From the IMG/VR virus record IMGVR_UViG_3300028601_000031, positions 8,228 to 72,227 of that record: a stretch of DNA of 64,000 bases; one strand, given 5' to 3'. Numbering within the stretch: the stretch's first letter is position 1; every line of letters starts with the position of its first letter. Source of the stretch: a virus. Its lineage: Duplodnaviria > Caudoviricetes. The translations under genes and the position numbers were made by a program. The notes beneath the pieces are model-generated. The model had not been told where the DNA came from, searched no databases, and saw only the letters and a program-made list of their open reading frames with translations. Below are positions 1 to 64,000 of the stretch, piece by piece.

Positions 1-1293
1 ACTAAACATACATTTATAGATATTAAAGATGGTACAGATGATTCAATATCATTTATATTGGCTAATAAAGCTGGTGATTTATTGGAAATTGATGATGAAG
101 AAGAACTTGATTCTAATATAGAATTTAAAAAGAAATTAAGAGATGAAATAAAAATAGATAATCCTTTATACAAAAGATATAGAGGTTCTATGAAAATAGG
201 AAGATTTATAAATACCTTATTTCCAGGTGAGTTTCAATCATCATCAAGATATAAACAATATAAAATTAATGATGTTGAGTCATTTGTTAATATGTATAAA
301 GTAATGTCTAATAAGGAAGAAAAATTTAAAATGTTTGATTTAGTAAGTGGAACAGATATTGCAAAATGGTATTATTGTGATAATTATTTAGACAGAAATA
401 ATGGATCATTAGGTGGTTCTTGTATGTCAAGACACGGTGAATCATATTTTACACTTTATACTAATAATGATGATAAAGTACAATTATTAATATACTACTC
501 AGATGAAACAAAAACAAAAATAAAAGGTAGAGCATTAGTATGGAAATTAGATGAACCTAATGATAGATTTTATATGGATAGAATATATACAAATGACTAT
601 TCAGATGAAAAAATATTTATAGAATACGCTAAATCAAAAGATTGGTTATTTAGATCAATACAAGGCTATCAACAAAGTGGAGAAATTGCTGATCCTAGAA
701 CTGAAATAAATTCAAATATTATACTAAAAGTATATTTAAAACCAGAACATCACAATAAATATCCATATTTAGATACATTGGTTTATCATAATCCTGATAC
801 TGGATTGTTAAGTAATAGAGAGACAGGATGTAAATATTTATTAACTAGTACAGGTGGTGATTATGATTATCTAGATGATGATTATGATACTGTTTATAGT
901 GATTATCATGGCGATGATATAATGAGAAGAGATGCAGTATATTGTGAATTAGGAGAAGATTGGGTATTAAGAGATGAAGCATTAAGAGTTTATAATACTG
1001 GTTTAGGTAGTGAAGTATATGCAATATCTGGTTATCAAGGTATTGTACATTCTGTAATAAGTAATAAGATAGATAAATATTTCCCAGAAGAAAAATGTAT
1101 ATGGTCAGATTATCATAATACTTGGATATTTAAAACAAGTGCAAGAAAAGTATATTTAGATAAAAATAAAACAAGTAGTATTTTAGATCATAAAGTAAAT
1201 GAAAATGAAACATTTGCTAAAGTGGGAGAAGAATACTATGATATAGGACTAGTGACAAAAGACAGTAATAATAATTGGAAATTAAAGGACTAA
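1..1293 (+). CDS. Conserved phage protein of the 'SCM...GRAL.W...MDRIY...YPYLDT' family, 5'-truncated (paralog 1 of 3)
   Basis: The frame is open from base 1. TFIDIKDGTDDSISFI aligns with SYLDIGESNDTITFI of 27917..29707, and motifs are shared with 27917..29707 and 62756..64000. Confidence 0.8.
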   Translation, partial: TKHTFIDIKDGTDDSISFILANKAGDLLEIDDEEELDSNIEFKKKLRDEIKIDNPLYKRYRGSMKIGRFINTLFPGEFQSSSRYKQYKINDVESFVNMYKVMSNKEEKFKMFDLVSGTDIAKWYYCDNYLDRNNGSLGGSCMSRHGESYFTLYTNNDDKVQLLIYYSDETKTKIKGRALVWKLDEPNDRFYMDRIYTNDYSDEKIFIEYAKSKDWLFRSIQGYQQSGEIADPRTEINSNIILKVYLKPEHHNKYPYLDTLVYHNPDTGLLSNRETGCKYLLTSTGGDYDYLDDDYDTVYSDYHGDDIMRRDAVYCELGEDWVLRDEALRVYNTGLGSEVYAISGYQGIVHSVISNKIDKYFPEEKCIWSDYHNTWIFKTSARKVYLDKNKTSSILDHKVNENETFAKVGEEYYDIGLVTKDSNNNWKLKD

Positions 1294-2573
1294 TATTTTA
1301 GTCCTTTTTTAATTTTATTTAATTGGAAATTAATATCATCCTTGTATGTTATTCTAATTAATTCAATATTGTTATTTGAGCAATATTCATTTTTTATTTT
1401 ATCTTTTGTTTTTTGTTCATTTAATCTTTTATCACCACCAAAAACTTTTAAAGATTTAAAATGTTGAATACCATCATATTCAATACAAATATTATAATCT
1501 GTTAAATAAAAATCGAAAGGTAATGGTAGTTTATATTTACAATCTTTGAATCTTTTTTGATTGATATATTTTATATTATTATCTTCTAAAAATATTCTTA
1601 TTTTTCTTTCTCCTATAGATTCTTTACATTTCGGACAACCACTTTTTTTGCTTATATGATTATTTGGTGTTACGTTAAAATCACCGTGTATTGGACAAGT
1701 TACTATCATTTTTGTTGAATTATTAATATAAATTGATTTATTATAAGAATAAAAATTATTATGAACATCATTTGATTTTTTTATAATATCATTTAAATTA
1801 TTTTTTAATTTACCACTACATTTAATGCAACCGTGCCCTTTTAAATGGTCATCTGGTCTTTGTTCAAAAACACCGTGTTTTGGACAAATTATTTTAACTT
1901 TAGTTTTATTATTAATGTAATTAACTAAAGAATAGTTATAATAATTATTATGTTTAATATTTGATAATCTTTTAAATTCTTTTTCAGATTTCTTTGTATC
2001 TTGACATTTTGGACATTTTTGACCATTTAAATGAGCATATGGTCTTTGTTCAAATAAACCATGTATAGGACAAATTATTTTAACCTTAGTTTTATTATTT
2101 ATATAATTAACCAAAGAATAATCATAATAATTATTATGAATAATTAATGATTTATTTATAAATTTATCATTATTATATCTTAATTTATCGATATGACATG
2201 ATGGACAACCATTACCTTTTAAATGAGCATATGGTCTTTGTTCAAACATACCATGTACAGGACAAATTATTTTTACTTTAATATGTGAATTTTTATAATT
2301 AACTAAAGAATAATCATAATAATTATTATGAATTAATATTGATTTTTTTATAAAATCTTCATTTGTAATAATTCTTTTTAAGATACTACATTTTGGGCAT
2401 TTTGATCCTCTAATATGATGTGATGGTAATTGTTCAAAAACGCCGTGAATTGGACATATAATTTTAATTTTTGTGTTATTATTAATATAATCAATTAAAG
2501 AGTAGTCATAATAATTATTATGAACTTTATTACAACATTTTTTTAATTGATCAATTGTTCTTTTTTTACTCAT
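1290..2573 (-). CDS. Free-standing homing-endonuclease-like protein: 5 zinc-binding repeats (DUF723/CapR-like) plus C-terminal PD-(D/E)XK (Vsr/DUF559-like) nuclease
   Basis: Five repeats of YDYSLVNY..KVKIICPxHGxFxQxPxxH..GCxxC, then GE..I...FDFYL..CIEYDGIQHF...D..KN.YC....L.RI. Confidence 0.8.
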   Translation of the reverse strand: MSKKRTIDQLKKCCNKVHNNYYDYSLIDYINNNTKIKIICPIHGVFEQLPSHHIRGSKCPKCSILKRIITNEDFIKKSILIHNNYYDYSLVNYKNSHIKVKIICPVHGMFEQRPYAHLKGNGCPSCHIDKLRYNNDKFINKSLIIHNNYYDYSLVNYINNKTKVKIICPIHGLFEQRPYAHLNGQKCPKCQDTKKSEKEFKRLSNIKHNNYYNYSLVNYINNKTKVKIICPKHGVFEQRPDDHLKGHGCIKCSGKLKNNLNDIIKKSNDVHNNFYSYNKSIYINNSTKMIVTCPIHGDFNVTPNNHISKKSGCPKCKESIGERKIRIFLEDNNIKYINQKRFKDCKYKLPLPFDFYLTDYNICIEYDGIQHFKSLKVFGGDKRLNEQKTKDKIKNEYCSNNNIELIRITYKDDINFQLNKIKKGLKY

Positions 2574-2588
2574 ATTTATATATATAAA

Positions 2589-2618
2589 AAAAACCGAAGT
2601 TTTAAAACTTCGGTTTTT
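2589..2618 (-). terminator. Intrinsic terminator after the MoxR gene
   Basis: Perfect inverted repeat aaaaaccgaagtttt/aaaacttcggttttt with T-tracts. Confidence 0.8.
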
Positions 2619-2621
2619 CCT

Positions 2622-3806
2622 TTATTCGTCAATTTTAGGTACGTGTTCTAAAATTGCATTATAGAATTTTTCAAATCTTTCGTCTGATAAGAATTCTTCT
2701 ACAGCATCATTATCATCATCATTCACTTTCATATATTTGTAGTCATCATCTAATATTTTTAGAATAAAAGATACTGCCTCGTCATCTGAAATAGAAAGAA
2801 TGAATTTTTTAACATTTTCTCTTTGATAATCTTTTAATCCCATTATATTCATTTGTTTTAATGAATTTAATAGTTCAGATTTTTTATCTCTGTTTAGAGA
2901 TTCGATTTGTTCTTTTAGTTCATCATACCTTTCTAGTAAGTCTTTTATACCAAATTTCAAGCTCTCATCTAAGTATCTAATGAATCTAGAATTTGCACCA
3001 GTTCCAACATAACCTGCTCCCAATTCTCTAACATCATCGATAAAATCTCTGATACTAGATTCCATTCCGTAATTTCTAACGATATAATCGCTTAAAAATG
3101 TCCAAGAACGTGGTGTAGCGTAAGCATTTTGAGTTTTTGATCTTTTATCATCGAAACTATGTAGGAAATGTTCTTCATTACTCTTTAAGAAGTTAATAAT
3201 AACTGGATGGACATTTTCGTTAGCGAAATCATCTATCCATTCTGGTAATGTTAATGTGTGTTGCATATGGATAAGTCGGTTATTAAGAGCTCTGTCGAAT
3301 TCTTCAACATCTGTACCATCCATTTCACCTAAGTTACCAGATGACACCATGTACACATTATCATTAAATTTGAAATCTACGCCAATTGATCTTTCTAAAA
3401 GAATTTGAAGAGCAGCGTTTCTAACAGCAAGGGGTGCTCTGTTTAATTCTTCGAAGTGAATAATTGTTGGTGATTGATTTGCCATATATGCCCATTTAGG
3501 GATAGCGTATGACATAACGCTAATAATTTTTCTAACACTCTCGCCAGTATGATCATTTAAATCAATTTCCATTTCTTCTCTATATGGGAAAAGACCAACA
3601 TCAATTTCATCTACCATTGAAAGACGAACATCAAAGTATTGAAAACCTAATTTTTTAGCAATGGTTCTCATAATTGCTGATTTTGCTACACCTGGTTCTG
3701 CTGTAATGAATAATACTCCAGATTGACCATACATTATTCTGAAATACTTTTTCTGTTTAGCAGTTAAGGTATTAAATTTTTCTTCGTCTACTTTTAAAAA
3801 CATCAT
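2622..3806 (-). CDS. MoxR-like AAA+ ATPase
   Basis: Walker A AEPGVAKS, Walker B IHFEELNR, ALNNRL arginine finger, ATPRSW; near a vWA gene. Confidence 0.85.
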   Translation of the reverse strand: MMFLKVDEEKFNTLTAKQKKYFRIMYGQSGVLFITAEPGVAKSAIMRTIAKKLGFQYFDVRLSMVDEIDVGLFPYREEMEIDLNDHTGESVRKIISVMSYAIPKWAYMANQSPTIIHFEELNRAPLAVRNAALQILLERSIGVDFKFNDNVYMVSSGNLGEMDGTDVEEFDRALNNRLIHMQHTLTLPEWIDDFANENVHPVIINFLKSNEEHFLHSFDDKRSKTQNAYATPRSWTFLSDYIVRNYGMESSIRDFIDDVRELGAGYVGTGANSRFIRYLDESLKFGIKDLLERYDELKEQIESLNRDKKSELLNSLKQMNIMGLKDYQRENVKKFILSISDDEAVSFILKILDDDYKYMKVNDDDNDAVEEFLSDERFEKFYNAILEHVPKIDE

Positions 3807-3831
3807 AATATTTAAATTTTAAATTTGATTA

Positions 3832-3839
3832 CAAATATA
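3832..3839 (-). promoter_or_regulatory. Bacteroidota primary-sigma -7 element (TATATTTG)
   Basis: TAnnTTTG consensus just upstream of the MoxR start. Confidence 0.6.
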
Positions 3840-3854
3840 TAAATAATTTTTTAA

Positions 3855-4115
3855 TTAATCAACAGTTTGTTCATAATCTTTTAATAATTCTTCAAGAATA
3901 TCTTTAATAATAGGATTATTAAAAATAACTTCATATGAATTTGGTAATTTTTCTTCTGTATCATCTGAAGTAAATTTATAATCAATAGTATCTACTATGT
4001 TATTAACAACTTCTTTTAGTTCGTCTTTTGGTAATTCTACCATTTCATTTAATAGTTCTTCGACTTGTGCATCTGATGCATTCAAATAGTCAAAATTTTT
4101 AACTTTTTCAATCAT
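3855..4115 (-). CDS. Hypothetical acidic protein
   Basis: ORF between the vWA and MoxR genes, same strand. Confidence 0.65.
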   Translation of the reverse strand: MIEKVKNFDYLNASDAQVEELLNEMVELPKDELKEVVNNIVDTIDYKFTSDDTEEKLPNSYEVIFNNPIIKDILEELLKDYEQTVD

Positions 4116-4138
4116 AATTTTTCAATTTTATTTTTATT

Positions 4139-5761
4139 TTAATTACTATGTAATGAGTTTTCAACATCAATTTCAATTATTTTAACAATTCCCTTAGGAT
4201 CATTTATTCTAGGTGCTGTTCTAGTAGTCAATATAAGAGTTTTACCTTTTATCATTGAAAAATCTAAATGATCACATTCACCGTCAGTTAACATAACAGT
4301 ATTATACGAAAATAGTTTGTTTTTAGGTTCACTAATATAATCCAAAGCAGGTTGCAATGTAGTTCCACCTAATCCCTTTATTACTAATTTTTCCAAATCT
4401 TTTTTTGTTTTAATGCCCTCTACTGCTTTAACTTGTGTATCAATTTGAATAAGATTTATATGAATATCGTTTTGGAATACGTATGATAAAACTGATTCAA
4501 AATCACCACTCATTGATCCTGATGTATCTAAAATACAATTTATTACATTTTTAAATTTTTTCTTACCCTTTATACCCTCAATGCCTCTTCTATTTGGTTT
4601 AGTAATAGATTTTCTTTTAGTTGTACCAAACACATGATGAGATATAGTTCTTTTAATTTCTTTAAGGTAATCATGTTTTGATTTTCTTAATTTATTAAGA
4701 ATTTTCTCAACATCTGATGTAACAAGACCTCTGTTTTTAAGTCTTTGCATGAAATCATTAACCATAGATTTTCTAGCATCCTCTGGTACATCATCATCTA
4801 TATGACTATCCAATGTAGTTTTTTCTCCTCTTTCCATAGAATCAAATATTGAATCTAAAGATTGACATTCTATATTATTTTGTCCATAGTTACCTATTCT
4901 ATCTTTACCAAAACTATCTTTTGTGTGATCTATATCACTATTATCACCATTTTGGTCAGATTCTTGGTCACCTGGTTGTTGTCCACCTTGACCAATATCA
5001 TCGTTTTCCCCTTTGCCTTTTCCTCCTTTTTGTTTACTGTTACCACTTTGTCCACCTTTTTGTTCTTGACTTTTATCTTGACTTTGTTCTTGATTTTGAT
5101 CTTGACTTTGTGATTTATTATTATAATTTTGTAATTTTTCTTTTCTATTTTTATATTCTGCATATTTATCTTTTAACCATTCGTAAAGGTTTTCGAATAT
5201 ATGTTCTCCTTTGTATTCAACAGGAATAAACAATCCCATATTTTTATTATAGAAAGGATTTTTAATAGGATTTCCATTTTTATCTAAAACAGGTGTTCCA
5301 TCTTTTTTAGTTAAAAATTCTTCTCTGCTTTTTGGAATTGTTACTTTACCTTTATTCTTATCATTAGACATGATTTCATCATGAATGATTTGATTAATAA
5401 TCATATCTTGTGCAATATTAGAGAATTCCTTATTATACATAATTGATCTTTTTGTGTGATCAAATAATAGGTGAAAATCTTCATGTAATAATAAGAATAA
5501 TGCTTCAGTATCTAATAAACTATCTACGAATTCTCTATTCCAGTAAAAATTACATCCTTCCTTTGAAACATTTACTCCACAAGTAGGAATACTATTTGTT
5601 TCATAATAGTTAAGGAAAGTTTGAAATTCGGCATAATATGGTAAAATGTTAGCAGATAACATCATCACAGTACAATCAATAAATTTAGGATGTTCTCCTT
5701 TTCTCATTATTAATTGTGATGTATTTTTTACGATTTCATTATTTTTAATTTCTTGATTCAT
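4139..5761 (-). CDS. DUF2201-type metallopeptidase-like plus vWA domain protein (MoxR partner)
   Basis: LLHEDFHLLFDH (HExxH), Q/G-rich linker, MIDAS DTSGS..GGTT..TDG. Confidence 0.85.
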   Translation of the reverse strand: MNQEIKNNEIVKNTSQLIMRKGEHPKFIDCTVMMLSANILPYYAEFQTFLNYYETNSIPTCGVNVSKEGCNFYWNREFVDSLLDTEALFLLLHEDFHLLFDHTKRSIMYNKEFSNIAQDMIINQIIHDEIMSNDKNKGKVTIPKSREEFLTKKDGTPVLDKNGNPIKNPFYNKNMGLFIPVEYKGEHIFENLYEWLKDKYAEYKNRKEKLQNYNNKSQSQDQNQEQSQDKSQEQKGGQSGNSKQKGGKGKGENDDIGQGGQQPGDQESDQNGDNSDIDHTKDSFGKDRIGNYGQNNIECQSLDSIFDSMERGEKTTLDSHIDDDVPEDARKSMVNDFMQRLKNRGLVTSDVEKILNKLRKSKHDYLKEIKRTISHHVFGTTKRKSITKPNRRGIEGIKGKKKFKNVINCILDTSGSMSGDFESVLSYVFQNDIHINLIQIDTQVKAVEGIKTKKDLEKLVIKGLGGTTLQPALDYISEPKNKLFSYNTVMLTDGECDHLDFSMIKGKTLILTTRTAPRINDPKGIVKIIEIDVENSLHSN

Positions 5762-5786
5762 TCTGGTTATTTTATAAATTATGGTA

Positions 5787-5794
5787 CAAAAATA
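5787..5794 (-). promoter_or_regulatory. Bacteroidota -7 promoter element (TATTTTTG) with upstream TTTG
   Basis: TAnnTTTG plus TTTG about 20 nt upstream, located in the 3' end of the endonuclease gene. Confidence 0.65.
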
Positions 5795-5804
5795 ATAAAA
5801 AGTT

Positions 5805-6719
5805 TTAAATATTCAAAAAGTTTTTTAACTTTTCTTCTATATTATCATTATATTTTATTCTTAGTAGATTTATATTATTATTTTTACAATATTCGTTCTT
5901 TATTTGATCTCGTTTTTTTAATTTTTCTAATTTTTCAATACCTCCAAAAAATTTTAAAGGTTCGAAATGTTGAATTCCATCATGTTCTATACATGAATTA
6001 TATTCAGGTAAATAAAAATCAAATTTTAACAATTTTTTGTATTTACAATCATTAAATATTTTTTGTGTTTCAAAATTTATATTATTATTTTTTAATAGAC
6101 TTTCTATATATTTTTCACCTTTTGGTATATTACACTTTGGACATCCTGATTTTTTATTTATGTGATTATTTGGTGTTACTTGAAAAATACCGTGTTTTTT
6201 ACATATTATTTTTACTTTAGTTTTTGCATCAATATAATTACATAAACTATAATTCCATTCATTATTATGAATTATATTTGATTCTTTTATAAAATTTTCA
6301 TTTGTTTTTTGAATATTATTTGCGCAATATTTACAACCTTTTCCGTTTAAATGATTATTAATTTGTTGTTTAAATATACCATGAATAGGACATATTATTT
6401 TTATTATCGTTTTTTGTGTTTTATAATTATTATCATTATCATTTAAAAACAAAGAATATTCATATTTATTATTATGTATTTTATTAGATTTATTAATTAT
6501 TTCTTCTTTTGTTAATTTTATATTTCTACCATTACATTTTGGACATTTTTGACCTTGTGAATGATCATTTGGTCGTTGTTCAAATATACCATGTTTTTTA
6601 CATATTATTTTTACTTTAGTTTTTGTATTTATAAAATTAACTAATGAATAATCATATTCATCTTTATGAACTTTAATAAAATTTTTAATTATATCATATT
6701 TTGTTAATTTTATTCCCAA
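5805..6719 (-). CDS. Zinc-repeat (3x) PD-(D/E)XK homing-endonuclease-like protein
   Basis: Three CxxHG repeats plus FDFYLPEYNSCIEHDGIQHF nuclease domain; paralog of 1290..2573. Confidence 0.8.
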   Translation of the reverse strand: MGIKLTKYDIIKNFIKVHKDEYDYSLVNFINTKTKVKIICKKHGIFEQRPNDHSQGQKCPKCNGRNIKLTKEEIINKSNKIHNNKYEYSLFLNDNDNNYKTQKTIIKIICPIHGIFKQQINNHLNGKGCKYCANNIQKTNENFIKESNIIHNNEWNYSLCNYIDAKTKVKIICKKHGIFQVTPNNHINKKSGCPKCNIPKGEKYIESLLKNNNINFETQKIFNDCKYKKLLKFDFYLPEYNSCIEHDGIQHFEPLKFFGGIEKLEKLKKRDQIKNEYCKNNNINLLRIKYNDNIEEKLKNFLNI

Positions 6720-6746
6720 TTTATAAATTATTTTTATATTATATAT

Positions 6747-6778
6747 AAAAAAGACAGTTTTGTTAAACTGTCTTTTTT
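6747..6778 (-). terminator. Intrinsic terminator after pncB
   Basis: aaaaaagacagttt-tgtt-aaactgtctttttt inverted repeat. Confidence 0.8.
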
Positions 6779-6784
6779 AATGGT

Positions 6785-7951
6785 TTAATTAATTCTTAAT
6801 ATTTTCTTACATAATTCAACTTCATCTTTATCACCTGTATTTTTACCTTTATTATCTGAAAGTTTAACTGCAGGAATCCAATCATCATTGAATAAAACTT
6901 CTGAAATTTTAATAACCATATTTAATGGTTTAACACCCAGATCATTAGTTAAATATGTTCCAATTCCAAAGGCACTTTTAATTTTACCAACACAATATTC
7001 TTTTATTTGTGTTGCTAAATCAGTATTTAACCCGTCACTAAAAATAATAGTTTTTGACATAGGATCAATTCCCATTGATTTGTAATGATTTATTACCTTA
7101 TCAGTAAATTCAAATGGATCACCACTATCATGTCTAACTCCATCAAATAATTTAGATTGTTTCATATCAAATGATTTGAAGAAAACATCAGATGTATAAG
7201 TATCTGATAAAGCTATACCAAGCGATCCTTCATAGGTATTAACCCAGTTATCCAATGATAATTTATTTGACATTTTATAACCAAATAATGCAGCATGTAC
7301 CATAAACCATTCGTGTGCCATAGTACCTGTACATCTGATATTATATTTATATGCTAAAAAAATATTTGATGTACCTGTAAAAATAGGACAATCCTTATAA
7401 AGTGCTACAATTTTTTCTTGATTAAGGAATGAATATCTCCTTCTTGTTCCAAAGTCAGCAAAAAATGCATTATGATCAATCATTTTTTGTAGTTTATTTT
7501 TATCCTTTATTATGATTTTTTCATCATAAATATCAACGATTTGACCAGTTTTTTGAAAGTAAAGTTCTGATATGATTGCCATTAAAGGTACTTCCCATAG
7601 AATTGTACGAAACCAGAATCCTTCAATATCAATGTGTAATTTATTATTGTCATCTAAATAGACATCAACTTCTGATGAATCAAAACGATATCCACTTAGA
7701 AAATCAATATATGTAGGTGGTAGGAATTTTCCTAAATTTTTATTTACCCATGTTTTTTCGGATTGTGTTAAAAACAAAGATTCCATATTTTTAACTTCAT
7801 CCATAACATCTTTATCAAAATTATCAGGGAAAGAAATATTATTTCTATCTGTGAATTTATATCTAACCTTTTGATAAGGAAAATTTTTAACAACGGCGAA
7901 TCCCATTGTTAGTTTATAAAGATCGGTGTCTAAAATACTTTTGATTATCAT
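6785..7951 (-). CDS. pncB: Nicotinate phosphoribosyltransferase (probable ATG start at 7951)
   Basis: SILDTDLYKLTM, ADFGTRRR, GTSN, GTMAHEW, ALSDTY, GVRHDSGDP, IIFSDGL, FGIGT, KLSD motifs. Confidence 0.93.
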   Translation of the reverse strand: MIIKSILDTDLYKLTMGFAVVKNFPYQKVRYKFTDRNNISFPDNFDKDVMDEVKNMESLFLTQSEKTWVNKNLGKFLPPTYIDFLSGYRFDSSEVDVYLDDNNKLHIDIEGFWFRTILWEVPLMAIISELYFQKTGQIVDIYDEKIIIKDKNKLQKMIDHNAFFADFGTRRRYSFLNQEKIVALYKDCPIFTGTSNIFLAYKYNIRCTGTMAHEWFMVHAALFGYKMSNKLSLDNWVNTYEGSLGIALSDTYTSDVFFKSFDMKQSKLFDGVRHDSGDPFEFTDKVINHYKSMGIDPMSKTIIFSDGLNTDLATQIKEYCVGKIKSAFGIGTYLTNDLGVKPLNMVIKISEVLFNDDWIPAVKLSDNKGKNTGDKDEVELCKKILRIN

Positions 7952-7968
7952 ATAATTATATTTTAAGT

Positions 7969-8130
7969 TTATTTTTGTGATTCCCAAATTATTTGAATTT
8001 CTCTACCTGTTAGAGAATATAATACCCTATCATCGAAATATTGTTTACATAATTCAATTTTTACATCAGTGTCTAATTTATTCCACCATGCTAATGCAGA
8101 TATTCTTTTGTTTTGAAATTTAGTTAACAT
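7969..8130 (-). CDS. Small hypothetical protein (53 aa, not in the ORF track); paralog of 50632..50838
   Basis: MLTKFQNKRISALAWWNKL...YYSLTGREIQIIW; follows a TAnnTTTG promoter. Confidence 0.7.
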   Translation of the reverse strand: MLTKFQNKRISALAWWNKLDTDVKIELCKQYFDDRVLYSLTGREIQIIWESQK

Positions 8131-8146
8131 ATTATTTTATTTTTTA

Positions 8147-8178
8147 CAAAAATACACATATTTTAATAACTAAACAAA
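8147..8178 (-). promoter_or_regulatory. Bacteroidota promoter (TTTG-N20-TATTTTTG)
   Basis: Both -33 and -7 elements with canonical spacing. Confidence 0.7.
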
Positions 8179-8181
8179 TAA

Positions 8182-8712
8182 TTACGCTAATTTTTTACCT
8201 TTTAATAATTCACGTAAAAATAAATTTTTTTCACCGTTCATTATTTCTTCAGTCCATTTATAGAACAGGGTTGGGTATTTTCGTTTTAATTCATCATATG
8301 ATTTTTTTCTATCATCTAATGGATGATAAGAATGTTCCAATAAATATTCTTTCCAATCTGGATATTTTTCATAATCCCATACATGTTCATCACAAATAAA
8401 ACAAACAGCGGTAAGTGCATCATTTAAATCAGGTTCTTTAAATGATGCAATTTTAATCTGTTCGTTTTTAATATTTGCATCATAATTTAATAAATCAATA
8501 TAGATTTTATTTAATGTTCCTAATCTATCCGGATGTTCATTTGTTGTACCACCATTTAATATAATCCAAGTTTTATGATTATCGACAAAATCTTTAAATA
8601 GTTCAGTATCACCATATCTTCTTGCATATTCTAAAGCAGCATGTCCTGCTTGAATAGATTGTTGAATTGGTGAAATATTATAAGGTACAAAAAAATACAT
8701 TCTTTTTTCCAT
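8182..8712 (-). CDS. Phage peptidyl-tRNA hydrolase 2 (Pth2)-like protein
   Basis: ISPIQQSIQAGHAALE...KTWIILNGG...FKEPDLNDALTAV pattern. Confidence 0.65.
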   Translation of the reverse strand: MEKRMYFFVPYNISPIQQSIQAGHAALEYARRYGDTELFKDFVDNHKTWIILNGGTTNEHPDRLGTLNKIYIDLLNYDANIKNEQIKIASFKEPDLNDALTAVCFICDEHVWDYEKYPDWKEYLLEHSYHPLDDRKKSYDELKRKYPTLFYKWTEEIMNGEKNLFLRELLKGKKLA

Positions 8713-8717
8713 AAATT

Positions 8718-9098
8718 CTATTTATTAAAGTATGAATATAAATTTTTATAATATGTTAATAATTTTTTAACTTTTTTCATTTCTGAATCAGGTATACAAT
8801 CTCTATAATATTGTATATAATATACACATAAACTATTTGTAATCATACCATTTTCTAATAGATAATCATTATTAGTTGAAATCATTCCACAGTCAGTTCG
8901 ATGGAACCCTTTAAAACCTGATCCTTTGCGAAAATTTGGTTCTAATTTTATATCACTATAATTTGATGTTCCTTTAATTGATTTTGATAATGCAAATTCC
9001 ATTATTTTTGTTAATTCATCATTAACAGGCACATCACTTTTTTCGTTTTTATCAGGTTCTATGTATAATAAGAATACACTATCATCTATTCTATGCAT
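8718..9098 (-). CDS. Hypothetical protein
   Basis: Tightly packed operon ORF. Confidence 0.7.
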   Translation of the reverse strand: MHRIDDSVFLLYIEPDKNEKSDVPVNDELTKIMEFALSKSIKGTSNYSDIKLEPNFRKGSGFKGFHRTDCGMISTNNDYLLENGMITNSLCVYYIQYYRDCIPDSEMKKVKKLLTYYKNLYSYFNK

Positions 9099-9102
9099 AT
9101 TA

Positions 9103-9618
9103 TTATTTAAAATTTTTCATAACGTATTTAACTACATCATCAATTGTATCCCAACTTTCAATTTCTTTCATACTTATTGTACTTGATAAATATTTATCTA
9201 AATGATCAGATAATTCATATTTATCAATGTTAGACATATATAAATCATCAGTTAAATATATGTATATTGGTTCATCGTTATATAATAAATCATCATTATC
9301 AACAAATGGTTCTAGTTCATCTCTAACTATATCTAATGCTTTTTGGTATGTGATATTGTAAGATTTAAATTCTTTTTTATCTACAATTTTATTATAATTT
9401 TTATCCATATATCCATTATATGTTAAACATCCGATTAACCAATAAATATTAAGATCATTACTAAAAAATTTATCCCCTTGATTATTCGTAATAATATATT
9501 GTTCATCAATAGATTGGTGAACTGTGCATGATTCATTAGATAATATTATATTACCTTTAGGTGTTGTAGATTTCTTAAACCCGTTTAATTCTAAAAAATT
9601 AATAACTTCTTTATACAT
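9103..9618 (-). CDS. Hypothetical protein with C-terminal acyl-carrier-protein-like domain
   Basis: DDLYMSNIDKYEL..LDKYL...ISMKEIESWDTIDDVVKYV resembles ACP helices 2-4. Confidence 0.55.
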   Translation of the reverse strand: MYKEVINFLELNGFKKSTTPKGNIILSNESCTVHQSIDEQYIITNNQGDKFFSNDLNIYWLIGCLTYNGYMDKNYNKIVDKKEFKSYNITYQKALDIVRDELEPFVDNDDLLYNDEPIYIYLTDDLYMSNIDKYELSDHLDKYLSSTISMKEIESWDTIDDVVKYVMKNFK

Positions 9619-9620
9619 AA

Positions 9621-9881
9621 TTATTTAATATTAAAAATTGTTAAATTTTCAATAAATGTACCATCATCATTTATTCTGATAATTTCATTTATTTTTTGCA
9701 TATTAGTAGTGTACTTTGAATAGTTTTCTTCTAATGTTTTAACATCATCAAAGAAAACTGGATAATCATCATAATCCCATGTATCACAAACAGATATTAT
9801 ATATTTATGATTATTCTTTTTTGCTATTTTAATCCAATGATTAACATCTTGTCTTGTTGCTGTCATTTTTAAATATTTCAT
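9621..9881 (-). CDS. Hypothetical protein
   Basis: Operon ORF containing VCDTWDYDDYPVF. Confidence 0.65.
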   Translation of the reverse strand: MKYLKMTATRQDVNHWIKIAKKNNHKYIISVCDTWDYDDYPVFFDDVKTLEENYSKYTTNMQKINEIIRINDDGTFIENLTIFNIK

Positions 9882-10041
9882 TAAGTTTAAATCTTCTTTG
9901 TTTTAATTTACCAATATGATTTAATAAATCTCTATATTCTTCCTGTAATGATAATGAATATGATGCGGGATCACTCCATTTAACATTCATTATTTTCTTT
10001 TTTAAACGAACTCTTTGTTTATGTAAATCATTAAATATCAT
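9841..10041 (-). CDS. Hypothetical coiled-coil protein
   Basis: Operon ORF. Confidence 0.55.
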   Translation of the reverse strand: MIFNDLHKQRVRLKKKIMNVKWSDPASYSLSLQEEYRDLLNHIGKLKQRRFKLNEIFKNDSNKTRC

Positions 10042-10043
10042 AA

Positions 10044-10289
10044 TTATCTTTGAAATATTGAAATAATTATACTTATAGTCATAAATAATATAACAATCGA
10101 TATAAATGCTATAGGAATATACATAATTTTCAATAGAATATCATAACCATTTATGTTATATGATATTGTTAGTGTTATAATTAAAAATAATGATATTAAT
10201 AGTTTAATACCTATATTTTTTTTAATTGCGTTTATTATTTTATCCATATTATTTAATATATTTTTCAGAGTATTCAAATCGAATACCAT
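10044..10289 (-). CDS. Small membrane protein
   Basis: Two hydrophobic segments. Confidence 0.55.
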   Translation of the reverse strand: MVFDLNTLKNILNNMDKIINAIKKNIGIKLLISLFLIITLTISYNINGYDILLKIMYIPIAFISIVILFMTISIIISIFQR

Positions 10290-10869
10290 TAATTTTCATT
10301 TCTTCTATGTGTGGTTTAATATCATTTGTTATGAATTGAGTAGCATCTAATACTAAAGTAGTATCAAATCCCTCATTTATACTATCAATAGCAGTATATT
10401 TAACACAAAAATCACCAGCTAATCCACATATAATAGTTTCTGTTACATTTTTTTCTTTAAGAAATTCCGATAAACCTGTTGAATTTTTATGATCATTATC
10501 AAAAAAAGCAGAATAACTGTCAACATCAGAATTCATTCCTTTTTTAAAAATATAAGAATTTGGCATTCCTATAATAATATCATCATGTATATCTGAACCT
10601 CTTGTATTTTGAACACAATGGTCTGGCCAAAGAACTTGTTGAATTCCATTTAAATTAACAATATCAAAAACGTTTTTGTTTTCGTATTGTGATGCAAACG
10701 ATTTATGATCAGATGGATGCCAATCTTTAGTAAAAATAATAATATCAAATTCTCCTTTTTGCGTTAAATCATTTATGATTGGTATGATTTTATTACTATC
10801 TTTTACTTCTAGATTTCCTCCTTCGAGAAAATCATACTGTACGTCAACTACAATTAGTGCTTTTTTCAT
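10249..10869 (-). CDS. pncA: Nicotinamidase/pyrazinamidase
   Basis: ALIVVDVQYDF..GG.L, KDWHP..H.SF, WPDHCVQ, KG....DSYSAF, GLAGDFCV. Confidence 0.93.
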   Translation of the reverse strand: MKKALIVVDVQYDFLEGGNLEVKDSNKIIPIINDLTQKGEFDIIIFTKDWHPSDHKSFASQYENKNVFDIVNLNGIQQVLWPDHCVQNTRGSDIHDDIIIGMPNSYIFKKGMNSDVDSYSAFFDNDHKNSTGLSEFLKEKNVTETIICGLAGDFCVKYTAIDSINEGFDTTLVLDATQFITNDIKPHIEEMKINGIRFEYSEKYIK

Positions 10870-10897
10870 AATATGTAATATTTAATTGTTAATATTT

Positions 10898-11485
10898 TTA
10901 TTTTTTAATTTTTAATGTATATATCATATCTTTTAACCTTGATGATATTAGTTCCTCACCTATTAAATCAATTTCTGCTAATAATTCAGATCTTTCTTGC
11001 GATGATATTTCAGATTTTAATTTAATTTTACTAATTAAATCTCGAATTTTATCTTTTGATTTTATTTTTTCTTCTTTTGATATTTGATAACTTTCATTTT
11101 CTAGTAAATTATGTCTAATATCATGAATATTAGACATAAAGGTTTTACATGGACAATCTACAATAGTATTATATTCTGTTAAAACTCTAACACATCCATC
11201 AATCATATCCATTATAATATTTTGATTTGATGTAATAATTCTAAATTCATCATTAGATTTACTATTACATATCATAGATATAAATTGTCTTAATTGTGGG
11301 ATAGAAAGTTCTCTTTCTGGAAATAAAAAAGTACTTGGTGTATATTTTATTATATTTTCTAATTGATTATAAGTATGATAAGGTGCAACAATGCACTTTA
11401 TTATCTTACCATTATACATGGTTTTTGATAATTTTTCTTGTTCTGGTGTTAAATCAAATAAATTTTCTGGTATTGTCAAATTCAT
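10898..11485 (-). CDS. Hypothetical protein
   Basis: Long ORF downstream of a promoter. Confidence 0.7.
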   Translation of the reverse strand: MNLTIPENLFDLTPEQEKLSKTMYNGKIIKCIVAPYHTYNQLENIIKYTPSTFLFPERELSIPQLRQFISMICNSKSNDEFRIITSNQNIIMDMIDGCVRVLTEYNTIVDCPCKTFMSNIHDIRHNLLENESYQISKEEKIKSKDKIRDLISKIKLKSEISSQERSELLAEIDLIGEELISSRLKDMIYTLKIKK

Positions 11486-11502
11486 AATTTTTTTTATTTA
11501 TA

Positions 11503-11533
11503 CAAATTTAATAAATATATTTAAATATACAAA
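11503..11533 (-). promoter_or_regulatory. Bacteroidota promoter (TTTG-N19-TAAATTTG) driving the pncA operon
   Basis: Both consensus elements present. Confidence 0.65.
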
Positions 11534-11537
11534 ATTA

Positions 11538-12425
11538 TTAATAAAGTTTATTGTTAATAATATAATTTAAAACATCTCTATTCATATATTTTAATAATTC
11601 ATCATAATTACTACCATCGTTATAAAAAATTTTTAATTTATCTCTTATAAGTGTTGATGATACTTCTATAATTTTATTTTCATCTTTTAGATAAATATGA
11701 GGATAATTTAAATACCAATTTACAAATTCGTCTCTTTTTATACCTGTTCTTGGAATAACAACAAATTGAATTAATCTTTCTAATTCTTCATAATTAACCC
11801 ATTTATCAAAAGTATTTGCATTATCCATTCCTATAATTAATGAAAAATTATGTTTTTCTGTTAATTCTTTTTCTTCTTTTAATCTTTTAACAAAATTATA
11901 AGTGGCACCTGATAATTGATTATCAATTTCATAAGGAAATACTTTGATTCTATCATCTACTTTAGATGCAATTTCACACATATTTAATCTGTGTTCAGAT
12001 GATACCATTTCTTTATTGTACATATGTTTAAACGCAGGCATTAACCATACTTCATCAAATTCTCTTGATGTGTTTAAAACAAATTGTGCAGTTTGTATAT
12101 GTCCTTGGGTAATAGGGTTAAACGCCCCGCCAAATATAGCAACTTTTAATTTTCTACCAAGTGATTTATATTGTAATGATCTAGAATTTATTTTTTCTAT
12201 ATTATTTTGTATCAATTCATCTATTGTCCATCCACTTTCATTACATAATTGAATTAATGATGATAATAAGTCACCTGTTTCTTCTTTCAAATTGTGAATA
12301 TCTGACCATTTCATTAACTCAAAAAATTCTTTTTGAATATCATTTAATCTTTCGGTTAAAGGTGTATATCCAAAATTTTGTTTATATGTATTATTAATTA
12401 ATTTTTGTAATTTATTGGTTTCCAT
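11538..12425 (-). CDS. nadD: MazG-like NTP pyrophosphatase fused to nicotinate-nucleotide adenylyltransferase
   Basis: N-terminal KEFFEL...LKEETGDLL...NIEKINSR (MazG-like); C-terminal AIFGGAFNPITQGH, IIGMDN, VSSTLIR (NadD). Confidence 0.88.
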   Translation of the reverse strand: METNKLQKLINNTYKQNFGYTPLTERLNDIQKEFFELMKWSDIHNLKEETGDLLSSLIQLCNESGWTIDELIQNNIEKINSRSLQYKSLGRKLKVAIFGGAFNPITQGHIQTAQFVLNTSREFDEVWLMPAFKHMYNKEMVSSEHRLNMCEIASKVDDRIKVFPYEIDNQLSGATYNFVKRLKEEKELTEKHNFSLIIGMDNANTFDKWVNYEELERLIQFVVIPRTGIKRDEFVNWYLNYPHIYLKDENKIIEVSSTLIRDKLKIFYNDGSNYDELLKYMNRDVLNYIINNKLY

Positions 12426-12813
12426 ATAATATTTTTTGAATTTTATTTTTTCTGTCTCTCATTTTAATATAGTCATTTATATCCATTTTACTCTGATTGT
12501 ATAATCGTTTATCATATTCTATTTTATTAAGTAAATTAGATATTTTTTCATTTATACTATCTAAATCATCTTCAAATTCAGTAACATTTATAATATTATT
12601 ATTAATATTAAATAATGTAAGTTTGTTATTTATTATTGATCTGAATACATGTATACACATTATATAAAAATCATGCATATTATTTTCTTCATTTTCAACT
12701 TTAAAATTAAATGCAATTTGATCTATATTATCATCAATAATACATCTATATACTTTTACTAAAAAATCGTTTTCTATTTTTTGAATCATATTATTTAGTT
12801 TTACATAACCCAA
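12412..12813 (-). CDS. Hypothetical protein with C-terminal RxxKIxxI tag
   Basis: Ends ...RKNKIQKILYGNQ. Confidence 0.65.
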   Translation of the reverse strand: MGYVKLNNMIQKIENDFLVKVYRCIIDDNIDQIAFNFKVENEENNMHDFYIMCIHVFRSIINNKLTLFNINNNIINVTEFEDDLDSINEKISNLLNKIEYDKRLYNQSKMDINDYIKMRDRKNKIQKILYGNQ

Positions 12814-13196
12814 AATTCACCATTAACAATAATTTTTTTATTATATAATGGTTCTTTGAATTTATTTAATTCATTTTGTTTTAATCCCCAATCTTGTAAA
12901 CAGTAAAATAATTGTTTAAGATATGTATATCTATATTCATCATTGTAAAAATTACAAGATAAAATATGATTATTTTTTAATTTATCCAAACTAGGTATTC
13001 TGAAAATATTAGTATTAGTTATTTTACCATTTCCTTGTGAATATATTACAAACCCATTATGAATATGTAAGTCAAATGGATTATTTATTTTTCCACTATA
13101 AGATAGATATCTTTTATCCCAATGAATTATAGTTATTTCTAATCCATATTCTTGATTACCAGTTAATTTTATTTTTAGTACAAATTTATTATTCAT
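12801..13196 (-). CDS. Hypothetical protein, paralog of 13209..13610
   Basis: Shared F.I.S..FR.P..R...LK.L...LQ.W...FW pattern. Confidence 0.7.
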   Translation of the reverse strand: MNNKFVLKIKLTGNQEYGLEITIIHWDKRYLSYSGKINNPFDLHIHNGFVIYSQGNGKITNTNIFRIPSLDKLKNNHILSCNFYNDEYRYTYLKQLFYCLQDWGLKQNELNKFKEPLYNKKIIVNGEFWVM

Positions 13197-13208
13197 ATTT
13201 AATAAATT

Positions 13209-13610
13209 TTATTTAATAAACCAATAATTATCAACAAATTCAACATTATTGTTATTAATGTCTGAGTAATTATTAATAAATATTTTTTTATCACATGACC
13301 ATGTTTGTAAAGAATCATATAATTTTTTTAATCCGATTTTTCTTTTTTCGTCAGTAATATAATCATGTGTATGTATTATTTTCATATTATTATTCATATA
13401 ACCAGGAAATCTAAAATAATTCTCACAAAATACAAAATACATACTTGACCATATACAAAAATTATTTTTCTTATTCCTATGTACAACAATATTATAGACA
13501 TCATCATTAGTCAATAATAAAGTATCGTCTAAATATAATATTTCTATTGATACTTTATTATCGCCTATCAAATTTACTTCTAAACAAGCTTTATATGTTT
13601 TTTTATTCAT
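13209..13610 (-). CDS. Hypothetical protein, paralog of 12801..13196
   Basis: Same pattern; preceded by a TAATTTTG promoter at 13615-13622. Confidence 0.7.
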   Translation of the reverse strand: MNKKTYKACLEVNLIGDNKVSIEILYLDDTLLLTNDDVYNIVVHRNKKNNFCIWSSMYFVFCENYFRFPGYMNNNMKIIHTHDYITDEKRKIGLKKLYDSLQTWSCDKKIFINNYSDINNNNVEFVDNYWFIK

Positions 13611-13698
13611 AATACAAAATTAAATAAAATAAATTAATTAACAAAATTATTATTAGAATTATTAAAAATTAATATATATTATAAAAAATATAATTATT

Positions 13699-14451
13699 AT
13701 GTCAGCAGCTCAACAACAAATTAATCAATTAGAAGAAAATATAGAAGAATTAGAAGAAATAATTTATAGATTAACAAAAAAAGAAGAACCAATAGATATA
13801 TGGGAATATTTATTAACACCTAGACAAATTGCTAAAAAAATAATGATAAATAGTGCACCTGTTATACCTACATTAGACGGTGAAGAAATATTACCAGCAG
13901 AAGATATGGAAAAATCAATACATATGGTAGTATATGGTAAATATTTAGTTGGTGATGATGGTATACTAATTGATAATGAAATTAAATATCCTGAATGTGT
14001 AGATAAAAATAGAGCAATTGGAGATGATCATCCTATTTTTAAAGAAAAAATTAAAAATATGAAAAAACAGATAAGAAATTCAATTGAACAAATATCAATT
14101 AAAAAAAACCAATTAAAAGATGCATTTAAACTTGCTGGTCAACAAATTATAACAGGAACTGCTGCTCTTGTTGCATCTGCTACTGTTTTACCAATAGGTG
14201 CTGGTGTTCCTGCATCAATAGCTGCCGTACAAACAATAGTTAGTGCAATAACTGATCTACAATATAAAGTATTAGAAATATTACCATTATTAGGACCTTT
14301 AATAGAGATACCACTTATTATAATGGATGCTGGTATTGCAATAGTATTGGCTGCTATAAATTTAGTATTAACTGCTTTAATAATTGTTATTGGATCTATA
14401 GCAACATTAAAAGAATTAATTGCTCCTTTAATATTAGCTATTGGTGCTTAA
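13699..14451 (+). CDS. Coiled-coil protein with long hydrophobic C-terminal helices (possible virion or membrane protein)
   Basis: Isolated plus-strand ORF, Ala/Ile/Leu-rich C-terminus, upstream TTAATATATA motif. Confidence 0.7.
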   Translation: MSAAQQQINQLEENIEELEEIIYRLTKKEEPIDIWEYLLTPRQIAKKIMINSAPVIPTLDGEEILPAEDMEKSIHMVVYGKYLVGDDGILIDNEIKYPECVDKNRAIGDDHPIFKEKIKNMKKQIRNSIEQISIKKNQLKDAFKLAGQQIITGTAALVASATVLPIGAGVPASIAAVQTIVSAITDLQYKVLEILPLLGPLIEIPLIIMDAGIAIVLAAINLVLTALIIVIGSIATLKELIAPLILAIGA

Positions 14452-14763
14452 TCATTCATTAATTAATTGATTTCTTTTATCTAAATTTTCTAATTTATCT
14501 ACATATTTTTTTAGAATATCACCATGACATGATAATGGATAACACCAACATCCTAATGTTTTATATTTTAATTCATGTAAAGAATTCATTAATTCTTTGT
14601 TATTTAACAAATATTCTTCATATTTTTGAATCGATTCTTGTCTTGTATCAACTTTAAATTCTGCTATTGTATCATTTTTATGTGAATATGGATTTCCCCA
14701 TTTAGAAGGTCTACCTATATAAATATCAAATTTTTCTTTTTTACAATGTACTACTTTACACAT
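14452..14763 (-). CDS. DUF4326-family protein
   Basis: VVHCKKEKFDIYIGRPSKWGNPY...LGCWCYPLSCHGDIL. Confidence 0.8.
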   Translation of the reverse strand: MCKVVHCKKEKFDIYIGRPSKWGNPYSHKNDTIAEFKVDTRQESIQKYEEYLLNNKELMNSLHELKYKTLGCWCYPLSCHGDILKKYVDKLENLDKRNQLINE

Positions 14764-15164
14764 TATATACCATCTTTTATTTTTTTAATTTTTTTAAATC
14801 TTAACTTCAATTTATTAACATATATTTTAGTTAAATTAAAAAATTCATCATCAGTTAACAAACCCTTTTTATTCTTATTGGATAAAATAAAATTTGTTAT
14901 TATATCAATATTTTTATCATTTTCAATATCTTTGACATTAACATGTAACATTATATCACCAGTATTTACAATAATACTACTTAATTTTGTTTTATTAAAT
15001 ATATCTAGATATGATTCATAATAAGAATCACCCTCATTAAAATAACAACCACCAATATCATTTTCTCTGAATTTAACTGGTTTACCAGACATTACCCAAT
15101 TAGCAAAAAATTCATATATAGACTCTTTTTGTTCTTGTGTTAATCTATTTGAATAATCTTTCAT
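14763..15164 (-). CDS. Hypothetical protein with C-terminal RxxKIxxI tag
   Basis: Ends ...LRFKKIKKIKDGI. Confidence 0.65.
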   Translation of the reverse strand: MKDYSNRLTQEQKESIYEFFANWVMSGKPVKFRENDIGGCYFNEGDSYYESYLDIFNKTKLSSIIVNTGDIMLHVNVKDIENDKNIDIITNFILSNKNKKGLLTDDEFFNLTKIYVNKLKLRFKKIKKIKDGI

Positions 15165-15165
15165 A

Positions 15166-15393
15166 TTATTTATTTTTTAATAGTTTGATTATTTTATATT
15201 TTCTTTCAAAAATTTTAAATTTTTCATCTATACATACAGTATCAGATAATTTTGGGTAATCTTTGTAAAAATTATAATATTTTTTTAGAATATCAATATC
15301 AATATCAGTCATAATAGATATGCAGTTAAGTATATTTATACTGCCATCTTTTTTAATTGATTTTGATATTTTATCATTATACATTGATATCAT
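15166..15393 (-). CDS. Small protein with C-terminal RxxKIxxL tag
   Basis: Ends ...ERKYKIIKLLKNK. Confidence 0.6.
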   Translation of the reverse strand: MISMYNDKISKSIKKDGSINILNCISIMTDIDIDILKKYYNFYKDYPKLSDTVCIDEKFKIFERKYKIIKLLKNK

Positions 15394-15587
15394 TTTATTA
15401 TATTATTTAATTTTTCTTTTCTTAGTAATAATTTAATTCTATTTTCATCTCTTTTAATATAATTATAATGATGTAAATAAATACATGGATATTTACCGTA
15501 TATTTTTTTATATTTATCAATAATTAAATCATCTACATTATAAATTGATGAAATGATATCATAATGTAATTTTTTTGTAATACTCAT
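15390..15587 (-). CDS. Small protein with C-terminal RxxKLxxI tag
   Basis: Ends ...LRKEKLNNIIK. Confidence 0.6.
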   Translation of the reverse strand: MSITKKLHYDIISSIYNVDDLIIDKYKKIYGKYPCIYLHHYNYIKRDENRIKLLLRKEKLNNIIK

Positions 15588-15591
15588 AAAT

Positions 15592-16278
15592 TTATTCCCA
15601 TTTGAAAAAATGAACAGGTATTAAATCAACTTCCATACCATTAAAATTTTCAATTAAAATATTATTATCATTATCATCAATAGCAAAAGCAATAATATTG
15701 TCATTTATTGATATTTTAATATTAGGCACATTATTTTTAATATCGTTTATAAAATTAGATACCATATTAGTTGTATCGTCAGTAATAATACCTTTATCAT
15801 CAAAATTTATATCGGGAAATATTTTAATCATATCTCCTATAAATGATGTATTTATAATAATACCATTATAAACTTCAATATTGAATAATGTCATAAGATA
15901 TATAATATTCTTATGATATGTTTTTAATCCAGAAAAAACATAACCAGGTTTATAATATTTAGTTATATAATGTTTAATTATACCATCTAATTCATTATCA
16001 TTAAATACATTTTTTATATAATTATAAAAATTTAATAATTCATCTTTTTTATAATCATTTATATCAATATCATATATAAGATGAAGTAATCTTTTTTTAC
16101 TCTTATCATTGTATTCTTTAATAGATGGGTATTTACCTAAAAATGAACTATATATAATATTTTCAGCTTCTACATTGGATATATCATTTGATGTTTTAAT
16201 TATCCCTTTTTTAGCTTGTTGTTTTTCTATGATTTCTCTAATTTTAGGATTAATATCATATTTTTTCATTAAGTCCAT
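15592..16278 (-). CDS. Hypothetical protein
   Basis: Long operon ORF. Confidence 0.65.
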   Translation of the reverse strand: MDLMKKYDINPKIREIIEKQQAKKGIIKTSNDISNVEAENIIYSSFLGKYPSIKEYNDKSKKRLLHLIYDIDINDYKKDELLNFYNYIKNVFNDNELDGIIKHYITKYYKPGYVFSGLKTYHKNIIYLMTLFNIEVYNGIIINTSFIGDMIKIFPDINFDDKGIITDDTTNMVSNFINDIKNNVPNIKISINDNIIAFAIDDNDNNILIENFNGMEVDLIPVHFFKWE

Positions 16279-16280
16279 AT

Positions 16281-16649
16281 TTATAAGTTTTTATAGTTTT
16301 TTAAAAAATTAATTTCTTCTTTTGTTATAGATTCTAATCCTGATTTTTGTATTTTATATAATATTTCATCTATATCTAATGATTGTATATTATTATAGTT
16401 AATTTTATCATCTTCTCTTAATAAATCATTTTGTCTTTTTATAATACCCTTTAACTCTATTATATAATTTGTTTGTTTATTACAAATATCAATATATTCG
16501 CTATTTTGTTTCATTAATTTTTTAGCAGAATCATATATAGATTCAGATGATTTCATTATTTTTTTAATTGTTAAACTAGTTCTCCATAATCTAATGGATA
16601 GAATAGCAATTATTGAAGATAATATTATTACTAATATATTTAAGTTCAT
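16281..16649 (-). CDS. Membrane-anchored coiled-coil protein with C-terminal DUF6576-like helix pair
   Basis: N-terminal TM segment; C-terminal IDEILYKIQKSGLESITKEEINFL. Confidence 0.65.
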   Translation of the reverse strand: MNLNILVIILSSIIAILSIRLWRTSLTIKKIMKSSESIYDSAKKLMKQNSEYIDICNKQTNYIIELKGIIKRQNDLLREDDKINYNNIQSLDIDEILYKIQKSGLESITKEEINFLKNYKNL

Positions 16650-16661
16650 TTAAAATTATTT

Positions 16662-17042
16662 TTAGATATTAACAATTTGTTTTTCTGTTGGTTCTACTAC
16701 TTTTAATGGCACAAATAAATCATAACCATTATCATCTTCCATATGATTTATTTTATCAATTGACCAATGACCAAATTTATTTCTCATATAAAGAAATTTA
16801 TCACCATCCCATTTAGCAACACTGGCATTTCTACACCTACCTAAATAGTAATTACCAATAATTAAATCTTTTTTCGGTATAACACCTTTACTAAAAAGTT
16901 CATTGTACATAGATTCTGGTATTGGTTTAGGTAAACGACCAACTTTATAATAATTAGTTTCGTCAAATTTTTCAATATTTGGATAATGTATCATGTTTAA
17001 AATGTTTAAATACAAAAATAATAAATAAATTTTAAATATCAA
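16662..17042 (-). CDS. Hypothetical phage protein (true start probably at internal MIHYP)
   Basis: GRCRNASVAKWDG...HMEDDNGYDLFVP. Confidence 0.65.
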   Translation of the reverse strand: MIFKIYLLFLYLNILNMIHYPNIEKFDETNYYKVGRLPKPIPESMYNELFSKGVIPKKDLIIGNYYLGRCRNASVAKWDGDKFLYMRNKFGHWSIDKINHMEDDNGYDLFVPLKVVEPTEKQIVNI

Positions 17043-17045
17043 AAC

Positions 17046-17342
17046 TTATTCATTATTATCGTCATCTTTTTTTCTTGTTCTTGTATTTTTTTGTGTATCT
17101 TCTTTTTGTGTATCTTCTTTACAGATGAACAGTTGATAAAGTTCTAGTATTCTACTTATATCACCATATTCTTTTAAGAATTTCTCATGTGAACTTGCTA
17201 TAATAAGCGGATCTACTGTTATTTTACCTTTATGTGATTTATATGCATCATGTAATATCATATATTCTTCTGTTAAGAATTTAACTTTTTCTACTAATAA
17301 TTCAATTAAGTTCGATTGTTCTATTTCAATTTTATTCTTCAT
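17046..17342 (-). CDS. Hypothetical protein
   Basis: Operon ORF. Confidence 0.6.
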   Translation of the reverse strand: MKNKIEIEQSNLIELLVEKVKFLTEEYMILHDAYKSHKGKITVDPLIIASSHEKFLKEYGDISRILELYQLFICKEDTQKEDTQKNTRTRKKDDDNNE

Positions 17343-17453
17343 AATATTTTTTATTTTATTTTAGTGTAAAATTATTATTAAGTTTTTAATATATAATAAC
17401 AAAAATAAATGGTATAATATTTGTTTTATAATTATTAAAAAAAAACAAAAATT

Positions 17454-18626
17454 ATGAAAACAAAAATTATTTTATTCTTATTAAGTTCAATTTTATTTTT
17501 GAGTTGTTCTACATCTAATAAATTATCTAAAAACTCCGATGATATTTATTATAATGATAATATTGAAACAAAAAATATCCAAAATAAAGATTTTTACTCC
17601 GATTTAGAAAATAAGTATAATGATATTCTTAGTAATGATACTACTAATAATATTGATACTGTTATTTATAAATCAGAAAATACTAATCCATATGAAAATA
17701 TAGTATCAAATTCTTATCAAGAATCATATGAAAGAAGATTAAATGCTAGAAAATATGGTTTTAGTACATATTTTTATAATAATGACTATTGGTATGCACA
17801 ATCATACGCATTTGATCCTTTTTATAGAATTATAATTATAAATGATCATGTATGGGTTGAACCTTGGTATATATCAAATATGTTTTCACATTCAATATAT
17901 TATAGGTATAATTATTGGTATAGATATACATATAGATATACATATTTTTGGAATTACCCATATTATAATTATCATAATTATCATAATTATCATTGGGCAA
18001 ATTATTATCAAAATAGAAATTATCAAAATAGAAATTATAATAATATACATTATGGTAGAAGACCAACAAATAATCCAATTGAAATAAATAGACAATATAA
18101 CAGGGATAGATACGGAGATAGAAATTATAAACAAGAAAAACCAGTAGAATTAACTAGACCAAATAAACCAGTAGAATTAACTAGACCAAATAAACCAGTA
18201 GAATTAACTAGACCAAATAAACCAGTAGAAGTAAATAGACCAAATATATCAAATAGACCAAATAAACCAGTAGAAGTAAATAGACCAAATAATATGAATA
18301 GGAATTATAAACAAGAAAACAGGACAGATAGACCAAAATATTATCATAAACCAAAATCTAATAATAGAAATATTTATAATAGACCATCTATCAGTCCATA
18401 CGATAATATTTTAAAAGATAGTGATAATAGAAATAATAATAGAAATAATAATTCATATAGAACACCAAATTCAAATAACCAAATACGAAATAATAATGGT
18501 TCATCAAGGAGTTCAGTTGGATCATCGAGAAATTCTAGTGGTTCATCAAGGAGTTCAGTTGGATCATCGAGAAATTCTAGTGGTTCATCAAGGAGTTCAG
18601 GTAGTTCTTCAAATAATAAAAGATAA
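17454..18626 (+). CDS. Bacteroidota-type lipoprotein with Tyr/Trp-rich core and repetitive R/N/S-rich tail
   Basis: Signal peptide with lipobox FLS-C, DDIYY motif, low-complexity tail. Confidence 0.75.
   Translation: MKTKIILFLLSSILFLSCSTSNKLSKNSDDIYYNDNIETKNIQNKDFYSDLENKYNDILSNDTTNNIDTVIYKSENTNPYENIVSNSYQESYERRLNARKYGFSTYFYNNDYWYAQSYAFDPFYRIIIINDHVWVEPWYISNMFSHSIYYRYNYWYRYTYRYTYFWNYPYYNYHNYHNYHWANYYQNRNYQNRNYNNIHYGRRPTNNPIEINRQYNRDRYGDRNYKQEKPVELTRPNKPVELTRPNKPVELTRPNKPVEVNRPNISNRPNKPVEVNRPNNMNRNYKQENRTDRPKYYHKPKSNNRNIYNRPSISPYDNILKDSDNRNNNRNNNSYRTPNSNNQIRNNNGSSRSSVGSSRNSSGSSRSSVGSSRNSSGSSRSSGSSSNNKR
18138..18290 (+). repeat. 27-nt coding tandem repeat (KPVELTRPN x3, KPVEVNRPN x2)
   Basis: aaaccagtagaattaactagaccaaat exact x3, followed by variants. 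Confidence 0.95.
18498..18601 (+). repeat. 42-nt coding tandem repeat (GSSRSSVGSSRNSS, about 2.5 copies)
   Basis: ggttcatcaaggagttcagttggatcatcgagaaattctagt x2 plus a partial copy. Confidence 0.95.
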
Positions 18627-18629
18627 AAT

Positions 18630-18659
18630 AAAAAACCCCGAATTAATTCGGGGTTTTTT
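18630..18659. terminator. Bidirectional intrinsic terminator between convergent genes
   Basis: aaaaaaccccgaatt/aattcggggtttttt palindrome. Confidence 0.9.
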
Positions 18660-18661
18660 AT

Positions 18662-21121
18662 TTATTTGTCATTCATATTTGTTATAGTATCACCTGATAT
18701 TGGTATTAACATTTTAGTTATATTAACTATCTCTAATTTATCTTCTGTTTGAGATTTCGCAATAATTATCTTATCTCCATTTACAACTTCTTTTGTTATA
18801 ATCTTTATAGATACTTCATCTTGTATATATTTTTGTATTGCTCTTTTTAATGGTCTTGCTCCCATATCTTCATCCCATCCTTTTTCAAATATAAAATCTT
18901 TAGCAGTTTCATCCAATTCAATATCGATATTATTATCAATTAATCTATTTCTAAAATTATCTAGTTCAATATCAATAATACTTTTAATATTATCTTTACT
19001 AAGACTATCGAAATGAACAACTTCATCAATTCTATTTAAGAATTCGGGTGAGAATTTTTTCTTTAATTCTTTTTCAACAATTGATTTACTCATAACTTGT
19101 TTATCACTATTAAATCCAATTCCAGCTCCTCTTAGTTTTGCTTCTTTTGAACCAATATTTGAAGTCATAATAATAACAGTATTTTTAAAATCAACAGTTC
19201 TTCCCTGACTATCTGTTAATATACCATCATCAAATACTTGTAATAGTACATTCCATACATCATTGTGTGCTTTTTCGATTTCATCTAGAAGGATAATAGA
19301 ATATGGCTTATTTTTAACTGCATCTGTCAATTGTCCACCATCTTCGTGACCAACGTATCCAGGAGGTGCTCCAATTAATCTAGATACAGAGTGTTTCTCC
19401 ATATATTCTGACATATCTATTCTAATATAATCTCTTTCACTATTAAATAATTGTTCAGCCAATTTTTTAACCATATGTGTTTTTCCTGTACCAGTAGGAC
19501 CTAGTAATAAAAATGTACCAATTGGTCTTTTTCCATCATTTAATCCAGCCTTGTTTCTTAATATAGCCATTGATATTTTATCAACTGCGTCGTCTTGTCC
19601 AATTATCTTTTTCTTCAATTCAAATGGTAAATTTACAAGTTTAGATGTATCATCATCTGTTATATTTTTAGATGGTATATTTGTCATTATAGAAATAACT
19701 TCATATACATCTTCTTTTCTAACCTTTTTTCTTTTTGATAATCTTTTATTTTTAAGATCATTTTTCATTATTTCAAGTTCAGATTCTATTGATCTTTGTT
19801 GTTTTAACAATTCTGCCGCTGATAAAAAATCTTGTTCTGATACTTTTTTTAATTTTTGTTTAGTTATTTCATCTAATTCATTTTCCTTATTGATTATATC
19901 AACAGGTGTTTCAATATTAATCCTAACAGATGCACCAGCTTCATCCATAACATCAATCGCTTTATCAGGAAATTGTCTATCAGATATATATCTATCAGAT
20001 AATTTTAAACATGCTATTATGGATTCATCTGTATATTCCACCATGTGGTGATTTTCATATCTATCTTTAAGATTTTTAAGAATTTCATATGTTTCATTAT
20101 ATGTTGGTTCATTTACTCTAATTTTTTGGAACCTTCTTTCTAATGCACCATCTTTTTCGATCTTTTTATATTCTTCATTTGTAGTAGAACCAATGCAACT
20201 AATTTCACCCCTTGATAATGCTGGTTTTAAAATATTTGCAGCATCTAATGATCCTGTTGATCCGCCCGCTCCAACTATTGTATGAATTTCATCAATATAG
20301 ATAATAATATCTGAGTTTTGTTTTAATTCATCGACAATTTTTTTCATTCTTTCTTCAAATTCTCCTCTGTATTTAGTACCAGCTACAACAGAACCCATTT
20401 CTAGTGATAATATTCTCTTATTATGTAAAATATCAGGTGTTTCTTTATTGATGATAGCTTGTGCTAAACCATCAACAATAGCAGTTTTCCCAACACCTGC
20501 ACTACCAATAAGAATAGGGTTATTTTTTTTCCTTCTAGAAAGGACTTGTGCAATTCTTTTAATTTCTTTTTCTCTACCGATGACAGGATCTAACTTATTT
20601 TGTTTTGCTAAATCTGTTAAATCTGTACTAAATTCATCTAGAATTGGTGTTTTTGTTTTTTTATAAGGTACATTAGTTCCAGTTGGATTATCATCTTTTT
20701 CCATATTAGAATTTTTATTAAATACTTTATTATAAATATTTTCAGCATCGGTATATGTAACATTTGGTATAACTTTAGCTCTTATAATAGATAATACAAG
20801 ATGCTCTGTTCTTACGATACTTGAATTAAACTTTTTTGCTTCTAATTGGGATTGCATCATTATATTTTGTGCTTCGGTACTTAATGATGCTAAATCGTCA
20901 TCTTTTTTTTCAATTGTATCAACAGATATTGGATCACTATTTAAAAATGTTTTCATTTTTTTCTTAGCATTATCAATATCAATAATATTTGATAGTATTT
21001 TATAACCATTACAATCATTTGTACTTATTATTCCAAATAATAAATGAGGAGGTTCAATTAAACCATTAGAGTACTCCTTTGCTTTCTTAATTACTTTTTT
21101 AAAATTTTCTGAATATTCCAT
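18662..21121 (-). CDS. clpC: ATP-dependent Clp protease ATP-binding subunit (ClpC type)
   Basis: Clp N-domain, GSAGVGKT and GPTGTGKT Walker A motifs, GTKYRGEFE pore loop, UVR-like middle domain, IGF loop (GAGIGF). Confidence 0.93.
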   Translation of the reverse strand: MEYSENFKKVIKKAKEYSNGLIEPPHLLFGIISTNDCNGYKILSNIIDIDNAKKKMKTFLNSDPISVDTIEKKDDDLASLSTEAQNIMMQSQLEAKKFNSSIVRTEHLVLSIIRAKVIPNVTYTDAENIYNKVFNKNSNMEKDDNPTGTNVPYKKTKTPILDEFSTDLTDLAKQNKLDPVIGREKEIKRIAQVLSRRKKNNPILIGSAGVGKTAIVDGLAQAIINKETPDILHNKRILSLEMGSVVAGTKYRGEFEERMKKIVDELKQNSDIIIYIDEIHTIVGAGGSTGSLDAANILKPALSRGEISCIGSTTNEEYKKIEKDGALERRFQKIRVNEPTYNETYEILKNLKDRYENHHMVEYTDESIIACLKLSDRYISDRQFPDKAIDVMDEAGASVRINIETPVDIINKENELDEITKQKLKKVSEQDFLSAAELLKQQRSIESELEIMKNDLKNKRLSKRKKVRKEDVYEVISIMTNIPSKNITDDDTSKLVNLPFELKKKIIGQDDAVDKISMAILRNKAGLNDGKRPIGTFLLLGPTGTGKTHMVKKLAEQLFNSERDYIRIDMSEYMEKHSVSRLIGAPPGYVGHEDGGQLTDAVKNKPYSIILLDEIEKAHNDVWNVLLQVFDDGILTDSQGRTVDFKNTVIIMTSNIGSKEAKLRGAGIGFNSDKQVMSKSIVEKELKKKFSPEFLNRIDEVVHFDSLSKDNIKSIIDIELDNFRNRLIDNNIDIELDETAKDFIFEKGWDEDMGARPLKRAIQKYIQDEVSIKIITKEVVNGDKIIIAKSQTEDKLEIVNITKMLIPISGDTITNMNDK

Positions 21122-21240
21122 ATAGTTGCGTTTTTAGTTTTTATAATATATATTAATTTTATTGAATTGTTTAAATTGTCAAAAAATGTACCATTTATTT
21201 ACTTACTGACAAATTAACATATTTTAAATGGTATGTTCAT

Positions 21241-21632
21241 TTATTCACATAGTGTTTTTAATTCTTCCCATGTAGGTGTGGTTCCTTCGTGCACAAAAAA
21301 TTCAATACCATCTGCAATGCCGTCAATATCCAAATACCATTTAGGATTTGTCCTATCAATATATTTTAAGACACCTTTTCCATTAACGGTATGTAAATAT
21401 GCACTATCATAAGGTGCTCCATCCATAATAAAATGATTAACAATTGACGAATAAGTGAAAATTGATTCATTTTCAATTTCCATAACCATAAATTTGCGCA
21501 TATCATACCAATCTTTTACAAAATTACCAGTATTAAATATTTTTTATGATTTTTATCATAATGTAATTCAACACTACTGTAATTTAAATTGGTTTTATTT
21601 CCCTCGTCATATCTGATATAAATATATACCAT
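21241..21632 (-). pseudogene. Gene split by a frameshift in an A6 run (or programmed -1 shift / assembly error)
   Basis: ATG at 21632 gives MVYIYIRYDEG...KNHKK, then a stop shortly after; the -1 frame continues IFNTGNFVKDWYD into ORF 21241..21501. Confidence 0.6.
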
Positions 21633-21634
21633 AT

Positions 21635-22066
21635 CTATAGTTTTTGAATTAAAATTCCATCTTTATCAAACATTATCAAATCAAATCCTAATACTTTTAT
21701 ATTCTTATCTTTATAAAATTCTGATAGTGAACCAACATTTTTTCTAACTTCTGAAAAATTATGAGATCTTTCTGACATAATTTTAATTTGTTCATCGGTT
21801 GGTTCACTTTCAAAAAATATAATAAAATTATCAGAATTTGAATTATCCAACGCAACTGGTCTATAACATCCATGATCATCAGGTAAATCTTTAATATTAC
21901 TAAATAAATTTGATATATTCATGTCAACAAATTCATCACCTACTCCACATTCTCCTAATTGACCAGTCATATATGCACACATTTCTCTCTCAAAATTACC
22001 TGCATAAGAATCAGTTTTAACTTTAAATCCCCAATAAATTTCTTTCATATTATTAATCAATTTCAA
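21635..22066 (-). CDS. Hypothetical phage protein
   Basis: TDSYAGNFEREMCAYMTG..GECGVG; operon ORF. Confidence 0.7.
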   Translation of the reverse strand: MKLINNMKEIYWGFKVKTDSYAGNFEREMCAYMTGQLGECGVGDEFVDMNISNLFSNIKDLPDDHGCYRPVALDNSNSDNFIIFFESEPTDEQIKIMSERSHNFSEVRKNVGSLSEFYKDKNIKVLGFDLIMFDKDGILIQKL

Positions 22067-22400
22067 CGGTTGCTTCTAAATTTCTACTATTTAATCCTTT
22101 TTTTAATTTCATCATTTCATCAAATGATCCAGTTTTAACAACTGATTTACCCTTGTTGTGTGCTTCCATTGTTACTCTAATACATTCTTCACTTGATAAT
22201 TTACAAATATCATATAACGCTAACATTACATCCATAATATCATTGACATGATCATTCCATAGTATTAGTCTATAAACATCAGATTTCGAATTTTTAATAC
22301 CTAATTCACTTAATAAATCGGTTATGCTATCAGTATCAGATGATACACTACTTTGTATATCATTTAACATTTGCTCATATTTGTCTCTACTATACATCAT
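22053..22400 (-). CDS. clpS: Clp protease adaptor ClpS
   Basis: YRLILWNDHVN....V...L......ME.HNKGKSVV...GL..RNL.AT. Confidence 0.85.
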   Translation of the reverse strand: MMYSRDKYEQMLNDIQSSVSSDTDSITDLLSELGIKNSKSDVYRLILWNDHVNDIMDVMLALYDICKLSSEECIRVTMEAHNKGKSVVKTGSFDEMMKLKKGLNSRNLEATVEID

Positions 22401-22441
22401 ACATATTAATATTTTTACAAAAATACTATATTTTTTTATAA

Positions 22442-23029
22442 TTAAAAAGCTTTTTTAAATTTTTTATTTAAATATTCAGATTTTCTTTTTAATCTAAAAT
22501 TATTAATGTATATAAAATACTTTTTATCATTAGTAAAAACATCATTGCAATCTTTACACATTCCCATATTTATATCCCTATTGACATTATTTTTAGATTT
22601 TCCGCAACATGAACAAGTATTATTAGTTTCAATAATATTATTAATAATATCAGTATTATTACTTTTCTTCCTTATTAATCTATTAATCGAATATTTAACA
22701 TCAATATCATTTAAAAAATTTTTATTTATACAAACTATTTCTTTTTTAACAACTTCTCCATATTTATAAAAATAAACATATTTTTCCGTTAAACAATTGA
22801 AAAAATCACTACTTAAATGACACCATATTGGTATATCTATTTTTAGAATAGGTCTATGATATCCATATTCATAAGTGTATGATCTTAATTTAGATATAGT
22901 ATTACTATTTTTTAAACAATATGATTTTTTATTAATAGCGTCAATCTTTAAATATGGACATAAATTACAACTGTTTAATTTTAAACAGGTTGGTTTATCA
23001 TCAACAAATGTAGATATATATTTATCCAT
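22442..23029 (-). CDS. Cys-rich zinc-binding protein, paralog of 23034..23666
   Basis: CNLCP, IPIWC, CSCCG, GMCKDC, INNFRLKR. Confidence 0.75.
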   Translation of the reverse strand: MDKYISTFVDDKPTCLKLNSCNLCPYLKIDAINKKSYCLKNSNTISKLRSYTYEYGYHRPILKIDIPIWCHLSSDFFNCLTEKYVYFYKYGEVVKKEIVCINKNFLNDIDVKYSINRLIRKKSNNTDIINNIIETNNTCSCCGKSKNNVNRDINMGMCKDCNDVFTNDKKYFIYINNFRLKRKSEYLNKKFKKAF

Positions 23030-23033
23030 TAAA

Positions 23034-23666
23034 TTAAATTTTAATATCTTTCAAAACTTTTATTGTAGATTTTATTTTTTTATTTCTTTTTAATCTAAAG
23101 TTATTAAGATATGATAATCTTTTATTATAATCATTATTTTGGGATAATTCCCAGCATGTATCACACATACCAAAATTAACTGACCTATTAACACTTGTAT
23201 CTTCTTCTCCACATAAAGAACACACTAATCCTTGATTATATTTTTTAATATCTGTAGTAATTGTATTATTATCTGTTCTTATATCATTATAACTATGTAT
23301 AAATCCTTTCATATCATAATTATAATATAATGTGTCTAAGTTCAAAACATCAAAATCCATAGTATTTATGGATAAACTATTTTCATATACTTTAAATGTA
23401 TAATAAAATTTATGAATTAAATCAGATAAATTATTTGGCAATTCACACCATTTTGGGATATTAATAAATTCATATAACGAATATTTATCAATATCATAAA
23501 TGTATATGTTATTTTTTATAATATTATTTCCATCTTCGGAACTAAAATATCTACATTTACAATTTTTATTATTGAAATCTAAAGATAAAAGTGGGCATTT
23601 ATTACAACTACTTAAGTTAACTATAACTTTCTTGTTTTTGTAATACGTTCTTATGTATTTTTGCAT
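23034..23666 (-). CDS. Cys-rich zinc-binding protein, paralog of 22442..23029
   Basis: CNKCP, IPKWC, CSLCG, GMCDTC, LNNFRLKR; TAnnTTTG at 23681-23688. Confidence 0.75.
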   Translation of the reverse strand: MQKYIRTYYKNKKVIVNLSSCNKCPLLSLDFNNKNCKCRYFSSEDGNNIIKNNIYIYDIDKYSLYEFINIPKWCELPNNLSDLIHKFYYTFKVYENSLSINTMDFDVLNLDTLYYNYDMKGFIHSYNDIRTDNNTITTDIKKYNQGLVCSLCGEEDTSVNRSVNFGMCDTCWELSQNNDYNKRLSYLNNFRLKRNKKIKSTIKVLKDIKI

Positions 23667-23712
23667 GCTTTAATTTTTTACAAAAATAATAAAATTATTT
23701 TAATAAAAAAAA

Positions 23713-24066
23713 TTACATTAAATATTTTTTTATAGTATCTGATATCATTTTCTTATTTAATGGTTTTAATAAGATATCATTAAATATACTAATATCTCTA
23801 AATTCACTTGTACTATAAGCAGTAACTGCAATTATTGGTATATCTTTATTTAAGTTTTCTCTTATATATTTTGTTGCTTCTATTCCATTCATTAATGGCA
23901 TTTGTATATCCATAAAAATTAAACTTATATCAGAATTATTAATAAATATATTTATACACTCTTTACCGTTATCAGCTTCTAATATGTCGATATTAAAATC
24001 AGATAATAACTCATTTAATAATAATCTGTTAACATCAACATCATCTACTATTAGAATTTTTGACAT
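23713..24066 (-). CDS. Single-domain response regulator receiver (CheY-like)
   Basis: ILIVDD, IFMDIQMP.MNG, AVTA, LLKP. Confidence 0.92.
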   Translation of the reverse strand: MSKILIVDDVDVNRLLLNELLSDFNIDILEADNGKECINIFINNSDISLIFMDIQMPLMNGIEATKYIRENLNKDIPIIAVTAYSTSEFRDISIFNDILLKPLNKKMISDTIKKYLM

Positions 24067-24091
24067 TTTTTATTTTTATATATTAAATAAA

Positions 24092-24259
24092 CTATTTAGA
24101 TTTTTTATCTTTTTTATCCATTTTACTATCTTTATTAATATCTCTAATATTTTTTTTCCAAATTGATTTAGGTGTATAACTATATCCCATACTTAAATAA
24201 TTATTAACTTCTGATTCTTTTACTCTAATAATTTGATCATTTTTCTTTAGTGTTTTCAT
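24092..24259 (-). CDS. Small basic hypothetical protein (55 aa, not in the ORF track)
   Basis: MKTLKKNDQIIRVKESEVNNYLSMGYSYTPKSIWKK... fills an intergenic gap. Confidence 0.55.
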   Translation of the reverse strand: MKTLKKNDQIIRVKESEVNNYLSMGYSYTPKSIWKKNIRDINKDSKMDKKDKKSK

Positions 24260-24309
24260 AATATTATATTTTATTTTTATATTTTATTATAAAAAATTAA
24301 AATAGTTTA

Positions 24310-24345
24310 AAAAATAAATCCCTTATAATTAAGGGATTTATTTTT
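24310..24345 (-). terminator. Intrinsic terminator
   Basis: aaaaataaatccctta-taat-taagggatttattttt. Confidence 0.8.
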
Positions 24346-24532
24346 AACTAAAAAGTAATCCTGGTTTTTTATATTCTTCTTGTTGATATATTTCATTTAA
24401 TTGTTCAGGTTTCAGATCATTTTTATCCCAACCTTTTTCATTGATATATTTATCAACAAATTTCTCTCTAAGATCTTTTAAATCTTTTTCAGATAGACCA
24501 GTTTCTTTAATAATTTGTTCTTTCATAATCAT
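24344..24532 (-). CDS. Small hypothetical protein
   Basis: ORF bounded by a TTTATATATA motif and a terminator. Confidence 0.65.
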   Translation of the reverse strand: MIMKEQIIKETGLSEKDLKDLREKFVDKYINEKGWDKNDLKPEQLNEIYQQEEYKKPGLLFS

Positions 24533-24559
24533 TTATTATTTTTTATTATATATAAAATA

Positions 24560-24955
24560 TTAAAAGTTATAATTATTTAATTTTATTTCTTTTAAAATCA
24601 ATAAATTACAATTTTTATTTTTAATTTTATTTATTTTTAATTTTCTTATATATAAATCATCATATATTGGTACCAATCTATTATCATCCCATCTCATATT
24701 ACCATCTAAATATATTTTTATTTTATTCGCTAATATTCCTATAAGACCTATTTTATCATGATTAAATGATAATTTACTATGTGATGGTATATTATCCATT
24801 AAATTTGATATTATATTACCATTAGTTTTAATTTTCGTAAAATTGTAAATATTAGAAAATTTTATAATATCCATAATAATTTGTCTATTTATAGTTGATA
24901 TATTATGTAATAATGATATGGTATCATTAATATCTATATTAATATCTTCTATCAT
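24560..24955 (-). CDS. Small protein resembling a degenerate major-capsid-protein fragment, with RxxKIxxI tag
   Basis: IKTNGNIISNLMD...IGILANKIKIYLDGNMRWDDNRL, then IRKLKINKI. Confidence 0.5.
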   Translation of the reverse strand: MIEDINIDINDTISLLHNISTINRQIIMDIIKFSNIYNFTKIKTNGNIISNLMDNIPSHSKLSFNHDKIGLIGILANKIKIYLDGNMRWDDNRLVPIYDDLYIRKLKINKIKNKNCNLLILKEIKLNNYNF

Positions 24956-25647
24956 TGTTTATAATAATTATCATAATCTATTTTAGTAATAAAATTATCA
25001 AATGTTGTTCTAACAATTTTACCATTATCATCTTTTAAATAAATTAAATATTTAGTATTAAAATCATTGTCAATTTTAACATTAATATCAATTATACTAT
25101 ACTCTTTATCTAATGTAAAATTTTTTTGACATTTTATACAAACCAATTTGTGATTTTTTAATTTTAATAGTATCCCTTTAATTTGTTGAGATAATGATTC
25201 TAATTTCTTATTAATATACTTACTTTTATTTATGGGTTTTGGTTTAGGTTCTTCACCATCAACTTTATCACCTTTTATTTCATTACAAGGTTTACATAAA
25301 AGTTGATAATTTTCTAATTCATTTTTGCCCCCTTTACTTTTTGGATAAATATGATCAATTGTATACATATAAGGTTCACCGTTATCATCACTATATAAAT
25401 CTAAATGCCATCTACCCGCATTATCTTTTGCTGAAGCAAAATATTCTGGTATTTTATTACAATACTGACATTTTAATCCATCCCTATCAATTAAACTTTT
25501 TATTATATTAGCTCTTTTTAAAGAGTCGCTCATATCTTTAACATGAAATATTAATTCATCTGGTATTTTATTTTCTTTTAGTAAATCAAAGACCTCTTTT
25601 ATTGTATATTTTTTATAAATCTTATAACCATGATTGTTTCTTGGCAT
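24952..25647 (-). CDS. HNH endonuclease with C-terminal SH3-like extension
   Basis: CQYC...TIDHIYPKSKGGKNELENYQLLCKPCNEIKG. Confidence 0.85.
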   Translation of the reverse strand: MPRNNHGYKIYKKYTIKEVFDLLKENKIPDELIFHVKDMSDSLKRANIIKSLIDRDGLKCQYCNKIPEYFASAKDNAGRWHLDLYSDDNGEPYMYTIDHIYPKSKGGKNELENYQLLCKPCNEIKGDKVDGEEPKPKPINKSKYINKKLESLSQQIKGILLKLKNHKLVCIKCQKNFTLDKEYSIIDINVKIDNDFNTKYLIYLKDDNGKIVRTTFDNFITKIDYDNYYKQ

Positions 25648-25701
25648 ATCTTATATTAAATTAATTTTAATATCTTATATTTTATGATATTAGATAAGTT
25701 T

Positions 25702-25732
25702 AAAAATAAGGACAAAATATGTCCTTATTTTT
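25702..25732 (-). terminator. Intrinsic terminator
   Basis: aaaaataaggaca-aaata-tgtccttattttt. Confidence 0.8.
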
Positions 25733-26555
25733 AATAATTTTTATTATAGGTATAGATATAATCAACAGGATTAACTGGTCTATTATTTAATAAAATTTCA
25801 TAATGTAAATGATTATTAGTTGACATACCAGTACTCCCAACATAACCTATTTTTTCGTTTAATTTAACATGTTGACCTTTTTTAACAGATATTGAACTTA
25901 AATGCGCATAAACAGTCTTATATCCATATTTATGTTGTATTACAATTCTATTTCCATATCCTGTTTTATCTTTATAAATATTTTCTACAACTCCATCCGA
26001 TGTAGAATACACTTCAGTTCTTTTAGTTGCTGAAATATCAATACCTTCATGAAATGACCATTTTTTAGTTATTGGGTGTCGTCTATAACCAAATCCACTT
26101 GTTATTCTAATTAAATCACTAGATGATATAGGTGTTAGTGTAGGTAAATGATATATTGAATCAACCAATACATTAATTTTACGATTTAATGAATCATATA
26201 TAATATTTTGATTATTTATTTCATTATATAAATCTGTTATAGTATAATTACTATAATCTGAATAGTTCACATCTAAAGAAAGACTTAATGATTTTCTTAT
26301 TAAATCTTGTTCTCTTTCTTTTATTGTTATTAATTCATTTAAAACTATATTTTTTAATGAATCTTTCTCTTTATATACTAATTCTGTTTCTTTTTTAAAA
26401 TTTTCTATAATTTTAGATTCGTCTGGATGTATTGATACACTGGATATAGATAAAAAGATTACAAAAATAAATGCAAAATTAAATAATAAAAATTTTCTTA
26501 CTAATTTTGATTTTTCGTTTTTATACACTTCATTTTTAATTAATTCTGTATTCAT
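25731..26555 (-). CDS. M23 family peptidoglycan peptidase, membrane-anchored
   Basis: TM segment, coiled coil, ITSGFGYRRHP..HEGID, YAHL, STGMSTNNHLHYE. Confidence 0.92.
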   Translation of the reverse strand: MNTELIKNEVYKNEKSKLVRKFLLFNFAFIFVIFLSISSVSIHPDESKIIENFKKETELVYKEKDSLKNIVLNELITIKEREQDLIRKSLSLSLDVNYSDYSNYTITDLYNEINNQNIIYDSLNRKINVLVDSIYHLPTLTPISSSDLIRITSGFGYRRHPITKKWSFHEGIDISATKRTEVYSTSDGVVENIYKDKTGYGNRIVIQHKYGYKTVYAHLSSISVKKGQHVKLNEKIGYVGSTGMSTNNHLHYEILLNNRPVNPVDYIYTYNKNY

Positions 26556-26919
26556 TATAAAAATTATTTTTTCTAGATATAATAAAATATTAAATATTAT
26601 ATCGGTTAAATTATCTATTTTATATATTTTTTATAGTTGATTCTGATTATATCTATATAAATACTTTATAATCAATATCTTAATAAAAAACGAATAAATA
26701 TGATTTTATTTAATTAAAAATTTCAATTTTTATATTTTATTTTAATTAAAATTAAATAATGAATAAAAAAACATATTTTATTCATATGAAAAATTCGTAT
26801 ATATTAAATTTTAAATATTAAAAAATCAAAAAACATAATTTATATTCATATTTATATGGTTTTAATTTATATTTAAAATAAAAATATAGATATAATTTCA
26901 TTAATATTTTAAAATATAA

Positions 26920-26940
26920 AAACCGGATATTATCCGGTTT
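26920..26940 (-). terminator. Intrinsic terminator after the sigma factor gene
   Basis: aaaccggata-t-tatccggttt. Confidence 0.7.
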
Positions 26941-27799
26941 ATTCTATTCCATTGTCGTCAATGTATTTAAATTTCTTTTTGACAATTGACTGTATTAATG
27001 ATCGACCTTTGCTTATTTGAGATTTTATTGTTGATAAATTGGTATATGTTCTATATAAACAGTCTATTTGACTATTATTATCTATTTGAACATTTTTAAT
27101 ATTTTTTAATTCATTTTTATTAAAAATAAAAGTTTTACCTGGTTTTACTTCCATTTGTAAACAATCAGTATCATTATATTCAAAATTAATATAACAATAA
27201 TCAGTTCCATTATTTTTAATTTTTATATCTAAAAATTCTGACGCATTTGGTAAATCTATTTTATCCTTTTTATCAGTATTTATTATAATTTCTTTTGTGC
27301 ACATTTCAGCAATTTCTAAATATGGTCTATTTTCTATCTCCCTCATAATCATAACCTTTTTATATTTATCAGGTAGATTAAATATAGTACTTCTTACAAT
27401 TTCAGCCTTTTTAATAATTGATTTATCTAATTCTATATTATAATTATCATCTGTATCTATATTAGGGATAATATTAATAAGATTAAGATTATTATCATTA
27501 TAATCTTTGTCTAAAGATACTACAGACATTCTTTTTTTGTCCTTAAAATCTTTTTTTACTAAATTTTCAGCTATTTTATATAACCAAGTATGTATTTGAG
27601 ATTTTTCTTTATTATAGTTATTTATTTTTAATAATGCTTGTGTAAATGCATCATCAGCAAAATCTTCTGCTATATATTGATCTCTTGTATATCTTGTTAA
27701 ATACCATACTAATTTTGGTTTGTGTTTGTGATAGAATGACTCAAATTTTTGTCCAGTTATTTTTTCAAATTCAATAGATAAACTATTATTTTTTTTCAT
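26939..27799 (-). CDS. ECF-type sigma-70 factor with about 85-aa insertion in region 4
   Basis: Region 2 AEDFADDAF...TWLYKIAEN..KDF; region 4 LPDKYKKV..MREIENRPYLEIAEM [insert] NLSTIKSQISKGR. Confidence 0.85.
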   Translation of the reverse strand: MKKNNSLSIEFEKITGQKFESFYHKHKPKLVWYLTRYTRDQYIAEDFADDAFTQALLKINNYNKEKSQIHTWLYKIAENLVKKDFKDKKRMSVVSLDKDYNDNNLNLINIIPNIDTDDNYNIELDKSIIKKAEIVRSTIFNLPDKYKKVMIMREIENRPYLEIAEMCTKEIIINTDKKDKIDLPNASEFLDIKIKNNGTDYCYINFEYNDTDCLQMEVKPGKTFIFNKNELKNIKNVQIDNNSQIDCLYRTYTNLSTIKSQISKGRSLIQSIVKKKFKYIDDNGIE

Positions 27800-27819
27800 A
27801 AAAAAGAGGTAATTTTTTG

Positions 27820-27870
27820 ATTAAACATTTTAAGAAACTATTATAGTCATAATTTCTTAAAATGTTTAAT
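27820..27870. repeat. 18-bp perfect inverted repeat upstream of the sigma gene
   Basis: attaaacattttaagaaa ... tttcttaaaatgtttaat. Confidence 0.85.
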
Positions 27871-27916
27871 TTTTTTTTAAATTTTTTAAATTATTTAATA
27901 TAATTATTATAGTACT

Positions 27917-29707
27917 TTATTCACTTTCATTTTCATTTTCACTTACATCAGTACCATAAATATACATATCTGAATTTGTCAATCGATTAGTATTCCATAC
28001 CATATAATTTCCTAATAATGTTTGCCATGTATTTTCATCTACGTTTAGTTCTCTTTCACTTCTATCATTTATTTCTATATTTTCCATATTTTCGGATAAT
28101 GGTCTTCCTTGTAATATTTGTTCTTCTTGATCTCCCATTAATCTTCTAGAAGATGGAAATCTGGTGTCACTTGATCTTCTAATTCTTCTTGGTAAATCCA
28201 TGTGCGATCCATCTCCTTCTTCTTCTGTTGAATATCTTTCTGTTGGGTGTATTCGCCTATTTTCAGAACTAGATTGGTTATTACTGATGATATGATCACT
28301 ATCATAATAAGAATGATGAAATTTAAGATAGTCTTCGAGTTTGTCTTTTTTTTTAACAACTTTTTTTGGTGGAGAATTATCAACTATAATATCACCATTA
28401 TCATCTAGTTTAAATCCTCTTCCGATCATTTTAAAATGAATAATTACTCGTTGAGTTTTTTTATTATCAATGAAAGCTTCTCTTACACTATCTTCAAAAA
28501 TATAAGTATTTAAATAATCTGAATAGACACACCTATCAGCTAAAAAGTATTTTCGTTTACCAAGGATTTCAGATTTAACAATCTTATTTGATCCTTTTAT
28601 AGCCCGTAATCCATCAGTATTATGAACATATACTGAATCTGATTCATATACCCAGTCATCATCTATTTGACAATATACTGATTCATATCTAAGTATATCA
28701 TCATCATAATATCTACTATAAACTCTAGGTCTATGATCTACTTCATCTATATAACTACCTTGTGGATCAATTAAATGAATATGTGGTGATGTTTTTAATA
28801 ATCTACCGTCATTACATAATCTACCTGTCTCTGTATTATATACAGATAATGTATCCAAATATGGATAATATCTAAATTTTTTATTATTTAAATATACATC
28901 CATAATAAAATTACTAGGGGTATATAAAGAATCATTTCTAGTATCAACAATTACATTATTCCAACCATAGGTTTGTCTCTCTTTATGTAACCACCCATTT
29001 TTCCTAGCATAATCTTTAAATATTTCAACATCAAAATCATTTACTGAATAAATTCTATCCATATAAATTCTACTTTCTGGGTTATCTAATTTCCAAAGTA
29101 CTGCTCTAGCTCTTAATTTATTTTGGTCGTCTTTAAGAATAAGCATACTTATCTTATCTGGATTTTTTACATATAAATCAAGAAATTTAGTAGATTCATC
29201 ATATCTTAAACAAGATTTTCCAAGTGGTGTATCACCATGTGTAAATCTAGTATAATTCTTAAAGTTATACCAAAATGCAATATCTTTACCTGATACGATT
29301 TCAAATCTATCGTAATTTTCGTTCTTTTCCCTTTCGGCTTTGAACATATTTACAAATGTTTCAATATCTATTGGAGGACAAGGTATAGGGCTACCTTTTG
29401 GATTATTTACAGGAAATGCATCACCAAATAAAAGTTTGATAACTTTACCAACTTTCATTTCAGACCTTTTTTCTTTCCATGCTTTTTCAGAATATTTATA
29501 ATCATATTCTCTTTGTAGTTCTTTTACTTTATTGGAATAGATAAAAGTAATAGTATCATTAGATTCACCGATATCTAAATAAGATATTGGAAATCTATTA
29601 TAATGCCTAAATTGTTCCATTATAGTATTGGAAATACGATGATTAATTTTACTTAATAGTTCAATCAATCTTTGTGAACCATAGATTGTGATACATTCTC
29701 TTTTCAT
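27917..29707 (-). CDS. Conserved phage protein, 'SC..RA.LW..MDRIY..YPYLDT' family (paralog 2), with disordered tail
   Basis: LGKSCLRY, RARAVLWKLD, YMDRIY, YPYLDTL; promoter TATCTTTG at 29747-29754. Confidence 0.8.
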   Translation of the reverse strand: MKRECITIYGSQRLIELLSKINHRISNTIMEQFRHYNRFPISYLDIGESNDTITFIYSNKVKELQREYDYKYSEKAWKEKRSEMKVGKVIKLLFGDAFPVNNPKGSPIPCPPIDIETFVNMFKAEREKNENYDRFEIVSGKDIAFWYNFKNYTRFTHGDTPLGKSCLRYDESTKFLDLYVKNPDKISMLILKDDQNKLRARAVLWKLDNPESRIYMDRIYSVNDFDVEIFKDYARKNGWLHKERQTYGWNNVIVDTRNDSLYTPSNFIMDVYLNNKKFRYYPYLDTLSVYNTETGRLCNDGRLLKTSPHIHLIDPQGSYIDEVDHRPRVYSRYYDDDILRYESVYCQIDDDWVYESDSVYVHNTDGLRAIKGSNKIVKSEILGKRKYFLADRCVYSDYLNTYIFEDSVREAFIDNKKTQRVIIHFKMIGRGFKLDDNGDIIVDNSPPKKVVKKKDKLEDYLKFHHSYYDSDHIISNNQSSSENRRIHPTERYSTEEEGDGSHMDLPRRIRRSSDTRFPSSRRLMGDQEEQILQGRPLSENMENIEINDRSERELNVDENTWQTLLGNYMVWNTNRLTNSDMYIYGTDVSENENESE

Positions 29708-29798
29708 ATTTTATAATTAATATATTAGTAATTTTATTATTTAATACAAAGATATAACAAAAAATTAAAATAAAAAATAATTTTAAAAAATTTAACAT

Positions 29799-30359
29799 TT
29801 AATTTTTTGGTGGCGGAATTACAACCTTATCTTTCATTTTATTTATGACATCAACTATTGATATTGGTTTATAATCTAACATTTCACAAGACACATTAAT
29901 AATCCTACCTGGATGATTTTCAAAATATTCTTTGGAATTATCATGTGTATGTCCACAAACATGTATAGAACCTCTCCATATTCCATCCCATGAATAAATT
30001 GGATAATGAAAAAGAACAAATTTATATTCTTTTTCTTCATGTGTGTATTTAAAAGTATGATAATCCTTTACCCATTCAAATCTATCAATAAACCTATTGA
30101 TTATTTTTGGTTTATCATGATTACCTGCAATAAGATATATTTTACCATTCAATTTATTTGCGACATATTTACTAAAGGTATTACCATTCATTTTATATGT
30201 CATATCTCCTAAATAATAGACTTCATCATCAGGTGATACAACTTCGTTCCATGAATCGAACATACGTTGATTCATGTCAATAACGTCTTTAAATGGACGA
30301 TTTTGCATATGAATTATTGCATTGTGTCCCCAGTGATGATCACTTATAAAATATATCAT
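29799..30359 (-). CDS. Calcineurin-like metallophosphoesterase
   Basis: FISDHHWGH, YLGD, GNHD, LFHYP, CGHTH. Confidence 0.9.
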   Translation of the reverse strand: MIYFISDHHWGHNAIIHMQNRPFKDVIDMNQRMFDSWNEVVSPDDEVYYLGDMTYKMNGNTFSKYVANKLNGKIYLIAGNHDKPKIINRFIDRFEWVKDYHTFKYTHEEKEYKFVLFHYPIYSWDGIWRGSIHVCGHTHDNSKEYFENHPGRIINVSCEMLDYKPISIVDVINKMKDKVVIPPPKN

Positions 30360-30381
30360 AATTTTTTATCGTATTTGATTA

Positions 30382-30413
30382 CAAAGATAAGAAATAAAAT
30401 ATTAAATAACAAA
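30382..30413 (-). promoter_or_regulatory. Bacteroidota promoter (TTTG-N20-TATCTTTG)
   Basis: Both consensus elements present. Confidence 0.7.
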
Positions 30414-30466
30414 TATTTTGTTTTATAAATTTTATATATATTCTAAAATATTTAAAGTCTAAAATT

Positions 30467-30832
30467 ATGAAACATATTAAAACATATAATGAATCAATAA
30501 GACATCTTTTAAAGGGTAAAAATAAGGATGAAATGAAAAACATAGTTTATAGTTTACCAGACTATAAAAAATATGTTTATATAGAAAAACATGATTTATA
30601 TGATTTATTTACTGAAAAAGAATTAGAAGAGTTTGAATCTAAATCACCTGAAATAAGTGAAATGGGAAAGTGGTTTGATTTCCAAGTTGAAGATACACAA
30701 TACCATATTCTTATTCAGGATAATGATATAGATACAATTATTATATTAGATGAAAATCTTAAAGAAATAGAAGATTATGATACATTTGAATACATAAATG
30801 AAATGGAAGATTACTTAAAACCTTATTTATAA
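30467..30832 (+). CDS. Hypothetical protein with MKHIKTYNES leader
   Basis: Shares the NESI..LLK.K leader with three downstream genes. Confidence 0.7.
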   Translation: MKHIKTYNESIRHLLKGKNKDEMKNIVYSLPDYKKYVYIEKHDLYDLFTEKELEEFESKSPEISEMGKWFDFQVEDTQYHILIQDNDIDTIIILDENLKEIEDYDTFEYINEMEDYLKPYL

Positions 30833-30848
30833 AAAAAATAAAAAGTTT

Positions 30849-31496
30849 ATGAAATATTTAAAAACATATAGGAAACAATATAACTTTTGTAATGAATCCA
30901 TAAAACATTTTTTAAAGGGTAAAAGTAAGAATGAAATAATGAAAAAAACATCTAATTTAAAACCAATAGAAAAAATGAATTATGCAATTAAATATGGTAT
31001 AGACTGGTTAGCACAAGAAGCTATTGATGATGGAATTGACATTAATATGATATATATTGATTTAAGAACTGTTGTAATGAACAACGAAATTAGTATTTTA
31101 AAAATTTTAATTAATAATAAAATATCAATAAATGAACTCAATAGTGCAATTCTATATGCAATAGAACATAATAAATTAGATATATTAAAATTATTAGTTA
31201 ATTATGGTTGTGATATAAAAACTGATGATAATTTTATTGAATATTATAATTTTTATTTAACATATTTACAATTTGCTGTAATAAAATTAAAATCTGATGA
31301 TAATATGGTTAAATATTTAATTGATAATGGTGCTTATAATTATATTCCAAAAGAAATACTAGTAGATATATTAAATATGAATAAATTTGATGTAATTAAA
31401 GTATTAATAGATAATATTAAAGGTATGAAGGAAGCATATCAATATTTATACGATGAACATAAAAAAATAATTGAAAAATTAGAAAAAGTATTATAA
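30849..31496 (+). CDS. Ankyrin-repeat protein with MKYLKTY..NES leader
   Basis: AILYAIEHNKLDILKLLVNYGCDI, MVKYLIDNGA. Confidence 0.8.
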   Translation: MKYLKTYRKQYNFCNESIKHFLKGKSKNEIMKKTSNLKPIEKMNYAIKYGIDWLAQEAIDDGIDINMIYIDLRTVVMNNEISILKILINNKISINELNSAILYAIEHNKLDILKLLVNYGCDIKTDDNFIEYYNFYLTYLQFAVIKLKSDDNMVKYLIDNGAYNYIPKEILVDILNMNKFDVIKVLIDNIKGMKEAYQYLYDEHKKIIEKLEKVL

Positions 31497-31499
31497 TTT

Positions 31500-32669
31500 A
31501 TGAAATATTTAAAAACATATAGGGAACAATATAACTTTTGTAATGAATCCATAAAATATTTTTTAAAACCAAAAAAAGAAGAGGATGTATTAAATATTAT
31601 CAATAAATTAACACCCAAAGATAAATTATATAAAGGATGTACATATGGATTATTATCTGTTGTTAAAGATGCAATAGAAAAAGACGGAGTTGATCCATCA
31701 ATTAGTAGAAATGAACCATTAGAAATAGCATGTGAACATGGTAATATAGATATTGTTAAATATTTATTAACTTTTGATTCAGTTGATCCTTCTACAGATA
31801 GAAATAGTCCAATTATATCTGCTGCAATGTATGGATATGAAGATTTGGTAAAATTATTATTAAAAGATGAAAGAGTTGACCCATCTGATAAACATAATAG
31901 AGCATTAAAAAAAGCAGATCAAAATAAATATAATAAAATTGTTAAAATACTTTTAAACGACGATAGAGTTATAAATAGATTAAAAATGGATGATGAATTA
32001 TCATTTTATATAAGAGAAAAAAATTATGAAAATACAAATGAAAGTTTAAATGTATCTAAATACGAATGGGAATATAGTAGAATAAATAATAAAGTTGGTA
32101 AATTATATTATGCATCAAAATATAAATTATCGGTCGCAAATCTATATGAACTATCTAAATTATTAACTAATTTTTCTGATAAGGAAGTAATGTTAATGAC
32201 AATAACAGCAATATCGATATTAACAAGGGAAAGTAAAGAAAAAGTTGAAAAATTATTTGAATTATTATCACAATACAATATAAGTCAAAAAGATATAGAT
32301 AATCTAGTTAATAAGTTCACTACTATAAAGAATATATTTAAGGTTGTTGCATCAAAATACGATATAGTAATAAATAATATTTATGATATGTTATCGAATA
32401 CGACTTTATTAATACCATTTATAAACGTTTTAATAACATTAATAGAACATCAGAAGTTAAATATAGATATTTTATCTAAACCCTTAAATGATATTAAAAA
32501 TGAATTAGGTGACGATAAATATAATTTAATGTTTGATAGAATTGAAAGGAAATTATCTATAATGGTATCAAATACATCTAAATTTAAAGATGTTAAATAC
32601 ACTGAACCATATAGAAAAAGTCATGAATTAAAACCAATTCATATGAGAACAAAAAGAATTACATTATAA
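31500..32669 (+). CDS. Ankyrin-repeat protein with MKYLKTY..NES leader and unrelated C-terminal domain
   Basis: VDPS..N..L..A...G...IVK.LL repeats; internal TNESL. Confidence 0.85.
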   Translation: MKYLKTYREQYNFCNESIKYFLKPKKEEDVLNIINKLTPKDKLYKGCTYGLLSVVKDAIEKDGVDPSISRNEPLEIACEHGNIDIVKYLLTFDSVDPSTDRNSPIISAAMYGYEDLVKLLLKDERVDPSDKHNRALKKADQNKYNKIVKILLNDDRVINRLKMDDELSFYIREKNYENTNESLNVSKYEWEYSRINNKVGKLYYASKYKLSVANLYELSKLLTNFSDKEVMLMTITAISILTRESKEKVEKLFELLSQYNISQKDIDNLVNKFTTIKNIFKVVASKYDIVINNIYDMLSNTTLLIPFINVLITLIEHQKLNIDILSKPLNDIKNELGDDKYNLMFDRIERKLSIMVSNTSKFKDVKYTEPYRKSHELKPIHMRTKRITL

Positions 32670-33938
32670 ATGAAATATTTAAAACCATATAGGAAACAAA
32701 GTAACCTTTGTAATGAATCTATAAAACATCTTCTAAAACCTAAAAGTGAAGATGATATAAAAAATTCTATAATGAAATCAAATTCATCAGATAGACTAGA
32801 TAAAATTTTTAGATTTAAATTAAATCACTTATTTAGTGATGATGAAATATTAGAAATATGTAAAAATTTAACACCAGATGAAAAGTTATATAAGGGTACA
32901 AGACATAATATACCTATTTTAATCAAACAGTCCATATTAGACGGTGTAAATACTGGTAAAAATAATCAAATGTTAATAAAATTCGCATCACAAAATGGAT
33001 ATCCTGATATTATAGAAATGTTATTAAAAGATGATAGAGTTAATCCAGTAGTTCATAATAATCTACCAATTGCATACGCTGCAGAAAATGGACATTTAGA
33101 TGCTGTTAAAGTATTAATGAATGATAAAAGAGTTGATCCATCAGATCATAATAATGATGCTATAAAATATGCATTAAGAAATAATCATTTAACTGTAGTT
33201 AAAGAATTATTAAAAGATAAAAGAGTTGTTGATAAATTAGAACCGGATGATAGATATAAAATTAGAATAGAATTGGAACATGGTTATAAATCATTATTTA
33301 AAGATATAGAAAGAAAAATGAAATCAAATGAATCCATAAAACATCTTCTAAAACCTAAAAGTGAAGGTGATATATTAAAAACAGTTGAAAAATTATCACC
33401 ACAAGAAAAATTACAACACGCTTGTGAATATGGTATTCTTTGGTTATTTAAACAAGCATTGGATGAAGGTGCAAATCCTGCATATCAAGATAATTATCCT
33501 ATAAGATACGCATCAGCAGGTGGACATTATACAATAGTTAAAATATTATTAAGTTTTGATAGTGTTGATCCATCAGATTTAAATAATGTTGCTATACAGG
33601 TTGCTCATTATTATAAACATAAAGATGTTGTGGAATTGTTATTAGATGATAAAAGAGTTAAAAAATCACTACCTAAACATTTATTAGAAAGGTATATAAA
33701 ATATGTATATGATGATTTACATGAATCAAATATAATAAGAATTAATGAGTTTGTTCAAAATGATGATATAAAATATTGGGCATTATACTATCATATTTAT
33801 GATAATTTTTTCTCCAAATTAGATAATAGAGAAGAAATTCAAGAATTAAGAAATAAACTAATTGATGAATTTGGTGAAGAATTAGCACCAGTTATCAACT
33901 TTTTTGCTGATTATAGACTTAAAAAATTGGATATTTAA
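32670..33938 (+). CDS. Ankyrin-repeat protein with two leader-plus-ankyrin modules
   Basis: NESIKHLLKPKSE occurs twice; AENGHLDAVKVLM.D.RVDPS repeats. Confidence 0.85.
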   Translation: MKYLKPYRKQSNLCNESIKHLLKPKSEDDIKNSIMKSNSSDRLDKIFRFKLNHLFSDDEILEICKNLTPDEKLYKGTRHNIPILIKQSILDGVNTGKNNQMLIKFASQNGYPDIIEMLLKDDRVNPVVHNNLPIAYAAENGHLDAVKVLMNDKRVDPSDHNNDAIKYALRNNHLTVVKELLKDKRVVDKLEPDDRYKIRIELEHGYKSLFKDIERKMKSNESIKHLLKPKSEGDILKTVEKLSPQEKLQHACEYGILWLFKQALDEGANPAYQDNYPIRYASAGGHYTIVKILLSFDSVDPSDLNNVAIQVAHYYKHKDVVELLLDDKRVKKSLPKHLLERYIKYVYDDLHESNIIRINEFVQNDDIKYWALYYHIYDNFFSKLDNREEIQELRNKLIDEFGEELAPVINFFADYRLKKLDI

Positions 33939-33977
33939 AAAATATATTGTATATTTGTACCATAAAAATCTAACATT

Positions 33978-34190
33978 ATGGATAAAAATACAGAAACACC
34001 TAAATTCTTTAGTGAAAACGTATGGTTAAAAAGATTAGGATTGGTAATTTTAATTTTAGGTATGTATCCTAATATTGTTGCTGAATATCCTGTATATGTA
34101 GATTATATTATTAAATTTGTAGTTGGTGCAATTATTTTATCATATGTTTTAAAAATGGTAGTTGGATTTTTTAAATCTCTTCTAACTTAG
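33978..34190 (+). CDS. Small two-TM membrane protein
   Basis: Two hydrophobic helices; TATATTTG promoter at 33950-33957. Confidence 0.7.
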   Translation: MDKNTETPKFFSENVWLKRLGLVILILGMYPNIVAEYPVYVDYIIKFVVGAIILSYVLKMVVGFFKSLLT

Positions 34191-34590
34191 ACATTCTATT
34201 TAATAATTTTTCAATTTTTTCTTTTCTCATCAATAAATCATAATCGATACTTTCAGCCCAATCATATATTATATTCATGTCTATATCATTATATGATGAA
34301 TGTGAATTAAAATCAATTGTCATTTCTTCAATAATAGAGTTATAAAAAACCATACATGTATTATCATATATTATTAACTTTGATGGTTTTTTAGTATTAC
34401 TAATTTTAGTATTATTGGACATAGTTAAATATATTTCATATAATTTATTTATAACATAATGATTATTATCTACTTTTAATCGTATATTATTTGTAAATAT
34501 TTGATAATTATTATTTTGTGTTAATGTCATATTTCCCTTTGAAATATTAAATTTTACATCTAATCCATCATATTCATATATACAAACCAT
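34171..34590 (-). CDS. Hypothetical protein (tail-tube-like C-terminal strands) with RxxKIxxL tag
   Basis: ...IEEMTIDF....NDIDMNIIYDWAE, then MRKEKIEKLL. Confidence 0.55.
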   Translation of the reverse strand: MVCIYEYDGLDVKFNISKGNMTLTQNNNYQIFTNNIRLKVDNNHYVINKLYEIYLTMSNNTKISNTKKPSKLIIYDNTCMVFYNSIIEEMTIDFNSHSSYNDIDMNIIYDWAESIDYDLLMRKEKIEKLLNRMSKLEEI

Positions 34591-34638
34591 TAAACAAAAA
34601 TTGTTTTTTAATTATATAGATTAAAATATAAAATGTTT

Positions 34639-36093
34639 TTAATTTAAATAACTATTTAATATATTATCGATATCATCAATATCATTATAAGGTATTCTCA
34701 GTAAATTTATGTTATTATTTTTACAATATTCGGTTTTAATGGAATCTCTTAATTTTTGTTTTTTAAATGATTTAATTCCACCAAAATATTCATTAACTTC
34801 AAAATGTTGTTTACCGTCAAATTCAATACATAAATTATAATCAGGTATATAAAAATCAAATTTTAAGGGGTTTATATGTTTACAGTCTTTGAAGGATTTT
34901 TGGTGTATGTGATCAATTTTATTATCATTTAAATATTTTTTTATGGATAATTCACCTTTAGATGATTTACATATAGGACATCCATTATTTTTAATGTGAT
35001 ATTTTGGTTTTTGTTCAAAAATACCATGAATCGGACAAATTATTTTTACTTCAGTTAAATTATTTTTATACTTAACTAATGAATAATCATATTTATCATT
35101 ATGTATTTCTTTTGAATCTTTAATAAATTGTTCATAATTCTTTCTTTTTTTACCACTACAATCATAACACCCTTTATTTGTTAAATGACTACTTGGTAAT
35201 TGTTCAAAAATACCATGAATCGGACAAATTATTTTTACTTTAGTATAATTGTTTATATATTTAACTAAAGAATAATCATATTTATTATTGTGTAATTTTA
35301 CAGATCTATCAATAAAATCAACTGTTGTTAATTTTTTATTATTAGAACATACAGGACATCCAGATCCATTTAGATGATCAATTGATGATTGATTAAAAAT
35401 ACCATGTTTCGAACAAATTATATTAATTTTTATCATAGTGTTTTTATAATTAACTAAAGAGTAATCGTATTTATCACCATGAATATTTTTACATTTTTTT
35501 ATAAATTGTTCTGTCGTTAATATATTTTTTGCACACTTATTACAACCTATATTTAACAGATGACTATTTGGTGTTTGTTCAAAAATACCATGAACTGGAC
35601 AAATAATTTTAACTTTTGTTTTGTTATTTTTATATTTAACTAACGAGTAGTCATATTTATTGTTATGAATTATATTTGAACGTTTTATAAATTCATCTTT
35701 ATTCAATCTACTATTACCATAACACAGTGGACATCCTTGTTTATTCAAATGATTTTTTGGTGTTTGTTTAAATTCACCATGTTTTTTACATATAATAATA
35801 ACTTTTGTTTTAACATTAATATAGTTAACTAAACTATAATCATATTCAAAATTATGAACAATATTTGATTTATTTATAAATTGTTCTTTGGTAAATTTTT
35901 TATTTATAATCGCGCATTTAGGACAACCATTATTAATATGATTATCTGGTCTTTGTTCAAATATTCCGTGTTCTTTACATATTATTTTAACTTTAGTCTT
36001 ACTATTTATATAATCAACTAAAGAATAGTCATATTTATAATTATGTTTTTCGTTTGATTTATTTATAAACTCTTCTTTATTTGACTTTTTCAT
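34639..36093 (-). CDS. Zinc-repeat (6x) PD-(D/E)XK homing-endonuclease-like protein
   Basis: Six CxxHG repeats plus FDFYIPDYNLCIEFDGKQHF. Confidence 0.8.
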   Translation of the reverse strand: MKKSNKEEFINKSNEKHNYKYDYSLVDYINSKTKVKIICKEHGIFEQRPDNHINNGCPKCAIINKKFTKEQFINKSNIVHNFEYDYSLVNYINVKTKVIIICKKHGEFKQTPKNHLNKQGCPLCYGNSRLNKDEFIKRSNIIHNNKYDYSLVKYKNNKTKVKIICPVHGIFEQTPNSHLLNIGCNKCAKNILTTEQFIKKCKNIHGDKYDYSLVNYKNTMIKINIICSKHGIFNQSSIDHLNGSGCPVCSNNKKLTTVDFIDRSVKLHNNKYDYSLVKYINNYTKVKIICPIHGIFEQLPSSHLTNKGCYDCSGKKRKNYEQFIKDSKEIHNDKYDYSLVKYKNNLTEVKIICPIHGIFEQKPKYHIKNNGCPICKSSKGELSIKKYLNDNKIDHIHQKSFKDCKHINPLKFDFYIPDYNLCIEFDGKQHFEVNEYFGGIKSFKKQKLRDSIKTEYCKNNNINLLRIPYNDIDDIDNILNSYLN

Positions 36094-36103
36094 ATAATTA
36101 TAT

Positions 36104-36149
36104 ATAAAAATAAAAGGTCTAAATTTACATTTAGACCTTTTATTTTTAT
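36104..36149 (-). terminator. Intrinsic terminator after clpP
   Basis: ataaaaataaaaggtctaaat-ttac-atttagaccttttatttttat. Confidence 0.85.
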
Positions 36150-36152
36150 CTA

Positions 36153-36815
36153 TTAAACACCAATGATCTTATCGATGGCCCCATAATCCTTTGCCTCAAT
36201 TGATGTCATCCAATAATCTCTATCACAATCCCATTCCACTTTTTCATAAGGTTGACCAGTTTTATCTGATATTATCTGATAAAGTTCATTCCTTAACATT
36301 TCAATTTGTTTAGCAGTAATTAAAATATCAGATGCTTGTCCTTGTACACCCCCTAATGGTTGGTGTTGCATAAGACGACTATGTTTTAATGCACTTCTTT
36401 CTTTACCAGAAATAGCAAGAATAAATGCCATCGATGCTGCCATTCCAGTTACCATAGTATTTACATCATTGGAAATGAAGTTCATAGTGTCCAATATGGA
36501 ATATCCCGCATAAATCCCACCGCCCGGACTATTCAGATAAAGGTGAATTGGGCTATTATTATCATTAGATTGTAAAAATAACAGTTGTGCAGTAATAATA
36601 TTACTTACTGTATCGTCTATTGCGGTGCCAAGAAAAACAATACGATCCATAAGTAATCTACTGAATACGTCCATACTAGCTACATTCATCTGTCGTTCTT
36701 CAATAATAGATGGATTAATATAACCACCGATAACTTTTCCATATTGGTGCATTGCAGTGGCACTAACACCCATGTCTTTTCTAAATAAATTAAAATCTTT
36801 TCCTAAGTTTGTCAT
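36153..36815 (-). CDS. clpP: ATP-dependent Clp protease proteolytic subunit
   Basis: MDVFSRLLMDRIVFL, YLNSPGG, GMAASMA (Ser), MQHQP (His), DRDYWM (Asp). Confidence 0.95.
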   Translation of the reverse strand: MTNLGKDFNLFRKDMGVSATAMHQYGKVIGGYINPSIIEERQMNVASMDVFSRLLMDRIVFLGTAIDDTVSNIITAQLLFLQSNDNNSPIHLYLNSPGGGIYAGYSILDTMNFISNDVNTMVTGMAASMAFILAISGKERSALKHSRLMQHQPLGGVQGQASDILITAKQIEMLRNELYQIISDKTGQPYEKVEWDCDRDYWMTSIEAKDYGAIDKIIGV

Positions 36816-36829
36816 AGTTTTTATTGTTT

Positions 36830-37372
36830 TTATTTGTATAATAGTTTATTAAGTTCTTTTCTTATTATTTTTTCTTTTTCAAATGCTTCAATTTCATATG
36901 GTCTCTTATTATACGGTATGTCAATAAAATATATCTTATCTCCCATATATTCTAAATAATATTTATCTGAACCTGGATAAACTAATGAACCATCCATATA
37001 TTGTTGGATATGTACCATTTCATGTGATAACAATGTTTTTATCATGCTTCTGGGAAATGTACGACCTAAAAATATATAATATTTATTTTTTTCAAATAAA
37101 TTTGGGAATGTATAACCATAAATTTCATACTTATCAGTATTCATATCAATTGGTGTTATAAAAATGTCAATTTGAATAGTATCAATATCCATTATTTTAT
37201 TTGTAATAACTTTTAATATTGTATCAATTTCATTGAAATCTGTATAATTATTAACAATAACAGTATCAGGAAAATCAAAATGATTCATCTTTTTTTCTCT
37301 TCCTAAATATAGGAATAACAAAATTAGTAAAATTAATGATATTACTATAATAATTACGGACTTTTTTTTCAT
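36830..37372 (-). CDS. Membrane-anchored zincin-like metallopeptidase
   Basis: N-terminal TM segment; LSHEMVHIQQY...PYEIEA. Confidence 0.75.
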   Translation of the reverse strand: MKKKSVIIIVISLILLILLFLYLGREKKMNHFDFPDTVIVNNYTDFNEIDTILKVITNKIMDIDTIQIDIFITPIDMNTDKYEIYGYTFPNLFEKNKYYIFLGRTFPRSMIKTLLSHEMVHIQQYMDGSLVYPGSDKYYLEYMGDKIYFIDIPYNKRPYEIEAFEKEKIIRKELNKLLYK

Positions 37373-37375
37373 TTT

Positions 37376-37789
37376 TTATTTAATTATTTTTTCAATTTTA
37401 TTAAGTTTTAAAATTCTTTGTACTTCTTTGGGTTTTAAACATTGTTCTCTTAATTTTATTGTTTCTTTTAGAACATTATCATATGACCAGTTGTGCATAT
37501 TATCACCACTATGACAAGTATCAAAACCAATTATCCATAAATCTTCTTCATCATCATAATCAGAAAATGTTAATCCACCATGTACACTAGTATGTTTATA
37601 TAAGTCATCATAATCTATTTTATAAAAAGGGTGCCAAACAGGAATACCAACATACCCATTTCCCCATCCACCTATCATTTCTACATGTACTCCAAAATCT
37701 TTTTGTTTAGAATATTCATGTAAATGATTTCTAACTAAATATATAGGTAGTTGGTTATAATGTGGTAATTTATTTATTTTAAAGTTCAT
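37376..37789 (-). CDS. Conserved phage protein with C-terminal RxxKLxxI tag
   Basis: GWGNGYV..P..HP...VHGGLTF...IGFDTCH.GD; ends [14 protein letters not shown]. Confidence 0.7.
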
Positions 37790-38843
37790 TAAAATTTTCC
37801 AATTTTGATAGTTCTTCTAATAATATTTTTTCTTCTTTTGTTATTTTATCTGGAATATCTACATTTATTAATATATAAAGATCTCCTTTATTGTTTCTTT
37901 GATCTGATAAACCTTTACCTTTCAATCTTAATGTATCTCCGTTTTTTGTATGTGGTTTAATATTTATAGATACATCCCCATCTAATGTAGGAATTATTGA
38001 TTTACCACCCAATATAATTTTAGTAAATGGTATGTATAATTCATAAATTAAATTTATTCCATCTCTTTTTAACTTTTCATGTTCTTTAACATTTACATGT
38101 ATTATTAAATCACCATACATACCACCATTACCTGGTCTATATGGGGAATTTCCTTTTGTTCTTATTTGAAATCTATCATCATTATTTACACCCTTTGGTA
38201 TTTTGATGTTAATTTCTGTTTCTTCATCAATTACACCAGTTCCTGTGCAATGTGAACAAGTTTTTAATATAATATGCCCACTTCCGTTACATTTATCACA
38301 ATCTACAATTGTTGATGATATACCGAACATTGTTTTTCTTCCAATTTTTAATTTTCCTACACCACCACATTTATCACATGTTTCTGTTTCTCCTCCAAAA
38401 CCATTACATGAATTACATTTAACCTTTCTATTATATTTTATGTTCTTATCAACACCATCTCTAACATCATAATAATCAATATTTATTTTAAGTCTTAAAT
38501 CATTACCTCTATTAACTTTTTGTTGAAATCCACCACCAAAACCAAAATTAAAACCAAAATGACTAAAAATATCATCAAAATTCATGTTAAAATTGCCCAT
38601 AAAATCATCATAATTAAAACCACTATTAAATCCTTTATTATCACCAAATCTATCATAATTTTGCTTTTTTTGAGAATCTGATAATACAGAATATGCTTCT
38701 GATATATCTTTAAATTTTTGTTCAGCTTCTTTATTATTTGGATTTTTATCTGGATGATATTGCATGGCTAATTTACGATATGCCTTTTTTATTTCATCGG
38801 GTGTTGCATTTTTATCTACACCTAGTATATTGTAATAATTCAT
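37779..38843 (-). CDS. dnaJ: Molecular chaperone DnaJ
   Basis: J-domain with HPD, G/F-rich region, four CxxCxGxG motifs, C-terminal domain. Confidence 0.95.
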
Positions 38844-38852
38844 AAAATAAAA

Positions 38853-39065
38853 TTATTTTTTATTAATTGTTGTCCAATAATTAAAATATATTGAAGTATC
38901 TAAATTTGAATCAAATTTAATCGATGCTTTTTCATATATTATTTTATAACCTTTTAATGTTAATTTTCTAATTTTTCGAATAGTTCCTTCAGGATATAAA
39001 TAAATATCACCAAAAGAATCTTGTTTATGTATTGTTGGTTTATTATCAATTTCTAATATCTTCAT
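38853..39065 (-). CDS. Hypothetical protein
   Basis: Operon ORF. Confidence 0.5.
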   Translation of the reverse strand: MKILEIDNKPTIHKQDSFGDIYLYPEGTIRKIRKLTLKGYKIIYEKASIKFDSNLDTSIYFNYWTTINKK

Positions 39066-39078
39066 AATTAATAAAAGT

Positions 39079-39468
39079 TTAATATTTTGTTAATATTTTA
39101 TTTTTTAATCTATTACATTCTTCATAATCTTCTTTATGTAAACTCCTTATTAATTTTCTAAAAAGTATAAATATTTGTGGTAATTTTGGAATTTGTGTTG
39201 GATTATCTTCAATTTGTTTTCTATATTTTAAGGTATATTCACTGTTTATGTTTTCAAGTTTATCAATAATATCAAATGCCATTTCATTATATTTAGCAAT
39301 AGACATTATTGGTTTAATTATATCTTGATTTATAGGGTATATTGAATTTTGTTGAGCTATATCTACCATACTTTGTTTAGCTGATTTTGAATCATCTAAA
39401 ACTTTTATAGATTGCTCATATAACTCTTGAAAATCATTGTATAATTCATTATAAGTATTTATATCCAT
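39079..39468 (-). CDS. Protein with C-terminal UVR (UvrB/C) motif
   Basis: LIRSLHKEDYEECNRLKNKI. Confidence 0.65.
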   Translation of the reverse strand: MDINTYNELYNDFQELYEQSIKVLDDSKSAKQSMVDIAQQNSIYPINQDIIKPIMSIAKYNEMAFDIIDKLENINSEYTLKYRKQIEDNPTQIPKLPQIFILFRKLIRSLHKEDYEECNRLKNKILTKY

Positions 39469-39483
39469 ATTATTTATATATTT

Positions 39484-39517
39484 AAAAGAATATTGATGTT
39501 AAAATCAATATTCTTTT
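39484..39517 (-). terminator. Intrinsic terminator
   Basis: aaaagaatattgat-gttaaa-atcaatattctttt. Confidence 0.7.
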
Positions 39518-39566
39518 TGTTAAACAATTTTTATACCTTTTATATAATATATGAAAAAATGTCATA

Positions 39567-41366
39567 TTATTTGTTTAATATTTTTAATTTCTCTTCAATT
39601 GTCATATTTTCCAATTTAGATTTAACTCTTACATCAATTTGTTCATTTTTAATTCTATCATCAACTTCTTGATATTTTCTTTCAATTCCTACTTGTGCAT
39701 CTGAATTGTCAAAATTTAAATTTAAGTTTTCAAAATCTTCAATAAATATTTCACCATCACTACTTTCAGGAAAACTAATATTTACTTTATCACCAACTTT
39801 TGTAACAATTATTTTATTAGATATTGTAGATGAAGATACAAACAATTTATTTGGGTGTTCTTTTATGACAAAATAATAATAACTATCACTACCTCTTATA
39901 TCTACACCTATTCTTTCAATAGTACCAGTTAAATCCATAATTTTAATATCTGATGATGGTGCGATTATATTACCACTACTATTTAAAACTGATCTATAAT
40001 TTCTAATAGCATCTTGAATATTATCACCCACACCAACGATTTGATATTTTTCATATGATACTAAAGCGATACTTTTTATAAGACCTTCTTGATCTTTTAA
40101 TGCCATAACATATGTCCATACACCATTAATGTTATATGGTCTAGGAAAAGATGCAATATAATTTTTTTCTGGCATTCTTTGTTCAGCTGACCTTTGTGCG
40201 GCTCCTTCAATTGCTCCTGATGTTTTATATAATATGGTTTTTTTAGTTCTTGTATCAACCATAACAAAACCAAGACTGGCATCATCTCTACCGACAGAAG
40301 TTATACTACTATAATAGTAACATCTTCCATCTTCTCCGTATACTATTTGTACACCATCACTTAGTTGCCTTTTATCTCTACCACTCCAATTCCATGCACC
40401 ATGTATATATCTACCCCAATCATTTACCTGACTAATAATAAAAAGACTTGGTTGTATTCTATCTACCCATTCTGGTGTATCTTCAATACTATACTCTTTA
40501 ATATCACCATTTTTAGGATTTACTATTATAGTACCAATTGCATCTCTACCTAAATATCCAACTTTTTTATCATATAGTGTAACAACATACCATGGCATCA
40601 TATTATCATCCAATTCAAAACTAATATCAGTGAATGCTTTTGTTTTATATCCATTTTTGTATATATGTCTTTGTAAATAATCACCAACATATGCACCTTC
40701 TTGATATTTTAATTTAACATCTTCTCCATTAATATTAGTTATCAATCTAACATCTTTATCATTATTAGCATTAACAATCATATAACCAGTTGTTCCTTCT
40801 TTATTTCTTCTCCATTTCCAAAAACCAGAATGATTCAAAGGGGCAACATAATATAGTTTATTATTTACTTGTTGTAAAGTAAATTCACCAATTTCAACTT
40901 GACTACCTAACGACATATTTTCATCAACTAGTTTTTTATCAGCTAATTTAGATGCTGTTTTTTCATCAATTATTATAATATCTTCTGGTGATGTTGGACT
41001 CATATCTATACTTAGAGTTTTTTCTTCAACTTCTCCTAATAATTTTTGATAATCATATGCTCTAAATATTGGCATTGTACCAATTGGTAGTATTATAAAA
41101 AATATTAAACCTATTGACATTAATCCTAATGATATAGATGTTCTATATGTTCTTTTAAATTCAACATCACCATATTCATCAGAAGTAAAATCAAATAATA
41201 TATAAACAACACCCATCAATATTAAAATGAAAGGCCATCCTACAAATCCGTAATTTAGAACAGGTAAACTAAAGTAAGTAAAAAACCAACCTGTGAAAAT
41301 AACAGTAAATAAGGATATTATATCCTTAATACTAAAATCATTTTTTTGTTTATTCTTCTTTGCCAT
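39567..41366 (-). CDS. Large membrane-anchored protein (3 N-terminal TMs, beta-rich body, OB-like C-terminus)
   Basis: Hydrophobic N-terminus; FELDD...P, PEWVDRIQP, KVGDKV. Confidence 0.75.
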   Translation of the reverse strand: MAKKNKQKNDFSIKDIISLFTVIFTGWFFTYFSLPVLNYGFVGWPFILILMGVVYILFDFTSDEYGDVEFKRTYRTSISLGLMSIGLIFFIILPIGTMPIFRAYDYQKLLGEVEEKTLSIDMSPTSPEDIIIIDEKTASKLADKKLVDENMSLGSQVEIGEFTLQQVNNKLYYVAPLNHSGFWKWRRNKEGTTGYMIVNANNDKDVRLITNINGEDVKLKYQEGAYVGDYLQRHIYKNGYKTKAFTDISFELDDNMMPWYVVTLYDKKVGYLGRDAIGTIIVNPKNGDIKEYSIEDTPEWVDRIQPSLFIISQVNDWGRYIHGAWNWSGRDKRQLSDGVQIVYGEDGRCYYYSSITSVGRDDASLGFVMVDTRTKKTILYKTSGAIEGAAQRSAEQRMPEKNYIASFPRPYNINGVWTYVMALKDQEGLIKSIALVSYEKYQIVGVGDNIQDAIRNYRSVLNSSGNIIAPSSDIKIMDLTGTIERIGVDIRGSDSYYYFVIKEHPNKLFVSSSTISNKIIVTKVGDKVNISFPESSDGEIFIEDFENLNLNFDNSDAQVGIERKYQEVDDRIKNEQIDVRVKSKLENMTIEEKLKILNK

Positions 41367-41392
41367 ATTTTTATTTTTAAGTTATTTACAAA

Positions 41393-42610
41393 TTAAATAT
41401 TATACATTGGACAAGCTATACCTTTTGATTTATTATCAATTGTTATATTAGCAAATTGTCTAACTCTATCAGAAAACCATATATCTTTAATAAAATCATC
41501 ATATTCTAATACTGATATACCATTTTCCCAATCAATATTATCATCTTTAACTTTTTCCGAAAAAGAACAAGGATAAAATTTTGGATCACCATTTTCACCA
41601 GAATTTATATAAAGTGAATAAATACTTGATTCACAACTTTCTGCATATTTTTCTAATTTTTTTGCATCTTCTCTATCTTTTATAGATTTTATAAATTTTG
41701 GTTGTGAACAAGAATCAAATCCTATTGGTGCATTATTTTCAAATGCAAAATCAATTAATTCTTTAAATTTTTCATCACTTAATCTTGTATATGCGCTTTG
41801 TACTGCTCTTCCTTTTGGTTTAAGACTAAGAAAAACAATAGCATTTAATTTTTTTAATCTTTTATCTGTTTTATAATCTTTTATTAATTGAATAGCATTA
41901 TCAAATGTTTGTTCTGCTATCATGAAATGAATATTTACCTGTTTCATTCCTCTACTAGTTAATTCTTTAACAGCATTATATGTTAAATCTTTATCATATA
42001 AAGAAACTGCAACTGCTCCCATAGTAGATGATAGTTTATCGAATAAATGAGATGTCATTCTATCACCATTAATGGTAACATTTGGAACTACTCCATTTGA
42101 TTTTGTATATTCAAAAATATCCCACATATCAGGATTAGCATCAATATCCGTAATACCAAATGCAATTTGTCCAATTGTAGCAGGTAGTTTAGAAAATAAT
42201 TTTTTAAATGTATCTAATGTCATATTTCCTTCGCCTGTTGGTAAGTTTGATTTATAACAGAAACGACAAGGTCCTATTCCACTTACACCATGGCAAGATG
42301 TTGATATTTCGATATCAGCTATTTCAGGTAAACCTAATGATAAATTACCATCAGTATCTAAATCTAGTATAAACTCTTTAACATTAAATTTTTCTTGCCA
42401 TATATTACACCACAAAAGATATAAATCAACTTTATCTTTACTTAATTCTGGTTTCTTTGTATAATCACCTTTACCCCATCTAATAAAAAATCCATTATTT
42501 TTATTGAATATAAAATTATATTTTTCACTTTTAAGTACTTTATATTCAATATTATCTTTTATGATAGCATTAGAACCGTCAAATAATTGTATATTATATA
42601 TTTTTTCCAT
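41393..42610 (-). CDS. Radical SAM protein with CX8CX2C motif and SPASM/Twitch-like C-terminus
   Basis: DIEISTSCHGVSGIGPCRFCYKSN; VPNVTING; AVAVS; CES..YSLYIN...YPCSF...CPMY. Confidence 0.85.
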   Translation of the reverse strand: MEKIYNIQLFDGSNAIIKDNIEYKVLKSEKYNFIFNKNNGFFIRWGKGDYTKKPELSKDKVDLYLLWCNIWQEKFNVKEFILDLDTDGNLSLGLPEIADIEISTSCHGVSGIGPCRFCYKSNLPTGEGNMTLDTFKKLFSKLPATIGQIAFGITDIDANPDMWDIFEYTKSNGVVPNVTINGDRMTSHLFDKLSSTMGAVAVSLYDKDLTYNAVKELTSRGMKQVNIHFMIAEQTFDNAIQLIKDYKTDKRLKKLNAIVFLSLKPKGRAVQSAYTRLSDEKFKELIDFAFENNAPIGFDSCSQPKFIKSIKDREDAKKLEKYAESCESSIYSLYINSGENGDPKFYPCSFSEKVKDDNIDWENGISVLEYDDFIKDIWFSDRVRQFANITIDNKSKGIACPMYNI

Positions 42611-42612
42611 AA

Positions 42613-43023
42613 TTAATTATTATACTTTTTCATAAAGTCAACAACAGATGAATATATTGACTTAATTAATGATTCGTCAATACTATATGATATAACATTT
42701 TTATCAAAAGAATATTCACCTATTTCAGAAAAAGTTGTTACATATAATACTTTATCATCGAAGACATTTTTAATACTAAATCTATAATTAAAACCATTTA
42801 GTGATTTTAATTTAGATATTTTTTTAACAACTGGCATTATCCAATCAAATGATTTAGAAAATTTTAATTCATCATCATTATCAGATAATCCACTTATAAT
42901 TAATTCTTCATGATCAATATCTGTTCTACCATTTTTTTTGGGTATCCAACAATTTTCATCTACACTAAACTCAAGATTCATAAATTTAGCAATTATAATA
43001 TCACCAATTAAATTTTTATTCAT
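42613..43023 (-). CDS. Hypothetical phage protein
   Basis: IIAKFM...LKFSKSFDWIMPVVKKI pattern. Confidence 0.7.
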   Translation of the reverse strand: MNKNLIGDIIIAKFMNLEFSVDENCWIPKKNGRTDIDHEELIISGLSDNDDELKFSKSFDWIMPVVKKISKLKSLNGFNYRFSIKNVFDDKVLYVTTFSEIGEYSFDKNVISYSIDESLIKSIYSSVVDFMKKYNN

Positions 43024-44008
43024 CGAAATTTGTATTTAAATAATTTAGCCAAAAAATTCTAGCTTTTGCAGATATAGCTTTTCCAATTTTTTTAATATTA
43101 ATATTATTTTTCTCTATTGTATCTGATTCTTCCTTAATAACATCATTATAAACCCACTTCAAGTAATCTGCAGTAGATTTATCAATAATTGGAATATTTA
43201 ATTCTCTCATTTTATCAATACCTTGTGTCAATCTATTTTCAGTGACAGCATAATCGACAAAAGACTTAATATTTTCAATTTCCTCAATATCAACAGTAGT
43301 TAAAGTTTTTACTTTACTTACTTGGTGTTTTTCTCCTTTAACTTTAAAAATATATCTTTTATTATCATTAATATGTTCCCACACAATCCCTTCTCCTGTT
43401 CCTGATACATCAAAATATTTTCCAATAGGGCATTCTTTTTCTACATTATTAGTTAATTCAGATAATATATTTATTGATAATTCAGGTCGATTAAAATTAA
43501 TATCTATTTCAAAATTAGGAAATTGTAATATATTAAAAATTAATTGATCTTCGTTTTTTATATGTGCAAAATTAGACATATCTTTATAAAGACCATCTAT
43601 TTTTATAGCAAAAATAACAAACATTTTAGGTAATTGGGATATTGCCACTTTTTTCTGAATACCCTTACCACACCATTCACCATAAATAGCACAATATTCA
43701 TTAAACTGAATATTATCAAATAATTTTTGATAATCTTTTTTAATCATTTCATTCATGAAATTATAATTATCTTCAGTTAATGATAATTCAGATTCTCTGG
43801 ATTGAAATTTATATGTACCATCAGCATATTTAACAATAGATGAGTTAGAACCATGTAATTTTACAGTTCCTCTAAATTTCATTGTAGGGTATGGTGTAGT
43901 ATGATTAAAAATAGCTTTACCATCATCATTCTTACCTGCATAATCATGACTATCTTTAACCTGTCTAATGACATTTCTAAATTGTTCTATTTCGGTAAAT
44001 TTTTTCAT
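43016..44008 (-). CDS. ATP-dependent RNA ligase (Rnl2-like); probable start MKKFTEIEQFR
   Basis: Motif I VKLHGSN, QSR, IYGEWCG.GIQK, GEGIVW, FKVKGEKH. Confidence 0.8.
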   Translation of the reverse strand: MKKFTEIEQFRNVIRQVKDSHDYAGKNDDGKAIFNHTTPYPTMKFRGTVKLHGSNSSIVKYADGTYKFQSRESELSLTEDNYNFMNEMIKKDYQKLFDNIQFNEYCAIYGEWCGKGIQKKVAISQLPKMFVIFAIKIDGLYKDMSNFAHIKNEDQLIFNILQFPNFEIDINFNRPELSINILSELTNNVEKECPIGKYFDVSGTGEGIVWEHINDNKRYIFKVKGEKHQVSKVKTLTTVDIEEIENIKSFVDYAVTENRLTQGIDKMRELNIPIIDKSTADYLKWVYNDVIKEESDTIEKNNINIKKIGKAISAKARIFWLNYLNTNFDE

Positions 44009-44009
44009 T

Positions 44010-44339
44010 TTAATCTTTTTGGTATTTAGATATTTGTGTAATTTCATTATGGGTGAAACCAGATCTTTCTAAAGCTTCAGCAAAAGGAATCCATACATTT
44101 TCTTTTTGTGGTTCACCAGAACAATAACCATAATAATCTCTAGTTCCCCACCTATCTACAACAGCTTTAGTTCGTGCTACTAGTTTATTTTTATCTTTAA
44201 TAAGTTTAGCCATTCTAGATGCGCATGATTGAAAAGGAGCACCATTACCATAAAATGTACGTCCGTTAAACTGAAGACTATCTGCTCTTTCGTAATCTTT
44301 TTTAGTTGGGATAATTTTATCAATATCTATTCCATTCAT
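44010..44339 (-). CDS. Hypothetical protein
   Basis: First gene after the promoter at 44355-44386. Confidence 0.65.
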   Translation of the reverse strand: MNGIDIDKIIPTKKDYERADSLQFNGRTFYGNGAPFQSCASRMAKLIKDKNKLVARTKAVVDRWGTRDYYGYCSGEPQKENVWIPFAEALERSGFTHNEITQISKYQKD

Positions 44340-44354
44340 AATATTTAATTTCTA

Positions 44355-44386
44355 CAAAGATAAATAATAAAGATTAAATATCCAAA
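44355..44386 (-). promoter_or_regulatory. Bacteroidota promoter (TTTG-N20-TATCTTTG) driving the RNA ligase/radical SAM operon
   Basis: Both consensus elements present. Confidence 0.7.
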
Positions 44387-44449
44387 TTTGTTCTAATATA
44401 ATGATTATATAATTTCCTTTTTAATTTTCCACCATAATTATTTAACCAA

Positions 44450-44662
44450 TTATTTATTTTCATTATCAATATTTCTTTCGGTTATTATTACATATGATAT
44501 TCTCCAAAATGAATATAATACAACCCAAGTTACATAAGTCCACCACCACCCACGTACCGATGTTAATATAAGAGTAAATAACGTTATTAAAATTATTGTG
44601 ATTATTGTAATAAATTCTTGTTTATTTGCCCATTCATTTGATTTAATTATAAATTTTTTCAT
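44450..44662 (-). CDS. Small membrane protein
   Basis: Two hydrophobic segments. Confidence 0.6.
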   Translation of the reverse strand: MKKFIIKSNEWANKQEFITIITIILITLFTLILTSVRGWWWTYVTWVVLYSFWRISYVIITERNIDNENK

Positions 44663-44663
44663 A

Positions 44664-44960
44664 TTATTTTATGTTTTGTGGTATATTATCATCAAATAAC
44701 ATTGATATACTTAATTGACTTTGTATCATTTCCAAAAATAAATACTTACACATTGTCCAATCATAATTTGCACCTGTTCTACTAATAACTTCCCCATCAT
44801 CATTATAATGTGGTGTAGTTTGACTAATATTATATTTTGACATAATATCATAAAATTTATTTTTACAGTCTGATATGGTATCGGTGTCATTAAATTTTAA
44901 TGATATGATTTCTTTTGCAATATCGTTCATTTTATTTTCCATTTTTAACATTTTTAACAA
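44664..44960 (-). CDS. Hypothetical protein
   Basis: Operon ORF. Confidence 0.6.
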   Translation of the reverse strand: MLKMLKMENKMNDIAKEIISLKFNDTDTISDCKNKFYDIMSKYNISQTTPHYNDDGEVISRTGANYDWTMCKYLFLEMIQSQLSISMLFDDNIPQNIK

Positions 44961-45642
44961 TTAATTGATTATCAATTTGTTCCAATTCTATTTCTTGGAT
45001 ATCTTTTGTTGATTTTATATGATCTATAAATTCAATAAAACCATCTTTAAATGATTTTTCTTGTTTAAATTTTCCACTTCGATATGATTTTTTAAATTTT
45101 CTAAATAGTTCATTTAATTCATTTAATGTAAATGGGTAATTATCAGAATTTTCTAATACAGTTATTTTTTGATCTAAAATAGAACCAAACCAATAAGTAC
45201 CATCGGTTTTAAATTTTATTTTATCATCTACTTTTAAACATAAACCATAGTTATCTTCAATAACACTACCAATATAAGTTTGATAACCTAAATTTTCATA
45301 TTGTGATTGATTTGGGAATGGTTTAGGTTGTTCTAATTCATAAATAGTAGTAACTGATAAAATATTACCAACTTTCCAAGGATCTATGTATTTACTGATA
45401 TCAAATACTGGTATATTTTCAAGTTCAAATGATGAATAAATAACCCTTTTAGTATTTTCACAAATTGCATTCAATTTACCTTTTGGTGTTCCATCATTTT
45501 TAAATAGGTACCATCCTCTACCTGATAAATTAATACCATGTGCAAATGAAACACCATAATCACCAATTTCAACTTTATCGTCTGTAGTGATAACGTATCC
45601 TTCTTTTACTTTAAATAGATTTTTATTAATTATTGCTTTCAT
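44932..45642 (-). CDS. Hypothetical protein
   Basis: Long ORF directly downstream of the ncRNA. Confidence 0.7.
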   Translation of the reverse strand: MKAIINKNLFKVKEGYVITTDDKVEIGDYGVSFAHGINLSGRGWYLFKNDGTPKGKLNAICENTKRVIYSSFELENIPVFDISKYIDPWKVGNILSVTTIYELEQPKPFPNQSQYENLGYQTYIGSVIEDNYGLCLKVDDKIKFKTDGTYWFGSILDQKITVLENSDNYPFTLNELNELFRKFKKSYRSGKFKQEKSFKDGFIEFIDHIKSTKDIQEIELEQIDNQLIVKNVKNGK

Positions 45643-45668
45643 GTTTATATTTATTTAGAAATTAAAAT

Positions 45669-45824
45669 GTATTGCTATTTGAGTTGGATTCGAACCAACA
45701 GGCGGATGCCTCCTTTTCTACAACCATTCACATTTCTGCGGTCAGGAATCGAACCTGAGAGAGCAACCACTGATCACACACCGAGTTGAACGGGCTACCT
45801 ACCAATCTGTTCAAATAGCAATAC
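45669..45824 (-). ncRNA. tRNA-like structured RNA with two T-arms (not a canonical tRNA)
   Basis: 14-bp closing stem GTATTGCTATTTGA/TCAAATAGCAATAC; T-arms GTTGG-TTCGAAT-CCAAC and TCAGG-TTCGATT-CCTGA; locally GC-rich. Confidence 0.75.
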
Positions 45825-45828
45825 TATA

Positions 45829-45859
45829 CAAAGATATAAAAATATTTTTAATAAACAAA
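45829..45859 (-). promoter_or_regulatory. Bacteroidota promoter (TTTG-N19-TATCTTTG) immediately upstream of the ncRNA
   Basis: The -7 element ends 4 nt before the closing stem. Confidence 0.75.
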
Positions 45860-45861
45860 AT

Positions 45862-46050
45862 TTAATAACAATATGAATCGTCATTTTCACCAGAAGGATA
45901 ATATAAACTTTTACCTAAACTATTTATTTCATCTCTTTCTTTTTCCAATTCACGTCTATTGCTTTCAATGATTCTCCTATTAACTTTAGATTCCCATCTT
46001 TTTGATTTTGCTTTATTAATATTTTTTCTTACTTCATTTCTCCAACTCAT
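45862..46050 (-). CDS. Small basic protein
   Basis: Operon ORF. Confidence 0.55.
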   Translation of the reverse strand: MSWRNEVRKNINKAKSKRWESKVNRRIIESNRRELEKERDEINSLGKSLYYPSGENDDSYCY

Positions 46051-46477
46051 AATTAATTATTTTTAATATTTTATCTTTTCTTTTATATTTTTCTAAAAAT
46101 TTCATAGTATTATCATACATATTAATTTTACTATTTAATCTTTTTTGTTGTCTTAATAATTCTTTTATTGTATTATTTTTTGTTTCAAATAACTTATCAT
46201 AAAATCTATTTATCAATTCTATTTCTTTTTTCTTTAAATATTCTTCATTGTTTATTTTTCTTGTTATAAATGTAGAGTATGTTAAATCTGTTTTATTATA
46301 ACTATAATTATTATCAAAATAAAATTTATCCCAACTTTCACCATCACGAAAACCAACTCTAAAATATTCTCTTGTTAATATAATTTTATCACTGTATAAA
46401 TTCAATGAAATTCTATATGATATAGGTTCATCTTTAAAACTATCTAAGTCTGATTTTTCTTTTATAATTAATTCCAT
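46034..46477 (-). CDS. Hypothetical protein with RxxKIxxI tag
   Basis: Ends KRKDKILKIINYELEK. Confidence 0.65.
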   Translation of the reverse strand: MELIIKEKSDLDSFKDEPISYRISLNLYSDKIILTREYFRVGFRDGESWDKFYFDNNYSYNKTDLTYSTFITRKINNEEYLKKKEIELINRFYDKLFETKNNTIKELLRQQKRLNSKINMYDNTMKFLEKYKRKDKILKIINYELEK

Positions 46478-46781
46478 TTGAAAGTTTTTTAATTTTTGAT
46501 TGTCTTAATACCATATTAAAAAAATCTATAGATATTTTACCTGAAAAAAATTCTTGAAAATTATAATGTTCCCATAAGTTACCCTCAATTATTTTAAATT
46601 CATCATTTACAATTTTTGCAAATTGTGGCATATTTAAATCAAATTTATCAAGATGTTGTGTCATCTTTTCATTAGACGATGTTGAAAATGTGTTATATTT
46701 AACATATTCTTCATCACATTTTAATAGAAAATTAAGTATTAAACATGCACCTATTTGAATATCTTCATCATTTAATTTCAT
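46440..46781 (-). CDS. Hypothetical protein with RxxKIxxL tag
   Basis: LRQSKIKKL near the C-terminus. Confidence 0.65.
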   Translation of the reverse strand: MKLNDEDIQIGACLILNFLLKCDEEYVKYNTFSTSSNEKMTQHLDKFDLNMPQFAKIVNDEFKIIEGNLWEHYNFQEFFSGKISIDFFNMVLRQSKIKKLSNGINYKRKIRLR

Positions 46782-47035
46782 ATCGATTTAACAGTATTAT
46801 TATAATTCCAAACTTTAACTAAACGATTATATTCGTCATTATTTAATCTATCTTTTAATGGTATCCATCCAGTTACACATGATGATTGTTTTAATCCATT
46901 TGGTGTATCATATACCCAATAGTAATCTTCTTCGCCATCTACTACATCAACCAGTCTAACCACATCAAAAAAATCTAAAACTAGTGTATTTTTATATGGT
47001 TCTAATTCTTTTTTTAATTCTATTAACGTCGCCAT
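46778..47035 (-). CDS. Hypothetical protein
   Basis: Operon ORF. Confidence 0.65.
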   Translation of the reverse strand: MATLIELKKELEPYKNTLVLDFFDVVRLVDVVDGEEDYYWVYDTPNGLKQSSCVTGWIPLKDRLNNDEYNRLVKVWNYNNTVKSI

Positions 47036-47115
47036 TTTCTTAAAAATTTAGGTGTGAAATATCCAATTAAGAATCCAATAACACCAAATCCCCATATTGG
47101 TATATATCTAACTAT

Positions 47116-48554
47116 ATGAACTACACATTAGCTAAAGACTAATGTGTTTCAGGAATATACCTTCTCTTTAATCGTTTCATTGCTTATGCCATTTAATTCC
47201 GAGAAATTATTTGGTCTTATTTTTGCTCCGCGATCGTTATCAGATGTTCCGTCTGATATATTTAATCTTAATCCTTCTTTTAATATATTTATGGCTGCAT
47301 TAATATCTCTATCTAGTTTAGCACCACATTTATTACATATCCATTTTCTTTGATGAAGTTTTAAGTTTTGATTTATATGACTACATTTATTGCAAGTTTT
47401 AGATGAAGGGAAAAATCTATCTACTTTAATTAATTGTTTATCGTTCCAATCACATTTATAACTTAAAATATCGATGAATCTACCCCAGCTAACGTCAGAA
47501 ATTGATTTAGATAGTTTTCTATTTTTAATCATTCCTTTGATATTTAAATCTTCAATGTAAATAGTATCAAATTCATTAATTAGTTTAAATGTTATTTTAT
47601 GTAACATATCTGATCTAGAATTTGAAATCTTTTCATGGATTCTACAAACTTTTAATCTTTGTTTTTCGTATCTTTTTGATCCCCTTGTTTTTCTTGATAA
47701 ATGTTTTTGATTTAAACTTAATTTTCTTTCATATTTCTTTAAATATCTGATGCCCTTGGTTTTCGAACCATTAGATAGAGATATGAAGTCATTTAAACCT
47801 AAATCCATACCAATATTTTTATTGGTTTTTTTAACTGGTTGATATTCTTTTTCGACTAAAATTGAAACATAATATTTACCAGTTGAGGTCTTTGATATAG
47901 AACATTTTTTAATTAAACCTTCTATATTCCTGTGTTTAACCATTTTAATCCCACCTTTAAACTTTGGTATAATTAAATAGTTATCTTCTACCTTTACACT
48001 CTGTGGTACAGTAAAGGTATTTTTTGTTTTTCTACTTTTAAATCTAGGAAATCCACTTCTTTTTTTAAAAAATGATTGGTATGCTATATCCAAACAATTT
48101 AAACTATATTGTAAGGTCTGTGAATTAATTTCTTTTAACCACTGATAATCAGGATCTTTTTTAAGTTTAGTTAAAAAAGAAGATTGTTGGTTATAAGTTA
48201 TAGATTTTTTATTATTAACGTATTCTTCTTTTCTTTGGTTTAAAAAATGGTTGTATACAAATCTGACACATCCAAAATACCTATTTAAAATATATTGTTG
48301 TTCTTTATCAGGGTTTAACCTGAATTTATATGTATATATTATATTTTTCATCTTTATAGTAATTAATTCCTTTACTATAAATATATATTAAATGAAAAAT
48401 ATCACTTTTTTCCATTTTTACAATTTAAATATCTAACAGATTGATTATTAGTTATTTAAATTTTAAAAATATTTTTAAAAAATTAAATTCAATTGAAATT
48501 TATTGAAATTCATCCCTCTAACTAAAGATTAGATGGTTTTCTTTCAAGGTGAAT
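47116..48554 (-). mobile_element. Non-autonomous IS200/IS605-family (IS1341-like, tnpB-only) element
   Basis: Subterminal hairpins sharing a ctaaaga loop (47123-47147 and about 48515-48536), right end ...TTCAT, TTTAT target motif 5' of the left end, no target-site duplication. Confidence 0.8.
47149..48351 (-). CDS. tnpB: RNA-guided endonuclease TnpB
   Basis: N-terminal YKFRL.P...FGCVRFVYN; RuvC IGMDLG / IEDL / DRDINAA; zinc finger CNKC..CNKC. Confidence 0.95.
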   Translation of the reverse strand: MKNIIYTYKFRLNPDKEQQYILNRYFGCVRFVYNHFLNQRKEEYVNNKKSITYNQQSSFLTKLKKDPDYQWLKEINSQTLQYSLNCLDIAYQSFFKKRSGFPRFKSRKTKNTFTVPQSVKVEDNYLIIPKFKGGIKMVKHRNIEGLIKKCSISKTSTGKYYVSILVEKEYQPVKKTNKNIGMDLGLNDFISLSNGSKTKGIRYLKKYERKLSLNQKHLSRKTRGSKRYEKQRLKVCRIHEKISNSRSDMLHKITFKLINEFDTIYIEDLNIKGMIKNRKLSKSISDVSWGRFIDILSYKCDWNDKQLIKVDRFFPSSKTCNKCSHINQNLKLHQRKWICNKCGAKLDRDINAAINILKEGLRLNISDGTSDNDRGAKIRPNNFSELNGISNETIKEKVYS

Positions 48555-48702
48555 ATAAATATCAAAATATGATAAAATTAAAATAATAGTAAATAATAAA
48601 AATATGTTCGATAAACATACTAATAATACAAGTACTTTATTTTTATCAATATTTTTATTATTAAAATTTGGTATAATAATTGGTATAAACATATTTATTC
48701 TT

Positions 48703-49392
48703 TTAATTTATTATTTTAATTGAATATGATGGTATATTATCATAAGTATAATATGCATCAATATTAGTATATTTTGGATCTTTATATAATTTTATTTTTG
48801 GTAATGATTTAATATTTATTTTTAATTTAACAGGATTAAAATCTTCAACATAATATGATTTATTAGATATGAATGAATTTATATCATCAACACTTTCAAA
48901 TAAGTAAATTCTATCCGGATGATTATCTATCATCTTATTGGATTTCGGTGTTAATCCGATTTGTTTTATTTTATTAATATGTTTTTCATCTGTAACATGA
49001 TATAAAAACAATTTAATACCAGTATCTTCAAAATCAAAATTTTTATTAAATACAATATTTAATTTTTCACTATTCATAAAAATATTAATGTTTAAATTTA
49101 AATATTCTGTTTCATTATTGTCTTTTTTATAAGATGATATATAATAACCAGAAATATTTAATAAACTAATAATATCATTATATAAATTTATATTCTTAAT
49201 AGGTTTAAAATTTATTAAAAATATACCATCTTCAGATTGTATCAAATCATATTCTTCTATTTTATATTTAGTTAAAATATCATTTAATTTTTCTTTGAAT
49301 TTAGAGTATGAAAATGAGTATATTAATCCTTCTTGAATTAAATGTTCATTTTTATTTTCAAATGCCTCTTTAAACTGATTAAAATTTAACAC
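48703..49392 (-). CDS. ADP-ribosyltransferase-fold (Tpt1/ART-like) protein with capsid-targeting-like leader
   Basis: LYHVT...KI...GL.PK....PDRIYL...L.I...LYKDP....YTYDNIP; N-terminal MLNFNQFKE..LIQEG. Confidence 0.6.
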   Translation of the reverse strand: MLNFNQFKEAFENKNEHLIQEGLIYSFSYSKFKEKLNDILTKYKIEEYDLIQSEDGIFLINFKPIKNINLYNDIISLLNISGYYISSYKKDNNETEYLNLNINIFMNSEKLNIVFNKNFDFEDTGIKLFLYHVTDEKHINKIKQIGLTPKSNKMIDNHPDRIYLFESVDDINSFISNKSYYVEDFNPVKLKINIKSLPKIKLYKDPKYTNIDAYYTYDNIPSYSIKIIN

Positions 49393-49412
49393 TTTATATT
49401 TTTATTTTATTC

Positions 49413-49634
49413 TTATATATTAAATTTAAGAGTAGATAGTTCTAACTTATCAATAAACTCATATGAAAATATTTTTTCTTCATAAAATGAATATTGAAAA
49501 TTAGTTGTATCCCACCCATCAGGATCAATTATTTCAATTTTGAATTTATCTTTTACTATATCATACCATTCATTTGATGTCTTTAAACCACTGATATTAG
49601 TAATATCTTCTCTAATATTTTTAAATACTGACAT
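49413..49634 (-). CDS. Hypothetical protein
   Basis: IIDPDGWD motif ORF. Confidence 0.65.
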   Translation of the reverse strand: MSVFKNIREDITNISGLKTSNEWYDIVKDKFKIEIIDPDGWDTTNFQYSFYEEKIFSYEFIDKLELSTLKFNI

Positions 49635-49664
49635 AATTTATAATTTTTAAAAATTTAACATTTA

Positions 49665-49946
49665 TTAATCCTCAAATTTAACTAGTTTATAAATGTAGGT
49701 ATCGTCCTCATTTTTTGCAAACTTATCCATCCATTTTTTAAACCATGATTTTTTAACAATAATTATTTGGTATTTTTCCATATATTCAGACGCAATTTCT
49801 TGATTGATAATACCATCTTTAAATAGTTTATCTATTATCATTTCTTTACAAAGATTTGCATTTTTTGTCATACTATCAATTTCTACTAATACACTGTCTA
49901 TTGTTCCCATATTTTTAATTTTTAATTTTTTCAATAAATTTACCAA
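49665..49946 (-). CDS. Hypothetical protein (true start probably MGTIDS)
   Basis: Operon ORF. Confidence 0.6.
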   Translation of the reverse strand: MVNLLKKLKIKNMGTIDSVLVEIDSMTKNANLCKEMIIDKLFKDGIINQEIASEYMEKYQIIIVKKSWFKKWMDKFAKNEDDTYIYKLVKFED

Positions 49947-50047
49947 TTAATTTTCCAGTGGATGTTATAATCCAAACATATCCAACTATTGCAAGAATAC
50001 CAAACCAAAATTCCATATCGGATAAGAAATTAAAATTTTCCATATCA

Positions 50048-50581
50048 TTAAAGTTTAATAGTTCTAAAGTTATTTAATTCATCTAGTTCATCCCACATAT
50101 CAGAATATAATCCTCTTACTTTTAGTGCATATCTAAAAATAGGATATTCTTCAACGTATACTTTATACATATGATGACCTGACTCTTTTGAGTTTTTGGT
50201 ATTTGCAATTCTATCACATAATTTTACAAAAATAGCAAAATCACTAACCCAAATTTTTGGATATGTTTTAAAGTTTCTTTCCTTTCTATCCCAACCTCTT
50301 TCATTAGATACTCTAAATACGATATCTGCTATTTCTTCATTAAATTTTTCTTTTAATTTTTTAGGTGATGTGTCAGTATCTTCTACGGTATCATGTAACA
50401 TTATGGCACTTAACACAATATCTAATTTATCAGTCGGTAAATAATATGAATATTTTTCACCGTTTTTCAATACATCAAAAAGATGAACAGAATATGATTC
50501 ACTACCATATCTTTGTGATTCTGATGGCAAATCGTGTTTTTTACATGCGTATTCAATAGCTAAATCAATGAAATTGTTCAT
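50048..50581 (-). CDS. HD-domain hydrolase (RelA/SpoT-hydrolase/Mesh1-like)
   Basis: A...H...QRYG..Y..H...V, MLHDTVEDT, VKLCDRIAN; TATCTTTG at 50600-50607. Confidence 0.85.
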   Translation of the reverse strand: MNNFIDLAIEYACKKHDLPSESQRYGSESYSVHLFDVLKNGEKYSYYLPTDKLDIVLSAIMLHDTVEDTDTSPKKLKEKFNEEIADIVFRVSNERGWDRKERNFKTYPKIWVSDFAIFVKLCDRIANTKNSKESGHHMYKVYVEEYPIFRYALKVRGLYSDMWDELDELNNFRTIKL

Positions 50582-50631
50582 ATTTTATTATTTTAAGAAC
50601 AAAGATAATAAATAATAATCAAAATTAAAAA

Positions 50632-50838
50632 TTAATTTAATATTTTTTCATTTAAGTATATTTTTAATATTTCATCACCTGTTAAACCATAACAACTACC
50701 TTTATCTGGATAATATATCATTGTTAAATTAGCCCACCCATGATTACCCATAATATCTTGTATAGGAAGATCATTCCACCAATTTAAAGCAAGTTGTCTA
50801 TATCGGTATAATTTTATTCTACGAATTAATTTTTCCAT
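50632..50838 (-). CDS. Small protein, paralog of 7969..8130
   Basis: ALNWWNDL...YGLTGDEILKIY. Confidence 0.7.
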   Translation of the reverse strand: MEKLIRRIKLYRYRQLALNWWNDLPIQDIMGNHGWANLTMIYYPDKGSCYGLTGDEILKIYLNEKILN

Positions 50839-50839
50839 A

Positions 50840-51112
50840 TTAGATGTTCCTCCAATTTTTATCTAAATTAACAACCCAATCTTCAATTCTTATTGGTTCT
50901 ATATTTGTTTCTTTTAATTTTCTTATTGCTTCTTTTAAAACAATATTCATAAATTCACCAGATTCTTCTAATTGTTGTTCATATAATTTTAATAGTCCTT
51001 CCTTATGGATATTTATTTGTTCATTTCTTTCATCTTTTGATTGTCTTCGAATATTACCCAATTTATTTATGGCATCATTCCAATCACCAAATCTATTTAT
51101 TTTTTTACTCAT
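50840..51112 (-). CDS. Hypothetical protein
   Basis: Operon ORF. Confidence 0.6.
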   Translation of the reverse strand: MSKKINRFGDWNDAINKLGNIRRQSKDERNEQINIHKEGLLKLYEQQLEESGEFMNIVLKEAIRKLKETNIEPIRIEDWVVNLDKNWRNI

Positions 51113-51134
51113 AATGTTTAATTTTCCTATTCAT

Positions 51135-51362
51135 TTATTCAAATTTTATACATATTTCACCACCTTTTAATGGACACCAATCTGGTGTTTCAATCGGTTT
51201 ATCTTTTTTAAAACTATCATATATTTCTAATATATTATCTGTATCTCCCATGGATTTACACAAATTACAATATTCTATTGTATCATGTCCAGTTGCATAA
51301 TCATTATAATTAATTTGTTTAAATGGACAATCTTCGCAACCTTTAATTATAAATTCTGTCAT
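51135..51362 (-). CDS. Small Cys-rich protein
   Basis: CEDCPF...CNLC...TPDWCPL, resembling the N-domain of 22442/23034. Confidence 0.65.
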   Translation of the reverse strand: MTEFIIKGCEDCPFKQINYNDYATGHDTIEYCNLCKSMGDTDNILEIYDSFKKDKPIETPDWCPLKGGEICIKFE

Positions 51363-51365
51363 AAT

Positions 51366-51623
51366 TTAATAATTTTTAATATAAATAAATCTAGGTATAA
51401 AAATATCTAATTCTATTAATCTAGCATATCTAGCATCACATACATTACTAATACTACCTATCATAAATGATTCTTTTTTAATATCAATACCTTTTCCTTG
51501 GAATTTAGATTCAATAGTTAAATATTCATCAGTATCTAAATCTTTAACATAATCTAAATATCCATTATCTTCATTATAGGTAATTTCTATGTTTTTTCCT
51601 AAGTGTTTAAATTTTATTTTCAT
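51366..51623 (-). CDS. Hypothetical protein
   Basis: Operon ORF. Confidence 0.6.
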   Translation of the reverse strand: MKIKFKHLGKNIEITYNEDNGYLDYVKDLDTDEYLTIESKFQGKGIDIKKESFMIGSISNVCDARYARLIELDIFIPRFIYIKNY

Positions 51624-52016
51624 TTATCTTAACATTTTTGGTAAATTATATTTTTCAACTAAATCATATAAATCCCCATATGATACATATATAAATAAAA
51701 AATAATCTACTGTATCCATTAATCTACATCCAATTTCTCCATATTTCCAGCTCTCTTTATATCCACCTTGGGTAAATCTATCAATGACAACATTATGAGT
51801 ATTTAAAGATAATTTTTGTTCAATGAATTCTTCTGCTGTAAATTTATCAGTTCTCTTTCTTTGTATACTAGTTAATTCATCAACATGATGATCATATGAC
51901 AATGACAATGCGTCTCTATATAATTGTTTAAGTGTTTTTTCATCTTTAATAACACCAACATCAAAAAACCCATTCCAATATGATGTTTGTTCATTAAAAT
52001 TATTAATATTTTTCAT
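51624..52016 (-). CDS. Hypothetical protein with MKNINNFNE leader
   Basis: Operon ORF with leader motif. Confidence 0.65.
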   Translation of the reverse strand: MKNINNFNEQTSYWNGFFDVGVIKDEKTLKQLYRDALSLSYDHHVDELTSIQRKRTDKFTAEEFIEQKLSLNTHNVVIDRFTQGGYKESWKYGEIGCRLMDTVDYFLFIYVSYGDLYDLVEKYNLPKMLR

Positions 52017-52255
52017 TTTTTCTTAAATTTAGATTTTGTTTTTAATTCCTTTATTTTTTCATCTCTATCTCTATTTTTAAAATATTCTTTTTCATCAATA
52101 AATAATCGACAAATTTTTTTATCATTAACAATTTCATCATAATATGGACTATTTGGATGTTCACATTTCATACATTGATCACCAAACCACTTATTTAATA
52201 ATAAAGTAGATTCTGTATAATTAGAATATAAACAATCCAAACATGACTTTTCCAT
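52013..52255 (-). CDS. Small Cys-rich protein with RxxKIxxL tag
   Basis: CLDC..CMKC..C; DRDEKIKEL. Confidence 0.65.
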   Translation of the reverse strand: MEKSCLDCLYSNYTESTLLLNKWFGDQCMKCEHPNSPYYDEIVNDKKICRLFIDEKEYFKNRDRDEKIKELKTKSKFKKK

Positions 52256-52278
52256 ACTATTTATATATTAATATTTTT

Positions 52279-52503
52279 TTAATAGTTTAACTCCACTTTA
52301 AATGATACTGGTATATCATCTTTATAATTATCTGTATACGAATAATATTCAAAATGCCTTCCTAATCCTGATGATACAGCAACAGATTCTAACCAAAGAA
52401 GAAATTCTTTTACTTCTTCTTTTGGTAATTCTTTTTGGATATCAATTATTTCTATTTTCAAATTAATTGATTTTTTTAATATTTTACCAATTAGATTTTC
52501 CAT
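52279..52503 (-). CDS. Hypothetical protein
   Basis: Operon ORF. Confidence 0.6.
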   Translation of the reverse strand: MENLIGKILKKSINLKIEIIDIQKELPKEEVKEFLLWLESVAVSSGLGRHFEYYSYTDNYKDDIPVSFKVELNY

Positions 52504-52518
52504 ATTATTAAATTTGTT

Positions 52519-52680
52519 TCAATTATTATCAAAATACCAGTAAGTATCATCTTCATCATCTTTGAAATAGATACCCATTGATTCTAATTCTTCTAACAAT
52601 AAGTCATAATCCTTTTCCGGATGTATCATTCTTTCGTTCAGTCTATTAACTAATTTTTGTAATAATTGTTCCATTTCCAT
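52519..52680 (-). CDS. Small acidic protein (53 aa, not in the ORF track)
   Basis: MEMEQLLQKLVNRLNE...DDTYWYFDNN fills a gap. Confidence 0.55.
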   Translation of the reverse strand: MEMEQLLQKLVNRLNERMIHPEKDYDLLLEELESMGIYFKDDEDDTYWYFDNN

Positions 52681-52708
52681 ATGTTTTATTTTTATCTAAA
52701 TAATTATT

Positions 52709-53062
52709 TTACCTGCTACCAAAAATGTTCCATAAATCAATTGATCTTAAAATGGCTTGTTCACGATCTTTTTCATAAGAACCTCTAAAGTATTCCCATT
52801 TTTGATTTACAGCATAACGCCAATTATCACTACCATTTTCTACCATACTAAGATCAATAATGAGATTTCTTTTTCTAAACCATTCAATAGCTTGTTGCCA
52901 AAGTGGTGCAGCAATTTGGTCTTCTTTATTAAAATGCGAGTTTTTATATCGTCCAGTAATATCAATAAATTCATTTTTACTGTATTGACAGAAACAAGTT
53001 TCATCAAAACCCAATTCTTTAAGTTTCAAAGCTATCTCATATGTAACAAATTCTTTTTCCAT
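52709..53062 (-). CDS. Conserved Bacteroidota-phage-type hypothetical protein
   Basis: EFVTYEIALKLKELGFDE...AAPLWQQAIEWFR. Confidence 0.7.
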   Translation of the reverse strand: MEKEFVTYEIALKLKELGFDETCFCQYSKNEFIDITGRYKNSHFNKEDQIAAPLWQQAIEWFRKRNLIIDLSMVENGSDNWRYAVNQKWEYFRGSYEKDREQAILRSIDLWNIFGSR

Positions 53063-53073
53063 TTTAATTTTAA

Positions 53074-53244
53074 TTACTCATGCTTTGCATTATCTTCTAC
53101 ATCTTTTATAAATTCATTAATAGCTTTATTTAGCTTATCATATTGTTCTTGCTCTGCAACATATGTTTGTAACATACTTATAAGTTCACCCTTTGCTCTT
53201 TCCCAAGCCATTAATCTCATAATTTGTCTATCCTGTGTATTCAT
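53074..53244 (-). CDS. Small protein (56 aa, not in the ORF track)
   Basis: MNTQDRQIMRLMAWERAKGEL... fills a gap. Confidence 0.6.
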   Translation of the reverse strand: MNTQDRQIMRLMAWERAKGELISMLQTYVAEQEQYDKLNKAINEFIKDVEDNAKHE

Positions 53245-53254
53245 AATAAAAATC

Positions 53255-53590
53255 TTATAGTTTATTATAATAATTTTCTACCCAATCTAAAAACGTGCCA
53301 AAAGTATTGAAATAGTAATCTAAATCTAAACACGATCCAACTGATTCTTCAGTCATGTAATCTTCGCCAAATTCTTCAGCAATTTGTTTTACTATTTCAA
53401 CATATTTTGGGTGTACACCAAAATTCTCATTATCTTCTGGTATAAACCCAAGTACAATTTTTATAGACTTATAACAACGTTGTCTAACATCGTGTATTGC
53501 TGTATCTTTTTCCATTTTATGTAGATTTATTAAACATTTTATTATTAAAATATTTTCTGCCTTCTTCTCCGAAAATATAATTAAACCCAT
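53255..53590 (-). CDS. Hypothetical protein (true start probably MEKDTA)
   Basis: Operon ORF. Confidence 0.6.
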   Translation of the reverse strand: MGLIIFSEKKAENILIIKCLINLHKMEKDTAIHDVRQRCYKSIKIVLGFIPEDNENFGVHPKYVEIVKQIAEEFGEDYMTEESVGSCLDLDYYFNTFGTFLDWVENYYNKL

Positions 53591-54185
53591 TTTCTTTTCC
53601 CCATTTAATCATATCTTCTATATATTCTTCTTTATATTCTTCTAATTTTTTAACATCGTTATATAATGATGTTATTTTTGATTTATCATCACCATCTTTA
53701 TATAACGGGTCAATTTCTAATAAACCTAAGTTGTAAATTTCTAAAAATCCAGCTTTTTCTCTAGTTTTAAAAGTTAACCCATATTTACCCTTAATATTAA
53801 AAAGATTAATACCTTCATAATAATGAATATCGGTAAAAACTTTTAGTTCTTCTTCATCTTTATGTTCATCATAGTAATCTTTATCGATGGTTATAAATGA
53901 TTTATCGTTGGTTGCATAATATTCAGTGATTGAATCATTTGAAATAAAGTATCCTTCACTGGTTCCATAGAAACCAGTTATACAATTTTGTATGTACTTT
54001 TTTATCTGATAACCAAATAACATAAAATCTATTTTTCCATCGATTAAAATATAGGAAAGATATTTCTCTATTTTAACAGGTTTATCTGATACTACAGATG
54101 CAAATAATTCAACGGCATTATTAGGCATATCTAAATAATTAGGCATCAACCTCAATTCATAAGTTTTAAATTTTTCTATTTTCAT
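53517..54185 (-). CDS. Hypothetical protein with MKIEKFKTYE leader
   Basis: Long ORF with leader motif. Confidence 0.65.
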   Translation of the reverse strand: MKIEKFKTYELRLMPNYLDMPNNAVELFASVVSDKPVKIEKYLSYILIDGKIDFMLFGYQIKKYIQNCITGFYGTSEGYFISNDSITEYYATNDKSFITIDKDYYDEHKDEEELKVFTDIHYYEGINLFNIKGKYGLTFKTREKAGFLEIYNLGLLEIDPLYKDGDDKSKITSLYNDVKKLEEYKEEYIEDMIKWGKENGFNYIFGEEGRKYFNNKMFNKST

Positions 54186-54336
54186 AATTTTTATTTATTA
54201 ACGGTTTTTAATTCTGAATATTTTTCACATATTTTAAAATGTTTTTTTAAAGTAATTATTAAATCACTGTGATCTGGTTCTATAAATTTTTTTCCACAAC
54301 ATGGACATTTTGTTTTTGCGTAATTAAACCAGCATT

Positions 54337-54816
54337 TCATAATTTTAAAGTTTTAATTATATCATTGATCATTTTATATTCATCGATTTCTTTGTCCATA
54401 TCATCTAAATCTAGATCAGTCCCATTGCCATATGCACAATTTTCTTCTTTATTCCAAGCATTACCATCGGATGGTATGTATGCTCTTAATTTTCCACCAT
54501 CCCAATAAAAAATAAAACATATTGGAAATTCCCAATCACCACCGGCATTCACAAAAAACACATGAAAATCATCTACTAATTTTCTATATCCAACCGGATA
54601 TTTACCATTACAGAATCCTTCATCATCATCAAATTCTGTATAATTTTCAAAATCAAATTGAACTTTCGATAAATCTTTTAGAATTTGTTGTGGTAAATCA
54701 TATGGAAATTCATCATCTTCCATTAATTCTTTTACTTTTAGTAAAAATTCAGTTTTAGTTATTTTTATCATAATTTTAATTTTTAATAAGTTCCAATATT
54801 TTTTTATAAGAATCAC
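54337..54816 (-). CDS. Hypothetical phage protein
   Basis: KVQFDFEN..AGGDWEFP..FIFYWDG..LRAYIP..GN. Confidence 0.7.
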   Translation of the reverse strand: MILIKKYWNLLKIKIMIKITKTEFLLKVKELMEDDEFPYDLPQQILKDLSKVQFDFENYTEFDDDEGFCNGKYPVGYRKLVDDFHVFFVNAGGDWEFPICFIFYWDGGKLRAYIPSDGNAWNKEENCAYGNGTDLDLDDMDKEIDEYKMINDIIKTLKL

Positions 54817-55219
54817 TATTCATAACTTTAATACTATCATCACCGAACATAAATGGGATACTCATTAACCATTTATCATAAATACTATCAATATCATTTA
54901 ATATAATAGTTTTGTGTTTTTCGATATCACTATTATCTAATTTTTTATTAACTGATAAATGAATTGCTAATTTATTGATAAATGAAGTATCAATTTCACC
55001 ATTAATTAATAAATCTTGAATTATAATATCTTTAGTATATGATACTAATTGAGTATAGTGTAATTGATTTACAACTTCATCATATGTTTGAATTGGTACC
55101 GTATTAGTAATTGTTTTTTCTTTTAATGATGCAGATATTATAAAATAAAGAATAGCAATAGCAATACTAATAAAAATTACTAATACAGTAATCGGATAAT
55201 ACATGTTCACATTTTTCAT
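54776..55219 (-). CDS. Membrane-anchored hypothetical protein
   Basis: N-terminal TM segment; TATCTTTG promoter at 55245-55252. Confidence 0.65.
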   Translation of the reverse strand: MKNVNMYYPITVLVIFISIAIAILYFIISASLKEKTITNTVPIQTYDEVVNQLHYTQLVSYTKDIIIQDLLINGEIDTSFINKLAIHLSVNKKLDNSDIEKHKTIILNDIDSIYDKWLMSIPFMFGDDSIKVMNSDSYKKILELIKN

Positions 55220-55261
55220 AATTTAATATTTTTTAATTAAGTTACAAAGATATAAAATATT

Positions 55262-56209
55262 TTACAAAGATCCAAATAATTCTTGACTAATTGATTTCCC
55301 GTTACTAACTCTTTTAATAGCCTTAGCTAACATTTCATCAATTGATAATACTTTTATTTTATTACTTAATCCATGTTTAATTGGAATAGAATCAGTAACA
55401 ATTAATTCTGTTAATTTAGAATTATTAATATTATTATAAGCGTTACCTGATAGTATAGGATGACAAATAAGAGCCCTTACTGATTTTGCACCAGATTCCA
55501 TCAAAAGATCAGCAGCTCTTGAAATAGAACCACCGGAATCGATTATATCATCAATTAAAAAGACATCTTTATCTTGGACATCTCCAATAAGTTTCATAGT
55601 AGAAATAACACCAGGTTTTGATCTTTCTTTATGAATAACCACTAAATCTGTTTGTAATACATTAGAATAACGACTTGCTCTTTTTGTTCCACCTACATCT
55701 GGCGTTGCAATAACCATATTATCAGTATCGAAGTTTTCTTTAATATATGGTATGAATACATAACTAGAACTTAAATGATCAACGGGTATATCAAAAAATC
55801 CTTGAATTTGGTCACAGTGCAAATCGAGTGTAATAATTCTATTAGCACCTGATGTAGTTAATAAATCCGCCATTAATTTTGCTGAAATTGGAACTCTTGG
55901 TTTATCTTTTCTATCTTGTCTAGCATAACCAAAATATGGAATAACTGCTGCTATTCTCTTAGCAGATGCTCTTTTTGCAGCATCTAACATTAAAAATAAT
56001 TCCATCATACTATCATTAGAATTGGTTGATTGTATAATGAAAACATTGTCTTTTCTAATTGATTGATTATAATGAACTAATATTTCACCATCAGTAAATT
56101 TTTTAAGTTCAATATCATTCAAAATTGCTTCCTTATTATTAAAATAGGACTCAACTACCTTTTTAGATAGTTGTGGAATTGATGTACCTGAAAAGATTTT
56201 TATTGCCAT
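55262..56209 (-). CDS. prs: Ribose-phosphate pyrophosphokinase
   Basis: FTDGE, PYFGYARQDRK, DLHCDQIQGFF, PDVGG, DDIIDSGGS. Confidence 0.95.
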   Translation of the reverse strand: MAIKIFSGTSIPQLSKKVVESYFNNKEAILNDIELKKFTDGEILVHYNQSIRKDNVFIIQSTNSNDSMMELFLMLDAAKRASAKRIAAVIPYFGYARQDRKDKPRVPISAKLMADLLTTSGANRIITLDLHCDQIQGFFDIPVDHLSSSYVFIPYIKENFDTDNMVIATPDVGGTKRASRYSNVLQTDLVVIHKERSKPGVISTMKLIGDVQDKDVFLIDDIIDSGGSISRAADLLMESGAKSVRALICHPILSGNAYNNINNSKLTELIVTDSIPIKHGLSNKIKVLSIDEMLAKAIKRVSNGKSISQELFGSL

Positions 56210-56227
56210 ATTTTTATTATTTTAGTT

Positions 56228-56446
56228 TTAAAAAAGATAAATTGGATTCTGTTCGTTTAAATATAATGCAAATATAAATAAAAATTTTGATAAAATAAGT
56301 AAATACCAAAACCTATTTTTTGGTGATGTTCCATTATTTGTATGTTTTTCTTCGTAAGTTATAAAATTAATAATTATACTAATTATTAATAATATTACTA
56401 CCAATCCCTTTAATTCAAATCCTATCATAATATTAAAGTTTAACAA
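56228..56446 (-). CDS. Small membrane protein
   Basis: Two hydrophobic segments. Confidence 0.55.
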   Translation of the reverse strand: MLNFNIMIGFELKGLVVILLIISIIINFITYEEKHTNNGTSPKNRFWYLLILSKFLFIFALYLNEQNPIYLF

Positions 56447-56599
56447 AATCCATATAATATGTTAATAATTCTGATTCGTTTAACCATTTATAATGTCCTT
56501 TGACATCATACATTAATATACCTCCTCTAATTTCAGAATATAATTCGTTTTCCATTTACTACGGAAGATATATAATTATCTAATTTAATGTCCATATTT

Positions 56600-57190
56600 T
56601 TATTTTCTTTTATTGTCAGCGTATGTCTTATAACAAGGTATAAATACAACCAATCTATTATCTATATCACCATAAATATTAACTTCCCATTTATCTGTTA
56701 TAAAATTTATCATGGGTCTTTTTATTTTCACTAATAACTTACCATAATTATCATATATATCTACTGATGTTGAAAATAAATCTAATTTTCTAGATGTACC
56801 TAATCTTTTATCATACTTATCATAAATTGCATATGTATTTTGTATACTAAATAGATTTTCAAATATTTTATGTTCTATCTTACCAATATAATTATCATTT
56901 TCATCATATAGTTTAATTTGTGTAACTAAACTAAATATGGTTTCTTTGGATTTTGCAATTAAATCACCGTTTTTATCATATAATATAAATGATGTTGAAA
57001 AACTAATTATTTTTTCTTCGATATTACCAATTTTTTGACCTGATTTAGAATCTATATTAAAATTATTACCGATTACTGATAATCTTTCTGTTATAATAAA
57101 ATTTTTAGGTATATCAATTTTATTACTAAATGATATTAATGATTTTGTTATTAATAAGATTATTAGTCCAATTGTTAATTTAATTTTCAT
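56600..57190 (-). CDS. Secreted LURP-one/scramblase (tubby-like beta-barrel) protein
   Basis: Signal peptide; repeated I.D..G..IG.I..K..S units. Confidence 0.7.
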   Translation of the reverse strand: MKIKLTIGLIILLITKSLISFSNKIDIPKNFIITERLSVIGNNFNIDSKSGQKIGNIEEKIISFSTSFILYDKNGDLIAKSKETIFSLVTQIKLYDENDNYIGKIEHKIFENLFSIQNTYAIYDKYDKRLGTSRKLDLFSTSVDIYDNYGKLLVKIKRPMINFITDKWEVNIYGDIDNRLVVFIPCYKTYADNKRK

Positions 57191-57301
57191 AATTATTTAG
57201 TTTTTAATTTTTTCTTTTTCTTTTTATTCTTCTTTTTCAATTCTTTATAAAGTTCATAGTATTTATAATACTCACAATTTTTACATTTTCCCATAAGTTT
57301 A

Positions 57302-57658
57302 TTATTTACAAATTTTTTCAATGTTATTCATATTTTTAATAATTACATTAAAAAATCTTTTAGATAAAATATCATATTCGTTACCAATTATTTTTCTATA
57401 TATAGGAAAATCAATAACTTCGTCCATTCTATCTGTTAGAATATCAGCTAAATAATCATGTACTTTTTTCCATATATCAATATCTTCTCCTTTACTAGAG
57501 TCTGCAAATAAATAACCAATGATTATTTTAGTTATTTCTGAATGCCTTTTAGCTTTTTCATAACCATCTAATCTTTGTATACTATTAGCCATTAGATACC
57601 TATTAATAGGAAAATCTAATAAACACCACAATAAATATTTTTCTCTTTCTGTAACCAT
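57302..57658 (-). CDS. Hypothetical protein
   Basis: Operon ORF. Confidence 0.65.
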   Translation of the reverse strand: MVTEREKYLLWCLLDFPINRYLMANSIQRLDGYEKAKRHSEITKIIIGYLFADSSKGEDIDIWKKVHDYLADILTDRMDEVIDFPIYRKIIGNEYDILSKRFFNVIIKNMNNIEKICK

Positions 57659-57659
57659 T

Positions 57660-57959
57660 TTAAATTAATTCTAATTGATGATTAAATTCATACCATTTAT
57701 CGATGGCTTCTTTTGATTGAATAATTGATACTGTTAAAAATCCTTCTTTTAATCCACCCTTGTCCATATATTTAAGATTAGGAATTTCCCAGTATCCATA
57801 TGCACCAGCTGGTACATATGAATTTTTAAGAATATCAAAACCACGATATTCGATTTTTCTTGTAAAAACCTTAATTTCGTGTCTTCTTGATCCCTCATAT
57901 CTATCGAAATCTTTTAATTTTTCGATATTTTTAAGATCTATTCTACTGGTTAATTTCAT
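57660..57959 (-). CDS. Hypothetical protein
   Basis: First gene after a TTTG-N20-TATATTTG promoter (57979-58010). Confidence 0.65.
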   Translation of the reverse strand: MKLTSRIDLKNIEKLKDFDRYEGSRRHEIKVFTRKIEYRGFDILKNSYVPAGAYGYWEIPNLKYMDKGGLKEGFLTVSIIQSKEAIDKWYEFNHQLELI

Positions 57960-58003
57960 TTCTTAAAATTTTAGAGTACAAATATACAATAAATTATTTT
58001 AAA

Positions 58004-58564
58004 TTACAAATTTTTATGTTTAATATTTGTTATGCTAATGTATTTAGCAGGTACAAAATCAGTTAACCAAACTTTATTTTCAGATAAATAAAATTTATAA
58101 CCATCTTCGTACATTTTCTTTGATTCTATTCTTAGAATTACTGGTTTTAAAGTCTTTGCATGTCTTTGACCAACATGAAATGCTGTCAATTTATTGTCAG
58201 ATAAATGAACAAATTTTCTTGACATTTTATACAATCCATTTTGCATAATACTATCAATAACTGTTGGTGTTGTACCATGAAATAAAAACATTGGAGGTTC
58301 TAATTCTGCAAATTTAATAGTAACAAAATCAATTGAATGTCCCTGATTTGCTCTTATTTTCAATTCACCATCAAAATACTTATATGAGTATCTTTGTTTA
58401 TCATCCTTAAATACAAGCATATCCAATGTATCTTTATCTGTTTTGATTAAAGATAATAATTCTTTAATACTAACCCAACCGTCTTGATCCATTTTCATTC
58501 CTCTTGGATCATGTCGAAGCAAGTAAGCTAGCTTCTTTGATATTTTCATTAAATCCTTTTCCAT
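58004..58564 (-). CDS. kptA: RNA 2'-phosphotransferase (Tpt1/KptA)
   Basis: SKKLAYLLRH, DDKQRY, IRANQGHS, LFHGT, MSRKFVHLS, VWLTDFVP. Confidence 0.93.
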   Translation of the reverse strand: MEKDLMKISKKLAYLLRHDPRGMKMDQDGWVSIKELLSLIKTDKDTLDMLVFKDDKQRYSYKYFDGELKIRANQGHSIDFVTIKFAELEPPMFLFHGTTPTVIDSIMQNGLYKMSRKFVHLSDNKLTAFHVGQRHAKTLKPVILRIESKKMYEDGYKFYLSENKVWLTDFVPAKYISITNIKHKNL

Positions 58565-58973
58565 ATATTAATTTTTTAATTTTATGTATTCTTAACACAT
58601 CTTTAAATTCCATTTTTAGTATTCCATTACCGTCATATCTTGATATTGTTAAGTCTTTTATTTTATGAATATTCTTAAAAATATTATTTAAAAAATAATT
58701 ATACTCTTCGATTGTTTCTATTGCTTGTAATTCATATTTATCTAAATTATATGACATTCTATAACAAGCATATGGTTCCATAATTTCTTCAACTTTCCAG
58801 TCATCTTCTGTTAAATCTTTAATTAACTTATCTCTATTTATAATATAAATTGATTTAGAATACCCGCAACTATTACAAAAAGTAAATTCTTCACCTGTTT
58901 TATAATTAAAATCAGATATACAATCACCTGTCTGACATCTTGGACACTCAATATAATCAATTATAGTTCCCAT
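58509..58973 (-). CDS. Zinc-ribbon protein with RxxKIxxL tag
   Basis: CPRC..CNSCGY; LRIHKIKKL. Confidence 0.7.
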   Translation of the reverse strand: MGTIIDYIECPRCQTGDCISDFNYKTGEEFTFCNSCGYSKSIYIINRDKLIKDLTEDDWKVEEIMEPYACYRMSYNLDKYELQAIETIEEYNYFLNNIFKNIHKIKDLTISRYDGNGILKMEFKDVLRIHKIKKLIYGKGFNENIKEASLLAST

Positions 58974-59443
58974 ACATTCTTAATTTTATTAATTTTTAAA
59001 AATCTTTCTTCCTTTCTTATATCATCTAAACTAAAATGATTATTATTTGGTATACTGCAATACCTAATTTTTTCAATTGTAAAGATACCTTTTTTTACTA
59101 TAATAATCAAATCTGATTCATAAAATGTTGATGCAATAGTTCCTATATCTGTTATGTTTATAAAGTTTTTTAATTTTCTGATATCTATAACAGATTCAAA
59201 TCTTTTAATGCTACTATAAGGATTAGAAATTCTAAAATTATCTCTTATAAGTATAACATTATCATTATTTGACAATTCAATAATTTCTTTTATTGTATAT
59301 TTATCATAATAATCATTATTAAACTCCATAACATTATTAAAATACTTAGATATAATTGATGCTAATAAATTACAATTACGTCTATCAAATGTAGTTCTAT
59401 ATAAAAATGTAATTCTATTATGTTTTATTATTTTTTCTAACAT
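58961..59443 (-). CDS. Hypothetical protein (possible degenerate DnaB-like C-terminal fragment) with RxxKIxxI tag
   Basis: ESDLIIIV...TIEKIRY; ERFLKINKI. Confidence 0.55.
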   Translation of the reverse strand: MLEKIIKHNRITFLYRTTFDRRNCNLLASIISKYFNNVMEFNNDYYDKYTIKEIIELSNNDNVILIRDNFRISNPYSSIKRFESVIDIRKLKNFINITDIGTIASTFYESDLIIIVKKGIFTIEKIRYCSIPNNNHFSLDDIRKEERFLKINKIKNVWEL

Positions 59444-59745
59444 ATATAAGATAAATGATCAATAATTATAATATCTGGTTTTATATTTAATTTCATCACT
59501 ATATTTGGGTATAATGATGAAAAATCATAATTAGACTTAAATTTAGTAAATAATCTAAACCCAATTAAATGTTTATCACATTTATTTAAAAGTTTATAAA
59601 GTTTTAATTTCCTTATAAATATAAATAATTCATTTCTATTAGAAGTATCAACAATATGATCAATATTTATATCATTCATATGGGTTTTAATATCGCCATT
59701 AATTATAAAATAATGATTACCAATATATTCTATATTAAATATCAT
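59437..59745 (-). CDS. Small chimeric protein: RxxKLxxL tag, PolB motif A-like and Walker-B-like peptides
   Basis: IRKLKLYKL...YDFSSLYPNIVMKLNI-KPDIIIIDHL. Confidence 0.6.
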   Translation of the reverse strand: MIFNIEYIGNHYFIINGDIKTHMNDINIDHIVDTSNRNELFIFIRKLKLYKLLNKCDKHLIGFRLFTKFKSNYDFSSLYPNIVMKLNIKPDIIIIDHLSYIC

Positions 59746-59939
59746 TTAGATAAGATTTTATGTAAATTATTACAACCAATTTTAATTAAATAAAAAGATA
59801 ATATAGATACACTAATAAAAGTTATAAAATTAATAATTGGTTTAAATGGAACAGTATGTAAATATAACAAAGAAAATAGCATAATAATTGAAAAAATTAT
59901 TAGTACTATGTTAGTAAATATTAATATAAATCTTTTCAT
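59742..59939 (-). CDS. Small two-TM membrane protein
   Basis: Hydrophobic ORF. Confidence 0.6.
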   Translation of the reverse strand: MKRFILIFTNIVLIIFSIIMLFSLLYLHTVPFKPIINFITFISVSILSFYLIKIGCNNLHKILSK

Positions 59940-60331
59940 TTTTGTATTTTTTTAATTATTCTATTAAGTTTATTAAGTCTTTTAAATTTTAAATATTTTG
60001 GATCTTCGTACAATTCGTACCAATATTGGCCATCTCCGAACCTTAATATATTTTCTATATGTACTTTAATTTCATCTATAACAAGATCAATTAATTGAAA
60101 ATTATCCATAAATGTATAACACCATATAGAGTAATCATCTTCTTTTATATTCCAATCCTCATAATATTCGTAATAAGGTTCTTTTCCTTGTTTTATTAAT
60201 TCTTCATCTATTTTTTTACCAATTTCTATATGATTATAAATCATTTGTTTTTGTTCATCGGTTATTTTATGTAAAGGAATAATGAAGCTACTTGAACTAC
60301 TATTACTAACAAATCCTTTTCTTATTTTCAT
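59936..60331 (-). CDS. RxGFVSNSSSS-leader protein with RxxKLxxI tag
   Basis: MKIRKGFVSNSSSSSFII; KRLNKLNRII. Confidence 0.75.
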   Translation of the reverse strand: MKIRKGFVSNSSSSSFIIPLHKITDEQKQMIYNHIEIGKKIDEELIKQGKEPYYEYYEDWNIKEDDYSIWCYTFMDNFQLIDLVIDEIKVHIENILRFGDGQYWYELYEDPKYLKFKRLNKLNRIIKKIQK

Positions 60332-60530
60332 ATAATTTTTTAATTTTTAATATTCTATATTCTGTTAATAAAATAAATCTATTTGATAAAATACCTCCAT
60401 TATTAAGTAATTCTTTTATTAGTACTGCTTGATTATTAATTACATATTCAATTGTGTATTTTTCTCCTAATTTTAATGATGTACGTGGTGATGTACTAAT
60501 ACAAACCACAACATCCCCCTTTTTAAACAT
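60306..60530 (-). CDS. Small SH3-like protein with RxxKIxxL tag
   Basis: FKKGDVVVCI...LKLGEKYTI...RF; YRILKIKKL. Confidence 0.65.
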   Translation of the reverse strand: MFKKGDVVVCISTSPRTSLKLGEKYTIEYVINNQAVLIKELLNNGGILSNRFILLTEYRILKIKKLYENKKRIC

Positions 60531-60541
60531 ATTTTATTATT

Positions 60542-61126
60542 TTAATGATGATTAAATTTTTTAAATGTTATTGGATTAAGAATATCACTATGTTCAATAT
60601 ATCCTCCTATTTGACCATCTTCATCAGCATAAGTCAATTTAATAAATTTAGAATCTTTTTCTAAAGTATATGACAATCCCATTTTTATTAAATCTACAAT
60701 TTGTTCTAATAAAATATTTGACATTGACCAAGATATTTGATTATTGAATTTATTATTACTATCCCATCTTACTTTATTATTTAAAAATTTATTACATAAC
60801 ATGTAATATTCATCTATTTTATCTTTTGGAATATATTTTTCGTATTCATAAACATCGTCTTCGTTATAAATATAAATTTCATTATCAAGATCAATATCAT
60901 TAATAGTAGTTTTTTCACCAACAAATTCTAATTCTCTTTTTATATCTTCATAAATAGTATTTATAACTACTTTTTTATTAATATAATCACCCCAATGTGA
61001 TAAATTATCATAATTTTGAACACCTAATATTTCTTCAAGATGCTGTTCTGAAGTTGGTACAACATCAAGTTTTATAATAAAATTACTTGAACTACTATTA
61101 CTTACAAACCCGTTTCTTACTTTCAT
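60542..61126 (-). CDS. RxGFVSNSSSS-leader protein
   Basis: MKVRNGFVSNSSSSNFII...YADEDG....IEH..I.......NHH. Confidence 0.75.
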   Translation of the reverse strand: MKVRNGFVSNSSSSNFIIKLDVVPTSEQHLEEILGVQNYDNLSHWGDYINKKVVINTIYEDIKRELEFVGEKTTINDIDLDNEIYIYNEDDVYEYEKYIPKDKIDEYYMLCNKFLNNKVRWDSNNKFNNQISWSMSNILLEQIVDLIKMGLSYTLEKDSKFIKLTYADEDGQIGGYIEHSDILNPITFKKFNHH

Positions 61127-61131
61127 TATAT

Positions 61132-61533
61132 TTAATTTAAGAAGTTTAACATTTCTTCAAATCTCCAAAAAATTCTAGACATAGCTTCATCTTTATCTAC
61201 AAAACCTGCCCAATCAATTTCTCTTTTTTGTAGTTTATTCTTATCTATAACTATTTCTTTATTTAAATTAACTAAAAAATATATTAACTCTTTATAAACA
61301 TATCCCTTTTCATTCTTATATTGAATTTTATATGGTTTTTTATCAATATATTTTGATTTTATTTTAATTCCTACTTCTTCTTCTGTTTCTCTTATTGCTG
61401 CTTCTATATATGTTTCATCTTCTTCTACTTTACCTTTTGGTATAGAATATGTACCATACCAAGGAGCATTAGTTGGATGAACTAAAAGTATCTTATTATC
61501 ATATATAATTAATAATCCTGCTGATGTTTGCAT
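61132..61533 (-). CDS. NUDIX hydrolase
   Basis: Nudix box PKGKVEEDETYIEAAIRETEEEVG. Confidence 0.92.
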   Translation of the reverse strand: MQTSAGLLIIYDNKILLVHPTNAPWYGTYSIPKGKVEEDETYIEAAIRETEEEVGIKIKSKYIDKKPYKIQYKNEKGYVYKELIYFLVNLNKEIVIDKNKLQKREIDWAGFVDKDEAMSRIFWRFEEMLNFLN

Positions 61534-61579
61534 TTTTAAATTTTATTTTTATATATAAAAATAATAAGTCAATGTCCAA

Positions 61580-62026
61580 CTATTTTTTATTTAATGTTAA
61601 TTTTTGTCTTATAAATAAAAACTTAAATATTTCATAATCATCTATATAGGTATTAACTACTTCTTTTAATTTATCATGTAACAATATCATTTGATTTTTA
61701 TCAATAATACTATTATAAGAATTAAAAAAACTATTATGAATATTAATAAAATCATTGGGTTTTAATCCTATTGATTTTTTAAATTTAGATATATTATGGC
61801 AAAAATTTAAAATTTTAATATCATTTTCACTAATATCTGATAATTTCCATAAATCTTTATATGTTGATAATTCAATATTAAATTCGTCATTATCATAAAT
61901 TATATCAGGATATGTATTAAATATCCTAAAATATTTTTCTTTAAGGTAATCGATTGAATCGAATTTCCATTGTTGAGTGAGTACATAGAATACAATAATA
62001 TTAACTAACTTATTAAACGTGATCAT
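61580..62026 (-). CDS. Hypothetical protein
   Basis: Follows a TTTG-N20-TATATTTG promoter (62046-62077). Confidence 0.6.
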   Translation of the reverse strand: MITFNKLVNIIVFYVLTQQWKFDSIDYLKEKYFRIFNTYPDIIYDNDEFNIELSTYKDLWKLSDISENDIKILNFCHNISKFKKSIGLKPNDFINIHNSFFNSYNSIIDKNQMILLHDKLKEVVNTYIDDYEIFKFLFIRQKLTLNKK

Positions 62027-62079
62027 AAAAATATATTTTAAGATACAAATATAATAAAATATTTTTAAATAAACAAAAA

Positions 62080-62766
62080 TTAATGTTTTGATTCTACATA
62101 AACAGGTAAATCACCAAATATACCACCATGTTCCATTATTGAAAAATATGTTCCACTTTCATCAGAAAAAGTAAACGAATAAAATACCATACCTTTGTGT
62201 TTATCAACATATTGTTCTATTTCATCTAATGTATCAGATATAATTCCAATAACATATCTATTATTTATTTCATTTTCTAGATCTTCATATATATCATCAG
62301 CATTTTTAATATCCCAATTAAAATTACTCTTCATGTTTTCTAACTTTTTAAATTCTTCTACTTGAAGTTTAATATCATTTAAATTTTTTATAATTTCACC
62401 GTTAATATTATATGTGCCGTCATTATCTGCCCAAATTTCTCCACTAATTTCAGATAAGGCATAAAGATAATTATTAGGACCTTGTTTTTTAATATCTTTA
62501 AAAACATCATTTGTAGCACTATCTTTGAACTCATCAAATGTCATATTAAGAGAATTATATGACCTTACAAAGTCTTTAAATTTATTTATATTATTATCTT
62601 TTTTAGTTTTTTCATCAATAAAATCCCAACTACTTTGGATTGATTTTTCATTTCTTTCATTCCACATTAATTCATATAGTTCTTCTTTATTATTAATTTC
62701 TCTAGGAAAAAATACAAGAAAACTACTTGAACTACTATTACTTACAAACCCATTCCTAATTTTCAT
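62080..62766 (-). CDS. RxGFVSNSSSS-leader protein
   Basis: MKIRNGFVSNSSSSSFLV...FSDESG....MEHG.IF..LP....SKH. Confidence 0.75.
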   Translation of the reverse strand: MKIRNGFVSNSSSSSFLVFFPREINNKEELYELMWNERNEKSIQSSWDFIDEKTKKDNNINKFKDFVRSYNSLNMTFDEFKDSATNDVFKDIKKQGPNNYLYALSEISGEIWADNDGTYNINGEIIKNLNDIKLQVEEFKKLENMKSNFNWDIKNADDIYEDLENEINNRYVIGIISDTLDEIEQYVDKHKGMVFYSFTFSDESGTYFSIMEHGGIFGDLPVYVESKH

Positions 62767-64000
62767 TTTTCATTATTTTACTTTTTAATATATAATTTCC
62801 ATTTTTTTTATAGGTTAAATCATTTAATTTGTCTTTTGGTACATATGTAAAATTATGACCACTAGATGCATCTAATTCATTTCTATAAACTAATGTAGAT
62901 TTATCAATAAATAATGGATCACCATCATATGATATAACCAAATCCTTTTTATCTACATAATCATTAAAATATTTACTATACATCATAGAATACCTAGAAT
63001 AACTAACCGTTGTATATGAATTATAATGTTTTAACCATACTGCATCTTCTTCTAAAACCTCATATTTTTCACCGTGTGTCGTATTTATAATATTATCTAT
63101 TCTATCAATTGGGGCATAATCATTATAATATTTAAAATATTTTGAATCACTTTTCAATCTTAATTTATCATTAATCATATAAAATTCATCATAATCATCA
63201 TCATCTGTTAATAAGTTACATTCTACATAATTATCATCATTTTCATTAATATATTTATTATAATAATTTGACCAATATGTCGAATATGCTGGCATCCCAT
63301 CAGTTTCTCGTAGTACTAATGGATATTTATTAGGTATTCTAACATCAGATAATATTTTTGTGTCTTGGTAATAATACATAATTGTATCTAAATATGGATA
63401 ATATCTATTCGGTTCCATATTATATACATATAAATTTTCATCTATTGGTTCATTTGTTTTGCTATCTATAATAGTTTGTGAATTATATGATTGTCTTTCT
63501 TTATATAACCACCCTTTTTCTTTCGCATAATTCTTAAACATATCTATTTGGTGATCCATTATATAATAAATTCTATCCATAAAAACTCTTTTAGGTTTAT
63601 CTAAATACCATAAAAGTGCCCTACCAATTATAGAATCTTTGTTATTATCATAATATAATATTAACATTTTAACTTTATTAGGGTTTTTTGCATAAAAATT
63701 CAAATAATTACTACATTCATATCCAGCCATACAAGAATTATGTAATACTGTATCAGTTTTATTAACTTTATGATAATTATCATAATCATACCATTTTTTA
63801 ATATCATCACCTTCTACAATATCAAATAGGTCATTACTAGAATTTAAAATATTAAAATACGATTTGTATTTATTGATAAATGATTCTATACTATCATCAC
63901 TACCACTGTCAGGGAATTTATCACCGAATAATTTTTTTATTAATCTACCTATCTTTACCTTATTTCTAAATTTATCCCATATATCTTTATTTGTATCAAT
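62756..64000 (-). CDS. Conserved phage protein, 'SCM..GRALLW..MDRIY..YPYLDT' family (paralog 3), 5'-truncated
   Basis: The frame is open to the window end (...KVKIGRLIKKLFGDKF...LHNSCMAG). Confidence 0.8.
   Translation of the reverse strand: MDTNKDIWDKFRNKVKIGRLIKKLFGDKFPDSGSDDSIESFINKYKSYFNILNSSNDLFDIVEGDDIKKWYDYDNYHKVNKTDTVLHNSCMAGYECSNYLNFYAKNPNKVKMLILYYDNNKDSIIGRALLWYLDKPKRVFMDRIYYIMDHQIDMFKNYAKEKGWLYKERQSYNSQTIIDSKTNEPIDENLYVYNMEPNRYYPYLDTIMYYYQDTKILSDVRIPNKYPLVLRETDGMPAYSTYWSNYYNKYINENDDNYVECNLLTDDDDYDEFYMINDKLRLKSDSKYFKYYNDYAPIDRIDNIINTTHGEKYEVLEEDAVWLKHYNSYTTVSYSRYSMMYSKYFNDYVDKKDLVISYDGDPLFIDKSTLVYRNELDASSGHNFTYVPKDKLNDLTYKKNGNYILKSKIMKNEN

What the first reader, a model, noticed from the sequence alone, without database searches (positions are those of the whole stretch)
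12412..60530. A shared R-x-x-K-[IL]-x-x-[IL] tag on 15 unrelated small proteins: candidate targeting/adaptor system
Seen at or near the C-terminus of 12412 (RKNKIQKI), 14763 (RFKKIKKI), 15166 (RKYKIIKL), 15390 (RKEKLNNI), 24560 (RKLKINKI), 34171 (RKEKIEKL), 37376 (RILKLNKI), 46034 (RKDKILKI), 46440 (RQSKIKKL), 52013 (RDEKIKEL), 58509 (RIHKIKKL), 58961 (RFLKINKI), 59936 (RLNKLNRI) and 60306 (RILKIKKL), and internally in 59437 (RKLKLYKL). The bodies are unrelated (Zn ribbon, SH3-like, NSSSS-family, capsid-like), the recognisable enzymes lack the tag at their termini, and tagged genes cluster at 12.4-15.6 kb and 58.5-60.5 kb. A terminal amphipathic basic helix on diverse bodies suggests one common receptor. 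Options are the phage ClpC/ClpP (degron or adaptor, making the bodies baits that deliver host targets for degradation), a compartment or virion import signal, or a scaffold (inference).
Basis: partly seen in the sequence, partly recalled or inferred. Interest (0 to 1): 0.85.

Follow-up and report, generated by a model that had tools for sequence, protein, structure and literature searches.

The report
Shared C-terminal tag in huge phages
About one in eight proteins of this very large bacteriophage, almost all small and of unknown function, end in the same ten-residue peptide, which looks like a common address label or handle whose receptor is still unknown.

Summary
R-x-x-K-[IL]-x-x-[IL] lies in the last 30 residues of 16 of 122 ORFs of the 72-kb record (17 sites; 0.4-0.7 expected from shuffles). 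It is selected in the protein, not the DNA: it stays in the coding frame, uses varied codons, keeps its distance to its own stop rather than the next start, and occurs at convergent gene ends.

The record is about 18% of a roughly 400-kb phage related to the 634-735 kb 'Mahaphage' genomes. The tag recurs in five relatives (249 of 2,778 ORFs with the window's record). It is absent from three equally AT-rich relatives (6 of 1,976, as expected by chance).

The bodies are small, unrelated ORFans (207 clusters from 249). In two families, only the homologs carrying a C-terminal extension have the tag.

Best reading: a modular docking or sorting peptide for one receptor. The receptor is not identified. 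I favour the phages' own proteostasis machines (ClpC-like unfoldase, Hsp70-DnaJ-GrpE), at about 0.35. A phage ClpP is not needed, because it is missing from a 95%-complete tagged genome. Capsid targeting or a host hub remain open. No structure or complex prediction could be run.

The parts
12412..12813 (-). tagged ORF, 133 aa; tag RKNKIQKI at 12430-12453, 5 aa before the end
   Evidence: no Pfam or PHROG family
14763..15164 (-). tagged ORF, 133 aa; tag RFKKIKKI at 14778-14801, 4 aa before the end
   Evidence: no Pfam or PHROG family
15166..15393 (-). tagged ORF, 75 aa; tag RKYKIIKL at 15181-15204, 4 aa before the end
   Evidence: no Pfam family
15390..15587 (-). tagged ORF, 65 aa; tag RKEKLNNI at 15399-15422, 2 aa before the end
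   Evidence: no Pfam family
24560..24955 (-). tagged ORF, 131 aa; tag RKLKINKI at 24623-24646, 20 aa before the end
34171..34590 (-). tagged ORF, 139 aa; two copies, RKEKIEKL at 34204-34227 and RMSKLEEI at 34174-34197 (the very end); followed by an opposite-strand gene
   Evidence: Pfam DUF7305 only below its cut-off
37376..37789 (-). tagged ORF, 137 aa (phrog_2164 body, residues 16-117); tag RILKLNKI at 37394-37417; lies directly downstream of the DnaJ-like gene
   Evidence: 43 of 120 homologs carry the tag and the rest end without the extension
46034..46477 (-). tagged ORF, 147 aa; tag RKDKILKI at 46058-46081
46440..46781 (-). tagged ORF, 113 aa; tag RQSKIKKL at 46482-46505, 13 aa before the end
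52013..52255 (-). tagged ORF, 80 aa; tag RDEKIKEL at 52043-52066
58509..58973 (-). tagged ORF, 154 aa; tag RIHKIKKL at 58569-58592, 19 aa before the end
58961..59443 (-). tagged ORF, 160 aa; tag RFLKINKI at 58982-59005
59437..59745 (-). ORF, 102 aa, with an internal copy RKLKLYKL at 59590-59613, followed by a stretch resembling part of a family B DNA polymerase; doubtful member
   Evidence: Pfam DNA_pol_B E=0.008, below its cut-off
59936..60331 (-). tagged ORF, 131 aa; tag RLNKLNRI at 59957-59980
   Evidence: 52 of 120 homologs tagged, all among the 61 of at least 120 aa, and 0 of the 59 shorter ones
60306..60530 (-). tagged ORF, 74 aa; tag RILKIKKL at 60333-60356
18662..21121 (-). ClpC-like double-AAA+ unfoldase, 819 aa, with an IGF loop at residue 668; candidate receptor only (inference)
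22053..22400 (-). ClpS-like protein, 115 aa; its presence follows the tag in the complete genomes compared; context, not a shown part
36153..36815 (-). ClpP, 220 aa; present here but absent from the three other tagged viral records; context
37779..38843 (-). DnaJ-like protein, 354 aa (phrog_14336); in relatives its operon holds GrpE and two or three tagged genes; candidate partner system (inference)

Best explanation
The motif is a modular, protein-level C-terminal peptide. Its consensus across the clade is K-x-x-h-R-[DENK]-x-K-[IL]-x-x-[IL]-[LFI]-x-COOH, and it is probably a two- to three-turn helix with R1, K4, h5, h8 and h9 on one face.

A clade of huge phages, probably infecting Bacteroidota, has attached it to 6-13% of their ORFs. 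These ORFs are nearly all small, fast-evolving and of unknown function.

It most likely acts as a common handle that docks all these proteins to one receptor.

My preferred receptor (inferred, not shown) is the phages' own proteostasis machinery: the ClpC-like unfoldase, working with a phage or host ClpP, and/or the phage Hsp70-DnaJ-GrpE system. The tagged proteins would then be either short-lived non-structural proteins (degron) or small binders that bring their targets to that machine (adaptors).

Shown: the motif is real, it is selected at the protein level, it is modular, it is limited to a clade, and the bodies are unrelated.
Inferred: the helix, the single receptor and its identity.
For: Enrichment. 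Tail hits / ORFs / number expected from tail shuffles: G000 17/122/0.69; G001 7/112/0.37; G002 27/243/1.1; G003 32/458/1.9; LR745206.1 114/924/4.4; LR756504.1 55/919/4.3.

Negative controls of similar GC content: LR756501.1 3/1009/2.7; LR756500.1 2/666/2.4; PTm1 1/301/0.85.

Selection is on the protein:
- Frame 0 holds 83 sites against 10 in frames 1 and 2, and the codons at R, K and I/L follow genome-wide usage.
- The distance to the gene's own stop is sharply peaked (6 nt in 30 of 70), while the distance to the next ATG is spread out. Thirteen tags, on 11 genes, are followed by an opposite-strand gene.

Modularity:
- 43 of 120 homologs of the 37376 protein are tagged; the rest end without the extension.
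- 52 of 120 homologs of the 59936 protein are tagged; these are 52 of the 61 longer forms and 0 of the 59 shorter forms.
- Within these families, positions 2, 3, 6 and the flanks vary among the tagged homologs; positions 1, 4, 5 and 8 are fixed by the pattern that selected them.

The bodies are unrelated: 249 bodies fall into 207 clusters, 176 of them singletons. Only 3 of 249 are 250 aa or longer, against 700 of 2,529 untagged ORFs. None of the tagged G000 proteins has a blastp homolog in G003.

The tagged proteins are mostly dark matter. Pfam finds 5 families, one member each, among 81 tagged proteins, and 3 among 112.

Evidence pointing to the proteostasis machinery:
- The ClpC-like protein is among the 20 of 122 G000 proteins shared with G003.
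- It has IGF/VGF loops.
- It is found in every genome with a mass C-terminal tag and in neither of the two complete genomes without one.
- The same holds for Hsp70.
- In G002, G003 and LR745206.1 the gene order is GrpE, a tagged ~180-aa gene, a ~78-106-aa gene (tagged in G002 and LR745206.1; not scored as tagged in G003), the DnaJ-like gene, then a tagged 55-83-aa gene (seen in G002 and LR745206.1). In the window, a tagged gene abuts the DnaJ-like gene.
- 7 of 249 tagged bodies resemble pieces of the capsid protein, the protease-scaffold or ClpC, as baits might.
Against: - No binding, fold or stability result exists. Structure prediction and complex prediction never accepted a job.
- ClpP is missing from G001-G003.
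- The ClpC-like protein of G003 lacks the N-domain where known adaptors dock.
- The last two residues after the motif vary, unlike pore-read degrons.
- The co-occurrence rests on six tagged genomes (seven with the DPYGEE.W genome) and two complete untagged ones. ClpC-like and Hsp70 are also present in LR756501.1, which lacks this tag and has a different one.
- 23 G003 proteins share the strict presence/absence profile of the tag, most of them ordinary enzymes.
- Acidic residues inside the tag in relatives fit poorly with what I recall of DnaK-binding peptides.
- ORF calls are crude: greedy longest ORFs, ATG starts only in the relatives.
Confidence: 0.35

Rival explanations
1. The tag docks the small proteins to a conserved host hub, such as the host ClpX or another AAA+ protease, the sliding clamp, RNA polymerase or the ribosome. 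It would be a host-takeover handle or a host-read degron.
For: - Tagged genes lack the upstream motif of structural genes and sit in runs of small genes, as host-takeover genes often do.
- The tag is conserved across phages whose tagged bodies are not.
- No phage protein stands out as the receptor among the 23 that share the tag's profile.
- Positions 5, 8 and 9 give an h-x-x-h-h spacing like the core of the clamp-binding PIP box (recalled consensus).
Against: - The host is unknown and no host protein was tested.
- A sister clade with the same predicted host phylum uses a quite different tag (host phylum from PMC7162821, passages read).
- No T4-type clamp family was found in the four records (PF02916; the family also rang only below its cut-off in one control genome, so this is weak).
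Confidence: 0.2
2. The tag is a capsid-targeting or scaffold-binding signal that loads many small proteins into the prohead for injection with the DNA. It would be the C-terminal counterpart of the T4 capsid targeting sequence.
For: - The clade has a T4-type head module: a gp23-like capsid protein, a protease fused to an acidic repeat scaffold, and a portal.
- T-even internal proteins are described as diverse defence proteins sharing only a capsid targeting sequence (PMC3012670, passages read).
- 6 of 249 tagged bodies resemble capsid-protein or protease-scaffold pieces, and one lies near the head genes of LR745206.1.
Against: - Tagged genes lack the upstream AATATATA-type motif found before the capsid, protease, portal and terminase genes. 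G003: 0 of 31 against 141 of 427, p=9e-6. G002: 1 of 27 against 52 of 216, p=0.013. Not significant in G001 or G000.
- However, 14 of the 31 have such a motif further upstream in the same gene run.
- The tag is C-terminal, not N-terminal.
- There is no consistent Glu-containing cleavage context before it.
- 114 cargo species in one phage would be unprecedented.
Confidence: 0.15
3. There is no common receptor. The helix is a generic structural add-on that makes small domains self-associate or stabilises them, or it links tagged proteins to each other.
For: - It is a short helical segment with hydrophobic positions at i, i+3 and i+4.
- In the window's subclade, further I/L residues follow at positions 11-12.
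- Small binder domains often gain avidity by oligomerising (general knowledge).
Against: - R1 and K4 are fixed by the search pattern, so their constancy is not itself evidence; but a profile built from other genomes' tails finds the same sites, and a generic helix would not need one precise spacing on 207 unrelated body clusters.
- The core is too short for a coiled coil.
- The presence or absence by clade is sharp.
Confidence: 0.1
4. The motif is the shadow of a nucleic-acid signal (promoter, translation-initiation region of the next gene, recombination site) or of K/I-rich composition.
For: - The genome has 21-26% GC, and K, I and N are the commonest residues.
- Genes are tightly packed, so gene ends overlap the next gene's start region.
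Against: - It is specific to the coding frame (17/0/2; 83 against 10).
- The codons are mixed.
- Its distance tracks its own stop, not the next ATG, and it occurs at convergent ends.
- None of 136 spurious ORFs has it.
- Three AT-rich relatives show no excess.
- Shuffles reach at most 5 against 17 observed.
Confidence: 0.03

Closest known systems
Capsid targeting sequence (CTS) of T-even phage internal proteins
   Same: A short conserved terminal peptide is the only thing shared by a diverse, fast-evolving set of small accessory proteins in phages with a gp23-type head (PMC3012670, passages read).
   Different: - The CTS is N-terminal and removed by the prohead protease (recalled). This tag is C-terminal.
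- No cleavage context was seen.
- It sits on 6-13% of ORFs rather than a handful.
- Its genes lack the head-gene upstream motif.
Adaptor tethering peptides and degrons of AAA+ proteases (SspB-ClpX, ssrA)
   Same: Short peptides at a protein end couple otherwise unrelated proteins to one unfoldase. SspB is an adaptor that tethers itself to ClpX (PMC9963277, abstract seen in the listing). The phages encode a ClpC-like unfoldase with an IGF/VGF loop, and a ClpS-like protein.
   Different: - No sequence likeness was shown.
- The residues at the very end vary.
- The ClpC-like protein of G003 has no N-domain.
- ClpP is absent from three of four records.
- Neither degradation nor binding was tested.
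Cargo-loading peptides of encapsulins and encapsulation peptides of bacterial microcompartments
   Same: Short, mostly helical terminal peptides on unrelated cargo proteins, read by one shell protein (recalled knowledge).
   Different: No shell or compartment gene other than the phage capsid protein was looked for or found. There is no flexible Gly/Pro/Ser linker before the tag.
PIP-box / clamp-binding peptides
   Same: C-terminal position, a short helix with h-x-x-h-h spacing, and many partners on one ring (recalled).
   Different: There is no Gln at the expected place. R1 and K4 have no counterpart. No T4-type clamp gene was found with PF02916 (a weak test).

Membership tests
T4-type capsid targeting sequence | Short peptide shared by otherwise unrelated small phage proteins | tested here: met
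   249 tagged bodies fall into 207 blast clusters
T4-type capsid targeting sequence | N-terminal position, followed by a prohead-protease cleavage site | tested here: not met
   The tag ends 0-5 residues from the C-terminus at 205 of the 258 C-terminal sites in the tagged genomes. There is no consistent Glu before it: E at position -2 in 17 of 83.
T4-type capsid targeting sequence | Carriers are made with the head proteins and found in virions | tested here: inconclusive
   0 of 31 tagged G003 genes have the head-gene upstream motif, against 141 of 427 untagged. But 14 of the 31 have it further upstream in their gene run. No proteome is available.
C-terminal degron read by an AAA+ pore (ssrA-like) | Conserved residues at the very C-terminus | tested here: not met
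   The two residues after the motif vary (L/F/I/G, then N/K/D/I). 36 of 83 tags have 2 residues after the motif; the rest have 0-20.
C-terminal degron or adaptor handle of a Clp unfoldase | Cognate unfoldase with a ClpP-docking loop encoded or available | tested here: met
   ClpC-like protein with IGF (G000) and VGF (G003). Present in G000, G002, G003, LR745206.1 and LR756504.1.
C-terminal degron or adaptor handle of a Clp unfoldase | Tag-dependent binding or degradation | not testable with these tools
   The complex-prediction job was never queued. This needs an experiment.
SspB-type tether to an unfoldase N-domain | Receptor N-domain present wherever the tag is | tested here: not met
   The G003 ClpC-like protein starts at G000 residue ~158, and no separate N-domain ORF was found (blastp E>=0.057). 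The host ClpX was not tested.
PIP-box / clamp-binding motif | Q-x-x-h-x-x-a-a consensus (recalled) and a clamp gene | tested here: inconclusive
   h5-x-x-h8-h9 fits the core, but the position three residues before h5 is D/E/K/N, not Q. PF02916 gave no match in the four records.
Promoter or other DNA/RNA signal | Conservation independent of the reading frame and tied to the downstream gene | tested here: not met

The most novel reading that the evidence does not exclude
Huge phages run a programmable adaptor library. Hundreds of small binder domains, some of them copied pieces of capsid, scaffold and protease proteins, each carry one common handle. The handle delivers whatever they bind (host defence or competitor-phage proteins) to a phage-encoded unfoldase or chaperone.

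Sister clades would have re-invented the system with other handles. DPYGEE.W in the 735-kb genome would be one.
Probability: 0.12. Interest if true: 0.95.

Novelty: new variant of a known kind. Interest (0 to 1): 0.8.

Why it matters
Most genes of huge phages are small ORFans with no handle for study. A ten-residue tag shared by 6-13% of the ORFs of several 0.4-0.64 Mb phages groups 249 such proteins into one functional class (114 of 924 in LR745206.1 alone). It also predicts a single receptor that can be fished out with a peptide.

If the receptor is a protease or chaperone, the tag would be a phage-encoded targeting code. If it is the capsid, it would define an unusually large injected arsenal.

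I found no description of it. Full-text searches gave nothing relevant.

Tried and rejected
- **Chance or composition**: rejected.
- **DNA- or RNA-level signal**: rejected.
- **Giant virus of eukaryotes**: considered, because relatives of the DnaJ-like gene include contigs labelled as giant-virus bins. Rejected for this clade. No NCLDV capsid was found, although that family rang nowhere, controls included. A terminase and a gp23-type head module are present. Those more distant loci show no tags.
- **Phage ClpP as a necessary part**: rejected.
- **ClpS-like protein as the receptor**: considered, because its presence matches the tag exactly in five complete genomes. I think it unlikely, because the residues I recall as forming the N-degron pocket look intact in G003 (read). 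Not tested.
- **Membrane or nucleic-acid helix**: unlikely, because the tag is not net basic in relatives.
- **Termination- or bypass-linked nascent peptide**: unlikely, because the distance to the stop varies from 2 to 18 residues within families.
- **Tenacibaculum phage PTm1**, a cultured relative: 1 tail hit in 301 ORFs against 0.85 expected, so its virion data cannot help.
- **PDB profile search with 28 tails**: best E=1.5. phmmer of the 37376 protein against the PDB gave 0 hits.
- **Atlas search with a tail**: no usable hit.
- **Sequencing runs**: no RNA holder listed.
- **Contigs of four DNA runs laid on 12300-15700**: too fragmentary, and the list of differences was truncated, so no test of tag conservation among strains was possible.

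Full report
**What the window is.** The window is 64 kb of a 72,227-nt viral record (G000), rated 18% complete. GC content is 21-26%.
- Genes with recognisable domains include a ClpC-like double AAA+ protein (18662..21121), ClpP (36153..36815), a DnaJ-like protein (37779..38843), NAPRTase, a PRPP-synthetase-like protein, NUDIX, Tpt1/KptA, an RNA ligase, TnpB, three HNH-type endonucleases and an ankyrin-repeat protein.
- The closest records found through the DnaJ-like gene are G001 (80 kb), G002 (176 kb) and G003 (385 kb, 95% complete).
- G003 has a Terminase_6N match, a gp23-like capsid protein, a protease fused to a repeat-rich acidic scaffold, and a portal.
- The G003 capsid protein is 72% identical to that of LR745206.1 (634,780 nt), 70% to LR756502.1, 53% to LR756501.1 (735,411 nt), 51% to LR756504.1 (636,363 nt) and 34% to LR756500.1. 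It is 26% identical to Tenacibaculum phage PTm1.
- Genomes of 634, 636, 642 and 735 kb are the largest reported in the paper on huge phage clades. They are placed in the 'Mahaphage' clade and predicted to replicate in Bacteroidetes (PMC7162821, passages read). The match to these accessions rests on length only and is my inference.

**The observation.** All 15 listed sites exist, and three more were missed.
- In my 122-ORF set there are 19 in-frame matches. Seventeen lie in the last 30 residues, on 16 proteins.
- 2000 shuffles gave means of 0.39 (whole protein) and 0.71 (last 30 residues only), with a maximum of 5.
- None of 136 unchosen ORFs of at least 40 aa in the same DNA has the motif in its tail.
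- A profile built from 196 tails of five other genomes, with G000 left out, finds 11 G000 hits at 6 bits or more. Shuffled proteomes give 0.45.
- Limits: the ORF sets are crude (greedy longest ORFs; ATG starts only and at least 50 aa in the relatives), and the motif was first defined on this window.

**Protein or nucleic acid?** I considered that the motif might be the translation of a promoter or an initiation signal for the next gene, because gene ends overlap the next start. The evidence is against that.
- The DNA-equivalent pattern in the last 90 nt of genes falls in frame 0 at 17 sites, frame 1 at 0 and frame 2 at 2 in G000. Over G000-G003 the counts are 83 against 10.
- Codons at R, K and I/L follow genome usage: AGA/AGG/CGA, AAA/AAG, and six codons at the two hydrophobic positions.
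- A signal fixed relative to an overlapping downstream start would also look frame-locked, so I compared distances. The distance to the gene's own stop is sharp (6 nt in 30 of 70 same-strand cases, 9 nt in 11). The distance to the next ATG is spread out.
- Thirteen tags, on 11 genes, are followed by an opposite-strand gene.

**Spread among relatives.** Counts are tail hits / ORFs / number expected from tail shuffles.
- Tagged genomes: G000 17/122/0.69; G001 7/112/0.37; G002 27/243/1.1; G003 32/458/1.9; LR745206.1 114/924/4.4; LR756504.1 55/919/4.3.
- Genomes with no excess: LR756501.1 3/1009/2.7; LR756500.1 (460 of 462 kb) 2/666/2.4; PTm1 1/301/0.85.
- In total, 249 of 2,778 ORFs carry the tag in the six tagged genomes, against 6 of 1,976 in the other three.
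- LR756504.1 also has many variant tails in which K4 is replaced (R-K-x-I-I-x-D-L-L type). With a relaxed pattern, 25 of 141 ORFs match in its first 50 kb.
- In G002, G003 and LR745206.1 the tag usually ends two or three residues before the stop, and position 2 is mostly D, E or N. The 'basic' look in the window therefore reflects its composition.

**Shape of the tag.** Across 83 tails, K is commonest at position -4 (34 of 83), position -1 is often I or L, and position 9 is L, F or I (63 of 83). R1, K4, [IL]5 and [IL]8 are fixed by the pattern itself. At 100 degrees per residue, K-4, R1, K4, h5, h8 and h9 fall within about 120 degrees of a helix, and the variable positions face away. This is hand geometry, not a prediction. 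No fold could be computed.

**Who carries it.**
- Tagged proteins are small. Only 3 of 249 are 250 aa or longer, against 700 of 2,529 untagged ORFs.
- With the tag cut off, the 249 bodies fall into 207 blast clusters, 176 of them singletons. The 16 bodies of G000 share no pair at E<0.01.
- None of the tagged G000 proteins has a blastp homolog in G003, although 20 of 122 G000 proteins do.
- Pfam finds 5 families, one member each, among 81 tagged proteins of G000-G003, and 3 among 112 of LR745206.1. PHROGs finds 8 families, one member each, among the 81.
- None of the proteins with Pfam domains above the cut-off is tagged.

**Modularity.**
- The 37376 protein has a phrog_2164 body. Of 120 homologs, 43 have the motif in their last 35 residues (42 in the last 30). 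The rest end right after the last body helix.
- Of 120 homologs of the 59936 protein, 52 are tagged. These are 52 of the 61 that are at least 120 aa long and 0 of the 59 shorter ones.
- Among the tagged members, positions 2, 3, 6 and the flanks vary, and 2 to 18 residues follow the motif.

**A minority are pieces of head proteins.** Seven of 249 bodies match part of a protein of at least 300 aa at E<0.001, leaving out two self-matches. Three match the capsid protein, three the protease-scaffold and one the UVR stretch of ClpC. Profile matches agree: Gp23 to a tagged 62-aa ORF of G001 (E=5e-8), and a prohead-protease PHROG to tagged 61-62-aa ORFs of G003 (E=3e-5). In G000, a 271-aa tagged ORF outside the window and ORF 59437..59745 give only sub-threshold family B polymerase matches.

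**Clues to the receptor.**
- ClpP (PF00574) is found only in G000 among the four viral records.
- The ClpC-like proteins of G000 and G003 both carry an IGF/VGF loop. The G003 protein lacks the N-domain, and no separate N-domain ORF turned up.
- ClpC-like homologs are present in LR745206.1, LR756504.1 and LR756501.1. They are absent from LR756500.1 and PTm1.
- Hsp70 is present in G003, LR745206.1, LR756504.1 and LR756501.1, and absent from LR756500.1. By blastp it is also in G001 and G002 and absent from PTm1.
- ClpS (PF02617) is in G003, LR745206.1 and LR756504.1 but not in LR756501.1 or LR756500.1. G000 has a ClpS-like ORF at 22053..22400.
- Twenty-three G003 proteins are present in both large tagged genomes and absent from the three untagged ones. 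They include ClpS, a GrpE-like protein, two 2H phosphoesterases, an adenylate kinase and several unknowns.
- In G002, G003 and LR745206.1 the gene order is GrpE, a tagged ~180-aa gene, a ~78-106-aa gene (tagged in G002 and LR745206.1, not scored as tagged in G003), the DnaJ-like gene, then a tagged 55-83-aa scaffold-repeat-like gene (seen in G002 and LR745206.1). In the window, tagged 37376 follows the DnaJ-like gene.
- These links are suggestive only, because few genomes were compared.

**Timing class.** An 8-mer, AATATATA, occurs in 82 of 201 upstream regions of G003, against 3.7 expected. It mostly starts 12-13 nt before the ATG. It precedes the capsid, protease, portal and terminase genes.
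- With three related 8-mers searched within 45 nt upstream, 0 of 31 tagged G003 genes have the motif, against 141 of 427 untagged (p=9e-6) and 58 of 224 untagged ORFs under 200 aa (p=3e-4).
- In G002 the counts are 1 of 27 against 52 of 216 (p=0.013). In G001 they are 0 of 7 against 27 of 105 (p=0.19). In G000 they are 1 of 16 against 16 of 106 (p=0.47).
- Fourteen of the 31 tagged G003 genes have the motif further upstream in their same-strand run.
- This weighs against capsid cargo, but not decisively.

**A different tag in a sister genome.** In LR756501.1, 43 of 1,009 ORFs end in a D-P-Y-G-E-E-x-W type tail. The pattern also occurs 65 times inside proteins. I did not test whether the bodies of those proteins are related.

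**Reading.**
- What is shown: a real, protein-level, modular, clade-limited C-terminal peptide on unrelated small proteins.
- That it is a docking or sorting signal for one receptor is the simplest inference. I put it at about 0.6-0.7 over all candidate receptors.
- By receptor: phage proteostasis machinery about 0.35, a host hub 0.2, the capsid or scaffold 0.15, no common receptor 0.1.
[quoted passage not shown] The next closest is adaptors tethered to an unfoldase (PMC9963277, abstract in the listing).
- I found no published description of this tag. Supplements were closed.

Noticed in passing
G003 (loci L025-L044, L060); in the window's record, 17 of 122 ORFs: An AATATATA-type motif starts 12-13 nt before the ATG of many genes: 82 of 201 upstream regions in G003 against 3.7 expected. 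These include the capsid, protease, portal and terminase genes. Its position would put a T4-late-like promoter so close to the start codon that the mRNAs would be nearly leaderless.
   Followed up: partly
LR756501.1 (loci L065-L067, L127-L129, L160-L187): A different C-terminal tail, D-P-Y-G-E-E-x-W, ends 43 of 1,009 ORFs of 55-843 aa. The pattern also occurs 65 times inside proteins. This genome has no excess of the R-x-x-K tag.
   Followed up: partly
LR756500.1 (loci L069-L089, L124-L126): About 13 ORFs end in an N-A-D-D-F-G-F type tail. Most are 250-280 aa long, so this is probably one paralog family rather than a tag on unrelated bodies.
   Followed up: partly
window 59437..59745; G000 record 538..1353 (locus L024), outside the window: Two ORFs carry stretches that look like conserved motifs of family B DNA polymerases, but score below the Pfam cut-off (E=0.008 and 0.0105). 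The 271-aa one ends in the tag. They look like polymerase fragments or decayed paralogs.
   Followed up: partly
G003 100317..102017 (locus L030): The family B DNA polymerase ORF (566 aa) ends soon after its motif-A-like stretch. The rest of the polymerase was not found next to it, and a reverse-strand gene follows. The polymerase gene is possibly split.
   Followed up: no
window 1290..2573, 5805..6719, 34639..36093: Three paralogous HNH/DUF723-type homing-endonuclease-like genes all match one G003 gene at 39-42% identity.
   Followed up: no
window 47149..48351: A TnpB/IS605 OrfB-type gene (OrfB_IS605, Cas12f1-like TNB domain and HTH domain) lies inside the phage record.
   Followed up: no
window 6785..7987, 43016..44047, 55262..56209, 58004..58564, 61132..61533: A set of genes for NAD salvage and RNA repair: NAPRTase, RNA ligase, a ribose-phosphate-pyrophosphokinase-like protein, Tpt1/KptA 2'-phosphotransferase and NUDIX. 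A 54-nt stretch of the Tpt1 gene is 92.6% identical to the kptA gene of a Clostridioides phage.
   Followed up: no
G003 323957..334802; window 37779..38843: The relatives encode a full Hsp70 system: Hsp70 of ~625 aa, a GrpE-like protein and a DnaJ-like protein. They also encode ClpS-like and ClpC-like proteins.
   Followed up: partly
window 32670..33938: An ankyrin-repeat protein of 422 aa lies on the minority (+) strand block at 30467..34190.
   Followed up: no
window 36830..37372: Between tagged 37376 and ClpP lies a 180-aa ORF with a hydrophobic N-terminus and an H-E-x-x-H stretch. It is possibly a membrane metalloprotease. This was read from the sequence only.
   Followed up: no
window 12300..15700: Near-identical or variant DNA of this stretch is held by contigs of 20 public DNA runs from 13 studies (landfill, fermentation, groundwater and other metagenomes by their labels). 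Seven hold half of its words or more, and one may be the source.
   Followed up: partly

Follow-up and report, generated by a model that had tools for sequence, protein, structure and literature searches.

Free-standing proteins that consist of a single domain of the HK97 capsid fold have been described as Family 4 'A-domain encapsulins' (PF08967/ENCP4; structure 2PK8), and these are the closest described analogue of the protein that we report here. Andreas and Giessen (2021; PMC8346489) describe them as A-domain-only proteins of ~100 amino acids, present in hyperthermophilic archaea and in a small number of Bacteroidetes. Their genes directly follow an enzyme gene, one of the proteins forms a complex with its enzyme, and the role of the family is treated there as speculative.

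The T4 lineage is represented by the capsid proteins gp23/gp24 (PF07068; 7VRT, 5VF3, 6UZC, 1YUE). Shorter Gp23-like paralogues also exist in huge phages. We observed two of these (ORFs of 313 and 209 amino acids) beside a RecA-like gene in the phage G001, and others of 319-339 amino acids as P0016 and P0017. A further group of systems is formed by portable terminal peptides, such as the T4 capsid-targeting sequence and the ClpX-type recognition tails, which dock unrelated proteins to one receptor. A full-text search of the literature found no report on phage-encoded A-domain-only copies of capsid proteins or on the peptide tag described below.

The DNA analysed here (the window, 64,000 nucleotides) comprises bases 8228-72227 of a virus record of 72,227 bases, and has a GC content of 19-27%. 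As CheckV estimated the completeness of the record at 18%, the genome size is inferred to be ~400 kb; the source is a huge uncultured phage. Attention had been drawn to one small ORF by a preliminary description made from the sequence alone. Its coordinates were exact, and every peptide quoted from it was present. The features of this gene, which encodes what we call the mini-protein, and the other ORFs carrying the tag are collected in Table 1.

Table 1. Features of the mini-protein locus and tag-bearing ORFs, in positions of the window.
Feature	Position	Strand	Basis
Mini capsid-like protein gene (ATG start, 131 aa)	24560..24955	-	ORF list, homologues, dN/dS
A-domain-homologous segment, residues 5-97, including the loop NMRWDDNR	24665..24943	-	BLASTP, hhalign, HMM, joint alignment
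Fast-changing N-terminal part, residues 1-32	24860..24955	-	Mean identity 61% against 89% for the rest (close homologues)
Predicted helix, residues 100-111, holding the tag R104-I111 RKLKINKI (24623-24646)	24623..24658	-	AlphaFold; alignment insertion
Conserved C-terminal piece, residues 112-131, with last predicted strand 123-127	24563..24622	-	Nearly invariant among close homologues
HNH endonuclease gene	24952..25647	-	Pfam HNH_5, E 6e-13
62-aa gene, downstream of the mini-protein gene	24344..24532	-	ORF list; conserved in loci L002 and L003
Inverted repeat, 10+10 nt with 4-nt loop, then minus-strand T run; terminator-like	24316..24339	.	By eye
Palindromic hairpin between M23 peptidase gene and HNH gene	25700..25734	.	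Terminator-like site in scan
Tag-bearing ORF, 66 aa, motif 18 from end	9841..10041	-	Motif scan
Tag-bearing ORF, 133 aa, motif 13 from end	12412..12813	-	Motif scan
Tag-bearing ORF, 133 aa, motif 12 from end	14763..15164	-	Motif scan
Tag-bearing ORF, 75 aa, motif 12 from end	15166..15393	-	Motif scan
Tag-bearing ORF, 65 aa, motif 10 from end	15390..15587	-	Motif scan
Tag-bearing ORF, 139 aa, two matches, 18 and 8 from end	34171..34590	-	Motif scan
Tag-bearing ORF, 137 aa, motif 13 from end	37376..37789	-	Motif scan; phrog_2164
Tag-bearing ORF, 147 aa, motif 15 from end	46034..46477	-	Motif scan
Tag-bearing ORF, 113 aa, motif 21 from end	46440..46781	-	Motif scan
Tag-bearing ORF, 80 aa, motif 17 from end	52013..52255	-	Motif scan
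Tag-bearing ORF, 154 aa, motif 27 from end	58509..58973	-	Motif scan
Tag-bearing ORF, 160 aa, motif (RFLKINKI) 14 from end	58961..59443	-	Motif scan
ORF of 102 aa, internal motif copy (residue 45), weak match to family-B DNA polymerase motif A	59437..59745	-	Motif and library scans
Tag-bearing ORF, 131 aa, motif 14 from end	59936..60331	-	Motif scan
Tag-bearing ORF, 74 aa, motif 16 from end	60306..60530	-	Motif scan

When the mini-protein is set beside these systems, it shares with T4 gp23/gp24 about 90 homologous residues that include NMRWDDNR, and its predicted model superposes on them. However, it is only about a quarter of their length, falls below the Pfam threshold, lacks a 7-column loop, has an 11-column helix inserted and is encoded in a non-structural unit. 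The shorter Gp23-like paralogues of huge phages have the same conserved segment and lie in non-structural or mixed contexts, but they are 2-3 times longer and do not have the tag helix. Like the Family 4 encapsulins, the mini-protein appears from its model to be a stand-alone A-domain-only HK97 protein, and its gene is downstream of an enzyme gene. It differs in being phage-encoded, Gp23-derived and tagged, none of which applies to Family 4. No sequence match to PF08967/ENCP4 was seen in the 14 members of the mini-protein family, or in the record at E<=10. As there is no sequence relation between the two, we infer that this A-domain truncation arose separately from the archaeal one. The tag itself recalls the encapsulin cargo-loading peptides and the C-terminal coat-binding domain of the P22 scaffolding protein, in being one short peptide near the ends of unrelated proteins, although the motif sequence differs and in the mini-protein it is internal.

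We examined the relationship to capsid proteins through several sequence comparisons. A Pfam scan of the mini-protein returned only DUF2079 at E 0.023, with no PF07068 match at E<=1, and none of the 14 family members matched Pfam Gp23 (PF07068; gathering cut-off 24.4 bits) directly. No match was found in PHROGs, or in tblastn and megablast searches against phage records; the ESM Atlas gave no usable match. A PDB sequence search gave no match with the family profile and nothing useful with a 319-amino-acid Gp23-like protein. This last protein provided the bridge. It is encoded at a metagenome locus (L004) between a GroES gene and a tail-sheath gene, and scores 26.7 bits on Pfam Gp23, above the cut-off. 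All three of its database relatives carry PF07068, and one of these is a canonical form of 548 amino acids. BLASTP aligned residues 5-95 of the mini-protein to residues 155-246 of the 319-amino-acid protein with E 7e-11 and 37% identity. With hhalign, the 14-member family matched the three database relatives at 98.4% probability (E 4.9e-15, 82 columns), pairing columns 15-97 of the family with columns 184-273 of the Gp23-like set.

The family HMM also matched the canonical capsid ORFs of two huge phages that are 96% complete, with per-genome E-values of 7.9e-11 for an ORF of 554 amino acids and 6.1e-5 for one of 582; these two ORFs score 116 and 101 bits on PF07068. As a further set we used Gp23-like loci that were fetched independently, through the capsid alignment and not through the mini-protein. 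All 17 were matched by the HMM, with E-values that refer to this small database. HMM positions ~12-96 fell on residues ~390-530 of proteins of 533-599 amino acids, and the matched stretch always lay ~70-140 residues before the C-terminus. Several of the matched phages have a GC content of 37-42%, and the match is therefore not a product of composition. In the joint alignment, mini-proteins and capsid proteins had the blocks T-N-G, L-Q-D and Y-x-D-x-N-M-x-W-D-D-N-R in common, and NMRWDDNR was the stretch most conserved between the mini-protein and true capsid proteins. The mini-proteins were without a 7-column loop and carried an insertion of 11 columns, which is the tag. As judged from these alignments, residues ~5-97 are homologous to a stretch of ~90 residues near the C-terminus of the Gp23-family major capsid proteins. 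The resemblance to a fragment of a T4-like major capsid protein that had been recognized by eye is thus borne out. The record holds no PF07068 match, so that to speak of a copy of the phage's own capsid protein is an extrapolation from its relatives.

The fold was predicted with AlphaFold. Given the joint alignment of mini-proteins and capsid segments, the model had a pLDDT of 80.8 and a pTM of 0.74; with seven close homologues only, the pLDDT was 38 and the model was useless. The predicted order of elements is a strand, a long helix, a strand, a helix, three strands, the helix at residues 100-111 and a last strand. A Foldseek search of the PDB yielded no match at E<=1e-3, with T4 capsid chains at the top of its list (best E 0.045). 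With VIA-align, the model aligned to T4 gp23 (7vrt_aa; Z 9.3, rmsd 4.4, 120 residues aligned, residues 315-521) and to gp24 (1yue; Z 8.1, residues 223-422), Z values of 8-9 being in the range that the tool rates as middling. The alignment to HK97 gp5 covered residues 241-383 with Z 6.0. A scan of 48,161 chains that was independent of Foldseek gave a similar picture: among the 50 matches listed, all were, by their titles, capsids of phages, GTAs or PICIs or encapsulins, or were the 94-amino-acid protein 2pk8. To this protein the model aligned with Z 5.9 and rmsd 3.4, over 86 of the 94 residues. Against predicted viral structures (E<=1e-3) there were three matches, among them a T4-like capsid protein and an uncharacterized marine-phage protein of 130 amino acids. 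Because capsid segments were part of the AlphaFold alignment, the fold match cannot be counted as evidence separate from the sequence homology.

The region matched by the model lies beyond the spine helix in the HK97 fold and comprises the axial A-domain with the adjoining strands. This identity is supported by the match of 2pk8, which is described in the literature as an A-domain-only protein. On sequence and model together, the mini-protein is best described as an A-domain-only derivative of a Gp23-type, HK97-fold major capsid protein. The N-arm, the E-loop, the spine helix with most of the P-domain, and the insertion domain are all missing, and a protein without these parts cannot lock into the shell lattice. 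The preliminary description was right in this respect too, as it had proposed a non-assembling fragment, and the profile and structural similarity to HK97-fold capsids on which it depended was present.

We next consider the family to which the gene belongs. A word-indexed search yielded six homologues of 124-127 amino acids with 69-73% identity. When 1.84 billion cluster representatives were searched exhaustively with the HMM, nine clusters (defined at 50% identity) were recovered at E<=1e-3, all of 117-144 amino acids, and one member sits on a contig of 616,614 bases. Longer proteins containing the mini domain were not found in the search, which is weak evidence. In a maximum-likelihood tree, all 14 mini-proteins fell on one side of a branch with support of 93/86, a split that recurred in 90% of the bootstrap trees and is in keeping with a single origin. 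The gene context of distant members was sought in viral contigs with A1, A2 and P0014, and none was obtained. Matches of P0008 to a 125-amino-acid ORF of giant-virus MAG contigs were driven by a pattern and are probably due to chance; they were set aside.

The dN/dS of the mini-protein gene (Nei-Gojobori script) was 0.39-0.40 between the window and two orthologues from metagenome loci (L002 and L003), similar to the 0.33 of the HNH gene; for the two closest orthologues it was 0.97. Contigs from four other public runs contained near-identical stretches of the gene, and none of the public runs listed with this DNA is an RNA run. One public contig, from a divergent strain, had 26 differences over 24827-25009, in the N-terminal part. 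These observations establish that the mini-protein gene belongs to a real gene family under selection. They also bear on whether it might be functionless debris, a piece of a capsid paralogue carried along by a mobile HNH gene. Its position next to the HNH gene and the dN/dS of 0.97 would suit such an origin. However, intact ORFs of similar length persist in nine clusters that share at most 50% identity, over the longer distance the ratio comes to 0.39-0.40, close homologues share 89% identity in the core and tag regions, and the near-identical copies recur in the four other runs. We consider debris extremely improbable. The ratio of 0.97 could reflect relaxed constraint instead of an arms race.

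The neighbours of the gene are non-structural. Pfam identified an HNH nuclease, an M23 peptidase, a sigma-70-type factor, a response-regulator receiver domain and ClpS nearby, no virion or structural protein was found by the Pfam scan among the 86 other ORFs of the window, and the mini-protein gene thus lies outside any head-morphogenesis module. The stop of the HNH gene overlaps the start of the mini-protein gene by 4 nt. The same overlap, and the gene order HNH, mini-protein and a 60-amino-acid gene, are kept in both metagenome loci; the 62-amino-acid gene of the window is apparently the last of an apparent three-gene unit. The inverted repeat that follows this gene was called by eye and was not listed by the terminator scan. 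A promoter scan of this AT-rich window was uninformative (48 sites against 43.7 expected).

The tight coupling of the two genes raises the possibility that the mini-protein acts in the manner of Family 4, that is, that it oligomerizes and then binds, stabilizes or regulates the upstream HNH nuclease. The 4-nt overlap in all three related genomes seen, the 2pk8 match and the precedent of an upstream enzyme held in one complex (PMC8346489) agree with this. It is nevertheless quite unlikely in our estimate, since there is no sequence relation to PF08967, and a role in HNH binding leaves the same tag on 14 other proteins unexplained. A complex prediction for the HNH protein with the mini-protein scored 0.01, which weighs neither for nor against the proposal.

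The reading that we prefer is that the mini-protein is a soluble look-alike of unassembled capsid protein that is delivered by its tag to a shared receptor, with a role in conflict being likelier than one in routine head building. We put its probability at about 45%. A conflict role is placed ahead of head building because the gene belongs to a non-structural unit behind an HNH gene and because its N-terminal third changes fast. The retained A-domain face would bind its usual partner, which may be an adjacent subunit of the capsid, an assembly factor or a sensor of the host. All the tagged proteins, the mini-protein included, would be docked by the tag helix to one common receptor. The outcome would be either a blunting of host sensors of capsid protein or a disturbance of the head assembly of a rival phage.

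A narrower form of the conflict role is that of a decoy for capsid-sensing immunity, which would engage sensors of the CapRel or Avs type but leave them inactive, or would titrate them away ahead of the build-up of the true capsid protein. The conserved surface elements of the capsid protein are kept, the gene is outside the structural module and the N-terminal part is variable, all of which would fit. In addition, a 2026 preprint (10.64898/2026.01.04.697583) reports Avs proteins for which binding to major capsid proteins, by way of conserved core folds, is predicted or shown. Yet a look-alike at the level of the fold could equally trigger the sensor, and our literature search found no description of capsid decoys. 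We therefore regard this specific form as unlikely.

The tag was evaluated across the whole window. The preliminary description had reported RKLKINKI as a shared tag directly following the capsid-like part. It does follow that part, as an 11-column insertion where capsid proteins have a short turn, and it is common to other ORFs; it is not terminal in the mini-protein, where 28 residues come after it. Within the family, 13 of 14 members retain the motif, placed 27-32 residues from the end. Starting from RKLKINKI, copies of the R-x-L-K type were seen near the ends of three other ORFs, and the motif was generalized to R-x-x-K-[ILM]-x-[KNRE]-[ILM]. This pattern, which was generalized by eye after viewing the data, had 17 matches in the 106 ORFs of the window, 16 of them in the last 30 residues of 15 ORFs (65-160 amino acids). 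The ORF set (at least 50 amino acids; a greedy choice by length that allowed overlaps of up to 60 nt) is not a set of curated gene calls. Shuffling whole proteins gave 0.81 matches in total and 0.12 in tails, and shuffling only the last 30 residues gave 0.30 (maximum 4 in 500). The reversed pattern had four matches, none in a tail. In the part of the record that lies outside the window (8 kb), one further copy ends an ORF of 271 amino acids.

As a control we used the 429-kb phage G001 (24% GC, 647 ORFs), which has several genes in common with the phage of the window. It showed five matches against 4.9 expected, with one in a tail against 0.65-0.81. Positions outside the regular expression were also patterned, with a hydrophobic residue at -5 in 11 of the 16 tail copies and a basic one at -4 in 10, and these flanks fit an amphipathic helix of ~18 residues. 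The motif, though defined post hoc, is therefore supported both by the control genome without enrichment and by the patterned flanks. We conclude that about 14% of the ORFs in the window end with the same motif, predicted to form a basic amphipathic helix. In one carrier (37376..37789) the tag lies beyond the match to the phrog_2164 domain, which covers residues 16-117.

Several other accounts of the tag were discarded or left weak. A repeat or mobile element at the DNA level was not supported, as a search with a degenerate DNA pattern retrieved no more than the four closest copies, and the x positions were not conserved. The carriers are not all paralogues, as no BLASTP matches were obtained among them at E<=0.01. 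Nor are the tagged proteins all pieces of core phage proteins: larger proteins of G001 or of the family libraries were matched by the mini-protein and, weakly, by ORF 59437-59745 only.

We also evaluated whether the tag could be the by-product of an A/U-rich RNA signal that starts translation of the next gene. For 13 of the 16 C-terminal copies, the distance from the beginning of the motif to the start codon of the next gene is 16-50 nt, and in overlapping gene pairs the motif tracks the next start and not its own stop. However, an all-frame translation gave 17 matches in frame against seven in the two other sense frames (with one antisense and one intergenic), and 16 of the 17 are at protein ends. 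Three cases are without a nearby downstream start, including the mini-protein gene (114 nt) and the gene at the end of an operon (34171..34590), which is the last of its strand block and has no downstream start after it. The tail-only shuffles keep composition and still give 0.30, G001 has the same composition and no enrichment, and the motif survives in 13 of 14 diverged family members. An RNA signal is accordingly a poor prospect in our view.

The sharing of one helix by so many proteins points to a common receptor, which is putative. Our guesses for candidates within the window are the ClpC-like ATPase, ClpS, DnaJ and the three ankyrin proteins. In the mini-protein, where the tag is internal, it may simply be a structural helix. 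A different use of the helix would be in the head itself, with the tag acting as a scaffold-like or cargo-loading helix on the inside of the procapsid and the mini-protein being loaded into, or regulating, the phage's own head. Two reports (10.1101/2022.12.13.520362; PMC7925596) describe binding to HK97-fold shells by the C-terminal helices of scaffolding proteins and by C-terminal peptides that target encapsulin cargo, and the tag is likewise a basic amphipathic helix, as predicted, on many small proteins. The tagged genes are located among non-structural genes, though, and the motif is unlike any known capsid-targeting sequence that could be compared. We give this accessory or cargo role only a small chance.

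Beyond the preferred reading of a tag-delivered capsid look-alike, the tag may be viewed as an address system, in which a helix on roughly one protein in seven is recognized by a single reader, and the tagged look-alikes are timed, disposable mimics that blind host sensors. Its carriers would include cut-down copies of core proteins of the phage itself, here the A-domain of the capsid protein and perhaps a fragment with DNA-polymerase motif A, and the helix might be read, for example, by the phage's ClpC/ClpP/ClpS machine or by the procapsid interior. This broader proposal is speculative, and we hold it to be doubtful.

Together, these comparisons suggest that the mini-protein is a minimal, naturally soluble HK97 A-domain of the T4 lineage, and a counterpart of the archaeal A-domain encapsulins. 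Conserved proteins of phages, the major capsid protein among them, are recognized by bacterial immune receptors, and the mini-protein would be a natural candidate for molecular mimicry in this conflict. Alternatively, a copy of the axial domain of the capsid protein that does not assemble would be a candidate in the control of head assembly. A common receptor for the tag, if true, would organize much of the 'dark' small proteome of huge phages.

The tag shared by the mini-protein (RKLKINKI, motif R-x-x-K-[ILM]-x-[KNRE]-[ILM]) has candidate readers in the window itself, as the phage-encoded ClpC/ClpB-like ATPase, ClpS, ClpP and DnaJ (see table) are putative readers of such a sequence. We observed the motif at an internal position in a 102-aa ORF. 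This ORF also matched, though weakly, the family-B DNA polymerases at their motif A (phrog_262, E 1.5e-4); the match to PF00136 (E 0.008) was under the cut-off. It may be a second tagged piece of a core phage protein. The two tandem Cys-rich paralogues both terminate in N-N-F-R-L-K-R followed by a basic tail, an ending that is tag-like, yet does not match the tag motif. This tandem pair is kept in two related metagenome contigs, L002 and L003.

A further tag-like sequence was seen in a 125-aa ORF of two contigs from giant-virus MAGs (L029 and L030), where the stretch L-R-T-Y-K-I-N-K-I-K-G agrees at 10 of 11 residues with the tag region of P0008, a member of the mini-protein family. This may be a chance match, since the search used that very pattern.

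At the DNA level, a frequent break point of public assemblies is the A-rich tag-coding stretch (24602-24649). Repeats were skipped here when the public sequences were aligned, and several contigs begin at 24650. Such breaks may account for the frequent very short contigs among the mini-protein family members.

Features in the window and in related or compared contigs
Feature	Sequence	Coordinates	Strand
Nicotinate phosphoribosyltransferase	window	6785-7987	minus
Isochorismatase-family (nicotinamidase-like) protein	window	10249-10869	minus
Cytidylyltransferase-like plus MazG protein	window	11538-12425	minus
ClpC/ClpB-like double-AAA+ ATPase with Clp_N domain	window	18662-21121	minus
ClpS adaptor	window	22053-22400	minus
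Cys-rich paralogue, 195 aa	window	22442-23029	minus
Cys-rich paralogue, 210 aa	window	23034-23666	minus
Ankyrin-repeat protein genes, three in succession	window	30849-33938	plus
ClpP	window	36153-36815	minus
DnaJ, full	window	37779-38843	minus
RNA ligase	window	43016-44047	minus
TnpB/Cas12f-like transposon-associated nuclease (OrfB_IS605, TNB domain)	window	47149-48351	minus
PRPP synthetase	window	55262-56209	minus
Tpt1/KptA RNA 2'-phosphotransferase	window	58004-58564	minus
102-aa ORF, RKLKLYKL at residue 45	window	59437-59745	minus
NUDIX hydrolase	window	61132-61533	minus
Tandem Cys-rich paralogues	L002	2055-3253	
Tandem Cys-rich paralogues	L003	7933-9134	
125-aa ORF	L029	4983-5360	
125-aa ORF	L030	4860-5237	
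Gp23-like ORF, 313 aa	L021 (G001)	2404-3345	
Gp23-like ORF, 209 aa	L021 (G001)	3346-3975	

Among the other genes of the window, the five NAD-related ones form a set that looks like a putative phage module for the salvage or reconstitution of NAD. The RNA ligase and the 2'-phosphotransferase are an RNA-repair pair. The three ankyrin-repeat genes lie on the strand opposite to nearly all other genes of the window. The TnpB/Cas12f-like nuclease has three relatives in G001, the 429-kb record of a related huge phage.

G001 also carries two shorter Gp23-like ORFs in addition to its canonical 554-aa capsid gene, and these are flanked on one side by a RecA-like gene and on the other by part of a DNA polymerase with an intein. 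Both failed to pass the Pfam search. When the AlphaFold model of the mini-protein was compared with the predicted viral structures of BFVD, five uncharacterised small phage proteins emerged as look-alikes, the likeness being one between predicted structures. A0A8D9CCE8 (130 aa) and A0A345MM72 (250 aa) matched at E<=4e-4, and the matches to A0A8D9FQX2 (126 aa), A0A8D9C9S9 (131 aa) and A0A345MM67 (328 aa) were weaker. These modelled resemblances therefore suggest that stand-alone A-domain-like proteins may be commoner across phages.

Follow-up and report, generated by a model that had tools for sequence, protein, structure and literature searches.

A predicted tRNA-derived, probably non-decoding RNA with two nested tRNA elbows in a phage genome

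Non-decoding tRNA-like RNAs of phages have been known since T4 RNAC, and to our knowledge none of them has an assigned function. A comparable layout is found in YrlA, in which a terminal helix closes a domain that mimics tRNA and shows features of both T-arm and D-arm; the Ro site in RNAs of this type is a bulged conserved helix in the terminal stem. T4 RNAC itself (species 1 RNA; 139 nt, positions 70908-71046 of AF158101) has its role given as unknown in an excerpt of a T4 review (PMC3014915). Excerpts of a review of jumbo phages present ligases, KptA and NAD synthesis as RNA-repair and counter-defence equipment, and mention that in some of these phages a ROT/TROVE protein is accompanied by a tRNA-like partner (PMC7824862).

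The DNA analysed here, a 64,000-nt stretch that we call the window, belongs to a 72,227-nt IMG/VR virus record for which CheckV estimates a completeness of ~18%; at that length, such a value points to a very large phage as the origin of the record. An earlier note, made from the letters alone, had described a tRNA-like RNA with two T-arm/D-loop modules on the minus strand at 45669..45824. Both modules are found when the strand is read, and every element listed for the tRNA-like fold can be located within this interval. Judging from its sequence, predicted fold, T-loop word count and base composition, and from compensatory changes in a natural variant, the 156-nt element is very probably a real, selected, structured RNA.

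Sequence, predicted fold and covariation

RNA positions are numbered so that position 1 is window position 45824 and position 156 is 45669; all parts of the RNA are on the minus strand. The molecule is held together by a closing stem, the two arms of which (positions 1-14, 45811..45824, and positions 143-156, 45669..45682) form a perfect 14-nt inverted repeat, the 3' arm being continuous with the outer T-stem. The 5' arm leads into an outer D-loop-like single strand (positions 15-31, 45794..45810), which contains AGAUUGGUAG at 17-26 and has no D-stem. Helix P2 comes next, with 7 bp, one of them a G-U pair, between positions 32-38 (45787..45793) and 95-101 (45724..45730), and encloses an inner mini-tRNA (positions 42-86, 45739..45783) that has no anticodon arm of its own. 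The mini-tRNA is assembled from a 3-bp CGG/CCG stem, a D-arm (50-64) with the D-loop-like sequence AGUGGUU, a 2-nt link and a T-arm (UCAGG, UUCGAUU, CCUGA; positions 67-83, 45742..45758), the last being the same in the variant L221 discussed below. Beyond P2, a small hairpin made of GGA, a 4-nt loop and UCC (positions 112-121, 45704..45713) occupies the position of a variable arm, and the outer T-arm (GUUGG, UUCGAAU, CCAAC; positions 126-142, 45683..45699) runs directly into the closing stem. Both T-loops are canonical and closed by a G-C pair, and each is preceded by a D-loop of the A-G-(Y)-Y-G-G-U type.

The element stands out from its surroundings by several measures. The word GGTTCGAWTCC, with up to one mismatch allowed, has two copies on the two strands of the 64 kb, both inside the element, where 0.41 copies would be expected (at least two copies in 3 of 100 shuffles). 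Its GC content is 43%, as against 15-30% in the flanks and roughly 25% for the genome, and no ORF longer than 40 aa overlaps it. Folding of a 171-nt segment gives z = -2.42, with equal stability in 2 of 200 shuffles. Thermodynamic folding alone favours a different structure, a long hairpin, for the inner region, and at the variable-arm position Vienna favours AGGC/GCCU.

The expectation that the RNA would prove neither a canonical tRNA nor a member of an Rfam family is borne out by every search made. ARAGORN found no tRNA or tmRNA gene in the window, and its intron mode (0-150 nt) returned nothing for the element. Rfam had no match at the gathering thresholds; a sensitive scan of 501 nt with E up to 10 gave three unrelated weak matches and no tRNA, and RF00005 had no match over the 72-kb record with E up to 10. 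A tmRNA is recognised by neither ARAGORN nor Rfam, no Rfam family at threshold indicates a Y RNA or YrlA, and no group I or ribozyme family of Rfam marks an intron-containing tRNA. Set against a canonical tRNA part by part, the element has the T-arm (5-bp stem, UUCRAnn loop) twice, at 126-142 (outer) and at 67-83 (inner); the anticodon arm (5-bp stem, 7-nt loop) is absent, its place taken by the 7-bp helix and the 45-nt mini-tRNA; and the acceptor of 7 bp plus CCA is replaced by a closing helix of 14 bp, with CCA not encoded. Since it has neither an anticodon loop nor CCA, and its long closing helix appears to be selected (see below), the RNA is presumably unable to decode, and we regard it as likely to be a non-decoding, tRNA-like and tRNA-derived molecule.

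A relative of the protein encoded by a neighbouring 236-aa ORF led to L221, a 16-kb MAG contig that matches the window with 97.8% identity over 4349 nt. This contig contains the RNA at 2797-2952 (179 bits with model R1), in a form that differs from the window RNA at 12 of the 156 positions. Two pairs have changed on both sides: C7>A with G150>U turns a C-G pair in the outer half of the closing stem, the eighth pair counted from the T-stem, into A-U, and G50>U with C64>A turns a G-C pair of the inner 4-bp D-stem into U-A. Three single substitutions are likewise compatible with pairing, namely A38>G in P2 (A38-U95 to G-U), C53>U in the inner D-stem (C53-G61 to U-G) and U52>G, which converts the mismatch U52xC62 of the same stem into a G-C pair. 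All seven substitutions at paired positions thus keep or create pairs, and the helices of the refined model are unbroken. The other five differences fall in loops and linkers; one of them, G134>A, is a purine-to-purine change at the outer T-loop position equivalent to 57 and the sole change within the outer T-arm. The outer D-loop-like strand (15-31) is invariant.

The hairpin at the variable-arm position is the one part of the fold as originally noted that has to be redrawn. A hairpin does lie there, but the pairing in the earlier note is broken by G115>U, as is the version favoured by Vienna; the 3-bp GGA/UCC hairpin (112-114 / 119-121) fits both sequences and is the only reading compatible with this change.

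Measured over the two sequences, 98.8% of cells in the refined structure are paired. Double changes number two in the refined register and zero in all six slid registers. When 12 random substitutions were simulated 200,000 times, no pair was broken in 0.13% of the simulations and at least two compensated doubles arose in 0.32%; a shuffle control on the two sequences gave 120/500, and weight is placed on the slid registers and the simulation instead. These figures describe a comparison of two sequences, the window and L221, with one informative variant, and the inner D-stem entered the refined model as our own addition, from the reference sequence. A contig in an independent sequencing run, X4, has the same seven differences as L221 over positions 52-150. 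From the compensatory double changes and the pair-keeping single ones we conclude that the predicted fold is under selection, including the part of the closing helix beyond the 7-bp length of an acceptor stem and the inner mini-tRNA.

Transcription and gene context

A promoter-like sequence, TTTG, a 19-nt spacer and TATCTTTG, which matches TAnnTTTG, occupies 45829..45859 on the minus strand and ends 5 nt before position 1 of the RNA; the motif is identical in L221. We take TTTG...TAnnTTTG to be the Bacteroidota sigma-A consensus. The pattern TTTG-N18-21-TAnnTTTG has 14 matches in the window versus 4.26 expected, a number reached in none of 100 shuffles; 13 of the 14 are on the coding (minus) strand, and comparison with the ORF list places most of them just upstream of ORF starts. 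A plain sigma-70 scan was unremarkable. The earlier note had placed a host promoter immediately upstream of the RNA. A motif of the promoter class is indeed found there, but the phage has a sigma factor gene of its own (26939-27799, by Pfam), and the product of this gene could read the promoter equally well.

Downstream, the RNA is separated by 26 nt from the start of the 236-aa ORF (44932..45642, minus strand), and this interval has no promoter motif; nor is there an intrinsic terminator after the RNA. The RNA and the ORF are therefore probably co-transcribed, in which case the RNA would be the 5' part of the transcript unless it is cut out. Among the 24 sequencing runs considered, none is listed as an RNA data set that contains the element; run X23, the only one labelled transcriptomic, contains just a 35-nt T-arm-like piece with 5 mismatches.

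On the other side of the RNA, just upstream, is a 62-aa basic ORF (45862..46050, minus strand). Comparison with L221 sets these two ORFs and the RNA apart from the rest of the aligned block. Divergence amounts to 5.8% for the 62-aa ORF, 7.7% for the RNA and 7.2% for the 236-aa ORF, versus 0-1.8% for the neighbouring 70-aa, 98-aa, 147-aa and 85-aa ORFs and TnpB, so that divergence along the block is mosaic, and the RNA has 12 differences where 3.16 would be expected from the rest of the block. As this high divergence is common to the RNA and both flanking ORFs, it is best regarded as a property of a ~1.1-kb module, which, from the pattern of substitutions, looks to have been exchanged, or to be evolving fast, as a unit. 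The same pattern suggests that the 62-aa ORF, the RNA and the 236-aa ORF may constitute one co-inherited module. The product of the 236-aa ORF is an orphan: Pfam and PHROG gave no match and Atlas nothing usable, its AlphaFold model has a mean pLDDT of 35, and it has only six relatives in a large protein collection, among them three that are 60-80% identical (P0002-P0004). Run X12 has almost no depth in the bin of the RNA, and one of its contigs contains a joint, 45109>46073, with only 21 nt on one side, which might represent a variant without the cassette.

The GC content of the window is ~15-30%, and nearly all genes are on the minus strand. Pfam recognises a ClpA/B-like ATPase, ClpS, ClpP, DnaJ, the sigma factor, ankyrin-repeat proteins, TnpB, an RNA ligase (PF09414), Tpt1/KptA (PF01885) and a set of NAD-salvage enzymes; a 229-aa ORF at 48703-49392 had no Pfam or PHROG match. 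The element could not be read as the guide RNA of TnpB, a candidate rejected on position, for the TnpB gene ends at 47149, 1.3 kb away. The RNA ligase gene (43016..44047, minus strand; Pfam and PHROG 548, no PDB match with phmmer) lies 1.6 kb downstream of the RNA, and the Tpt1/KptA gene (58004-58564; E = 1e-41) 12 kb upstream. Processing of the RNA by these two enzymes, as had been proposed, finds nothing in its favour except proximity, and in L221 the ligase lacks residues 1-148, its N-terminal half, while the RNA is intact. Any functional tie between the RNA and the ligase is weak; the divergence common to the cassette makes for a closer link between the RNA and the two orphan ORFs beside it.

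Distribution and alternative explanations

We searched for relatives of the RNA in several collections. No homologue with the nested architecture was found by blastn and megablast against INPHARED, by model R1 over 70 + 6 loci, or by the same model over five related phage records that include one complete 321-kb genome. Exact and degenerate patterns in IMG/VR gave none with this architecture among the matches listed, one pattern returning mostly tandem tRNAs, and a pattern scan of GTDB matched only L221/L222. No GTDB genome has the outer T-arm together with the 3' strand, and the idea of an attP-type remnant of a host tRNA was rejected. Given the absence of the nested architecture from the R1 loci, the related phages and the pattern scans of IMG/VR and GTDB, the RNA is, as far as sequence can tell, lineage-restricted.

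The ligase provided another route to comparable genes. Its homologues were collected at 5 metagenome loci and 80 IMG/VR loci; at most of the 80, neither a tRNA nor a T-loop lies near the ligase, and two lineages (L121 = L124 = L132, and L125 = L135) have a tRNA-like gene a few hundred nt upstream of it. The ligases of L121 and L125 are 61-65% identical to that of the window, and the tRNA-like genes score as tRNA in Rfam (36.3 and 33 bits) and have an abnormal anticodon arm. In L121 this arm holds a 55-nt insert, which is kept in L197 with, by inspection, a compensatory change of GCC/GGC to CCC/GGG. With R1, L121 scores 22.6 bits, barely above the 18.4 bits of an ordinary tRNA-Cys, and these loci have no flanking gene in common with the window except the ligase; orthology of the window RNA with the tRNA-like genes of L121 and L125 is, for these reasons, not established. 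Related oddities are four tandem Leu-like tRNA-like paralogues with expanded middles in L141, and a family (L052/L066/L054) in which a T-arm is nested in the anticodon stem and the T-stem covaries, AGGG/CCCU to AAGG/CCUU. A double-T-arm element in L020 has an 11-nt string in common with the inner module; it aligns poorly, has z = -0.47 and was set aside. ARAGORN in intron mode calls L121, L197, L141, L052 and L066 but not L125. Phage tRNA genes with structured anticodon-arm inserts seem to form a wider population that has escaped annotation; standard finders miss such genes or call them inconsistently.

Genes of this kind, with conserved anticodon-loop inserts (L121/L197 and the L052 family), lend some interest to the possibility that the element is an interrupted Leu-like tRNA, in which the nested mini-tRNA serves as an 'intron' that is excised by RNase P and RNase Z, leaving 3'-OH and 5'-phosphate ends, after which the RNA ligase of the phage reseals the exons to give a decoding tRNA. 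The outer D-loop is Leu-like, an ATP-dependent RNA ligase is encoded 1.6 kb downstream, and without positions 42-86 the sequence would read ...ACU|CAGAAAUG..., which contains CUCAGAA, a loop with the Leu anticodon CAG. The joined exons, however, would form a 7-bp stem whose loop measures 11 nt, the five nucleotides that flank CUCAGAA on each side are unpaired (3/5 at best), and the outer module has no D-stem. Neither the failure of the ARAGORN intron mode nor the covariation at 7/150, which reflects selection for a closing helix that exceeds an acceptor stem in length, agrees with such a tRNA, and L221 has kept the RNA and lost ligase residues 1-148; we consider this origin quite improbable. 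Equally little probability attaches to a decaying, non-functional remnant of two tRNA genes, one of which had recombined with or been inserted into the other. No tRNA caller accepts the element, its distribution is restricted, and it has diverged about four times as much as most of the flanking DNA (12 differences versus 3.16 expected), but both flanking ORFs are highly diverged as well, so that the rate belongs to the cassette as a whole. There are no mismatches in the 14-bp stem, both T-arms are intact, a GC content of 43% is maintained in a genome of roughly 25%, and a consensus promoter lies at the right distance. It is the covariation that disfavours a remnant: all seven substitutions at paired positions in L221 preserve pairing or add to it, with compensation in two pairs, and the unconserved relic that the earlier note had allowed for is not what the variant reveals.

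The remaining alternatives grant the element a function of another sort. It may be a cis-acting 5' leader of the operon of the 236-aa ORF, either a processing signal of the RNase P/Z type or a stabiliser of the mRNA 5' end. The ATG of the ORF is 26 nt downstream with neither a promoter motif nor a terminator in between, RNA and ORF belong to one diverged cassette, and tRNAs and small RNAs of T4 are cut out of longer transcripts. Against this, a double elbow with a covarying D-stem and closing stem goes far beyond the needs of a stabilising hairpin, and the spacer between RNA and ATG is less conserved between the window and L221 than the helices of the RNA; processing in cis would, moreover, be compatible with a role in trans of the released RNA. 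A purely cis-acting leader appears unlikely to us, without being negligible. In an RNA of the Y-RNA/YrlA type, the long terminal stem would bind Ro (Rsr/TROVE), and an exonuclease that serves RNA quality control or repair would be tethered by the tRNA-like domain. The layout, a terminal helix closing a tRNA-like domain, is the right one, but the AU-rich stem is paired without interruption and lacks the bulged conserved helix of the Ro site, and Rfam has no match to Y RNA or YrlA. A TROVE domain is present in 0 of the 84 window ORFs scanned (32 + 52), from a record that represents only ~18% of the phage genome; a protein and RNA pair of this sort does occur in some jumbo phages, according to the review excerpts cited above (PMC7824862). 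We give this last alternative the least credence of all, as a very remote prospect.

Possible role and comparison with known RNAs

The explanation that we prefer as a whole, though with confidence that falls a little short of even, is that the element is a true gene of the phage, the product of which is a stable, structured, non-decoding tRNA-derived RNA that acts as a mimic. The predicted secondary structure is established by the sequence together with the covariation; a mimic or decoy function is put forward more tentatively, as our inference from the shape. In this mechanism, transcription would start at the promoter that, judging from the motif, ends 5 nt upstream of the RNA. The 14-bp terminal helix would stack on the canonical outer T-arm to form a 19-bp coaxial helix, and the Leu-tRNA-like D-loop would dock on the outer T-loop to make a first elbow; the 7-bp helix at the place of the anticodon arm would carry the miniature tRNA and with it a second elbow, both elbows being predicted from the consensus of the T- and D-loops. 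By molecular mimicry, the RNA might display one tRNA elbow, or two, to proteins that recognise tRNA by its shape, candidates for which are host tRNA-processing enzymes, tRNA-targeting defence nucleases or toxins, and the protein of its own cassette, and might sequester or recruit such proteins during infection.

A more specific proposal, which we hold doubtful, is a counter-defence or takeover RNA of a new class, in which a long helix carries a double mimic of the tRNA elbow and which binds a host factor recognising tRNA shape. Its gene would make up a fast-diverging cassette together with those of a small basic protein and the 236-aa orphan protein. The candidates to be neutralised or redirected would be an immune nuclease or toxin that attacks tRNA, RNase P/Z and the CCA-adding enzyme. 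If this were true, the RNA would be an analogue of the protein decoys used in anti-defence. The locus is a clean and compact case, with two predicted canonical elbows, one nested in the other, a fold that appears selected, a putative promoter of its own and a small, rapidly diverging cassette, set in a stretch of jumbo-phage DNA where genes for RNA repair and NAD salvage abound; it is a tractable object for learning what mimics of tRNA shape do during infection.

The likeness to decoding tRNAs is greatest for class II tRNAs of the Leu type. Like them, the window RNA has a coaxial stack of acceptor and T-arm, a canonical T-loop and a hairpin before the T-arm, and a D-loop of the AUUGGUA type is common to it, T4 tRNA-Leu and a phage tRNA-Leu(aag); ATTGGTA occurs in two of the seven phage Leu tRNAs that were compared, and in the Leu-like genes of L141. 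Unlike a class II tRNA, it has no outer D-stem, no anticodon stem-loop and no CCA, and its terminal helix is 14 bp long. The insert-bearing phage tRNA genes (L121/L197, L125, L141, L052/L066/L054) resemble it in that the top half of the tRNA is kept while the anticodon arm is replaced or expanded, and the L052 family also in having a T-arm nested within; these genes, however, still score as tRNAs, and their inserts are unrelated to it in sequence.

YrlA and the window RNA both consist of a terminal helix that closes a tRNA-mimicking domain. They differ in that YrlA has one elbow and the window RNA two, and in the order of the parts, permuted in YrlA and normal here; Rfam finds no match between them, no TROVE gene is found among the 84 ORFs scanned, and the perfect AU-rich stem is unlike the bulged helix of a Ro site. 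T4 RNAC is, like the present RNA, which is known from sequence, a small stable phage RNA, the two being about 140-156 nt long. In both, a terminal stem runs without a break into a canonical T-arm (CCGGG-UUCGAAU-CCCGG in T4), a long arm takes the place of the anticodon arm, and the variable-arm position is filled by a second hairpin; the fold of T4 rnaC (z = -4.57) matches this terminal-stem/T-arm/long-arm/hairpin architecture. The two have no similarity at the level of sequence or model, R1 missing rnaC. T4 RNAC lies inside a tRNA gene cluster, whereas the 72-kb record has no tRNA gene; T4 RNAC has a single T-arm and lacks a nested mini-tRNA, and the closing stem of the window RNA is a perfect 14 bp. 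In architecture, then, the window RNA is closest to T4 RNAC and Y-like RNAs, without sequence homology to either, and it is a previously undescribed tRNA-derived RNA, a variant of the poorly understood kind that T4 RNAC represents.

Mosaicism between the window and a variant contig

The variant MAG contig L221, which also carries the 156-nt tRNA-like RNA, has sustained a 674-nt deletion that leaves its RNA ligase without the first 148 residues (L221:4283-4921, as compared to window 43016-44339). The gene for a radical-SAM-like protein of 405 aa (window 41393-42610) has diverged by 12.9% between the window and L221 and marks a second mosaic hotspot. TnpB (OrfB_IS605 with a Cas12f-like TNB domain; window 47149-48351), located 1.3 kb upstream of the RNA, is 100% identical in the window and L221.

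Gene repertoire and promoter class of the window

An apparent NAD+ salvage set of five genes (6785-7987, 10249-10869, 11538-12425, 55262-56209 and 61132-61533) codes for a NAPRTase, an isochorismatase/nicotinamidase-like protein, a cytidylyltransferase-like-MazG fusion, PRPP synthetase and a NUDIX protein. Tpt1/KptA RNA 2'-phosphotransferase is encoded at window 58004-58564. The phage also brings a protein-quality-control set of genes: a ClpA/B-like AAA+ ATPase, the adaptor ClpS, the protease ClpP and a full-length DnaJ, all encoded by the phage itself (window 18662-21121, 22053-22400, 36153-36815 and 37779-38843).

The DUF4379 domain, a treble-clef zinc finger, is found in three paralogous proteins (window 1290-2573, 5805-6719 and 34639-36093), two of which contain DUF723 as well. 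Three ankyrin-repeat proteins are encoded in succession on the plus strand (window 30849-33938), opposite to nearly all remaining genes.

Promoters of the TTTG-N18-21-TAnnTTTG class occur at 14 sites in the window, mostly immediately 5' of minus-strand ORFs, and the first TTTG is frequently followed by ATTTAA. A sigma-70-family gene is located at window 26939-27799.

tRNA-like genes with altered anticodon arms in other phages

Several phage contigs contain tRNA-like genes in which the anticodon arm is modified. Four to five Leu-like tRNA paralogues are arranged in tandem at L141:1848-3002; their acceptor stems covary, their anticodon arms are enlarged and mutually dissimilar, and standard ARAGORN makes no call for them. 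Another family, with members at L052:4786-4901, L054:1650-1790 and on the minus strand of L066, has a T-arm nested within the anticodon stem, and the inner T-stem covaries among the members. Finally, L121:5268-5397 and L197:510-637 are copies of a tRNA-like gene whose anticodon loop contains a structured insert, about 48-55 nt long and conserved; ARAGORN assigns differing anticodons to these two copies, and the ligases of the two phages that have this insert are only 44-65% identical to the ligase of the window.
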